Part shown: piece by piece, positions 1-46,775 of the stretch | Position numbering within the stretch: the stretch's first letter is position 1 | Layout: each line of letters starts with the position of its first letter | Source of the DNA: Dimorphilus gyrociliatus | Lineage: Eukaryota > Animalia > Annelida | DNA: 46,775 bases | NCBI GenBank assembly: GCA_904063045.1 | Contig: CAJFCJ010000064.1 | Coordinates: forward strand, 50,879-97,653 | Direction: 5' to 3' | Position numbers and translations under genes: made by a program | The notes under the pieces: model-generated | Database searches by the model: none | Told to the model about the DNA's origin: nothing | Seen by the model: the letters and a program-made list of their open reading frames with translations, nothing else

Positions 1-1058
1 GATTTTCCCACATCAGCATCATTTACATCTCCATTACAACCATAAACAAATATGTGATGAACGAAACGTTCATTTCCTTTTTCAATTAGTGGCTCCACCT
101 ATTTGAATTTATTTTAAGAGAAAAGAAAATATATTTTATGTAATAAATTATCTTTATAGAAGGTGTTAATATACCATAATCGCATGATGTTTTTCAGTGA
201 TGTTAACTATTTTGTGTATATTACACCTGTAAAATGTTGTCCCGTAACGAGGTATTTCATACTAAACAATTGAATATAAAAGATAACATTTGTAAATGAC
301 TTTTTAACTGACCTGATTTATAAGAAGATCCACTGGAAAACTATCTTTTAGTAACTGTTGTCTATTTTCAACCTGTGGATCTGATAATAGATGAATGCTA
401 CGAGTTCCTCTTCTAGATTTTCCATGATATGTAGGTGTATCAGATTCAGGATCTTGTTCATGATATGACCATATTAGTCTTGCTGTACCATCCTGCAAAA
501 AAGGAGATGTAATATTGCAGTTTTGTAGAAAATAGAGAAACTAGATCTGTTTTTGAATTGCATAGAAAATAGGTAATATCTAGAACCGTAATATCTCAGT
601 CTTTTTGGTCACAATTTGTCCTAGATCTTGAAAATTTCAAAACAGTATGTTCAGCCGTCTCCTTTCCCAAGAGTAATGTCCAATCTTGACTTTCGTCAAC
701 TGCTGGAACAGAATAATCTTCTGAAAATCTATCCTAATGGGCGAGATAATTTATTAATGGGAAAAAACTCAAAAAGATGCTGGTAATAGGTTACAGTAAA
801 GAAAGAGTTTCCATCCTTTATCCATCCTATAACAATGTCAGATCCTATCATTTTTCCTTCGGATGAAAGTCCAAAACCAACCCATCCTTTTGTTTTCACC
901 TGAACTTCAAAGGTAATATGGGAAGTGTTGTATTTCCAATATAATTTGTACACATCAGGTTCACTTATTATCAAAGAATGAGTAAATTCCTCTGACGCAG
1001 CAGGAAATGCTGCTCCGAAATGCAATAAACTGCAAACTATTATATATTTAAAAAGCAT
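1..1058 (-). CDS. MOXD1: DBH-like copper monooxygenase (DOMON + Cu-monooxygenase N-terminal domain), multi-exon, continues beyond window start; one in-frame TGA at 598-596
   Basis: Signal peptide MLFKYIIVCSLLHFGAAF. DOMON motifs LYW..ITFEV..GWVGFGLS..MIGSDIVIGW. Exons 1058-795, 733-~588 (DRFSEDYSVPAVD..), 492-~310 (DGTARLIWSYH..GTRSIHLL), then TTFYRCNIHK..HHAIM and VEPLIEKGNERFVHHIFVYGC. GT-AG introns in phase. The symbol is a family-level call. Confidence 0.85.
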
Positions 1059-1406
1059 TTTTTAAAAACATAAAGTCTACACTATCCTTCTTGTGGACGA
1101 CAAAATACGTATCAGGCAATTTAAACAGCCCATTTATAGGACAGTCGCAAATATCAATTCATTCATAGTTCAGGCCGTAAAGAAAGATATTTTTTAACAA
1201 AAGAGAGGTGTTTGTATAGCCTAAACCAAGACCAATATAACTTTTCAATAAATCATATGATATCCATTTTCTGTGACATAAAATCTCGTCTTTGGAATTT
1301 CCTTGTCAACAAAATTTACATTTCTCTGGCAATTTATAAAAAGAGAAATATAAAAATGTTTTTGTGTATGGAAAAAATAGGCAACTTCAATGATTTTCAG
1401 GATGAT

Positions 1407-2322
1407 ACGATAAGAGCAATTGTGTTGAAACAACAATTAACTTGAATTTATTCAAATAGATAATAAATCAACTATTTTAAAACTTTTCATTCATTATCAT
1501 ATTAAATTTTTTGGCTGTGGAATAGATGAGTAATAGAGTTTTTTTTTGTGGGGTAGATGAGCAAAAGGAGAAAAACATTTAATGGCTGGACAAACAATTT
1601 TTTCTATGATGAAACATTTCTTTGTAATGGCCTGTAAAATGATAGAAATCAACACTAACTAATAAGTTATAAATGTAGAAAAATGAATGACAGATGACAC
1701 TATAATGCAATTTATGCATTTTGTACAACTTTGGTTATATTTTACATGCTTGAACTCTATTATTTTATGCAACATATACATGTACATCTTAAAACCTACG
1801 CAAGAAAATGCTATAACATTGGCCAAACATAAGTCTGATAAGTCAGCTTGAAGGCTCATCTTTAATTACCAATAAAGGTTTGGCCAAGTTATAATTTAAT
1901 TAACTTGCCTAGGGTGTGGCCAAGTTATAATTCAATTAACCTTCCTAAATGTTCAACCTTGTAACATCCTCTTACTAAACATAAATATGAACTACACATT
2001 TTGGCAACTGTAAAGTGATGATTGGATGTCAGAGACAAACCTCAAAGTATATAAATCCTCACTATTCTCATTTGGCATGCAGCTTCCATCTGGACCCAAG
2101 GACCTGGGAAAATCATCTGGAAACAACCTCCACTGGAACCATCCATCTACTCCTCAACATTGGAAGACAGTTTGGTAATTTGGCAACCTGCTTTTACAAA
2201 CTATCTACTCTGCTATCGAACTCTCATATTGTTACTTGCTTAAGTATTATTATTGCGAATAAACCGTTTTAATTTAAACATTTGTTTAAAGGTTCGAGTA
2301 GAACCAGTATTGTTATAACTTG
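1407..2322 (+). repeat. 916-bp segment, copy 1 of an apparently identical direct duplication
   Basis: Matches 11261-12176 at constant offset 9854. ORFs 1659-1859 and 2015-2272 recur identically. Ends read as ACGATAAGAG.. and ..ATAACTTG. Confidence 0.95.
1685..1998 (+). repeat. Dispersed repeat family A (~300 bp, probable non-autonomous element)
   Basis: Diverged copies at ~4820-5107 (-), ~19056-19341 (+) and ~11539-11852 (+), with partial copies at ~25943-26040 and ~42940-43038. Shared GTACAACTTTGGTTATATTTT and CCAAGTTATAATTCAATTA. Boundaries approximate. Confidence 0.75.
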
Positions 2323-2331
2323 TCTTATAAC
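2009..2331 (+). mobile_element. Putative 5' LTR of the adjacent Gypsy element
   Basis: Starts TGTAAAG, has TATA-like GTATATAAAT (~2046) and AATAAA (~2257), and is followed by TGG and the gag ORF. No clean TG..CA pair was found. Confidence 0.35.
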
Positions 2332-2348
2332 TGGATGGAGAGCCTACT

Positions 2349-2921
2349 GTGGAGGAAATATGGAAAGCCCTCCATGACAAATTTGATCTGGATCCTTTGG
2401 AGTATCAAGAGAAATTGCTTAATTTAAAGCAAATGAATGGCGAAAGTGTGGTTCAGTTTGTTAATAGAGCAAAGAAATTGATAAAGAGGTTTTCTCCACC
2501 TAGACCAATGGAACCACAATTGCTTGCAACTATGAAAGAAATAAAACTGATTGAAGTTTTACAAAGAGGATTACAACAGGATATTCTACATTTAGTGTAC
2601 ACCTTACATCCTAAATGTCAAACATTGGCAGAACTATATGAGGCTGCTAAGCAAGCAGAAACTTCATTAAAACTAACTCAAAGAAAACCGATCACAATGG
2701 TGTCAAAATTGGAAACTCAACAAAGAAAAGAGACCAAAAAGACCCAGGTAATCAGAAAAGATGCTTCTACAGAAACCCCAAATTTTTGGAATAGAAAGCA
2801 TGCACCTGACAACAAAAATGCTACTAAAGAAAAGTTTTCAAGCCAAAAAGTCCAAAAGTATGCACCAACTACAACAAATAGAAAACGACGAAGTTCAAGA
2901 TATTCTCTGTTTTTCAGATAG
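2349..2921 (+). mobile_element. gag: Ty3/Gypsy gag-like ORF
   Basis: EKLLNLKQMNGESVVQFVNR and LQRGLQQDI..P.TLAELYEAAKQAE are typical retrotransposon gag motifs. Confidence 0.75.
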
Positions 2922-2922
2922 T

Positions 2923-3604
2923 GACAAATCCACTTGTCAGCTGTTACAAAGCAAACAATCTGAGCGAAATGCTTCAACATTTATTGGACAATTTGAAACT
3001 AATACTGGTTTTAAGTTTGATGCCTTGATAGACTCTGGTAGTGACAGATCTTTCATTTCAAAAAAGGTATTAAGACAAGTTCAAGAAAAAGCATCCTTCC
3101 CAGAACAAACTGTGAAAAATGCTAGAGATGCTTCAGGAAATAGCATCGAGATATGTGGAGAAATCATTCTCAGACTTTATTTTAATGGAAAGATTATTAA
3201 ACAACACTTTCTGATCAACAAAATCATTACACAACAATGTATTATTGGGTGTGACTTTCTACAACAAAATGGAGCTACCCTTGACTTTGGCAAGAGACAG
3301 ATTATACTCCAGCCAGGTACAGAAAAGAATTACCCTGTTTGAACACAACACTTATCTTTCAAAGGATTTTACCCAGTTCCTCTTATTATGAAAAAGAATG
3401 AGAGTCAAATACTTACCCTTCAGACAACAATTGAACAAGAATATCTGGAGATGAAGGACAAAGTTACCCAAATTCTGGCAAAATATAAAGAAACTATTGC
3501 AGAAGACAGATTTGATATTGGCAATCCAGAGGTACCACCCTTGGAAATAACTCTTGAACCAGGTTCAACACCATATAGACAAAGGCCATATAGAATGCCT
3601 CCTC
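2923..3604 (+). mobile_element. pol: Gypsy pol remnant: aspartic protease plus start of RT region, frameshifted and truncated at 3604
   Basis: ALIDSGSDRSFIS (DSG at 3031-3039) and IIGCDFL. The pre-RT motif PPLEITLEPGSTPYRQRPYRMPP stops abruptly at the IR1 boundary. Confidence 0.85.
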
Positions 3605-4022
3605 AAATCTTTGGACTAATATCATATGTTTGCTAGTACTTGTGGACAAACTTGAGGTTCTATTTGGACCAGTACTTTTGTGTGTTGCTAAATGAGTATT
3701 ACAGATGACTATGGTTGGGAGTAGAGCCAAAAAATTGAGGAATAATTACTTCAAAATGGAAGAATCAGCTTGGAAAGGTTCTGAAAAAGAAGTTTCTCCT
3801 GATACAAAAAAGATCTTTTACATTGATGAAAATCTTCAAAAATTGAAACATTTTCTCCCATAATCATTTCACAGAATATTGAAATGTTTTTGGATATCTT
3901 TAAGCAAGAATATTATAAATATAAATTTTGAAAAAGGAAGAAATTGGGGTGAAAATGGCATGAATCTTAAATCTTCCAAATCTTAAAAAAAACATCAGGA
4001 GAGTTCAATAGCAGAGGATTTA

Positions 4023-4807
4023 TAAAGTGGACAACATGTATATATGGATGCCATAAATTTTGATAGGCCAATTTTTAATTAACAGTTAAAATTGTTTGTC
4101 CCATGCAAATTAGTATTTTTTGTCTAAATTTATAAAGAAAAAGAGTTAAATTGACATAATATTGAAAAAAATTGAAGAAAATGATAATATTTTTTGAAGA
4201 TTATTAGCAAAAATTTTTAATAATTTTCATAAGTTTTTTCTTTAGTTGGCTGTTTATCAGAACATCGAGTTGACATCTGGTTTGACATTCAAGAAACTGA
4301 AAGATAACAAGCAAAGAGTGACAACAGCAAAGATATTAAAGGAATTAGAAGTAGATGTAAGCATAAGAACAATACAGAGGGAGCTGAAAAGACAAAATTT
4401 CAAATATAACAGAGTCAGACAAAGAACTGATCTCACCTCCAAAGATTAAGAAATGCTCCTATGAGGTTATCAACAGAAATCCACTCTTGTTGCCAGGCTT
4501 ATATGGGGGAATGGGCTGTAGAATAAGCAAATGTATAGAAAGAGAGGGTGGGCACATACAAAAGTAGACCAAAAATTTAACAATTGAACATTGTTCCAAT
4601 AAACATGTCGCGCGGCCAAATAAGAAAAAAACTCAGAAAACTATGGAAATTTCTATAAAAAAAATATGTAAAAACGTACCTAACTGCTGTTTTAAAGAAA
4701 TTTATATAAAATTGCAAGATTAGCCTATTATTAGCCTTTTTTCATCACAAAAAAGGTTTTGGCCTATAAAAATTTGAGGTGTTCCAACATACCTGTTGTC
4801 CACTTTA
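4023..4807 (+). mobile_element. Internally deleted Tc1/mariner-like element
   Basis: Imperfect TIRs TAAAGTGGACAACA.. / ..TGTTGTCCACTTTA, flanked by TA on both sides (4021-22, 4808-09). ORF 4246-4449 has the Tc1 HTH-like string TTAKILKELEVDVSIRTIQRELKRQNFKY. No DDE domain. Confidence 0.85.
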
Positions 4808-5210
4808 TACATTTTCGGAACTGTGTAGTTTATATTTATGTTTAGAAACAGAATGTTACAAGGTTCAACACTTAAGAGGGCTAATTGAATTATAACTTGG
4901 TCAAAGCTTAACTGATAATTAAAGATGAACCTTAAAGATGACTAACTAAGCCTATGTTTGGCTAAATGTTATTGTAATTTCTTGAGCAGGCTCTATAAGA
5001 GGTACACATATCAGTATTTGTATAAAATAATATAGTTCAAGTATAAAATATAACCAAAGTTGTACACCACTGAATACATGCAACTGATATGAAAAGTGTC
5101 ATTCTATCAGTATTTATATCATAGATGTCGCTAGTGTTTATTGACTTCATTTAAAAAAAGATTTAAATACTAGTATTTATCATGCAATATGCTTAAGTGT
5201 ATTTAATGAT

Positions 5211-7359
5211 TTAATAGGAAATAGTTGCAAATTTATACAATCCTTCAATTTTGATATTTGGGTCAATTTTCAAAATTTGTAGAGAAATAATGTTCTTTAG
5301 ACATCTATATCTATAAAGTATTTTATCATCAAGGGTCATCATATAACCATTTTCAAAACATTGTTCATTAGACTTTTCATGTTCAGCAACTACTACAACA
5401 TCATTTCCTTTCAATTTCTTACCAACTATCACACCAATTTCCATTGTATTATTAATATATAAACTGGAAACAATTATTCTAGGTGAATTTAATTGTTGGC
5501 AATCCTCTATAAATTTATTAGCAGCTACAAAATCTATAAAAAAAACAATATTATGTGATGTTTATCAAAAAAAAGAACAAAAATTATTAGAAATCATTCT
5601 TAACTGTTCATATAATTATTTTTTAATTGTCCATAAAATTGAACATCATCAATTCTTATATTACATTTAGCTAGAATAGTTAATTTATTCATTATTACTC
5701 CTAAAAAATATCCACAATTTGTCATTTTTCCTTCAAAATTTGTAGTCATTTCTAATAAGGCTTCTGTGTTCCTTTCATTAAAAAACTTCATTTCAACTCC
5801 TTTTTCTATTAATTGATTGTCAGTTTCAACTGTTGAAAAAGAAGATATTTTATTAACTTATAGAAAACAATGATTTTGAAGAATAATGTATTTTTCATTA
5901 CATGTTATGCAAATTACATCAAGAAAATTTTCTATTGTATTTATGGTTAGAATATCATTGGCTTTCATTTGAATACTTCCAGAGAGATATGGTATATCAT
6001 TTTTCAACTTGGATAAAACATGACCTTTTTGTTCATAATGAATATCTGGAAAGGAATAAAGAATATTTTAAATGTTATCTTTAAAATAAGTACATTTTTT
6101 TTTGTTGAACAATTGATTTTCTTTGAAATTCACTAAAAAGTTCGCCATTTTGGTTTTTTTCTTATTTTTTAAATTTTATATTTGATAGATGGTTTATGTC
6201 GTTGCCTAAGTGATTCAATTGTATGGAAAGTATACTTACAATTTGTTGAAAGATTTATATCTTCTCTTTTACGATACAGAAAAATATTAGCTATTGGAAG
6301 ATAATTTTCCAAATTTCCATTTTCAAGTTCAGATTTTATAAGAACATATCTTCCAAGTAAATATTTTGATTTAGAACCAACATATGTTGTTGGAACATAA
6401 AAGAGACTGGTTTTTATCCGATCCAATAGATATTTATTTGAAATTTGACCACAAGTGAAAGGTAATTCACTTACAAATATAGCAAAGTATTGCCTTGTAG
6501 GAACTGTAATTTATTTCAATATATATAATAATAAATTAAGAATCAGCTTATAACTTACTATTCTCATCAGTTCTATCAATTAAAATTGTCCTTATCTCAT
6601 AATATTTCAATAGATCAATTCTAATAAATGGTTGGGTTCCAATATATTTCCCAGAATTAATAAAGGTTGTATATAGCCTATCAGTAAGCAACTTAACATT
6701 AGGATTTGATACATTTGAAATGAATAATTCTGTATTTTCAAGTGATAATAATTTTTCATCTGAAAAAAAAAGTAAAAATGATGACAAGATTTTCTATTAA
6801 AATTATTACCCGAATCTCTAATTAAATTTCCTCTTATTCTCACTTCTTCTATAATCAAAAATACTCCAAAATATGCTTGTTGCAAAAATACAAAATTTCC
6901 AGTACAATTACATAGTTCACAATGAAAATTTTCATCATTATACAAAGATTTTCCTGTCACAATCTTTGAATAATTAATACACAATTCATTATTATCATGC
7001 AATTGATTTTCGGTATAAACAAGAAAATTTCTTAGACTATCTAAAAATTGTAAATTTTAATAATATCTCATTAAAATTCTATTTAAAAAAAAACCTTGAT
7101 ATTCTCTATTATAGAAACACATTTCTGTAATTCTATAATATCCATTAAGATCAACAGTCCACCATCCATAATTAAAATCTCTGTCTCTTGCATATCCAAC
7201 ATTTGCCCCACCTTCTACAGCATTTATGGCTAAATCATTGAAATGTGTTGTACGCTGATATGCATCACGAGAATGAGCGATATCTTCATCAAGTTTTATG
7301 TAACTTTGAGCAATTGATAAAATATTATAAAGAAATGAATAAAGATAAATCAACTTCAT
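5211..7359 (-). CDS. Secreted F-type lectin (FTP/fucolectin)-domain protein, about 6 exons, reading frame appears open
   Basis: Signal MKLIYLYSFLYNILSIAQS. FTP motifs AYQ..AINAVEG..GWWTVDLNGYYRITEMCFYNR..LRNFLVY..IEEVRI. A second degenerate FTP-like unit (IRIDLLKYYEIRTILIDR..GRYVLI..IANIFLY) and two further unassigned exons follow. Splice phases were consistent when joined by hand. Confidence 0.75.
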
Positions 7360-9003
7360 TCTATGGTTTTTCTCTCTTCTCTTTCTTTTCTCTCTCTCTC
7401 TGTTTAAGAACAATAAAAGAGAAATGAGAAAAAAAAAACTTTCTTGTTCTCCAATTTAATGATTTTCAATATTTACTATAGAATTTCCATGAAAAACTTG
7501 TATCTTAGATAAATTATTCAAACATTTTGATGAAAAAAAACATTTATAAAGTTCAGACAATTTTCTTTTTTATTGAATTATTGAAGTATTTGTAAAGACT
7601 AGAAGATTATTGCTTATTTAAAATATAATATTAATCTTTGTTAAAATATTCATTATATAATTATAGAATTTTTAAATATATATTGAATTTCTATCTTGTA
7701 TTTTTTGTCTTTTAACAAGGACTGATCTTTAGCATTGTTAAGGAGAGACAATTGTAAATAAAAAGACACCTTTTCCTAATCTATTACTTATAGATGATAT
7801 CCATTTTTCATTCAGATAATCATTTAAGTATTTGATACTGTTTTGTCAACACATTGAAAATTAGTTTTTGTATTATATTTCTTAAAATAGTCATTAGAAG
7901 GTAAACCTACTGTTAATTTAATTCTTCTTTAACACAGAAAATCACAAGAAGTAGTTTAATAAAAATTATTATAGCCGAATCTTTCTCACTTTTGACAAAA
8001 GTTTGTCCAATCACCTTTTTCTTCTGTTGCAAGTTTACTTGTGCCAAGTCTTTTGTTAAATAAAATATATCATTTTTTTTTTGATTTTTTCACCTTGTTC
8101 ATAGAAAGGAAAAAGATTTTATATCTGGTCATATTTTGAGCAGATACTATCTTTCCAAAAGGAAAAAACTGCACTTTTCCAATAGAACCAGACAAATTAA
8201 AGATTCTTACTGTACTTTGTTGAGTCATTTTGATAAAGTTTTTTATGTTTTTCAATGAAAACCATCTTTTGTGAAGAGATTTAGTTGTTATAACCTGTTA
8301 CTGTATACATAGAAGTATTGTCATATTGATATTTGGGAAATTGAATGATGGAACTTTAGAAAGAATTTTATTTCATAAGAAATAGATTTTTTGACCATAT
8401 TAGATGGAGCCACTATGGAATTGACAAAGCTGGTTAGTCTCTAATCTGTAAACATAGATTGAACTGTATTATTAGATTGAAATTCATTTACTCAATACAT
8501 ATTGTAGCTGGGGCACAGAAAAATTTTGCTAAATGGATCCCCTATGATTTTAATCATGATGAAAAGGAGGTGAGGGTGAGTCATTGTATTGAACTATTCC
8601 AGGTATCTACAAAGACAGGTGTTGCCACCTGCTGGTCATGAAGCATTTGTTTAGGGATTATATTTTAGATATATCATGTATTGTTTTTATGTTTTCTATT
8701 TGAATTAGTACTTTGGTTAATTGGTAAATGATTGGAAAGGACAAATATGAGAAGTTGGAACTGGTCAAAAAGTCAACAATAGTTGAGTTTCACTTTCTGA
8801 TACCCTTTAGCTGGCCACTAAATTAATGTTCTTAAGTGGTTACAGTAAGACTAATGTAGTTCTATAATTAATGCTAAATTCATTACATTTATTTGTAAGA
8901 ATTTTTTATGCTCACCTGCATTGCAGCATATACGTATAATAGAATAATGCTTTTCCTTTGAAGAAATTGATAGAATTTTCTGATAATCATTGTCTTCCAA
9001 TCC

Positions 9004-9098
9004 TTTTTGTGAGCTATGTATAAAAGTGTGTCAATGGGTATTATTATTATTGACAGAAGGAAATTGATTAGTATTCTGGGAGAAGTTCTTGCCCAAGA
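9004..9098. repeat. 95-bp internal direct duplication (second copy 10765-10859; mirrors 15068-15162 and 13307-13401)
   Basis: TTTTTGTGAGCTATGTATAAAAG..GTTCTTGCCCAAGA repeated at offset 1761. Confidence 0.9.
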
Positions 9099-9141
9099 TA
9101 TAAAATCAGATTATTTTATTTAAAAAATCTTCAAAATATAG

Positions 9142-9318
9142 GTAACAATTTCTGCTGGTACTCCACTAAACTGCAATATCAATTCAAGAGTAACTGTTAC
9201 TGCTTTTGTATCCTCTCCTGAAAATTGTGATGCTGATAACACTGCCCTTACCCAAATTGGACCTAATTTCCAATGGATCAAAAAGACTGTAGAAAGTGAA
9301 GAATACTGTGTAGACTAA
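9142..9318 (+). CDS. Terminal exon of a catalytically dead serine-protease homolog
   Basis: After an AG acceptor: VTISAGTPLNC..VTAFVSSPENCDADNTALTQIGPNFQWIKKTVE, which parallels GDSGGPLxC..GIVSWG.C..VYT.V..Y..WI. Possible upstream exons near 8140-8210 and 8500-8600 are unresolved. Confidence 0.5.
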   Translation, partial: VTISAGTPLNCNINSRVTVTAFVSSPENCDADNTALTQIGPNFQWIKKTVESEEYCVD

Positions 9319-9755
9319 GGTAAAAATTACTTTTCAGTAGTGCTCTTATTTAATTCAAATAAATTCACTACAGCTTAAGCATCTAAAGAATGGTAACCCT
9401 GATAAACTTTCTGGTAACATAACATAGTTTGCGCACTTTAGCTCACTAGTTCTGGCAAAAGATATACACACTCTATGAAGAGATTCCCTGAGTAAATTGC
9501 TCAATCTTTGATTAAGGAAACTTTATTTAAAACAATATCTATTAAAAAATATAAATATCCATATATGCTTAATTAAGTAGTTTGTCATTGTTGTTTTGCT
9601 CAATTTTGCCAAACTCTTTCTCATATACTTTCATAGAAGTATTCTAACTACTATGTTATAATTTATTATAAGGATAAAATTTTATAAATATTAGTACAAG
9701 AGAATATGTCCTTCTGATAAGTTTGTTTTTTTCTAAATTGTGCTCTTCATCTTTT

Positions 9756-12700
9756 TTATGCAAGGCTCATATCAGTGGAAATCTGCTCTTTAATCCAATC
9801 AAAGTAGGTCGAAACCTAAAAAATACATAATAAAAGATGTAGATGAATATAAATGCAATTCTGGTAAAATGTCTTTTGTACACTCTGAAAATTGTTAATT
9901 TGGCTTGATGCCTGTTTCCCTAAAGGTACTATTTGCTTCTACCCATTCACTCATCTCAGTGTCCCTGATATTATAATCAAGTTAAAAGTGATACTACTCA
10001 ATACTTAGGAGAATATTAATCACTATAAAAAGATATACATCTTTCAGTGTTTAACAAAGACTTTTAGCCAGTTCTGTAAATATATAGAAGATGATATACT
10101 CTTGTATAAACACTCATTTTCTTAATGCAACCCCTATATCCCCAACTTGCCAATCCAATAAGTCTCCAACGGTTATTGATTTTGCAATGCAATGGTCCAC
10201 CAGAATCTCCCTAAAAATGTAAAAAACTCATTAAGAATAGAAGATTAACAAAACGTTTTTGCCAAAAAAAAGAATTCATATTAGGATAAGAACCCTAAAA
10301 TGTAATTTGGGAGCATTTTGTCTTAATTTTAAAGAAAAATTCAAAAATTACATACAGTACAAGCTATTCCTTGTTCACTTTTAGATTTTCCAACACAAAT
10401 CATTCCTGGATATTTCAGGAGAGTAGAAGGAAACATTTCTTTGTTACATTCATCTTTTTCAAACATCTGTTGTTTTACTCTGTATAGAAATCTAGCGACA
10501 GCTAAAAAAATAGATAAAAGTATTTAATATATATAGTAATGTACATAAAAAGACATTTAGATACAAACTTTCACTGTCCAAACATCCATAGCCACTAATT
10601 TCACATTCATATTTGTTTGTAATACCATAATCTCTTTCTGGCAAGCAAATAGGAAGTATATCTGGTGTGAATTCTATTTCTTTTATCAATTTTAAAACAG
10701 CAATATCATCTTGTAGAGACACTCTTCTATAATTTTTATTCATATAAATCTTTTGAACTCGGATTTTTTGTGAGCTATGTATAAAAGTGTGTCAATGGGT
10801 ATTATTATTATTGACAGAAGGAAATTGATTAGTATTCTGGGAGAAGTTCTTGCCCAAGAAGAGAATAAATGATCAGGATTGATTACACTGTACAAGAAAT
10901 TTATTATTAATAAGAACATTTTTATCCTCTTTGAAAAGGTGTATGTCATAGAAGAAAACAATGAAAACTTTCAAATCAATTTATAATTGTACTCAAAAAT
11001 CAGAAGTTGTACTAAAAAAATTTCAAAATATTTTATTTTTTTTTAAAAGATTGCAATTTTGCTTTTGACAATTGTGGATATTCAATAAAAAACAATCCAA
11101 TGCAACCATTTGAAAGGTTTAAAATGTTTGATTCAAAAATTTTTAATTGTACATAGTTTTAAATTTTTTTTTTGTAAATAAGAAATAATATTTGTCTTTG
11201 TTTTTTGTTTTTAGCAAATGTTATGGTCATTTCTAGTGAAAATTTAAAATTTACCCAAAAACGATAAGAGCAATTGTGTTGAAACAACAATTAACTTGAA
11301 TTTATTCAAATAGATAATAAATCAACTATTTTAAAACTTTTCATTCATTATCATATTAAATTTTTTGGCTGTGGAATAGATGAGTAATAGAGTTTTTTTT
11401 TGTGGGGTAGATGAGCAAAAGGAGAAAAACATTTAATGGCTGGACAAACAATTTTTTCTATGATGAAACATTTCTTTGTAATGGCCTGTAAAATGATAGA
11501 AATCAACACTAACTAATAAGTTATAAATGTAGAAAAATGAATGACAGATGACACTATAATGCAATTTATGCATTTTGTACAACTTTGGTTATATTTTACA
11601 TGCTTGAACTCTATTATTTTATGCAACATATACATGTACATCTTAAAACCTACGCAAGAAAATGCTATAACATTGGCCAAACATAAGTCTGATAAGTCAG
11701 CTTGAAGGCTCATCTTTAATTACCAATAAAGGTTTGGCCAAGTTATAATTTAATTAACTTGCCTAGGGTGTGGCCAAGTTATAATTCAATTAACCTTCCT
11801 AAATGTTCAACCTTGTAACATCCTCTTACTAAACATAAATATGAACTACACATTTTGGCAACTGTAAAGTGATGATTGGATGTCAGAGACAAACCTCAAA
11901 GTATATAAATCCTCACTATTCTCATTTGGCATGCAGCTTCCATCTGGACCCAAGGACCTGGGAAAATCATCTGGAAACAACCTCCACTGGAACCATCCAT
12001 CTACTCCTCAACATTGGAAGACAGTTTGGTAATTTGGCAACCTGCTTTTACAAACTATCTACTCTGCTATCGAACTCTCATATTGTTACTTGCTTAAGTA
12101 TTATTATTGCGAATAAACCGTTTTAATTTAAACATTTGTTTAAAGGTTCGAGTAGAACCAGTATTGTTATAACTTGCAAACGCATAGATTTTGCCAGCAA
12201 GAGCAGTACAACATTAACTTACGTATCAAAATCTATACAATGTACTGCTGTTAAAACATATCTTGGATGGATTAACACAGCTCCTCAATATTGCCCATTT
12301 CCATGAGAGATGTAACCTTATTTTGAATTGAATCATCTAAAATTCAAAACTTTACATGAAAAAAATATAATTCAAGTAACCTGCCACAGTACATTCTCAA
12401 CATTTGTTCTTTCTCCTCCAACAATATATTGCTCTCCTCTACCATACTCCAAACCACAGTATGTCATATTCAAGAAATTTGTTTCTAATATATTAAGTGA
12501 TTTATAGTGAAAAAATGTAAAAAGTGATAAATACTTATTTCATCTTCAACATATAAACAATTGTGCATTTGAATAAGAATGCTTTGGTTTTGATTAACTG
12601 AAGCAGACACTCCAATTTCAATCTAAAATATGAAAATGGAATGACTGAGAGAAGGAAATTAATGGTAATTTATATCAACTTGTGAAAAACTCCCAAGTAA

Positions 12701-12906
12701 ATTGTATTTATAATAGAAAATTTCATCTTTTTTCTTTTCAATTTGGGCAGTAGGATACTGTGAAAGGTTTGAGTCATCATATAGAACTCTTAGCTTGAAT
12801 AAAACTTCAGTTGTAGAAAACTTTGACTAACTGCTTAATGTTATAAATATGCAATTATTATTAGTGTTGACAATTGTTTTTACAACTGGTGATATTAGTG
12901 TAGAAC
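9756..12906 (-). pseudogene. Trypsin-family (S1A) serine protease pseudogene: 5' exons in the IR1 spacer, 3' exons in the left arm, interrupted by the 916-bp insertion
   Basis: Exon 12484-12381 reads CGLEYGRGEQY-IVGGERTNVENVLWQ. Exon 12316-12223 reads GAVLIHPRYVLTAVHC (His 12242-12240), with a 1-bp deletion and TGA replacing Cys at 12287-12285. DDIAVLKL..LPICLP..CEISGYG lies in 10743-10560, GDSGGP starts at 10210, and the last exon VSTYFDWIKEQ stops at 9756. Confidence 0.85.
11261..12176 (+). repeat. 916-bp segment, copy 2, inserted in the protease intron and flanked by CAAA (11256-59, 12177-80)
   Basis: Identical ends to 1407-2322. Both flanks belong to one interrupted intron. Confidence 0.9.
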
Positions 12907-13278
12907 TTTGGGTAAATTTTAAATTTTCACTAGAAATGACCATAACATTTGCTAAAAACAAAAAACAAAGACAAATATTATTTCTTATTTACAAAAAAAA
13001 AATTTAAAACTATGTACAATTAAAAATTTTTGAATCAAACATTTTAAACCTTTCAAATGGTTGCATTGGATTGTTTTTTATTGAATATCCACAATTGTCA
13101 AAAGCAAAATTGCAATCTTTTAAAAAAAAATAAAATATTTTGAAATTTTTTTAGTACAACTTCTGATTTTTGAGTACAATTATAAATTGATTTGAAAGTT
13201 TTCATTGTTTTCTTCTATGACATACACCTTTTCAAAGAGGATAAAAATGTTCTTATTAATAATAAATTTCTTGTACAG

Positions 13279-14410
13279 TGTAATCAATCCTGATCATTTA
13301 TTCTCTTCTTGGGCAAGAACTTCTCCCAGAATACTAATCAATTTCCTTCTGTCAATAATAATAATACCCATTGACACACTTTTATACATAGCTCACAAAA
13401 AATCCGAGTTCAAAAGATTTATATGAATAAAAATTATAGAAGAGTGTCTCTACAAGATGATATTGCTGTTTTAAAATTGATAAAAGAAATAGAATTCACA
13501 CCAGATATACTTCCTATTTGCTTGCCAGAAAGAGATTATGGTATTACAAACAAATATGAATGTGAAATTAGTGGCTATGGATGTTTGGACAGTGAAAGTT
13601 TGTATCTAAATGTCTTTTTATGTACATTACTATATATATTAAATACTTTTATCTATTTTTTTAGCTGTCGCTAGATTTCTATACAGAGTAAAACAACAGA
13701 TGTTTGAAAAAGATGAATGTAACAAAGAAATGTTTCCTTCTACTCTCCTGAAATATCCAGGAATGATTTGTGTTGGAAAATCTAAAAGTGAACAAGGAAT
13801 AGCTTGTACTGTATGTAATTTTTGAATTTTTCTTTAAAATTAAGACAAAATGCTCCCAAATTACATTTTAGGGTTCTTATCCTAATATGAATTCTTTTTT
13901 TTGGCAAAAACGTTTTGTTAATCTTCTATTCTTAATGAGTTTTTTACATTTTTAGGGAGATTCTGGTGGACCATTGCATTGCAAAATCAATAACCGTTGG
14001 AGACTTATTGGATTGGCAAGTTGGGGATATAGGGGTTGCATTAAGAAAATGAGTGTTTATACAAGAGTATATCATCTTCTATATATTTACAGAACTGGCT
14101 AAAAGTCTTTGTTAAACACTGAAAGATGTATATCTTTTTATAGTGATTAATATTCTCCTAAGTATTGAGTAGTATCACTTTTAACTTGATTATAATATCA
14201 GGGACACTGAGATGAGTGAATGGGTAGAAGCAAATAGTACCTTTAGGGAAACAGGCATCAAGCCAAATTAACAATTTTCAGAGTGTACAAAAGACATTTT
14301 ACCAGAATTGCATTTATATTCATCTACATCTTTTATTATGTATTTTTTAGGTTTCGACCTACTTTGATTGGATTAAAGAGCAGATTTCCACTGATATGAG
14401 CCTTGCATAA
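13279..14410 (+). pseudogene. 3' half (Asp and Ser exons only) of the protease, duplicated in the IR1 right arm
   Basis: DIAVLKL in the 13423 ORF, GDSGGP at 13956, last exon 14351-14410. No IVGG or His exon upstream on this strand. Confidence 0.85.
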
Positions 14411-14847
14411 AAAAGATGAAGAGCACAATTTAGAAAAAAACAAACTTATCAGAAGGACATATTCTCTTGTACTAATATTTATAAAATTTTATCCTTATAA
14501 TAAATTATAACATAGTAGTTAGAATACTTCTATGAAAGTATATGAGAAAGAGTTTGGCAAAATTGAGCAAAACAACAATGACAAACTACTTAATTAAGCA
14601 TATATGGATATTTATATTTTTTAATAGATATTGTTTTAAATAAAGTTTCCTTAATCAAAGATTGAGCAATTTACTCAGGGAATCTCTTCATAGAGTGTGT
14701 ATATCTTTTGCCAGAACTAGTGAGCTAAAGTGCGCAAACTATGTTATGTTACCAGAAAGTTTATCAGGGTTACCATTCTTTAGATGCTTAAGCTGTAGTG
14801 AATTTATTTGAATTAAATAAGAGCACTACTGAAAAGTAATTTTTACC

Positions 14848-15024
14848 TTAGTCTACACAGTATTCTTCACTTTCTACAGTCTTTTTGATCCATTGGAAAT
14901 TAGGTCCAATTTGGGTAAGGGCAGTGTTATCAGCATCACAATTTTCAGGAGAGGATACAAAAGCAGTAACAGTTACTCTTGAATTGATATTGCAGTTTAG
15001 TGGAGTACCAGCAGAAATTGTTAC
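14848..15024 (-). CDS. Mirror copy of the protease-homolog exon
   Basis: Reverse complement of 9142-9318. Confidence 0.5.
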   Translation of the reverse strand, partial: VTISAGTPLNCNINSRVTVTAFVSSPENCDADNTALTQIGPNFQWIKKTVESEEYCVD

Positions 15025-16807
15025 CTATATTTTGAAGATTTTTTAAATAAAATAATCTGATTTTATATCTTGGGCAAGAACTTCTCCCAGAATACTAATC
15101 AATTTCCTTCTGTCAATAATAATAATACCCATTGACACACTTTTATACATAGCTCACAAAAAGGATTGGAAGACAATGATTATCAGAAAATTCTATCAAT
15201 TTCTTCAAAGGAAAAGCATTATTCTATTATACGTATATGCTGCAATGCAGGTGAGCATAAAAAATTCTTACAAATAAATGTAATGAATTTAGCATTAATT
15301 ATAGAACTACATTAGTCTTACTGTAACCACTTAAGAACATTAATTTAGTGGCCAGCTAAAGGGTATCAGAAAGTGAAACTCAACTATTGTTGACTTTTTG
15401 ACCAGTTCCAACTTCTCATATTTGTCCTTTCCAATCATTTACCAATTAACCAAAGTACTAATTCAAATAGAAAACATAAAAACAATACATGATATATCTA
15501 AAATATAATCCCTAAACAAATGCTTCATGACCAGCAGGTGGCAACACCTGTCTTTGTAGATACCTGGAATAGTTCAATACAATGACTCACCCTCACCTCC
15601 TTTTCATCATGATTAAAATCATAGGGGATCCATTTAGCAAAATTTTTCTGTGCCCCAGCTACAATATGTATTGAGTAAATGAATTTCAATCTAATAATAC
15701 AGTTCAATCTATGTTTACAGATTAGAGACTAACCAGCTTTGTCAATTCCATAGTGGCTCCATCTAATATGGTCAAAAAATCTATTTCTTATGAAATAAAA
15801 TTCTTTCTAAAGTTCCATCATTCAATTTCCCAAATATCAATATGACAATACTTCTATGTATACAGTAACAGGTTATAACAACTAAATCTCTTCACAAAAG
15901 ATGGTTTTCATTGAAAAACATAAAAAACTTTATCAAAATGACTCAACAAAGTACAGTAAGAATCTTTAATTTGTCTGGTTCTATTGGAAAAGTGCAGTTT
16001 TTTCCTTTTGGAAAGATAGTATCTGCTCAAAATATGACCAGATATAAAATCTTTTTCCTTTCTATGAACAAGGTGAAAAAATCAAAAAAAAAAATGATAT
16101 ATTTTATTTAACAAAAGACTTGGCACAAGTAAACTTGCAACAGAAGAAAAAGGTGATTGGACAAACTTTTGTCAAAAGTGAGAAAGATTCGGCTATAATA
16201 ATTTTTATTAAACTACTTCTTGTGATTTTCTGTGTTAAAGAAGAATTAAATTAACAGTAGGTTTACCTTCTAATGACTATTTTAAGAAATATAATACAAA
16301 AACTAATTTTCAATGTGTTGACAAAACAGTATCAAATACTTAAATGATTATCTGAATGAAAAATGGATATCATCTATAAGTAATAGATTAGGAAAAGGTG
16401 TCTTTTTATTTACAATTGTCTCTCCTTAACAATGCTAAAGATCAGTCCTTGTTAAAAGACAAAAAATACAAGATAGAAATTCAATATATATTTAAAAATT
16501 CTATAATTATATAATGAATATTTTAACAAAGATTAATATTATATTTTAAATAAGCAATAATCTTCTAGTCTTTACAAATACTTCAATAATTCAATAAAAA
16601 AGAAAATTGTCTGAACTTTATAAATGTTTTTTTTCATCAAAATGTTTGAATAATTTATCTAAGATACAAGTTTTTCATGGAAATTCTATAGTAAATATTG
16701 AAAATCATTAAATTGGAGAACAAGAAAGTTTTTTTTTTCTCATTTCTCTTTTATTGTTCTTAAACAGAGAGAGAGAGAAAAGAAAGAGAAGAGAGAAAAA
16801 CCATAGA

Positions 16808-18951
16808 ATGAAGTTGATTTATCTTTATTCATTTCTTTATAATATTTTATCAATTGCTCAAAGTTACATAAAACTTGATGAAGATATCGCTCATTCTCGT
16901 GATGCATATCAGCGTACAACACATTTCAATGATTTAGCCATAAATGCTGTAGAAGGTGGGGCAAATGTTGGATATGCAAGAGACAGAGATTTTAATTATG
17001 GATGGTGGACTGTTGATCTTAATGGATATTATAGAATTACAGAAATGTGTTTCTATAATAGAGAATATCAAGGTTTTTTTTTAAATAGAATTTTAATGAG
17101 ATATTATTAAAATTTACAATTTTTAGATAGTCTAAGAAATTTTCTTGTTTATACCGAAAATCAATTGCATGATAATAATGAATTGTGTATTAATTATTCA
17201 AAGATTGTGACAGGAAAATCTTTGTATAATGATGAAAATTTTCATTGTGAACTATGTAATTGTACTGGAAATTTTGTATTTTTGCAACAAGCATATTTTG
17301 GAGTATTTTTGATTATAGAAGAAGTGAGAATAAGAGGAAATTTAATTAGAGATTCGGGTAATAATTTTAATAGAAAATCTTGTCATCATTTTTACTTTTT
17401 TTTTCAGATGAAAATTATTATCACTTGAAAATACAGAATTATTCATTTCAAATGTATCAAATCCTAATGTTAAGTTGCTTACTGATAGGCTATATACAAC
17501 CTTTATTAATTCTGGGAAATATATTGGAACCCAACCATTTATTAGAATTGATCTATTGAAATATTATGAGATAAGGACAATTTTAATTGATAGAACTGAT
17601 GAGAATAGTAAGTTATAAGCTGATTCTTAATTTATTATTATATATATTGAAATAAATTACAGTTCCTACAAGGCAATACTTTGCTATATTTGTAAGTGAA
17701 TTACCTTTCACTTGTGGTCAAATTTCAAATAAATATCTATTGGATCGGATAAAAACCAGTCTCTTTATGTTCCAACAACATATGTTGGTTCTAAATCAAA
17801 ATATTTACTTGGAAGATATGTTCTTATAAAATCTGAACTTGAAAATGGAAATTTGGAAAATTATCTTCCAATAGCTAATATTTTTCTGTATCGTAAAAGA
17901 GAAGATATAAATCTTTCAACAAATTGTAAGTATACTTTCCATACAATTGAATCACTTAGGCAACGACATAAACCATCTATCAATATAAAATTTAAAAATA
18001 AGAAAAAAACCAAAATGGCGAACTTTTTAGTGAATTTCAAAGAAAATCAATTGTTCAACAAAAAAAAATGTACTTATTTTAAAGATAACATTTAAAATAT
18101 TCTTTATTCCTTTCCAGATATTCATTATGAACAAAAAGGTCATGTTTTATCCAAGTTGAAAAATGATATACCATATCTCTCTGGAAGTATTCAAATGAAA
18201 GCCAATGATATTCTAACCATAAATACAATAGAAATTTTCTTGATGTAATTTGCATAACATGTAATGAAAAATACATTATTCTTCAAAATCATTGTTTTCT
18301 ATAAGTTAATAAAAATATCTTCTTTTTCAACAGTTGAAACTGACAATCAATTAATAGAAAAAGGAGTTGAAATGAAGTTTTTTAATGAAAGGAACACAGA
18401 AGCCTTATTAGAAATGACTACAAATTTTGAAGGAAAAATGACAATTGTGGATATTTTTTAGGAGTAATAATGAATAAATTAACTATTCTAGCTAAATGTA
18501 ATATAAGAATTGATGATGTTCAATTTTATGGACAATTAAAAAATAATTATATGAACAGTTAAGAATGATTTCTAATAATTTTTGTTCTTTTTTTTGATAA
18601 ACATCACATAATATTGTTTTTTTTATAGATTTTGTAGCTGCTAATAAATTTATAGAGGATTGCCAACAATTAAATTCACCTAGAATAATTGTTTCCAGTT
18701 TATATATTAATAATACAATGGAAATTGGTGTGATAGTTGGTAAGAAATTGAAAGGAAATGATGTTGTAGTAGTTGCTGAACATGAAAAGTCTAATGAACA
18801 ATGTTTTGAAAATGGTTATATGATGACCCTTGATGATAAAATACTTTATAGATATAGATGTCTAAAGAACATTATTTCTCTACAAATTTTGAAAATTGAC
18901 CCAAATATCAAAATTGAAGGATTGTATAAATTTGCAACTATTTCCTATTAA
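16808..18951 (+). pseudogene. Mirror copy of the F-type lectin gene with 1-bp frameshifts
   Basis: Reverse complement of 5211-7359 but one A shorter in coding A-runs at ~17411 and ~18443. These could be consensus errors. Confidence 0.6.
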
Positions 18952-19355
18952 ATCATTAAATACACTTAAGCATATTGCATGATAAATACTAGTATTTAAA
19001 TCTTTTTTTTAAATGAAGTCAATAAACACTAGCGACATCTATGATATAAATACTGATAGAATGACACTTTTCATATCAGTTGCATGTATTCAGTGGTGTA
19101 CAACTTTGGTTATATTTTATACTTGAACTATATTATTTTATACAAATACTGATATGTGTACCTCTTATAGAGCCTGCTCAAGAAATTACAATAACATTTA
19201 GCCAAACATAGGCTTAGTTAGTCATCTTTAAGGTTCATCTTTAATTATCAGTTAAGCTTTGACCAAGTTATAATTCAATTAGCCCTCTTAAGTGTTGAAC
19301 CTTGTAACATTCTGTTTCTAAACATAAATATAAACTACACAGTTCCGAAAATGTA

Positions 19356-20140
19356 TAAAGTGGACAACAGGTATGTTGGAACACCTCAAATTTTTATAGG
19401 CCAAAACCTTTTTTGTGATGAAAAAAGGCTAATAATAGGCTAATCTTGCAATTTTATATAAATTTCTTTAAAACAGCAGTTAGGTACGTTTTTACATATT
19501 TTTTTTATAGAAATTTCCATAGTTTTCTGAGTTTTTTTCTTATTTGGCCGCGCGACATGTTTATTGGAACAATGTTCAATTGTTAAATTTTTGGTCTACT
19601 TTTGTATGTGCCCACCCTCTCTTTCTATACATTTGCTTATTCTACAGCCCATTCCCCCATATAAGCCTGGCAACAAGAGTGGATTTCTGTTGATAACCTC
19701 ATAGGAGCATTTCTTAATCTTTGGAGGTGAGATCAGTTCTTTGTCTGACTCTGTTATATTTGAAATTTTGTCTTTTCAGCTCCCTCTGTATTGTTCTTAT
19801 GCTTACATCTACTTCTAATTCCTTTAATATCTTTGCTGTTGTCACTCTTTGCTTGTTATCTTTCAGTTTCTTGAATGTCAAACCAGATGTCAACTCGATG
19901 TTCTGATAAACAGCCAACTAAAGAAAAAACTTATGAAAATTATTAAAAATTTTTGCTAATAATCTTCAAAAAATATTATCATTTTCTTCAATTTTTTTCA
20001 ATATTATGTCAATTTAACTCTTTTTCTTTATAAATTTAGACAAAAAATACTAATTTGCATGGGACAAACAATTTTAACTGTTAATTAAAAATTGGCCTAT
20101 CAAAATTTATGGCATCCATATATACATGTTGTCCACTTTA
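19356..20140 (-). mobile_element. Mirror copy of the Tc1-like element in the IR1 right arm
   Basis: Reverse complement of 4023-4807 with the same TA flanks. Confidence 0.85.
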
Positions 20141-20580
20141 TAAATCCTCTGCTATTGAACTCTCCTGATGTTTTTTTTAAGATTTGGAAGATTTAAGATT
20201 CATGCCATTTTCACCCCAATTTCTTCCTTTTTCAAAATTTATATTTATAATATTCTTGCTTAAAGATATCCAAAAACATTTCAATATTCTGTGAAATGAT
20301 TATGGGAGAAAATGTTTCAATTTTTGAAGATTTTCATCAATGTAAAAGATCTTTTTTGTATCAGGAGAAACTTCTTTTTCAGAACCTTTCCAAGCTGATT
20401 CTTCCATTTTGAAGTAATTATTCCTCAATTTTTTGGCTCTACTCATCATACCCAGAGTAAGATTTTCAGATGCTTTTCAGCTGTCTAAACTATGTTCTTT
20501 GTTTTGAATGAATTTATGAACAGGTTCAAAAAATCAAAGGTAAACAGTTTTAAAAAAATGGCTGTCTATTCTGTTGTATA

Positions 20581-20720
20581 GCAATTGTAGGAATTTTGTT
20601 TTCATCGCAACCATAGTCATCTGTAATACTCATTTAGCAACACACAAAAGTACTGGTCCAAATAGAACCTCAAGTTTGTCCACAAGTACTAGCAAATATA
20701 TGATATTAGTCCAAAGATTT
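20581..20720 (+). repeat. Dispersed repeat family B (~140 bp)
   Basis: Shared ATTGTAGGAATT..CATTTA.CAA..AAAGTACT..CAAATAGAAC. Related copies at ~31047-31165, ~15405-15480 / ~8686-8761, ~41321-41411 / ~27570-27660, and truncated at 3605-3717. Confidence 0.7.
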
Positions 20721-21017
20721 TGACACAATTGAAAGTTCTAAAAAGTCTTTTCTGCCTTTAACTACTTCCATTAATCCTGAGTAATTCGATCAGATAAATT
20801 AAGGCCATTTTGCATTCATAATAAATAGTATTGAGTGAAATCTATGGTTTTCTAAAGAGCAGCTATACAGAATTGAAACTTATTGGCCAAAAGCTAATGA
20901 ATACTAAAAAGTGGGAGAAAATGAGTCATTTTTACAAAAGAAAAGTAAAAAAATATGGGGAATTTTTTTTACTAAAAAAACTTTATTGAATTGTGTCCAT
21001 TTTAATTATTTTGGACA

Positions 21018-21676
21018 ATGTCTTCACTGAGAGAAGTGAGAAATTGATAATTGAAAGAAACATACTTTTATTGTTCAATTTTTATTATATTTTCAGGAAA
21101 AGGAAAATAATGAAGAACTGAGAGAAGAGGAAAAAACACGAAAAAGTGAAAAAAATAAGAAATGTTCCAACTGTAGATTTTTTGTTATATTTCTTATTAC
21201 ATTTATAGTTTTGGCTGTTATTGGAGCTGGTGTTTTTGTTCTCTTTAAATTTGTAATATTTAAATCAGGCAATCTATTAATCTTAGAAAAAAATATCATA
21301 TAATTAATCATTAATTATTTAGACTACAAATCAGAAAAAAATGTTGATGAAACTCTGAAAAACAGTAGCATTGGTACTAAATCTCTTTACATATTTCTCT
21401 ATTTAACCTTTTATTTCATAATTAATAGATATAATTTCAATGGAAATGCTAATTGATCAACAATTCCATAGGGAATTATACAATAGTCAATCTGATACTT
21501 TTGAACTATACAAGACAGATATTAGTTATTTTTTAGCTAAACTATTTGGATCATGGAATAAGGAAGAAAGGAATCAGATTCAATCTATTGATCATTTTGA
21601 ATTTACTCATGCAAGTCTTTGTGTAAATTTCAATATTAATATTAACAATGGAAAATTGGAGAGAAAAAGACCATAA
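21018..21676 (+). CDS. Type II membrane protein with SEA-like domain (4 exons)
   Basis: Exons 21018-21035, 21097-~21253, ~21323-21372 and ~21430-21676 join in phase. They give a charged tail, TM FFVIFLITFIVLAVIGAGVFVLF, then MLIDQQFHRELYNSQSDTFELYKTDISYFLAKLF..HFEFTHASLCVNFNI, which resembles the SEA pattern. No HMM was run. Confidence 0.65.
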
Positions 21677-21701
21677 AAATTGGAGATAAAGACTTTTATT
21701 C

Positions 21702-22751
21702 TTAAAAAACCACATCACACAGCTGAACATTAGAAGTTGAATTGAAAATTTGTACAAAAACACTATCGCAAAATTGACTTTTACACTTACAAATAAATTG
21801 ACATTGTGTTTGACTCGACAATTGTATATCACATTTCAAAAATTGGCCTACAAAATTAGTTTCAAATTGAGGTGTTGTTGGAACATAAACAAATAAATTT
21901 TCTTCCCTTTCATCATTACAATTTAGATTTTTTCCTCTAACCTCAACTGAGAATGGTCCCAATGTCTTGTCTACATTTGGAAATGGATATCTGATACCAT
22001 TAGAAAATTCTAAAGATTCTGTACATGTAGAAGAATTTGAATCTGATAAAATGTTAAAAAGTTCTAAATTATCTTGAAAGTGAGGTTTAACTTTCAAAAC
22101 AGATTTTGAACAGGTAACCCTATTTACAGAATTTTTATTAATAGTACATGTTTGTACATGTTTACAAAGACCAGAACTGAGAATAAAATATTCACAATTA
22201 CTATTTTCTCGGCACTTTTGAAGACAAGCAGCAAAATTTTCATTTCCAGTATATAGCGCTGTCTCTGTACATTCGCCTTGTTCACAAGTGGTATAGCCAA
22301 ATCCAAATCTATCATAAGATAGCATATTTGGCATAGCCGAGGGAGCAGCTGTTGTAAAAAAAGAATTACTTTTAGGGAAACAGTATCTTCCAAGATGGGG
22401 AGTCTCTGTCATTGTAAACCCCATGCAATTATGCAATGCTAAGCAGTATTTTGCGCAATCTTCAGGATCTTCTAAATCAGGGGTTGCTACTCCAAGTGAA
22501 TCATAACCGGTCAGCATACCATGTCTATAAGTAAAGCCAGGTATACTTAATTTGGGTCTGTAGCAACCATAACCAGGCTCAAAGCAACAAAAATTTTTAC
22601 TATTACCACTTGTACATTCGTCTAGAGTTATATCATCATTTCCTATACGTATTCGTTCATGAACAACAACATTACATTGATCAGAAATGTTGAATAGACA
22701 GTTAGTCAATTGTAAAATACAAGCAAATGATAAAATTTTATAAAAAATCAT
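21702..22751 (-). CDS. Intronless secreted Cys-rich protein with PAN/apple-like repeats, 349 aa
   Basis: Signal peptide. EDCAKYCLALHNCMGF..YCFPK..SYDR and ACLQKCRENSNCEYF..C fit PAN/apple spacing. The Cys-rich C-terminal domain is unassigned. Confidence 0.7.
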   Translation of the reverse strand: MIFYKILSFACILQLTNCLFNISDQCNVVVHERIRIGNDDITLDECTSGNSKNFCCFEPGYGCYRPKLSIPGFTYRHGMLTGYDSLGVATPDLEDPEDCAKYCLALHNCMGFTMTETPHLGRYCFPKSNSFFTTAAPSAMPNMLSYDRFGFGYTTCEQGECTETALYTGNENFAACLQKCRENSNCEYFILSSGLCKHVQTCTINKNSVNRVTCSKSVLKVKPHFQDNLELFNILSDSNSSTCTESLEFSNGIRYPFPNVDKTLGPFSVEVRGKNLNCNDEREENLFVYVPTTPQFETNFVGQFLKCDIQLSSQTQCQFICKCKSQFCDSVFVQIFNSTSNVQLCDVVF

Positions 22752-23967
22752 CTCAAGCGCAACTTGTTCAAACGGCCAATGATCAATCTATGCGAGAAAT
22801 TCAGGAAATAAAAATATCGGAAAAATCTTAACGATTAATTGATCAATGAGCACTCTTTAATACTCTCTGAATTAAACAAAAAAATTCAATGAATTTTTTG
22901 TCTTTACTCCAGGAAGTAGACATCAATAGCGATTGATTTATATATATTTATTTATAAACTTAGAACAACACTCATCATTATCTGGCAACTGATCAAAAAT
23001 CATAATCAAGCTCTTCTTAGAGTATTGTTTTGTTAATTGAAAAACTTAAAAAATTGAGTTGTTCAAAGATGGAAACTTTTCAGTTGGAGAAAAATTTTTA
23101 AACAAGTTACCTATTCTGAAAGTTTTGAATTTTACTTGACTTTGTGATTTTATTGCTGCAATTTATTTATGACATTTTGTTCACAGGGATGTTCTGTCCA
23201 GGTTATGATTTGTCAAAGGACATTTTGGTAACTAATGTTTTTCACTGTCTCTATTCTTTCATTTTAAAGTGTTATCATCTCCCTCCATCTCCCTCTCTTT
23301 CTATAAATATACCTGCAAAGTTCAAAATAATAGCATATATTTTGTTTAGAAAGATTAATAATGAATCTTTGGATTGAAAATATCTTCAATCAATTTATGA
23401 AAAATTGATAGGGCTTCTTCAGTTCATTTTCTCTTCCTTATTTCTAAAATGTCAGAAATATAAAAGAGCATTCTTTAAACAGGAATACGCAAGGAATATT
23501 AATCACTGAGGTTTTCTTTTTTGGCTCTCTTGTATTGATTTAAACACATTCCCCTGACAAAACATCCCCTGACAGATTGTCTCTTAAGCTAGAAAAGTGA
23601 AACAATTTCTTTATTGTACTAAAAAATGTTACATTGACTTGCTAATCAAATATTAATATAAAAAATGTTTCAAACTTTTTTAAATGTACTTAAGATTAGA
23701 ATTATTTGGTTTGAAAAAAAAAATACTCTTTTACAGGAAGTCTTGTCCCCTTCCTGTTTTTGATATTTGGTAGCCATCTTTTTTTACTACAATGATTATT
23801 CTTGGAGCTTTAACCATTAATTCTGATTTAAAACAACGTGATTTTGATATAGATATTTCATCAAAGACTTTCATACTCCCAAAGTATTTATTTAAAAAAA
23901 GTAAGTTGTTCACTTTATCTTTATTTGACCATTGTGTCATGTCCACTTTCCAATTTTTCATCAGGTG

Positions 23968-24900
23968 ATGGCTCCTTACTGTCAAATTTGTAAATATAGC
24001 CTATTTGAAAGAAAATTCACAAGGAAATGCTCACTCTGCTCTCATCAGTTTAACTTTCAAAGAAAGTGGTCAGAATGATAAAATGACATCAGGAAAATGT
24101 TTGGCTGGCAAGTGTCTCAGTGAAATTCCAAAATCAAATTTTGCTATTCCATTTATTAATAACTGTTGTCCGACTTATTAATAGAACAAGGCAGCAGTTT
24201 AATTCTAAAGGACCAGATGGCTTATACTTCACTCTTGACAAGACTTTTATTCCAGATAATTTTCTGATAAATGATATTTGCAGAGAAAATGAAAGAATAG
24301 TTATATTCTCTACACAAAGTCAAGCCAAATTACTATCTCATAGAAAGATGTGGTTTATGGATGGAATCTTTAAATGTGTTAAGGATGCATTTTATCAGCT
24401 ATTTGTCATTTATGGATTTGTAATAAAGAACAGTGAATTGAAATAAGTTCCTTGGGTCTTTGCATTTATGAGCTCAAAATCAAAGAAAGCATATAAGCTT
24501 TTGTTCAAGGTGAGTAGGGTATTTGGTTAAAAACTATAATTGTAATATTAACAAACCAATGTTGTTTGGAAAACAGGAAATTAAAGCAATAATAGATGGT
24601 CAAACTACTGGCATTACCATTCCTAAAAACTGATGTTATCCCTGCTATCTTTGACATTCTCAGAAACACATCATCTGAGAAAAAATTCCTCAGCAAACTA
24701 ATTGACTATGTGGATAAGCAAAAATTTCTGGAGATTTCTTTGTTAGGTGTACTTGGTCAGTCTACAGAGCAACAATTACAACCAACAATGACTTGGAAGG
24801 TTGATATAATAAGTTGAATAGAAATGTATCTGCTAGAGGCTCACTCCACTTCTCAATAGATGAGTTAAAAAGAGAGCCAAATTTGATTAATCACTAAAAG
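23968..24900 (+). mobile_element. Mutator-like (MULE) transposase 1, left copy: lacks 590 bp covering the PHD end and FLYWCH, retains the decayed DDE region
   Basis: MWFMDGIFK..YQLFVIYGF..VPWVFAFM..AYKLLF, KLLALPFL..LIDYV and TTNNDLEG*YNKLN motifs, with internal stops. Confidence 0.85.
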
Positions 24901-25230
24901 AAACTTTTGAGTGATGGAAAAGTCTGCAGGCTTCAAAAGAAATGTTATGAGAGAATTGAAAGTGATATTTTCAAGTATTGGGATGAATTTAATGTTGCTT
25001 CAATGGCAGCATTACAACTATTGGATAGCATATTTAACATATATTGTTGCTTTTAATTTTACTTTAACTATCCTTCAATTTTTTTTCTATTTAAATAACT
25101 AGCCTTGGCATTTCACTTTTTTTTCAAATATATTTTCTATACTTAAATATTTTTCAAAATCATAAATAATACAGACATTTTTAATTATACTCAAAGAAAG
25201 ATTTGTCCAGCATTCATTATAAAGGATACG

Positions 25231-25423
25231 ACAGAAAATGTCCCCAAATGCATGGTTTAACCCTAACCCTAACCTAGCCCTTGTCTCTCTCTAACCTTTT
25301 TGATTACCCCTAACCCTTAGATGGAACCCTCCTAACTACAAATCAAAAGCTACTTTACTCCTGCTAACCATTTTTCAATCCAAAATCTTGCTTTCAAAAA
25401 TCTCACTTGGGGATGTTTTCTGT
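25231..25423. mobile_element. MITE-like element (~193 bp) containing CCCTAA-like repeats
   Basis: TIRs ACAGAAAATGTCCCCA / TGGGGATGTTTTCTGT (14/16 match), internal AACCCTAACCCTAACC. The right-arm copy (~43558-43633) has lost 117 bp. No TSD identified. Confidence 0.6.
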
Positions 25424-25569
25424 TGGCCCCCATTATAAATGATCAACCAATTTGTTCTGAATGCTTTAATCATCATGCAGATTTGACAACTGATCAGAAA
25501 ATCATAAGTATGTTATGCTTAATTTTCTATTTTCTCCTTTTGCCATAAGATTTCATTCTAAACTTTCAG

Positions 25570-25943
25570 AATGCCCCAGCTTCTGCCAAATACGTTTCCT
25601 GAATGCTGGAACTACTACTTGTTCACAATGCTATAAAAGATATGGTTTGAAATCTGATAAAACTTGTGCACCATGTACACCTTATTATGTTGTTTGTGGT
25701 GCTGATTTGAATGATAATCTACTTTGCTCATCTTGTGATAAGGGAACTGCACTTAACACTATAACTAAGAAATGTGATTCTTGTCCTCAGCCTGTTTTCA
25801 ATGTACTTTAAATTCTCATACCCAAAGGACATTTTGTATCAAATGCCACAATCAATATATAGATGGAACTTGTTTATCATGTCCATTGAACTGTGCTAAA
25901 TGTATAAATGATAATGGAATTGTCAAATGTTCAGAATGCCTTT
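25570..25943 (+). pseudogene. Furin-like / growth-factor-receptor Cys-rich exon fragment, frameshifted and cut off by a family A repeat
   Basis: Repeated CxxC..CxxC (CSQCYKRY..CAPC..CSSCDKG..CDSCP; CLSCPLNCAKC..CSEC). 1-bp frameshift near 25787 is present in both arms. Confidence 0.65.
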
Positions 25944-26040
25944 GTACAATTTTGGTTATATTTTAAGCTTGAACTATAGCACTTTATGCAACTTACACAT
26001 GTATCCCTCAAAACCTATGCAAGAAAATGCTATAACATTG

Positions 26041-26190
26041 CCCAGATAGCACTGATAGAGATAAGCAGACAGTTTTGTGTAGGGCGGTGTATATGCAATG
26101 TGTGGCATTAAATTTCATTAAATTATATACAGAATATTGCTATTAGTAACCTAGCAATAATATTACGGTTTATTAATATTTAAATTTATG
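26041..26190. repeat. Dispersed repeat family D (~150 bp)
   Basis: Shared CTGCTTATCT.TATCAGTGCTATCTG and GCTAGGTT.C.AATAGC. Copies at ~31735-31885, ~42790-42940 and a more diverged one at ~28385-28500. Confidence 0.6.
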
Positions 26191-27957
26191 AATTTAAACT
26201 AAAAGCAGTTCAATTAAATATCTTTTATGCTTCACTTCTAAGTTTACATTTTATTTACTATTCAGCAGTATTGTATGAGTGTGAATGTACCTGAGTGCGA
26301 ATGTACCTTTTTCTTCTTTATTACATTTATGGATTTTTCATAAATTAATTTGGTCAATGATATATAGGTATATATATTAGAAAAGGAAAAAATATTTTGT
26401 AAATGTGAATTATAATATTAAAAACTAAAATGTTGTTGAAAAGTGAGGTGGCAGCCATTTCAAAATTGGAAGAAGTAGAAACAAACTTTCACTTTGGAAG
26501 ACATATATTTACAACTTTTCATTGTCTTGATGAGATGAAACTGGAAGAGTAAGAACCTTCTAGACGAGTATGATTATCTACCACTGATTGATGAAAATAT
26601 GTTGGGTTTGTGTTTTAGCTTTTAAATGGCTACCCAGTATGGTTGACTCACCACAGTTTCATCTTCGACTTTACAAAGACTCATCAGGGTCATTCCAGAG
26701 GATAGCTTCATGTATTGCTTGCTTGAAAGGGCAGGAAATATACAGCTCTGTAATTGTCGACAACCTTGGATTTATATCTTATTATTTTGTTGTTTTGATT
26801 TTCTTGTGTTTCACAGTGGACATGTTTGTAGTTTGAATATTTCAAGACATTTTCTTTAGGATTAGGGTTAGCTATTGTTTGAATTATGTAGACTAAAGAA
26901 AGTAGAATTATATTTGTCTAAGCATTGTAACAATGATTAAATGCCTTTGAGGGAAGAATTAATCTGGAATATTGTCAGTTAGTAATTGACATAGAAACTA
27001 GAAGATACTTGCTTGAATGTGAACACTACTGTATCTTTCTTTAAAACAGTTCAAACACAGGAACATATAGATTTCTTAGGTTTTGTTTAGAAGGTTTCTT
27101 TTTAATGTTGTCTGTGGAAGGTAACTTAGATGGACAACAAAGCACACTGGCCAAATTATGCATTTGCTTTCCTTTCAAAGTAGTATAGTATGAACATAAA
27201 ATGCAATAAAAAATTGAACTGAATTCAAGTGAAAATCTTAATATTTTATTTTCTAATTCAATCAAACAGCAATGAAAAAATTATTTCAGATTAAAAATAT
27301 CAATAATTATGCCCAATACACCTTTAACTAAAACGTTTTTTCTCACACTGAGCATGTTTTTTCCCAACCTGGGATGTTATCCTTAATGTAATTATACAGC
27401 TTTTATAGTTAATACGTAATAGTTAAGTGTAGTTGGCGTTTTGAACAGGTTAATGGCCATTTTCCACAGCTGTACCCACATATAAAAGTACTGAGTTAAG
27501 TCTAGGGTTTTCTAAACAGCATCTATATCTGACTGAAGTGCACATTTGCTAATACCTGTTGACACATGGGAGTTTTTACTTCAACCAGTGCTTTGGCATA
27601 TTATTAAATGAGCAGTACAGATCACTACAATTACAACAAAAAACAATTCCTACAATTCCAACACAACAAACTACAAGAATACATATATTGTAAAAAAAGA
27701 AGTATAGATATAAAAATGTCTTTAAAAGGAGAGAGAAAGCCTTTTTTATTCATTCAATTCCTGTAACAAATGAATGAAAGACTTGTCCTGTAGTTGTTAC
27801 AACTTAGTCATTGAAACCTAATTATAGTAAATTGAAAAAAAGGTTATTCACAGAAAGAAAGGTTCAGTATGAAAAACTTCATACTTTAGCACAGGTGCAA
27901 ATATATCCCTCCCTTCACTCCAAACAATCCACTACTCTCTCAGTCAAATTATCATTT

Positions 27958-28228
27958 AGTATCTGTGTACTTTCCAAATGGTGGTAAAATATATATTTTT
28001 CATGATACAAAAGAAAATATAAGGCTATTTGGTGTATTAAAAGATGATTATTATATGCATGAAATACAATTGTATTTTAATGGACAACTCTTTCCGGTCA
28101 AACTAGATGAGATTATTTGGCAGAATAAGAATGTCATTCAGTGGATTCCTCAATCTCTTCAATTTCAAACAAAATATGGAAAACTTTCTATTAATATAAA
28201 GGATCAATTAGTATACATTTCTCTTTAA
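27958..28228 (+). CDS. Possible terminal exon of an unidentified gene (mirror 40753-41023)
   Basis: 87-codon open frame after an AG in AT-rich DNA, with protein-like composition. No recognisable motif. Confidence 0.3.
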
Positions 28229-28625
28229 TCTGAGTAGTATTGTATCTCTTCTTACCATCTTGTCTGATCTAAACCTAATTCTATTCTTCTGTTCTTTTAA
28301 ATGTTAAAATATGAAAAAAAATATAACTATACTTATACAATTGTAAACTCTTTTCTACAATAGACAAATGGTATGGCATTGGTATTACACTGTGCTGATA
28401 GAGCTAAGCAGTGTTGCCTAGTTGTGACCATATTAAGTATTTGCCCCAATATTTTATTGATTCATATATAAACATTGCTATTTACAATATTAATTGAATA
28501 ATATAGTTCATTAATATATAGATTTAATAATTTGATAGTTCTAGAACTATCTCATTTTACTGGATTTATACAATTATAATGCAGCAAAGGACAAATCTAG
28601 AAAGGATGTGACAGAAAACGTCCAT

Positions 28626-28730
28626 GAAAGAAAACATCCATAAACCGAAAGAAAACATCCATGAACTGAAAGAAAACATCCATAAAGTGAAAGAAAATGT
28701 CTGTAAACTGAAAGAAAACATCCGTGAATC
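28626..28730 (+). repeat. Five tandem 21-bp units GAAAGAAAACATCCRTRAANN, subterminal to MULE 2 (mirror 40251-40355)
   Basis: Direct reading of five head-to-tail units with no spacers. Confidence 0.9.
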
Positions 28731-29125
28731 AAAAGAACACATAAAGTAAAGAAATTTTCATGTAAATATAAATATATGTTGAAAAACAAATTAACACAAA
28801 ACTTTAAAAAAACTGGTAGAGATGAAGAAATCTTCACGAAAAGAGATACAAAATATCAACTTTCTCTTCTATTTTCACTCTCTTCAGGTAATATCAAAAT
28901 TTTTAATTTGTAGAGGTTTTTTTTGATTATTTTATTAGATTATTTTATTACTAATCAATCTAACATAAATTTAGCAATTTTATTTGTAAATGAAGTTTTT
29001 TTTCAATGTTATTGTCAAAATACTAATTGTTACATAAATAATCATAATAATGATATGACAAATTCATTTATTAATTTTAGTTTAGCTCTTCTTTTTCTCC
29101 AATATTTTAGAAAAAATATTGAATA

Positions 29126-30797
29126 ATGGACAAGTGTTCTATTTGCAATGATAAATTTGTTGGTAGGCAAATAAAAGGCCAATGCTCATTGTGTCTGCAT
29201 ATTTGTCATATAAAATGTCTGCATGGTTTGAACTATCCTCTTTTTGAAAAACATTTACTGTTTTTTTTTCTTCCAGATTCATCAACAGCATCACCACTCT
29301 GTTTTATTTGTTATAAAATAACTAAAAAAAACCTGTTTTGTGATGTTAAAGAGAATTGATGAGCCAAAAAAATGCAGGGAAAGTGTACCAATAAAAAGTA
29401 ATTCTACTGCAAAACTTAATGAGAAGGAAGAAGCAATTGTTGAATATCCAGAAAAGAATATTGAGGAGAATAACAGCATGACTGAGGAAAAATTAAAAAT
29501 TGATGAGAAAGGAGACAATAATCAAGGACAAGCAAAGAGTACTGAAGAGTTGACAGAAGAATTGAGATTATCTATATCATGGAGTAGCAATGACAATAAT
29601 GATGAAAGTATAAACACAAAGGTGGACAAAGGAAATATCATTAATGGAAGTGATATTGAATATGATAATGAAATTGAAGTTGAAAATTTTGAAACAATTC
29701 AAAATGCGTATATAGAATCTGAAAAAATTGAGGAAGAATCTTTTGAAAGTGAAACATCTGCCAAAGAAAATTCTTCTGACGATTTTCATTTTAAAATTCT
29801 GCCACATGGAAGTCAAAAAGGCAAAGACTTACTTTTTCACAAAGGTTTTTCATATAATATTAAATTAAAAACAAAAACATCTACTGTATGGACTTGTTCT
29901 GTCAGAAGCAAAAAAAGAAAATGTAAAGCAAGCATCAATCAAAAAGGAAGCAATTTTGCAATTGGGACAAACATTCATTGTCATTCACCAATAAAAAATT
30001 TAGAAACCAGGATTCATATAAGAAATGAAATCAAAGACAATTGTTCTAGTGATATAAATTCTTCAGGTAAAAGAATTGCTGAAAATGTTCTTGTCAAGTA
30101 TTCTAGTACTTCAAACTTACCAAATATAATTAATTGTAAAGAAGTGGCAAATTGGAATAGAAGGAAGAACAGGCCTATTGTCCCCAATGATAAAATATGA
30201 CATTCATTCCTCCTGAATTTTTAAAGAAGGATATAAATATAAATAATGAGAGGATCATTATCTTTGCAACAAATCATCAATTGGAGCTATTGTCAAAGGG
30301 GAAAATTTGGTACCTTGATGGTACTTTTAAGATTGCCAATGAACCTTTCATTCAAATGTACTCTATTCATGTATTTTTGAAAAAAAATGGACAGCTTAAG
30401 CAAGTTCCATTGCTTTTTTCTTTTCTGTCTTCTAAAAAAAAGAGAGCATATAAACTACTTTTCCAGGTAAGAATTACATTTCATAAATATTCTTACTAAT
30501 AAGTAATCATGTTAAATTTTTAAGGCTGTGAAGGATTTAGGTGAAAATTGTGCTCCTAAGAAATTAGTCTTAGACTATGAAAAGGGTGTTTGGAAAACTT
30601 TACAAAATATAGGGCCTGATGTTGTCTTGACGGGATGTTCATTTCATTGGTCTCAGGCAATATTTAGAAAAATTCAGGTTTATTAATTTCTAAAATTTTT
30701 AACAATCCAATTAATATTTGTTTTGTTTAAGGAACTTGGTTATAGCAGAGAATTTAGAAAAAAAGAGGGAGCTTGGGAATCCATGAGAATGATTATG
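29126..30797 (+). mobile_element. MULE transposase 2 (PHD - acidic linker - FLYWCH - DDE), frameshifted and truncated at the IR2 inner junction
   Basis: CSIC..CSLCLHICHIKC..CFIC; SQKGKDLLFHKGFSY..WTC..CKA..HCH; WYLDGTFK..QMYSIH..VPLLFSFL; LDYEKG..GCSFHWSQAI. Frameshifts near 29330 and 30197. Confidence 0.9.
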
Positions 30798-33092
30798 ATT
30801 AATGATTATTAAATTCACAACGAATAGATATTAGCATATAAAGAAAATCTTTAGACCAAAATGTCACAGACTTACTTTTAGACCAACACATGAATGAAAT
30901 ATCAAAAGAATTTTTTTTGAAAGTTATCAAAAGAAATAATTATAGAAGTATACTTTTCAGTTCAAAGCATAAGCTTAAATGATTGGCAATGTGTCAAATA
31001 TGATTCAAATAGGAATATTTGCAATAAATGTACTTTGTTGTATTGTAATTGTAGGAATTTCTGGTTCGTCACAACTGTAATCATCCTTTCCAATCATTTA
31101 CCAACTTGCCAAAGTACTCACACAAATAGAACCTTTAAAGTTCGTCCACAAATAGTCTAACAAAGGCAATTTCGGTAGAAATTAATTAACAAAACACCAG
31201 TATTTCATGCAAAGAATATGTATTGAGTAAAATGAGCTTCTAGTTCTAAACAAGCTAGTTTAAACAACTAAACTGAACTATCAACTGTTAATTTCGTAGG
31301 GTTTATATACTCTTTTAAGGGTTGATAGTTCACAAATTTCAATGTTAACAAAAACAAAAGTAACATTTGAAGACAAAGAAAAGTTGTAAATATGGTCATG
31401 TTTTTATTGTTTTCCTCTTCTAAATAATAGTTGAATTTCGAAGGTTGGAGAGTTGCATAAGATGTAACAATTTTAGTAGGACAAGTCCAACAATGAAGAA
31501 AACATGTAGATTGTATATTTGACCGTTTTTATATTCTACCTTAATAATGATATTCAATTGATTGAGTTAGTAAATTTAGCATCAGCATATGCAGAGGAAG
31601 TATATCTGATTAATGCATGTTAAAAAGAACAGTATTGTGTATACAATACTGTTGAATAGTGAATAAAATCTAAACTTAGAATTTAAGCATAATTGATAAT
31701 TAATTGAACTAGTTTTAGTTCGAAATCATAAATTTATGGATTAATAAATTGTAATATTAATGCTAGGTTGCAAATAGCAAATATTCTTTATATAATTCAA
31801 TAGGTTTTATTACTGCATAATGTGTATGCACTGCCCTATGCGAAACTAGGTCACTACTGCTTATCTTTATCAGTGCTATCTGCATAGTACAATACTGGTT
31901 CAATACTACTTCTCTATTTTAGAATATAGCTGACGAATGTATGTGTACAATAAATATCAAATATAGTCAAAAATTTTTTATAAAAAGTTATGATATTTTC
32001 CAATAACAGAGACTAAATATCTAGAAAAAGAGACAAAATGTCCTTGAAAAAGAGATGAAGTGGCCTGGAAGCTTTTTAGGATATTTTTTTATTAACAAAA
32101 TCGGAACACCACTCATTCAATAAGTGTATGTCAATTTCTGTGGTAGAGACATTGTTTTTATCTAATAACATTTCAACATGTTTCAATATCTTAGAAATGG
32201 AAATGTTAGGGTTAAGGGTTAGAATGGTTTCTACATTGCATGACAGTAATAGGCCTAAAAAAATTTGTTACAATTTAATAAAACAAAAAAGTAATGGATG
32301 ACCGAGCTGACAGTTTTCTCTTTAAAAATTGATTCCCTGTTCCTGTTTGGGTAAAACACCCCAGAAATTTAATATTTTATTAATCTTATGGATAGTCAGT
32401 TTCCCTTGCTTCCAAATGGCTTACTTATTGTTTGGTTCTATTTGGACCAATACTTACCTTCCAAATTATAAATAAATACTTCTGTTGCCAAATCATGGTT
32501 TGCACTCGATATTGACAAGTAATATTTTTTTATAATATTCATAATTTACTGTTGAAATGATCTTTAAATGGATTTCAGAAACATATGATTATTTTCTTTG
32601 GATTTCTCAATCCAAATTTTTGTCTTGAAAAGACCCCCTCAATAGACACCTGTTGTTGAAATTCATTGATTTGTGTGTTTGGAAAAGTTGTAATCATTGA
32701 AAAAATGATTTTTACCTTTATATTATTAGAAAACATTCTCTAAAGAATATGACTACAGAAGAAGAGAAAAATATTCAGAGTAGAAAAATGTCCACCAATG
32801 AAAAATTTGATTGAATATACTAAATGAAGACAAAAAAAATTTCTGAAGCAAATGCCAAAAGAAATAAAACTCTGACACTCTTAAATCAAAAGTAAAAAGA
32901 TACTGAACTCTTGTTAAGCCTATAAATTGAATAACTATTTATATGTAATCAATTAAATGTAAATAGTGTAATCAATAAATAGAGAAATATAAAAACAGAT
33001 TACAGCAACAAAATTTAGCCGAAAGACGGAGAGTTAGATAGAAAAAACTATAAAACTTAATTATTTTATCTAGGAAAGCTGCAATCAAGAAA

Positions 33093-33772
33093 ATGATTTG
33101 GCCTACTGCTACACTAATTGTATCATCATTCATCATCATCATCAGTGGTAAGGAAGTTCTCTTCTTCTACAGATTTCTTAAATATTTTAAGCATGTAATT
33201 TGGTGTTTAGATTGTTCATTGAATCATTGTTGTCGGACTGGTTTCTCTTTAAAAGGGAAAGGCTGCTATAAAATTTTCAATATCTTGTCCACTGGTGATG
33301 AAGCTAAACAATCATGTGAAAGTCAGGGCTATACTCTAGCTGGTTTTTATCTTCAAGAGAATTACGAAGCTGTAATGTCATGGTTTAATTCTGGAGGTGG
33401 TATTTTCTTTTCTTTTGAGTCTAGACTAACTTTCCTTGCAGAGAAATAATGAAATTGATATATTTCCATTCAGCAATTGACAGCAGATGCATATTAAATG
33501 GAGCATATGATCATTCAAAAAACCTTTGGTTCTGGCAAACAAGAATTGGCCCTGTTGAAGTTAACTTTACTTGGGCACATTTCGCTAACAGTGAACCAAA
33601 TGGTGTTAGTTAATCAACCATTTAAAATTTTTTAATTTTCTTCAAGCTTCTTACCTGTTGCAGATTAATCTCCCGCATTATCTTGCTGTTTATAGAAATC
33701 CACATTATGCCGATTATGGACTCGATGATTATGAAAAAACGTCTTCGGCATCATTTTTCCTCTGTGAAGATG
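33093..33772 (+). CDS. Secreted C-type lectin domain protein (at least 4 exons, 3' end not resolved)
   Basis: Exons 33093-33147, 33211-33396, 33474-33602 and 33647-33772 are in phase. CRTGF..GCYK..EAKQSC..GYTLA; GAYD..WFW..W..SEPN; FFLCE. Confidence 0.8.
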
Positions 33773-35173
33773 GTAAAAACCATTTTTTAAAATTATTTTA
33801 ACAATTCTAAAAACTATCCTTAAAATTTCAAAAACGTTTTCATTACTCATTACTTGACAAATTATGTGACATTTTATTCTTAATATACACAAAAACATTA
33901 ACCCGCAATGACCCATCATTTGCTAAAGATACAAAATACTTCAAGGTTAGTCAAAATGTCCTCTGAGGGTAAAAATTTTAGGACTAAGCTAATAGTAAAT
34001 TGTGTATAGATTCCAGGTGTTATAGTTTGCTGTTACTACTGTTGTTGAATGTTCAACTACTTAGATGATAAACCTCATAAAAAGGGTTAGCAAAGAAACT
34101 TGTGAACAAAGTTTAAAATTATCTGTCATTGCCTTGGAAGAGAATGAGTAGAGAACAATGAATCTATTGTCTTGACATTGTTTAACTCTAGGAATGATTT
34201 CTTCGAAATCAAGTTAAAATAATCTGGTATCTATTTTTGTTTTCTTTTAATTTCCTATAAAACAAGGTAATAAATCTATAAACTGATAGAAAGTATCCAT
34301 TCATTGATTGTAGATGTCAATTAATTGACAAAAAAATGTCTTGAACTTTGTAGATGACAAGAGTGATATTGTCAGTACTGGAAATGGATTAGTGCATGGT
34401 TAGAAGATTAATGATTTACACTGCAAAAGCTGTGGGCGTTTCAATTCAAAAGTTTACCTATAAATCACTATCTAATAACGAAAAGAACGAACTTGAAAGT
34501 TTCTCTCTCAAAGAGTCTTATCAATTATTTGTGTTCAGGTAAATGTTTTTCATTTCTTTATTGTTCTTCAGTGCCATTATATAGGTCTTGCCAAAAGTTA
34601 ATCTACAACAGGAAGGGTCTGAGATTTGATTATAATGGATAATAGTCAAACACCAGTTAGCATTCATTAATTTATGACATACAGTTGTGATTATTTCAAA
34701 GAATAACAACAAAAATTTCTAATTGCATTCTGTTGGAGAGTAACTATTGATGTTCTCTTTTAATTTAAGAAAGTTTGAGAGATAAAGAGAGGAGAAAATG
34801 AGATAGTCTATTTTTAAAAGATGCAAAAAAACAGTTCTTCTAACTAATTTCTAGTAAATTCTATTCTAGATGTGGAAATTTTTCTTTTGACTGCAAATGA
34901 CAAATTCGATTGTGCCGAGCTAATAGTTTCTACAAATTACAATACAACAAAGTACAATAAAGTAGCAGATGATTTTTTTTAAATGATGGTGAACCAGCCA
35001 CTTAAAAAGTTATTGCTGTCTCAACAGCAATCAATCACATGAAAAGAAGTTATTCCACCTCAATTCCACGCCAAACTGCCTAATTAACATAAGATTAGGT
35101 TTCAGATAAAACTTGATAAGTGAAAAAACAGACATCTGCACTTTCCAATAGATGTTATCTTTTCTTTTTATGA

Positions 35174-36097
35174 TTAAATGTTGTTGTTGTTGCTGTTGAC
35201 TGAAGGGTAAACTTTCAGTCTAAGAATATTGCTGAAAATCATCTTTATATGAGAATTGCTTATGAGTACTATAACTGAATTAGTTACTGTTGGCAAAATT
35301 ACAATATATTGCATTATCAGTAATTTCTTATAGGATAGTACTCTCATATTTGAAAATATAGTGCCAAGGAGAATTATGTAACATATCCATAGGAAGATGA
35401 CAAAGATTTGCTTACACAATGTTGCCTGAGAAGATTTTGATATAGATTGAATGGTATGCAATTGCTTCTCTGTGAATCTTGCATGCTTTTTAGCCAATTT
35501 CAACGTGAGAAAATGAAATAATAAAGATGGCAATGCTGGACCAACAAAAAATAATACAAATACAATAAAAGAATCAATTTCAACTGAAATATAACCATAG
35601 CAGATTGTTAATTTTTTTTTTGGTCTAAAAATAGCATAGAATGAAACAACAAAACCAAATGCATTGATGAACAATGTTAACAGTATCTTGATTTTTGAAC
35701 TGCAATAATAATTATACTTAAAAGGATACCTTATTGAGAAATATCTGGTAGCAAATAGGCCCAAAAAGTTCATTTGAGAGAGAATACTTCCTATACCAGG
35801 AATTATAATTAATATTATACAAATAGTTGGTGATGGTATGAGAAGATGGCCAAAAATATGGCTAATATTCACAAAAAAGAATGATGATACTATTAAGAGA
35901 TGATTTAACATCAGGCAAAAGATAAAATGTCCACAAGATTTCCTTACGCATTTGTATTTTAAGAAGAGAAAAATCACCAAACATGATAAAATTAATCCAG
36001 AAATGACAAGGATAAAACTCAGTGTTTTGAGGAGGATGCTTTCAAATTTATTTAAATCAAATCTTATAGAAAAGCCAGCATCAGATATGTTAGTCAT
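35174..36097 (-). CDS. Intronless rhodopsin-like 7TM receptor (probable chemoreceptor-type GPCR), 307 aa
   Basis: Seven hydrophobic segments, TM3 ATRYFSIRYPFKY (DRY-like), TM7 PTVTNSVIV. Confidence 0.85.
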   Translation of the reverse strand: MTNISDAGFSIRFDLNKFESILLKTLSFILVISGLILSCLVIFLFLKYKCVRKSCGHFIFCLMLNHLLIVSSFFFVNISHIFGHLLIPSPTICIILIIIPGIGSILSQMNFLGLFATRYFSIRYPFKYNYYCSSKIKILLTLFINAFGFVVSFYAIFRPKKKLTICYGYISVEIDSFIVFVLFFVGPALPSLLFHFLTLKLAKKHARFTEKQLHTIQSISKSSQATLCKQIFVIFLWICYIILLGTIFSNMRVLSYKKLLIMQYIVILPTVTNSVIVLISNSHIKMIFSNILRLKVYPSVNSNNNNI

Positions 36098-37342
36098 TTA
36101 TTTTCCTGCTTAGTCTTCCTTCCATAAACTGGTAGAGAATTTATTATCATTAATCAATTTACATTATCCTAAGTGGTAAAGTATGGCTGTTATCAATGTT
36201 TATACAGTTTTTAAACATTTCTCTCTTAATGGGAATTATCTGTGTAATACTTCAAAGTGTCTTTGAAGATGACTTTAGGCAATTAAGTATCAGTGACTAA
36301 CTAGATCCAATCTTTTCATTATCACTCAGGGTTAGGTTTTCAATCCTAGCCGTTTTCAACTCGTTCTATTTCCTCTCATTTAATAATTTCTCATAAATTG
36401 AAATCAGATCATCAGCTTCTCTCTTTAAAAGAATGAACAAACAAATAAACAAACTTAGAATGGTAAAGGTAGCATAGCTGTTGTTTACCACACGACAAAC
36501 TATGCTACATTTCAATTAATCATTGAATTACTTTTCAATTCATTTATTTCTTCTTATATGATATTGTTGATTAGTGACAGATGTGTCTTGTAACTTTTCC
36601 TTGCAGATGAATTACTATCATTTATGGCCTTAGCCCTTACCTACTTCACTTTATTTTTTGCCTAAGGGTCTTTTAAGGGTTAGGCCATTAAAAAGAACTT
36701 TTCACTCAATTTCTGAAGGCTGTTAAAATAATTGCAATAAAACAACAACCTCAATTGTTGTAAAGAATATATCTGTCTTTTGTACAGAATGTATGCTACT
36801 ATAAAGACTATTTATTTTATTTATATTTTAAAAATCAATACTTCAGTGTCATCATAGTTTTTGGCTATGTTTATATTTTACTTATTGTTCAAAAGTCTAA
36901 AAAACAATTAAAGAAAATATCTGGAGATAAGAGCTTTAAGAGAAATCTATCAAAATCTCTCATTTCCATTATAATCACAAACTTATTAAGCTGGATAATA
37001 TTTTCAATTTTAGGTTTTCATATCATTATAATAATGATTTTCTCATATTTAAATATTTTTCCAATGCTTTCTAGGCCTATTATTATTTTTAGCAAATTTG
37101 AATAAAAAAAATGACAATTATGTCTTGATTGTTACATTTTTATCAATTAATTCTTTAATTAACCTGTTGGCATTTTTACTAAAAAGTCAATAGCCCTTTT
37201 AGTTTCTAATAGTTTTAAGTAAAATATATTTTTCTATATCATCATTGTAAAAATGGCGACATTTTTATAATTATTATCAACTTTTTTGACAATTTCTTTG
37301 GGGACATTTTCTGTCTGAACCGTATATTCAGAGAAAACAGGG

Positions 37343-37408
37343 GTTGTTGAAAACGCCAACTGTGCCTGTCGAAAACGCCCACTATCCTTGTTGAAAACGC
37401 CCAGTGGT
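37343..37408 (+). repeat. Three 22-bp units containing TGTYGAAAACGCC
   Basis: GAAAACGCC at 37349, 37371 and 37393. A related single motif is at ~27430-27447 / ~41533-41550. Confidence 0.75.
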
Positions 37409-37852
37409 GTTTAAAGACTGTATATAACTAATATTTTTGGTTTTTGATTAAAGAACCTTAATTATAAATATAGTTATAAATTTTTATTCTAAAGATTACT
37501 TATTTTATTTTATTAAACCAGAGATTGTCAAAATGATTGCTAAAACTCATAAATTAAATTCTTTCTATTTATAAAAAAAATTCTTCTTTACCAGTTTTTA
37601 TTTTTTTAAAGATAATCTTTCGCCATCAATAATTCTACTTCCTCTCCAAATATCACAAAGATACAGGTAAGGTCTAATTATTGTTTTTAGATATTTTTTT
37701 GACTAATATGGGTGTACACTTATGAACTATATTTTATAGATATTTTATAAATGATACTTACTATATGGTAGAAGTGTTGAAGTAGATGTTGCCTCCAGGG
37801 TAGATGGTACTGAACTGCTAGAATCAACCCCTTTTATAAGCAAAGGATAAGA

Positions 37853-38209
37853 TGTTACATAACAAACATGTTGACAACAAAAACAAGTGTTTATTTACAT
37901 AAATATGATGTAAGAATTGACTCTTGATGGGTAACCTACACAAAGTTGTTGTTGTTTACATGACTATTGCATAATATGATAACCCTTGACCCTGTTTGTT
38001 ATGAACAATCCTTATCTGGGGTTAGACCCTTGTTGTTGACAACCAAGGCATAAACAACTGATAAGGAATTGTATAAAAGCAGGGCGTAGGCAGTAACAGG
38101 CATTCAGTCCTGAATCAACTCCCTTAGTGAACAGGTCTAGTATTACTTTACAATAAGGTTATATTATTCTTACGGTTTGATTCTATATTCATCCTTCATC
38201 AATTCTACA
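37853..38209 (+). mobile_element. Possible solo LTR
   Basis: TGTT..ACA ends, TATA-like GTATAAAAG (~38071), AATAA near 38152, higher GC than flanks. No TSD found. Confidence 0.3.
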
Positions 38210-38253
38210 TCTCTCTTCTAAGTAGCTGACTCCTGGTTGCGAATATGCAAAGA

Positions 38254-39855
38254 CATAATCATTCTCATGGATTCCCAAGCTTCCCCTTAATAATTAATAA
38301 ACCTGAATTTTTCTAAATCTTGCCTGAGACCAATGAAATGAACATCCAGTTAAGACAGCATCAGGCCCTATATTTTGTAAAGTTTTCCAAACACCCTTTT
38401 CATAGTCAAAGACTAATTTCTTAGGAGCACAATTTTCACCTAAATCCTTCACAGCCTTAAAAATTTAACATGATTACTTATTAGTAAGAATATTTATGAA
38501 ATGTAATTCTTACCTGGAAAAGTAGTTTATATGCTCTCTTTTTTTTAGAAGACAGAAAAGAAAAAAGCAATGGAACTTGCTTAAGCTGTCCATTTTTTTT
38601 CAAAAATACATGAATAGAGTACATTTGAATGAAAGGTTCATTGGCAATCTTAAAAGTACCATCAAGGTACCAAATTTTCCCCTTTGACAATAGCTCCAAT
38701 TGATGATTTGTTGCAAAGATAATGATCCTCTCATTATTTATATTTATATCCTTCTTTAAAAATTCAGGAGGAATGAATGTCATATTTTATCATTGGGGAC
38801 AATAGGCCTGTTCTTCCTTCTATTCCAATTTGCCACTTCTTTACAATTAATTATATTTGGTAAGTTTGAAGTACTAGAATACTTGACAAGAACATTTTCA
38901 GCAATTCTTTTACCTGAAGAATTTATATCACTAGAACAATTGTCTTTGATTTCATTTCTTATATGAATCCTGGTTTCTAAATTTTTTATTGGTGAATGAC
39001 AATGAATGTTTGTCCCAATTGCAAAATTGCTTCCTTTTTGATTGATGCTTGCTTTACATTTTCTTTTTTTGCTTCTGACAGAACAAGTCCATACAGTAGA
39101 TGTTTTTGTTTTTAATTTAATATTATATGAAAAACCTTTGTGAAAAAGTAAGTCTTTGCCTTTTTGACTTCCATGTGGCAGAATTTTAAAATGAAAATCG
39201 TCAGAAGAATTTTCTTTGGCAGATGTTTCACTTTCAAAAGATTCTTCCTCAATTTTTTCAGATTCTATATACGCATTTTGAATTGTTTCAAAATTTTCAA
39301 CTTCAATTTCATTATCATATTCAATATCACTTCCATTAATGATATTTCCTTTGTCAACCTTTGTGTTTATACTTTCATCATTATTGTCATTGCTACTCCA
39401 TGATATAGATAATCTCAATTCTTCTGTCAACTCTTCAGTACTCTTTGCTTGTCCTTGATTATTGTCTCCTTTCTCATCAATTTTTAATTTTTCCTCAGTC
39501 ATGCTGTTATTCTCCTCAATATTCTTTTCTGGATATTCAACAATTGCTTCTTCCTTCTCATTAAGTTTTGCAGTAGAATTACTTTTTATTGGTACAATTT
39601 CCCTGCATTTTTTTTGGCTCATCAATTCTCTTTAACATCACAAAACAGGTTTTTTTTAGTTATTTTATAACAAATAAAACAGAGTGGTGATGCTGTTGAT
39701 GAATCTGGAAGAAAAAAAAACAGTAAATGTTTTTCAAATAGAAGATAGTTCAAACCATGCAGACATTTTATATGACAAATATGCAGACACAATGAGCATT
39801 GGCCTTTTATTTGCCTACCAACAAATTTATCATTGCAAATAGAACACTTGTCCAT
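38254..39855 (-). mobile_element. MULE transposase 2, right-arm copy
   Basis: Mirror of 29126-30797 with substitutions, an extra frameshift near 39610 and a ~78-bp deletion. Confidence 0.9.
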
Positions 39856-42800
39856 TATTCAATATTTTTTCTAAAATATTGGAGAAAAAGAAGAGCTAAA
39901 CTAAAATTAATAAATGAATTTGTCATATCATTATTATGATTATTTATGTAACAATTAGTATTTTGACAATAACATTGAAAAAAAACTTCATTTACAAATA
40001 AAATTGCTAAATTTATGTTAGATTGATTAGTAATAAAATAATCTAATAAAATAATCAAAAAAAACCTCTACAAATTAAAAATTTTGATATTACCTGAAGA
40101 GAGTGAAAATAGAAGAGAAAGTTGATATTTTGTATCTCTTTTCGTGAAGATTTCTTCATCTCTACCAGTTTTTTTAAAGTTTTGTGTTAATTTGTTTTTC
40201 AACATATATTTATATTTACATGAAAATTTCTTTACTTTATGTGTTCTTTTGATTCACGGATGTTTTCTTTCAGTTTACAGACATTTTCTTTCACTTTATG
40301 GATGTTTTCTTTCAGTTCATGGATGTTTTCTTTCGGTTTATGGATGTTTTCTTTCATGGACGTTTTCTGTCACATCCTTTCTAGATTTGTCCTTTGCTGC
40401 ATTATAATTGTATAAATCCAGTAAAATGAGATAGTTCTAGAACTATCAAATTATTAAATCTATATATTAATGAACTATATTATTCAATTAATATTGTAAA
40501 TAGCAATGTTTATATATGAATCAATAAAATATTGGGGCAAATACTTAATATGGTCACAACTAGGCAACACTGCTTAGCTCTATCAGCACAGTGTAATACC
40601 AATGCCATACCATTTGTCTATTGTAGAAAAGAGTTTACAATTGTATAAGTATAGTTATATTTTTTTTCATATTTTAACATTTAAAAGAACAGAAGAATAG
40701 AATTAGGTTTAGATCAGACAAGATGGTAAGAAGAGATACAATACTACTCAGATTAAAGAGAAATGTATACTAATTGATCCTTTATATTAATAGAAAGTTT
40801 TCCATATTTTGTTTGAAATTGAAGAGATTGAGGAATCCACTGAATGACATTCTTATTCTGCCAAATAATCTCATCTAGTTTGACCGGAAAGAGTTGTCCA
40901 TTAAAATACAATTGTATTTCATGCATATAATAATCATCTTTTAATACACCAAATAGCCTTATATTTTCTTTTGTATCATGAAAAATATATATTTTACCAC
41001 CATTTGGAAAGTACACAGATACTAAATGATAATTTGACTGAGAGAGTAGTGGATTGTTTGGAGTGAAGGGAGGGATATATTTGCACCTGTGCTAAAGTAT
41101 GAAGTTTTTCATACTGAACCTTTCTTTCTGTGAATAACCTTTTTTTCAATTTACTATAATTAGGTTTCAATGACTAAGTTGTAACAACTACAGGACAAGT
41201 CTTTCATTCATTTGTTACAGGAATTGAATGAATAAAAAAGGCTTTCTCTCTCCTTTTAAAGACATTTTTATATCTATACTTCTTTTTTTACAATATATGT
41301 ATTCTTGTAGTTTGTTGTGTTGGAATTGTAGGAATTGTTTTTTGTTGTAATTGTAGTGATCTGTACTGCTCATTTAATAATATGCCAAAGCACTGGTTGA
41401 AGTAAAAACTCCCATGTGTCAACAGGTATTAGCAAATGTGCACTTCAGTCAGATATAGATGCTGTTTAGAAAACCCTAGACTTAACTCAGTACTTTTATA
41501 TGTGGGTACAGCTGTGGAAAATGGCCATTAACCTGTTCAAAACGCCAACTACACTTAACTATTACGTATTAACTATAAAAGCTGTATAATTACATTAAGG
41601 ATAACATCCCAGGTTGGGAAAAAACATGCTCAGTGTGAGAAAAAACGTTTTAGTTAAAGGTGTATTGGGCATAATTATTGATATTTTTAATCTGAAATAA
41701 TTTTTTCATTGCTGTTTGATTGAATTAGAAAATAAAATATTAAGATTTTCACTTGAATTCAGTTCAATTTTTTATTGCATTTTATGTTCATACTATACTA
41801 CTTTGAAAGGAAAGCAAATGCATAATTTGGCCAGTGTGCTTTGTTGTCCATCTAAGTTACCTTCCACAGACAACATTAAAAAGAAACCTTCTAAACAAAA
41901 CCTAAGAAATCTATATGTTCCTGTGTTTGAACTGTTTTAAAGAAAGATACAGTAGTGTTCACATTCAAGCAAGTATCTTCTAGTTTCTATGTCAATTACT
42001 AACTGACAATATTCCAGATTAATTCTTCCCTCAAAGGCATTTAATCATTGTTACAATGCTTAGACAAATATAATTCTACTTTCTTTAGTCTACATAATTC
42101 AAACAATAGCTAACCCTAATCCTAAAGAAAATGTCTTGAAATATTCAAACTACAAACATGTCCACTGTGAAACACAAGAAAATCAAAACAACAAAATAAT
42201 AAGATATAAATCCAAGGTTGTCGACAATTACAGAGCTGTATATTTCCTGCCCTTTCAAGCAAGCAATACATGAAGCTATCCTCTGGAATGACCCTGATGA
42301 GTCTTTGTAAAGTCGAAGATGAAACTGTGGTGAGTCAACCATACTGGGTAGCCATTTAAAAGCTAAAACACAAACCCAACATATTTTCATCAATCAGTGG
42401 TAGATAATCATACTCGTCTAGAAGGTTCTTACTCTTCCAGTTTCATCTCATCAAGACAATGAAAAGTTGTAAATATATGTCTTCCAAAGTGAAAGTTTGT
42501 TTCTACTTCTTCCAATTTTGAAATGGCTGCCACCTCACTTTTCAACAACATTTTAGTTTTTAATATTATAATTCACATTTACAAAATATTTTTTCCTTTT
42601 CTAATATATATACCTATATATCATTGACCAAATTAATTTATGAAAAATCCATAAATGTAATAAAGAAGAAAAAGGTACATTCGCACTCAGGTACATTCAC
42701 ACTCATACAATACTGCTGAATAGTAAATAAAATGTAAACTTAGAAGTGAAGCATAAAAGATATTTAATTGAACTGCTTTTAGTTTAAATTCATAAATTTA

Positions 42801-43037
42801 AATATTAATAAACCGTAATATTATTGCTAGGTTACTAATAGCAATATTCTGTATATAATTTAATGAAATTTAATGCCACACATTGCATATACACCGCCCT
42901 ACACAAAACTGTCTGCTTATCTCTATCAGTGCTATCTGGGCAATGTTATAGCATTTTCTTGCATAGGTTTTGAGGGATACATGTGTAAGTTGCATAAAGT
43001 GCTATAGTTCAAGCTTAAAATATAACCAAAATTGTAC

Positions 43038-43411
43038 AAAGGCATTCTGAACATTTGACAATTCCATTATCATTTATACATTTAGCACAGTTCAATGGAC
43101 ATGATAAACAAGTTCCATCTATATATTGATTGTGGCATTTGATACAAAATGTCCTTTGGGTATGAGAATTTAAAGTACATTGAAAACAGGCTGAGGACAA
43201 GAATCACATTTCTTAGTTATAGTGTTAAGTGCAGTTCCCTTATCACAAGATGAGCAAAGTAGATTATCATTCAAATCAGCACCACAAACAACATAATAAG
43301 GTGTACATGGTGCACAAGTTTTATCAGATTTCAAACCATATCTTTTATAGCATTGTGAACAAGTAGTAGTTCCAGCATTCAGGAAACGTATTTGGCAGAA
43401 GCTGGGGCATT
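43038..43411 (-). pseudogene. Mirror copy of the Cys-rich fragment
   Basis: Identical translations for the ORF pairs 25515/43170 and 25781/43015. Confidence 0.65.
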
Positions 43412-43856
43412 CTGAAAGTTTAGAATGAAATCTTATGGCAAAAGGAGAAAATAGAAAATTAAGCATAACATACTTATGATTTTCTGATCAGTTGTCAAAT
43501 CTGCATGATGATTAAAGCATTCAGAACAAATTGGTTGATCATTTATAATGGGGGCCAACAGAAAAAAGGTTAGAGAGAGACAAGGGCTAGGTTAGGGTTA
43601 GGGTTAAACCATGCATTTGGGGACGTTTTCTGTCGTATCCTTTATAATGAATGCTGGACAAATCTTTCTTTGAGTATAATTAAAAATGTCTGTATTATTT
43701 ATGATTTTGAAAAATATTTAAGTATAGAAAATATATTTGAAAAAAAAGTGAAATGCCAAGGCTAGTTATTTAAATAGAAAAAAAAATTGAAGGATAGTTA
43801 AAGTAAAATTAAAAGCAACAATATATGTTGCAAGAGTAAGAACCTTCTAGACGATA

Positions 43857-44838
43857 CATAAACCACATCTTTCCATGAGATAGTAATTTGGCTTGACTTT
43901 GTGTAGAGAATATAACTATTCTTTCATTTTCTCTGCAAATATCATTTATCAGAAAATTATCTGGAATAAAAGTCTTGTCAAGAGTGAAGTATAAGCCATC
44001 TGGTCCTTTAGAATTAAACTGCTGCCTTGTTCTATTAATAAGTCGGACAACAGTTATTAATAAATGGAATAGCAAAATTTGATTTTGGAATTTCACTGAG
44101 ACACTTGCCAGCCAAACATTTTCCTGATGTCATTTTATCATTCTGACCACTTTCTTTTAATTTGTGTCTAATTCTTATTTCTATTTCCAGGTTATTATTT
44201 CTCTCATGAATATGATTCATTTTGCCAAGGATAAAAGAATTATCTCTTTGGGAAACTCTTGCAGGACACTTCATGGATATGTTTCTGATACTACATGTCC
44301 ATTTAACTGTGTTTCCAGTCTTTTCTTTTACAGAAAAACAGTATCCTTCATGCAAAAGGAGATTTTTTCCTTTTTGATTCATTCCTTCCAATGTTGTGAA
44401 TGCAGGGTCCATTTCATCTTTTTCTTGAATATTTGAGTTATAAAAAGATTTTTCAATTAAATTATCTTGAGAGGCATTTGCTGAATGGTTTCCATTATTC
44501 CTATGATCACATAATTCTTGTTCCTTCCCTACACTTTCATCTTTTCCATTTTTTTCTCCAGTAAAAGAGTTATCTTCAAGAAAAGTATGTCTGGAACAGG
44601 TACTTCTTTTTAATGAGACAAAACAATTCTTTTTGAAGACATCAGTGCAGGTAGAGCATAAATATACATCAGACACTGCAAATATATAGAAATAAATAGG
44701 AATGATAAAATAATAAATGCGAATATTACTTGAAATGCATTTTTTATGAAAGTTAAACTGATGAGAGCAGAGTGAGCATTTCCTTGTGAATTTTCTTTCA
44801 AATATTCTATATTTACAAATTTGACAGTAAGGAGCCAT
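43857..44838 (-). mobile_element. MULE transposase 1, right copy: retains PHD and FLYWCH, lacks most of the DDE region
   Basis: CQIC..CSLC..FHKKC..CSTC (PHD-like) and NQKGKNLLLHEGYCF..WTC..CPA..HIH (FLYWCH). Breaks just before the first catalytic Asp. Confidence 0.85.
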
Positions 44839-46052
44839 CACCTGATGAAAAATTGGAAAGTGGACATGACACAATGGTCAAATAAAGATAAAGTGAACAA
44901 CTTACTTTTTTTAAATAAATACTTTGGGAGTATGAAAGTCTTTGATGAAATATCTATATCAAAATCACGTTGTTTTAAATCAGAATTAATGGTTAAAGCT
45001 CCAAGAATAATCATTGTAGTAAAAAAAGATGGCTACCAAATATCAAAAACAGGAAGGGGACAAGACTTCCTGTAAAAGAGTATTTTTTTTTTCAAACCAA
45101 ATAATTCTAATCTTAAGTACATTTAAAAAAGTTTGAAACATTTTTTTATATTAATATTTGATTAGCAAGTCAATGTAACATTTTTTAGTACAATAAAGAA
45201 ATTGTTTCACTTTTCTAGCTTAAGAGACAATCTGTCAGGGGATGTTTTGTCAGGGGAATGTGTTTAAATCAATACAAGAGAGCCAAAAAGAAAACCTCAG
45301 TGATTAATATTCCTTGCGTATTCCTGTTTAAAGAATGCTCTTTTATATTTCTGACATTTTAGAAATAAGGAAGAGAAATGAACTGAAGAAGCCCTATCAA
45401 TTTTTCATAAATTGATTGAAGATATTTTCAATCCAAAGATTCATTATTAATCTTTCTAAACAAAATATATGCTATTATTTTGAACTTTGCAGGTATATTT
45501 ATAGAAAGAGAGGGAGATGGAGGGAGATGATAACACTTTAAAATGAAAGAATAGAGACAGTGAAAAACATTAGTTACCAAAATGTCCTTTGACAAATCAT
45601 AACCTGGACAGAAATCCCTGTGAACAAAATGTCATAAATAAATTGCAGCAATAAAATCACAAAGTCAAGTAAAATTCAAAACTTTCAGAATAGGTAACTT
45701 GTTTAAAAATTTTTTCTCCAACTGAAAAGTTCCATCTTTGAACAACTCAATTTTTTAAGTTTTTCAATTAACAAAACAATACTCTAAGAAGAGCTTGATT
45801 ATGATTTTTGATCAGTTGCCAGATAATGATGAGTGTTGTTCTAAGTTTATAAATAAATATATATAAATCAATCGCTATTGATGTCTACTTCCTGGAGTAA
45901 AGACAAAAAATTCATTGAATTTTTTTGTTTAATTCAGAGAGTATTAAAGAGTGCTCATTGATCAATTAATCGTTAAGATTTTTCCGATATTTTTATTTCC
46001 TGAATTTCTCGCATAGATTGATCATTGGCCGTTTGAACAAGTTGCGCTTGAG

Positions 46053-46775
46053 ATGATTTTTTATAAAATTTTATCATTTGCTTGTATTTTACAATTGACT
46101 AACTGTCTATTCAACATTTCTGATCAATGTAATGTTGTTGTTCATGAACGAATACGTAATAGGAAATGATGATATAACTCTAGACGAATGTACAAGTGGT
46201 AATAGTAAAAATTTTTGTTGCTTTGAGCCTGGTTATGGTTGCTACAGACCCAAATTAAGTATACCTGGCTTTACTTATAGACATGGTATGCTGACCGGTT
46301 ATGATTCACTTGGAGTAGCAACCCCTGATTTAGAAGATCCTGAAGATTGCGCAAAATACTGCTTAGCATTGCATAATTGCATGGGGTTTACAATGACAGA
46401 GACTCCCCATCTTGGAAGATACTGTTTCCCTAAAAGTAATTCTTTTTTTACAACAGCTGCTCCCTCGGCTATGCCAAATATGCTATCTTATGATAGATTT
46501 GGATTTGGCTATACCACTTGTGAACAAGGCGAATGTACAGAGACAGCGCTATATACTGGAAATGAAAATTTTGCTGGCTTGTCTTCAAAAGTGCCGAGAA
46601 AATAGTAATTGTGAATATTTTATTCTCAGTTCTGGTCTTTGTAAACATGTACAAACATGTACTATTAATAAAATTCTGTAAATAGGGTTACCTGTTCAAA
46701 TCTGTTTTGAAAGTTAAACCTCACTTTCAAGATAATTTAGAACTTTTTAACATTTTATCAGATTCAAATTCTTCT
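46053..46775 (+). pseudogene. Mirror copy of the PAN/apple-like gene, partial in the window, with several 1-bp indels
   Basis: Reverse complement of 22751-22029 with an extra A at ~46158, an extra G at ~46577 and missing As near 46670 and 46696. Confidence 0.7.

Follow-up and report, generated by a model that had tools for sequence, protein, structure and literature searches.

We analysed a stretch of 46,775 nucleotides of the genome of the tiny marine annelid Dimorphilus gyrociliatus (C64:50879-97653), referred to here as the window. It lies in a transposon-rich, gene-fragment-rich island of the genome on contig C64 (217 kb), which extends 50 kb beyond it on the left and 120 kb on the right, and which was produced by a long-read overlap assembly (PBcR / HaploMerger2). 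The window contains no N gaps, so no scaffold join lies inside it. Two giant inverted repeats, IR1 and IR2, were present where the initial annotation had placed them, and its descriptions of the 1.3-kb gap between them (20721-22028) and of IR2 matching that continues at base 46775 were also correct. The features of the window are as follows.

1-1406, unstranded: left flank L, unique sequence; homology to the spacer copy begins at 1407
729-1058, minus strand: first exon of a DOMON-domain gene, in the left flank (Pfam DOMON, E 2.7e-15)
1407-2322, plus strand: 916-nt direct copy of the spacer start (11261-12176), 100% identical
2323-3604, plus strand: Ty3/gypsy-type (Dingle-like) retrotransposon fragment with gag, protease and the start of RT (Pfam RVP)
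3605-11259, plus strand: IR1 left arm X1, taken to be the derived copy; both ends are novel junctions
11260-12906, unstranded: IR1 spacer, 1,647 nt
12907-20720, minus strand: IR1 right arm X1', in natural context at either end
20721-22028, unstranded: stretch between the palindromes, with repeat units, a C43-paralogous region and the 3' end of the PAN gene
21702-22751, minus strand: PAN/apple-like ORF P0001, 349 aa, intact and secreted-looking
22029-30797, plus strand: IR2 left arm X2, visible part
~23660-25432, strand not stated: FLYWCH/MULE fragment, IR2 left arm
28603-30797, strand not stated: left Mutator-like element copy, inner end of the IR2 left arm
30798-38238, unstranded: IR2 spacer, 7,441 nt
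31029-31950, strand not stated: member of a 935-nt MITE-like family, IR2 spacer
33054-33610, strand not stated: C-type-lectin-like ORF, recognised by eye only, IR2 spacer
35177-36097, minus strand: 307-aa seven-helix-like ORF, IR2 spacer
37713-38238, strand not stated: member of a 526-nt MITE family, IR2 spacer
38239-46775, minus strand: IR2 right arm X2', truncated where the window ends
38239-40378, strand not stated: right Mutator-like element copy, inner end of the IR2 right arm
43830-43856, unstranded: templated repair scar at a right-arm deletion junction, with a 23-nt exact copy of 26545-26567
46132-46605, strand not stated: right-arm PAN copy P0002, an annotated 157-aa product

The palindromes duplicate mostly gene fragments. 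The left arm of IR1 contains a Tc1-like MITE, discoidin-like ORFs and a trypsin 3' fragment (minus strand), and the left arm of IR2 contains, besides its transposon pieces, the PAN gene and a cysteine-rich ORF. Of the secreted, lectin and protease genes named in the initial annotation, the protease was recovered by Pfam as the 3' half of a trypsin (E 4e-10 and 8e-8), while the lectin was recognised by eye only and the PAN/apple match fell under the Pfam cut-off. A galactose-binding/discoidin-like match was weak (E 0.03). Pfam gave no significant matches for the exon-sized unspliced ORFs of IR2 and its spacer, Rfam and tRNA scans gave no matches, and an exact look-up at NCBI of the ORFs that span junctions returned only the two annotated PAN proteins. 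The trypsin pieces of both IR1 arms begin inside an exon. Compared with the intact trypsin gene on contig C120, they carry a novel break within the Asp102 exon (~10770 / 13396), a real rearrangement relative to that gene. The right-arm PAN copy differs from the left by four one-base indels and no substitutions, and reads as frameshifted. With a copy number of two and truncated trypsin pieces in IR1, the locus is no gene amplifier; describing it as a local amplifier of secreted genes was an overstatement, given these cut exons and the frameshifted PAN copy.

The core of IR1 (3719-11259 against 20444-12907) aligned over 7,544 nt without a mismatch; each of its 9 gaps was a one-base homopolymer indel, and 8073-11259 was 100% identical to the other arm. 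The repeat reaches past this core, to 3605/20720. Throughout the 77.9 Mb assembly the IR1 arm was found in two copies only, with no third anywhere else. Its spacer consists of an orphan A at 11260, a segment we call flank5 (11261-11575), a Dingle LTR (~11576-12210) and flank3 (~12211-12906), where the IVGG and His57 exons of a trypsin lie on the minus strand and a GTAAGT donor adjoins the LTR. The 916-nt direct copy at 1407-2322 corresponds to flank5 followed by the first ~600 nt of the Dingle-type LTR. Since a complete LTR family unit is found in the spacer alone, the copy at 1721-2322 ending ~35 nt before the LTR end, we take 1407-2322 to be the derived copy and the spacer its source. The converse, an insertion of the 916-nt piece into the spacer accompanied by a CAAA duplication, was rejected for the same reason. 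The Dingle-like retrotransposon family is young and high-copy (at least 40 genomic copies at 97-99% identity). The fragment at 2323-3604 lacks ~520 nt and ~90 nt through private deletions and breaks off at 3604.

The novel junctions of IR1 bear small scars. The retrotransposon/arm junction (3604|3605) has a 3-nt AAA microhomology, the LTR/retrotransposon junction (2322|2323) a slipped 8-nt insertion, and the left-arm/spacer junction a 1-nt insertion at position 11260; breakpoint microhomology and short insertions of this sort characterise MMBIR/FoSTeS-type events. All templates for IR1 lie no more than 10 kb away except that of the retrotransposon piece. Derived changes also stay close to the break: within 115 nt of its outer junction the left arm has a private substitution at 3628 and a private 162-nt deletion, which is the derived state as judged by copies of the repeat family. 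At the right arm, a paralogue at C120:88477-89451, a locus without a palindrome, aligned colinearly with 12207-13147 at 82% identity. Its homology starts at the LTR border (12207) and crosses the spacer/right-arm junction 12906|12907, which indicates that this junction is old. The outer end of the right arm lies inside a repeat family whose units run colinearly on into 20714-20877, across 20720|20721. Together, these two colinearities place the right arm of IR1 in its natural context.

Excising 2323-12176 (9,854 nt) yielded a clean, palindrome-free IR1 locus in which all junctions are natural. The excised block begins and ends in Dingle LTR/internal sequence, the most abundant young repeat of the genome. 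Both observations favor a mis-assembly, in which one arm per palindrome (in IR1 the left arm with block 2323-12176) would be absent from the chromosome. A minor haplotype, a variant in the population, or molecules that were chimeric or folded back could have supplied the extra sequence, which PBcR / HaploMerger2 would have taken up where repeats are dense and coverage is thin.

The aligned pieces of the IR2 arms (22029-30797 against 46775-38239) were 99.3-100% identical, with large indels between them. A 590-nt segment was present in the right arm and missing from the left, and segments of 650 nt, 117 nt and 71 nt were present in the left arm and missing from the right. The stretch 25416-28602 was 100% identical to the other arm, and blocks of 3.2 and 1.6 kb contained no substitution. 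At 30572-30769, 9 substitutions and the 71-nt deletion separate the arms. The 23-nt filler at 43830-43856 also equals the reverse complement at 42414. In both palindromes mutations cluster at the arm edges (3628 and the 162-nt deletion in IR1; 30572-30769 in IR2), whereas the interiors are identical. The independent deletions in both IR2 arms and the divergence at arm edges suggest elapsed time. Given these reciprocal deletions, neither arm is an in-silico copy of the other; with the filler and the private edge substitutions, the deletions indicate that the arms are physically different DNAs.

Both inner arm ends of IR2 lie in copies of one Mutator-like family. The right copy reaches ~15-22 nt deeper into the family sequence than the left does, and in its last 200 nt it has the 71-nt deletion and 7 private substitutions. 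Most private edge mutations of IR2 sit in the older-looking arm, whereas a template-switch event would be expected to place them in the new copy. Because the right copy reaches deeper, the left arm of IR2 cannot be the source of the right arm. A 27-kb 'original' core made up of the IR1 spacer and right arm and the IR2 left arm and spacer was also considered, and its IR2 part was rejected on the same ground. The shared family would fit an origin of the inverted duplications by alternative (sister-chromatid or reversed-ends) transposition of Mutator-like elements. However, such transposition uses true element termini and leaves target-site duplications; here the IR2 arm ends lie ~1.1 kb inside the element, far from the terminal inverted repeat, and are offset by 15-22 nt between the copies, the IR2 junctions lack a target-site duplication, and none of the IR1 junctions is at a Mutator end. 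We therefore consider this origin very improbable.

The initial annotation raised the possibility that the left arm of IR2 reaches into IR1. The stretch at 20721-22028 may partly belong to that arm. The 3,200 nt that follow the window (C64:97654-100853) read as N. Beyond them, the contig sequence had no inverted match to window positions 12001-23000 and the arm match did not resume, so the left arm of IR2 ends within 18829-22028. Any overlap with IR1's right arm can thus amount to 1.9 kb at the most, and no sign of such an overlap was seen. A scan of the 217-kb contig showed no further large near-identical inverted repeat. Two inverted duplications that adjoin each other recall serial breakage-fusion-bridge cycles, which the initial annotation had offered as a local amplifier. 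Such cycles are expected to leave a very short spacer or none, more than two alternating copies and distal loss. Here, by contrast, there is no head-to-head fusion: the kb-long spacers (1,647 and 7,441 nt) hold unique genes and transposons, the copy number is exactly two with no ladder and no third IR1-arm copy, both outer flanks are retained, and the duplicated trypsin is an exon-truncated fragment. Breakage-fusion-bridge is, in our judgment, an extremely improbable source of this locus.

Among the processes proposed initially, repeated template switching gave the best fit, in view of the microhomology, the small insertions, the 23-nt filler and the mutations near junctions. We favor, with moderate confidence, the reading that IR1 and IR2 are real inverted duplications that arose when repair switched templates among Dingle, Mutator and MITE elements and that were later homogenised. 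Their reality was judged from the assembled contig sequence. Repair synthesis at a break or fork would have switched to an opposite-strand template a few kb away, once per palindrome, in a microhomology-mediated process of the MMBIR/FoSTeS type or the polymerase-theta type. In IR1, the right arm would have stayed in its old context while a 9.85-kb block was added on its left, consisting of the 916-nt direct copy, the retrotransposon piece (1.28 kb), an inverted copy of the right arm (7.66 kb) and a single added base. In IR2, the arm ends would have come to lie 15-22 nt apart inside a truncated Mutator-like element. We infer this mechanism and order of events from the anatomy, the scars and the old junction at 12906|12907. 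Near-identical arms around a unique spacer, the mark of palindromes under gene conversion, were found in both IR1 and IR2. Afterwards, the arms may have been near-identical through recent origin, through arm-to-arm gene conversion, or both, while the transposon parts and the arm edges would have gained private deletions and substitutions.

Several properties of the assembly fit the mis-assembly described above. The assembly (77.9 Mb) lies 4-7 Mb above the measured genome size (73.8 Mb by flow cytometry, 70.95 Mb by k-mers), and the DNA came from pooled females. The arms of IR1 and IR2 differ by 9 and 13 one-base indels, respectively, with nearly no substitutions, as expected under thin consensus support. 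All five of the indels that can be assigned to an arm are in the right arm of IR2, and the right-arm PAN copy has its 4 frameshifts without a substitution. Further, the Dingle repeats that bound the extra IR1 block exist in so many near-identical copies that they favor this reading. However, alleles at the published heterozygosity of 0.16% should yield ~20 SNPs in 12 kb, and only 0-2 substitutions were seen in ~12 kb outside transposons. Heterozygosity is possibly patchy, so a head-to-head haplotype mis-join is weakened only. The novel junctions join unrelated sequences without a common repeat, which overlap-based mis-joining does not yield, and an artefact would need three to four separate chimeric junctions in 20 kb. 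In PBcR, reads are split during correction wherever a junction is not backed by several other reads, which argues against single chimeric molecules. No whole-genome amplification step was reported for the library.

Long-read fold-back artefacts are documented, some with ~2 kb between the segments, mostly in nanopore data; their usual spacer is <200 bp, and they were nearly absent from the PacBio data sets examined (PMC12870357). Fold-back or missed-adapter arms come from one molecule, whereas the arms here differ by 590, 650, 117 and 71 nt and the filler in IR2 and by 162 nt in IR1, reciprocal differences of a mechanistically biological kind. The chimeric contig or head-to-head haplotypes considered in the initial annotation are still a live rival, although weakened by the reciprocal deletions and the scarcity of substitutions. 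We regard mis-assembly, the main rival, as unlikely overall, but as a possibility to be taken seriously.

Like human DUP-TRP/INV-DUP and other inverted copy-number variants attributed to FoSTeS/MMBIR, the palindrome pair has an inverted copy within a few kb of the template, one block that combines a direct duplicate with a foreign templated piece, 0-3 nt of microhomology, small junction insertions and mutations adjoining junctions (PMC10766186). It differs from the human cases in having no triplicated middle segment, far smaller arms and transposons at nearly every boundary. With gene-conversion palindromes (primate sex chromosomes; Drosophila Hsp70 and amylase; C. elegans hsp-16) it shares near-identical arms around a unique spacer, differences at arm edges, and independent deletions with no substitutions between; unlike in those systems, the arm genes here are partly fragments. 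The first Adineta vaga assembly reportedly also contained palindromes, a case that belongs with other head-to-head haplotype mis-joins. It is said to resemble ours in its kb-scale palindromes, small invertebrate genome and pooled animals; here, in contrast, the assembly is based on long-read overlaps, the junctions are gap-free and arm divergence is ~10x under heterozygosity. Fold-back and missed-adapter artefacts likewise show an inverted self-match in long-read data (PMC12870357; Pacasus, bioRxiv 10.1101/173872), but they usually have nearly no spacer and one-molecule arms, unlike the 1.6- and 7.4-kb spacers and real deletions between arms found here.

The few expanded gene families of D. 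gyrociliatus have been described as 'locally duplicated' immune genes (PMC7854359). Real palindromes would mean that a compact annelid genome is actively reshaping its islands of secreted-protein genes and transposons via inverted duplications, and the local duplication of these immune genes would gain a mechanism. As a tentative and rather doubtful extension, the genome as a whole might tend to form kb-scale inverted duplications via microhomology-mediated template switching in transposon islands, with gene conversion keeping the arms identical; the 'locally duplicated' immune genes would then be partly its products, and back-to-back palindromes would record complex single events. If the palindromes are artefacts, ~16 kb of the window is false and, by extension, so is a measurable fraction of both the reference assembly and its gene-family counts, which affects all synteny and gene-content comparisons that use this genome.

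At IR1, the outer end of the arm coincides with an internal deletion point of the right-arm repeat, a coincidence that a simple copy model does not predict and that counts against the template-switching reading. The spacer LTR might be an ordinary solo LTR flanked by a target duplication; a CATT repeat was found only when one extra base was allowed per LTR end. Because the homology to the C120 paralogue stops exactly at its border, the LTR may be recombinant.

The initial annotation had proposed two large inverted repeats, IR1 and IR2, lying back to back, with IR2 still matching at the window end. Both features were confirmed, with 20721-22028 separating the repeats and IR2 continuing to 46775. 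The window (G000:C64:50879-97653, on the 217,657-nt contig C64) has a GC content of ~29% and few long ORFs, and its animal-like genes are DOMON, trypsin, PAN, FLYWCH/MULE and a gypsy-type protease.

Layout of the two palindromes (window positions)
3605-11259: IR1 left arm
Between 11259 and 12907: IR1 spacer, 1,647 nt
12907-20720: IR1 right arm
20721-22028: stretch between IR1 and IR2
22029-30797: IR2 left arm, visible part
Between 30797 and 38239: IR2 spacer, 7,441 nt
38239-46775: IR2 right arm, reaching the window end

No inverted match to window 12001-23000 was found in the C64 sequence from 3,200 nt past the window end onward, so the IR2 left arm ends within 18829-22028. It is possible that IR2 is nested into IR1 over at most 1.9 kb. 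Contig C64 contained no large near-identical inverted repeats besides these two. A third N block, of 3,613 nt, at G000:C64:162423-166035 may be masked sequence or a true scaffold gap.

Contig C120 has a paralogous trypsin locus, ~82% identical and without a palindrome, that carries the IVGG, His57, Asp102 and Ser195 exons on one strand. This locus was colinear with window 12207-13147, spanning the spacer/right-arm junction 12906|12907, which indicates that this junction is ancestral. The paralogue also matched IR1 left arm 9676-10769, with homology ending at ~10770 inside the Asp102 exon. These alignments show that both IR1 arms share one composite, an exon-truncated trypsin 3' part fused, inverted, to originally upstream sequence. 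The IVGG and His57 exons lie in the IR1 spacer on the minus strand, adjoining the LTR, and no intact trypsin gene was found at the window locus. The C120 gene (G000:C120:85595-89580) is apparently intact and has TAAHC; the broken window copy has TAVHC.

The outer end of the IR1 right arm ran on colinearly into more repeat-family units, where an internal deletion lies at 20720. Two changes at the left arm's outer end are derived: the loss of 162 nt, a piece exclusive to the right arm, and the base at 3628. Both lie no more than 115 nt from that end. Together with the C120 colinearity, the repeat-family continuation argues that the right arm lies in its natural context at both ends and that both junctions of the left arm are novel. 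The repeat family at 20572-20877 and 3605-3753 has at least 25 copies; its units abut exactly at the IR1 outer arm end and lie ~180 nt apart at other loci.

The IR1 spacer contains, at about 11576-12210, a member of a 640-nt family with at least 46 genomic copies at 98-99% identity, TG...CA ends and 4-nt target duplications. This family is the LTR of young Ty3/gypsy elements, most likely those published as 'Dingle'. Window 1407-2322 was 100% identical to 11261-12176, and is the derived copy because the LTR is complete in the spacer only. Next to it, 2323-3604 comes from the Dingle interior and has deletions of its own. A slipped 8-nt insertion lies where it meets the LTR, and a 3-nt AAA microhomology where it meets the IR1 left arm; a single orphan base marks the junction of the left arm's inner end with the spacer. 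Excision of 2323-12176 (9,854 nt) would give a clean locus without a palindrome.

Of the fold-back mechanisms suggested initially, template-switching repair fits this arrangement. The added IR1 block would be a chain of nearby templates (direct 916 nt, retrotransposon piece, inverted 7.66 kb) joined by microhomology or tiny insertions, the retrotransposon piece having entered via LTR homology and new mutations lying beside a junction. Breakage-fusion-bridge cycles do not fit, as the spacers are long, every segment is present twice with no third copy, and both flanks are retained. Nor does transposase-mediated alternative transposition, since the junctions lie inside elements and lack target duplications.

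The IR1 arms differed by nine one-base homopolymer indels (eight within 5152-6752) and by one or two substitutions, the latter no more than 115 nt from the outer end. In IR2, 590 nt were exclusive to the right arm, and 650, 117 and 71 nt to the left. About 13 one-base indels and roughly two dozen substitutions (about 25, plus 2 more from a second comparison) separated the IR2 arms, the substitutions concentrated mainly in two FLYWCH/MULE transposon copies; 25416-28602 was 100% identical and 22029-24000 had no substitutions. The right-arm deletion junction at 43830-43856 included an exact 23-nt copy of 26545-26567, a templated repair scar. The arm-specific indels, the substitutions and this filler show that the arms are two physically different DNAs and not one sequence written twice. 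That they are nearly identical, yet have lost sequence independently and diverge at their edges, suggests a recent origin, gene conversion between the arms, or both.

Each IR2 arm ends, on its inner side, inside a copy of a Mutator-like unit of 2.2 kb that occurs at least 12 times in the genome. The left copy ends at family position 2798; the right extends 15-22 nt further, so the left cannot be its source, and then abuts a 526-nt MITE. Over its last 200 nt the right copy lacks 71 nt and has seven substitutions of its own.

The annotation had also raised a chimeric contig or haplotypes joined head to head. The assembly totals 77,897,245 nt in 349 contigs (~78 Mb, 349 scaffolds; PMC7854359), 4-7 Mb above the measured genome size (73.8 Mb by flow cytometry; 70.95 Mb by k-mers, with heterozygosity 0.16%; PMC7854359). 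Its DNA came from pooled adult females, read with PacBio RS II P6-C4 chemistry with no amplification step reported; PBcR assembly was followed by Quiver and Pilon polishing, HaploMerger2 haplotype merging and SSPACE-LongRead scaffolding. An artefact would be consistent with the excess size and pooling, with the most abundant young repeat framing the extra IR1 block, and with unpolished one-base indels, of which all five assignable to an arm fall in the IR2 right arm (four disrupt the PAN ORF, one was judged by family copies). However, the arms are different molecules, their substitutions are about tenfold below expectation for alleles, and the novel junctions link unrelated sequences without a common repeat, a kind of join that overlap assemblers do not create. 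An artefact would also need several independent chimeric junctions; documented fold-back reads mostly have spacers <200 bp, and the PacBio sets surveyed contained almost none. PBcR read correction, moreover, would be expected to split junctions found in only one read. We consider an artefact rather unlikely, and lean somewhat towards the palindromes being real structure.

The annotated 157-aa protein P0002 (46132-46605, plus strand) corresponds to the 349-aa PAN protein P0001 but comes from a frameshifted copy in the right arm; its region differed by four one-base indels and no substitutions, which look like consensus errors rather than decay. In the IR2 spacer, an intact 307-aa ORF (35177-36097, minus strand) has a seven-helix, receptor-like look and gave no Pfam match at E<=0.01. 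Two neighbouring ORF pieces at 33054-33610 (plus strand) contain a WxW stretch and an EPN motif and resemble a C-type lectin domain; the separate pieces gave no Pfam match, and the lectin calls are weak because exons were searched singly. Two high-copy families of short repeats, of 526 nt (37713-38238) and about 935 nt (31029-31950), lie at the two ends of this spacer; each numbers about 30 copies or more, which are 90-97% identical. The family reference for the Mutator-like copies was a complete 3.4-kb element at G000:C64:22046-25411, 25 kb to the left of the window; its terminal repeats of about 200 nt are made of short sub-repeats.

Follow-up and report, generated by a model that had tools for sequence, protein, structure and literature searches.

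A window of 46,775 nucleotides from the annelid Dimorphilus gyrociliatus, consisting of one 46.8-kb contig bounded by two N runs, contains a large inverted repeat, IR2, whose arms match each other in opposite orientation at very high identity, beyond chance. The explanation that we favor, with moderate confidence, is that IR2 is a true inverted segmental duplication in an island of transposons and gene-family sequence, later scarred by error-prone end joining. The term "palindrome" applies to IR2 as it stands in the assembly and not to a chromosome, and IR2 is a local structural feature, whether real or an artefact.

Structure and contents of IR2

The following features of IR2 were located in the window:

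22029–30797, forward strand: left arm of IR2, 8,769 bp, from self-alignment
38254–46775, reverse strand: right arm of IR2, the inverted copy, 8,522 bp, from self-alignment
30798–38253: asymmetric spacer between the arms, 7,456 bp
21702–22751, reverse strand: PAN-domain ORF (weak match), 349 aa, extending across the left arm's outer end
25515–25966, forward strand: fragment of a host gene family, with an open frame shortened identically in both arms
28603–30797, forward strand: left copy of a 3′-truncated Mutator-like element, "Z", with terminal repeat, FLYWCH finger and the start of a putative MULE domain
38238–40378, reverse strand: right copy of the truncated Mutator-like element, 16 nt longer than the left, followed by a 526-bp high-copy repeat
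35174–36097, reverse strand: 7TM-receptor-like gene in the spacer, an intact intronless ORF of 307 aa
About 31021–31960 and 37713–38238: high-copy repeats in the spacer
32808–34547: spacer segment with a 91% paralogue on another scaffold

Self-alignment reproduced the inverted repeat of the preliminary description, which had given arms of about 8.5–8.8 kb and a spacer of 7.46 kb. The overall length reported there, at least 24.7 kb, is correct as stated, and the "at least" is owed solely to the 3,200-N run that begins at the window end (46775) and cuts the right arm off, making the arm extent a lower bound at the outer side. Both junctions between arm and spacer, at 30797/30798 on the left and 38237/38238 on the right, lie in gap-free, continuous polished sequence with no N, and these two inner junctions are 16 nt apart and differ, so that they are not one junction seen twice. 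When the sequence beyond the right-hand gap was compared with the left flank of IR2 (left of 22029), the two were unrelated, with a MITE match only, which fits a right arm that has its own neighbor. A second palindrome with a different spacer, IR1, directly adjoins IR2 on the same contig; its arms differ by 1-base indels only, and a 916-bp direct repeat beside it was rejected as an LTR pair for want of TG...CA ends.

Each arm is a mosaic of the PAN-domain ORF, a FLYWCH element, a MITE, the gene fragment and the 3′-truncated Mutator-like element, with at least four unrelated repeat families patched together with low-copy DNA. The full-length arm occurs exactly twice in the genome, no third copy or haplotig of it remaining in the assembly, while its component pieces are dispersed repeats, and IR2 is therefore taken as a block duplication rather than as two insertions of one element.

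The Mutator-like family has at least 12 copies at ~97% identity, including a full-length copy of ~3.2 kb on the same scaffold, in which the 5′ subterminal region is matched in inverted orientation at the far end (98 nt, 87% identical), as in a terminal inverted repeat. The FLYWCH domain of the element scores above its Pfam cut-off; PF10551, the MULE domain, is matched in the arm copy and the full copy with E = 3e-4 to 5e-4 and 21 bits, short of the 27.6-bit cut-off. MULEs have been reported in D. gyrociliatus in the genome paper (PMC7854359). Arms that end at a transposon terminus, as in a transposase-mediated rearrangement, were considered and rejected, given that the full-length copy extends ~0.9 kb beyond the arm ends and that the arms break off within the element at sites separated by 16 nt.

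The right-arm copy of the PAN-domain ORF (46132–46605) is shortened by 1-base indels, and an exact database look-up of nine ORFs found two proteins, the left and right copies of this ORF, from this scaffold only. Intact members of the gene family represented at 25515–25966 cluster on another scaffold. A Pfam search with ten short arm ORFs gave nothing useful. The spacer ORF of 307 aa had no Pfam match; hydropathy gave seven hydrophobic segments, its language-model neighbors were rhodopsin-type 7TM clusters (score 0.98), and at least 35 intact paralogues are present in the genome. Another reading, in which the whole spacer is a single LTR retrotransposon flanked by pieces of the 526-bp repeat, gained no support: the long ORF is encoded on the opposite strand and is a member of a host family that numbers at least 35.

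Shared lesions and later divergence of the arms

For the shared lesions, the arms were set against five further copies of this transposon family. An extra A at 29324 and a loss of 13 bp at 30193/30194 occur in both arms and in none of the five further copies (0/5 in each case). Around 25787, both arms have an open frame of 105 aa as compared to 258–321 aa in paralogous genes; this lesion is common to both arms by definition because it is sited in the identical core. The preliminary description had listed shared lesions near 25787, 29330 and 30197, and the latter two are borne out by their absence from the other copies, while the one at 25787 was checked only in part. In all, ~45 derived changes, including the two frameshifting lesions, are common to both Mutator-like arm copies and extend up to 30647, as compared to 5 private derived changes in the left copy and 8 in the right, which makes the two copies sisters. 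The possibility that the right arm's inner end is an independent family copy, used as a switch point by a replication fork or by the assembler, was rejected, as the shared derived sites up to 30647 interleave with private ones.

The arms have since diverged mainly at the following positions, listed with a long tract that is identical in both:

44158–44747, reverse strand: deletion A, 590 bp of the right arm that the left arm has lost at 24058/24059
24364–25035, forward strand: deletion B, 672 bp of the left arm that the right arm has lost
43830–43854, reverse strand: right-arm filler where the ends of deletion B meet, 25 nt
25299–25415, forward strand: deletion C, 117 bp missing from the right arm, with its junction at 43565/43566
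30692–30762, forward strand: deletion D, 71 bp missing from the right arm close to its inner end, with its junction at 38289/38290
25416–29237, with partner 43565–39744: tract identical in both arms, 3,822 bp

The earlier count of one left-arm and three right-arm losses is upheld, A having occurred in the left arm and B, C and D in the right, as polarised by outgroup transposon copies. Deletion A lies inside a FLYWCH-encoding element (ORF 44035–44874, FLYWCH E = 2.8e-10); a copy on another scaffold is contiguous through the segment, and other copies have ~570–590 bp there. For deletion B, family copies are contiguous with the left arm, and the segment of deletion D is present in all outgroup copies. 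Deletion C falls inside a high-copy MITE-like repeat of ~210 bp (about 25216–25432), with 3 nt of microhomology at the junction. At the deletion-B junction, 23 of the 25 filler nucleotides are an exact inverted copy of 42414–42436 (chance ~1e-8), the same 23-mer also being a direct copy of 26545–26567 in the left arm, and the junction has in addition 2 extra bases and a base change 3 nt away. The polarised deletions, the templated insert and the arm-private substitutions agree with the earlier statement that deletions with filler are not typical sequencing errors.

Apart from these losses, the arms differ by substitutions at 18 positions in 7,909 aligned bp (0.23%), each of them private to one arm or the other. 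Alleles could also have diverged by 0.23%, which counts against a true duplication. The changes are clustered, with 14 of the 18 no more than 120 bp from the edge of a deletion (P = 3e-10), and a tally of polarisations places 10 of the 13 polarised substitutions on the deletion-bearing arm. A substitution-free tract of 3.9 kb exceeds chance (P ~ 1e-4), for which the crowding of changes around the deletions accounts as well as arm-to-arm gene conversion would. The long identical tracts suggest a recent origin or arm-to-arm gene conversion. Since the split, 1,450 bp were lost in four deletions and 25 bp gained, as compared to 18 base changes, which amounts, in this small sample, to a loss of ~80 bp for every substitution.

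The arms also differ by twelve 1-base indels of homopolymer type, and 10 of the 12, at 22104–23659, lie in the outer 1.6 kb of the arms; in the outer 2 kb, 1-base indels are the only arm differences, and the last 2.7 kb of the right arm resembles draft-quality consensus. These twelve indels are probably consensus errors. The earlier reading of the arm differences as mutations stands for the four deletions and the 18 substitutions and probably not for the homopolymer indels. Because the deletions and substitutions are real mutations, the arms represent distinct molecules or loci; together with the ~45 shared derived changes, the polarised deletions and private substitutions support the proposal that the arms diverged after the shared lesions.

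Origin of the inverted arms

Under a true duplication, a block of at least 8.8 kb, already decayed and with a Mutator-like element that already carried its two frameshifting lesions, would have been copied in reverse orientation ~7.5 kb away. One new illegitimate junction would have arisen at 30797/30798, and the other junction, which retains 16 more Mutator-like bases, would be the older one. Each copy would then have gained its own double-strand-break scars, four deletions of 71–672 bp, one of them with a templated insert, and a few substitutions mostly beside the deletions and mostly on the deletion-bearing arm. IR2 would be, in effect, a by-product of rearrangement in unconstrained DNA.

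The main competing explanation, to which we give appreciably less weight, is an assembly artefact in which each chromosome carries a single arm, and the two arms are haplotypes, or variants within the worm pool, that were joined in inverted orientation via the spacer. The preliminary description had rightly raised this caveat of alleles wrongly joined in inverted orientation. The join could have happened if the 7.5-kb spacer is inverted between haplotypes. The assembly was made with DNA from pooled females sequenced on PacBio RS II and with PBcR, HaploMerger2 and SSPACE-LongRead (PMC7854359), and two haplotypes could thus have been present in an assembly that went through PBcR, a haploidisation step and long-read scaffolding. 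The window is also a single 46.8-kb contig between N runs, its right arm ends at a gap and has many homopolymer errors, the assembly retains no third copy or haplotig, and the differences between the arms are what alleles in unconstrained DNA could show. There is also a precedent in Adineta vaga, in which palindromes of the 2013 draft were afterwards put down to mistakes in scaffolding the phased haplotypes (PMC8494291). IR2 resembles that draft in having near-identical inverted blocks from pooled animals of a small invertebrate, and its arm differences could be allelic. However, the inverted join at a scaffolding gap that marks the Adineta vaga type is absent from IR2, in which the arm–spacer junctions are gap-free and within a long-read contig, and the N run is touched solely by the right arm's outer end, unlike in a mis-join of the AV13 type. 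An artefact would require, beyond mis-walking by the assembler, an extra event, a spacer inversion polymorphism whose breakpoints in the Mutator-like element are separated by 16 nt, and it must be reconciled with the continuous, polished sequence at both inner junctions, with a second palindrome of different spacer directly alongside on the same contig, and with the scaffolder's link at the outer end of the right arm, which leads to DNA that has no relation to the left flank.

Two other explanations are very improbable. In a fold-back chimera, from a missed PacBio hairpin adapter or a library snap-back, both arms would be one molecule read twice; the use of PacBio RS II data is in keeping with this, as is the restriction of differences to 1-base indels in the outer 2 kb of IR2 and in all of IR1, but such a chimera is expected to have no spacer or a tiny one, as compared to 7,456 bp of non-palindromic, gene-containing sequence, and it is contradicted by the four polarised deletions, the templated insert and the 18 arm-private substitutions. 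Two opposite insertions of one mobile element of at least 8.8 kb are about as hard to credit. The inner 2.2 kb of each arm does come from a Mutator-like family with at least 12 copies, but the whole arm, with exactly two copies, combines low-copy DNA with at least four repeat families that are unrelated to one another, and the arms end ~0.9 kb short of the Mutator-like terminus and at two different points. No terminal repeats or target-site duplications were found at the inner arm ends, the outer ends being hidden by the gap.

Related systems and significance

Primate X and Y ampliconic palindromes are large, near-identical inverted segmental duplications. Like them, IR2 has inverted kilobase-scale arms, >99.7% identical, around a unique spacer, with the gene of IR2 lying in the spacer, and its long identical tracts are compatible with the arm-to-arm gene conversion of such palindromes. 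In contrast to the intact amplified genes of the primate palindromes, the IR2 arms hold dead transposons and pseudogene fragments and have diverged by large deletions. The host also differs, being an annelid with a 78-Mb genome, and in IR2 the linkage of the arms is that of the assembly and gene conversion is putative.

Deletion B has the makings of a templated-insertion scar of alternative end joining, of the polymerase-theta or fold-back type (PMC7165422, PMC11724301, PMC11292364), which likewise combines a deletion with an inverted insert copied from nearby, extra bases and a base change. We class it as a scar of this kind, with the putative enzyme read from the scar itself. In such scars the template lies within tens of bases, whereas the template of deletion B is 1.4 kb off or in the other arm.

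IR2 further shares with the Mu killer type of silencer an inverted duplication of the terminal repeat and 5′ part of a transposase gene, and the truncated Mutator-like copies of IR2 face each other and belong to a family with live-looking copies of ~97% identity, one of them full length on the scaffold. Unlike Mu killer of maize, IR2 has a 7.5-kb spacer and 6.5 kb of co-duplicated unrelated DNA, and it resides in an animal. If IR2 is real and transcribed across its center, the facing truncated copies (28603–30797 and 40378–38238) might give rise to a long hairpin RNA and so supply small RNAs that silence the young Mutator-like family, an animal counterpart of Mu killer, although by analogy this is a long shot.

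If IR2 is an artefact, haplotypes have been joined in inverted orientation on small scaffolds of this reference that are rich in repeats, and gene-family counts and surveys of structural features on such scaffolds would be affected. If it is real, IR2 preserves, in natural DNA, a scar of end joining in which a templated inverted insert is accompanied by clustered base changes close by, and it provides two sister sequences, dated and unconstrained, from a genome that is studied for its compaction. The deletion bias between these sisters is striking, though the sample is small, and makes such deletion a candidate driver of DNA loss in this 78-Mb genome.

Layout and assembly context of IR2

The genome sequence of Dimorphilus gyrociliatus analysed here comprises 77.9 Mb in 349 pieces; the published assembly (~78 Mb, ~350 scaffolds) was built from PacBio RS II reads of pooled adult females with PBcR, polished with Quiver and Pilon, and then processed with HaploMerger2 and SSPACE-LongRead (PMC7854359). 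Three N runs interrupt the scaffold of interest, C64, and because the window (C64:50879-97653, G+C ~29%) is exactly the stretch flanked by the first two, it is probably a single 46.8-kb contig of a long-read-scaffolded piece.

N runs on scaffold C64 (scaffold coordinates)
47445-50878, 3,434 bases, left of the window
97654-100853, 3,200 bases, right of the window
162423-166035, 3,613 bases

The preliminary description of IR2 as a large palindrome was reproduced, with 22029-30797 pairing with 46775-38254 across a 7,456-bp spacer. The right arm ends where the 3,200-base N run begins, and DNA beyond this gap gave no match to the sequence left of 22029 except for one small repeat, so the outer boundary of IR2 is hidden. 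At the inner ends, both arms carry a 3′-truncated copy of a Mutator-like element that stops ~0.9 kb before the true terminus of the family. The left copy adjoins low-copy DNA, and the right copy extends 16 nt further before meeting a 526-bp high-copy repeat; the inner boundaries are two distinct illegitimate junctions. The right junction may be ancestral, in which case 30797|30798 would have been created by the duplication. The left arm-spacer junction lies where 7-9-nt motifs are repeated over a short stretch (30785-30815), with an identical 9-mer on either side of the join, a possible footprint of microhomology or slippage in the junction-making event.

The spacer is asymmetric and contains an intact intronless reading frame with seven hydrophobic segments.

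Spacer feature
35174-36097, (-), 307-aa ORF

This ORF had no Pfam match, and its language-model neighbours are rhodopsin-type receptors. It is probably unannotated, since its exact sequence was absent from the protein collection. Intact paralogues without introns number at least 35 (24-63% identity); they are scattered on small scaffolds of the genome and seem to represent a 7TM receptor family expanded in this lineage.

Immediately left of IR2 lies a second palindrome, IR1 (arms 3719-11259 and 12907-20444), whose arms differ by no mismatches and nine gap openings. The spacer of IR1 opens with 916 bp (11261-12176) that exactly repeat, in direct orientation, the segment 1407-2322, 9.85 kb upstream; this segment lacks LTR-type TG...CA ends. 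Either IR1 is very young or one locus has been assembled twice.

Composition of the arms

Both IR2 arms are mosaics of the same seven parts.

Parts of each IR2 arm, outermost to innermost (left-arm coordinates where given)
Part 1, low-copy DNA with PAN-domain ORF
Part 2, ~23550-24602, FLYWCH-encoding element
Part 3, second repeat
Part 4, ~25216-25432, ~210-bp high-copy MITE-like repeat
Part 5, 25515-25811, (+), host gene-family fragment
Part 6, additional repeat pieces
Part 7, 28603-30797, Mutator-like element copy, 2.2 kb

Pfam gave no name for the gene family of part 5. Its intact members, with open frames of 258-321 aa, are clustered in tandem on scaffold C12 at ~2.446-2.480 Mb. High-copy dispersed repeats occupy ~31021-31960 (~940 bp), 37713-38238 (526 bp) and 25216-25432 (~210 bp); dozens of copies of each exist, and their 93-98% identity suggests recent bursts.

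The Mutator-like family numbers at least 12 copies (~97% identity), and an inverted terminal match is present in a ~3.2-kb copy on the same scaffold. In Pfam, the FLYWCH finger of the element clears the cut-off, and its MULE-domain match falls short of it. When the arm copies were compared with five outgroup copies, they were found to have ~45 derived changes in common, and only 5 and 8 private ones. The proposal that the arms share older frameshifts held for this element, in which the shared changes of both copies include +A at 29324 and loss of 13 bp at 30193/30194 relative to the five outgroups. At a constant rate of change, the duplication would be recent relative to the insertion of the element.

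Differences between the arms

Twelve of the arm differences are one-base length changes, nearly all in homopolymers. Ten fall within 22104-23659, a region with no substitutions, compared with two such indels and 18 substitutions in the inner 6.8 kb (Fisher P=2e-6). Four lie in the 349-aa PAN-domain ORF, and all four leave the left copy intact and the right copy broken.

PAN-domain ORFs (weak matches)
21702-22751, (-), left arm, 349 aa
46132-46605, (+), right arm, 157 aa

We infer that these single-base indels are unpolished long-read consensus errors close to the contig end, not mutations, and the 157-aa ORF has probably been cut short by homopolymer errors of this kind. Both ORFs are deposited as database proteins found only on this scaffold, and exact sequence look-ups returned only proteins of this same assembly.

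The remaining differences are real mutations, as had been proposed, with copies of the repeat families running uninterrupted across all four deletions. Same-family copies on other scaffolds are contiguous across the 590 bp absent from the left arm (deletion A), and the 672, 117 and 71 bp absent from the right arm (deletions B, C and D) are present in family copies. The filler DNA reported at a deletion was also recovered, as 25 nt at the 672-bp junction (43830-43854). Of this filler, 23 nt reproduce 42414-42436 exactly in inverted orientation (chance ~1e-8); that source is in the same arm at a distance of 1.4 kb, and the insert can equally be described as copied directly from the left arm. Three nucleotides from this junction a base has changed, and the scar as a whole is of the type described for templated-insertion end joining (PMC7165422, PMC11724301, PMC11292364). 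At the junction of the 117-bp deletion there are 3 nt of microhomology.

Substitutions are derived at eight positions in the left arm and nine in the right, with one unpolarised. Fourteen of the 18 are found no more than 120 bp from a deletion edge, where 12% would be expected (P=3e-10), and by tally 10 of the 13 polarised near-deletion substitutions are on the arm carrying the deletion. The longest tract without substitutions, 3.9 kb, exceeds chance (P ~1e-4).

Origin of IR2 and its mutation spectrum

Inverted duplications that are large and diverged are already known from repeat-rich DNA. Judged from its sequence, IR2 is rather more probably than not a true inverted duplication. This reading needs just one rearrangement and agrees with inner junctions free of gaps, with the presence of IR1 next to IR2 and with a right-hand flank unrelated to the left one. 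Given the structural differences between the arms, a read-level fold-back chimera is ruled out. The complete arm occurs only twice in the genome, which argues for duplication of a block and not for two insertions of one element, a candidate also ruled out by the mosaic make-up of the arms. Two haplotypes of one locus could instead have been joined in reverse, as was published for the Adineta vaga draft (PMC8494291), but this would require both a spacer inverted between haplotypes and an assembler crossing from one to the other, and we consider it unlikely, though a serious candidate.

The analysis gave no pointer to a function for the IR2 structure; that it might serve as a hairpin source against the Mutator-like family, on the model of Mu killer (PMC3440606), seems very improbable. 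For 18 substitutions between the arms, losses total 1,450 bp and gains 25 bp, and this strongly deletion-biased spectrum of sister copies bears on how the compact genome of D. gyrociliatus loses DNA.
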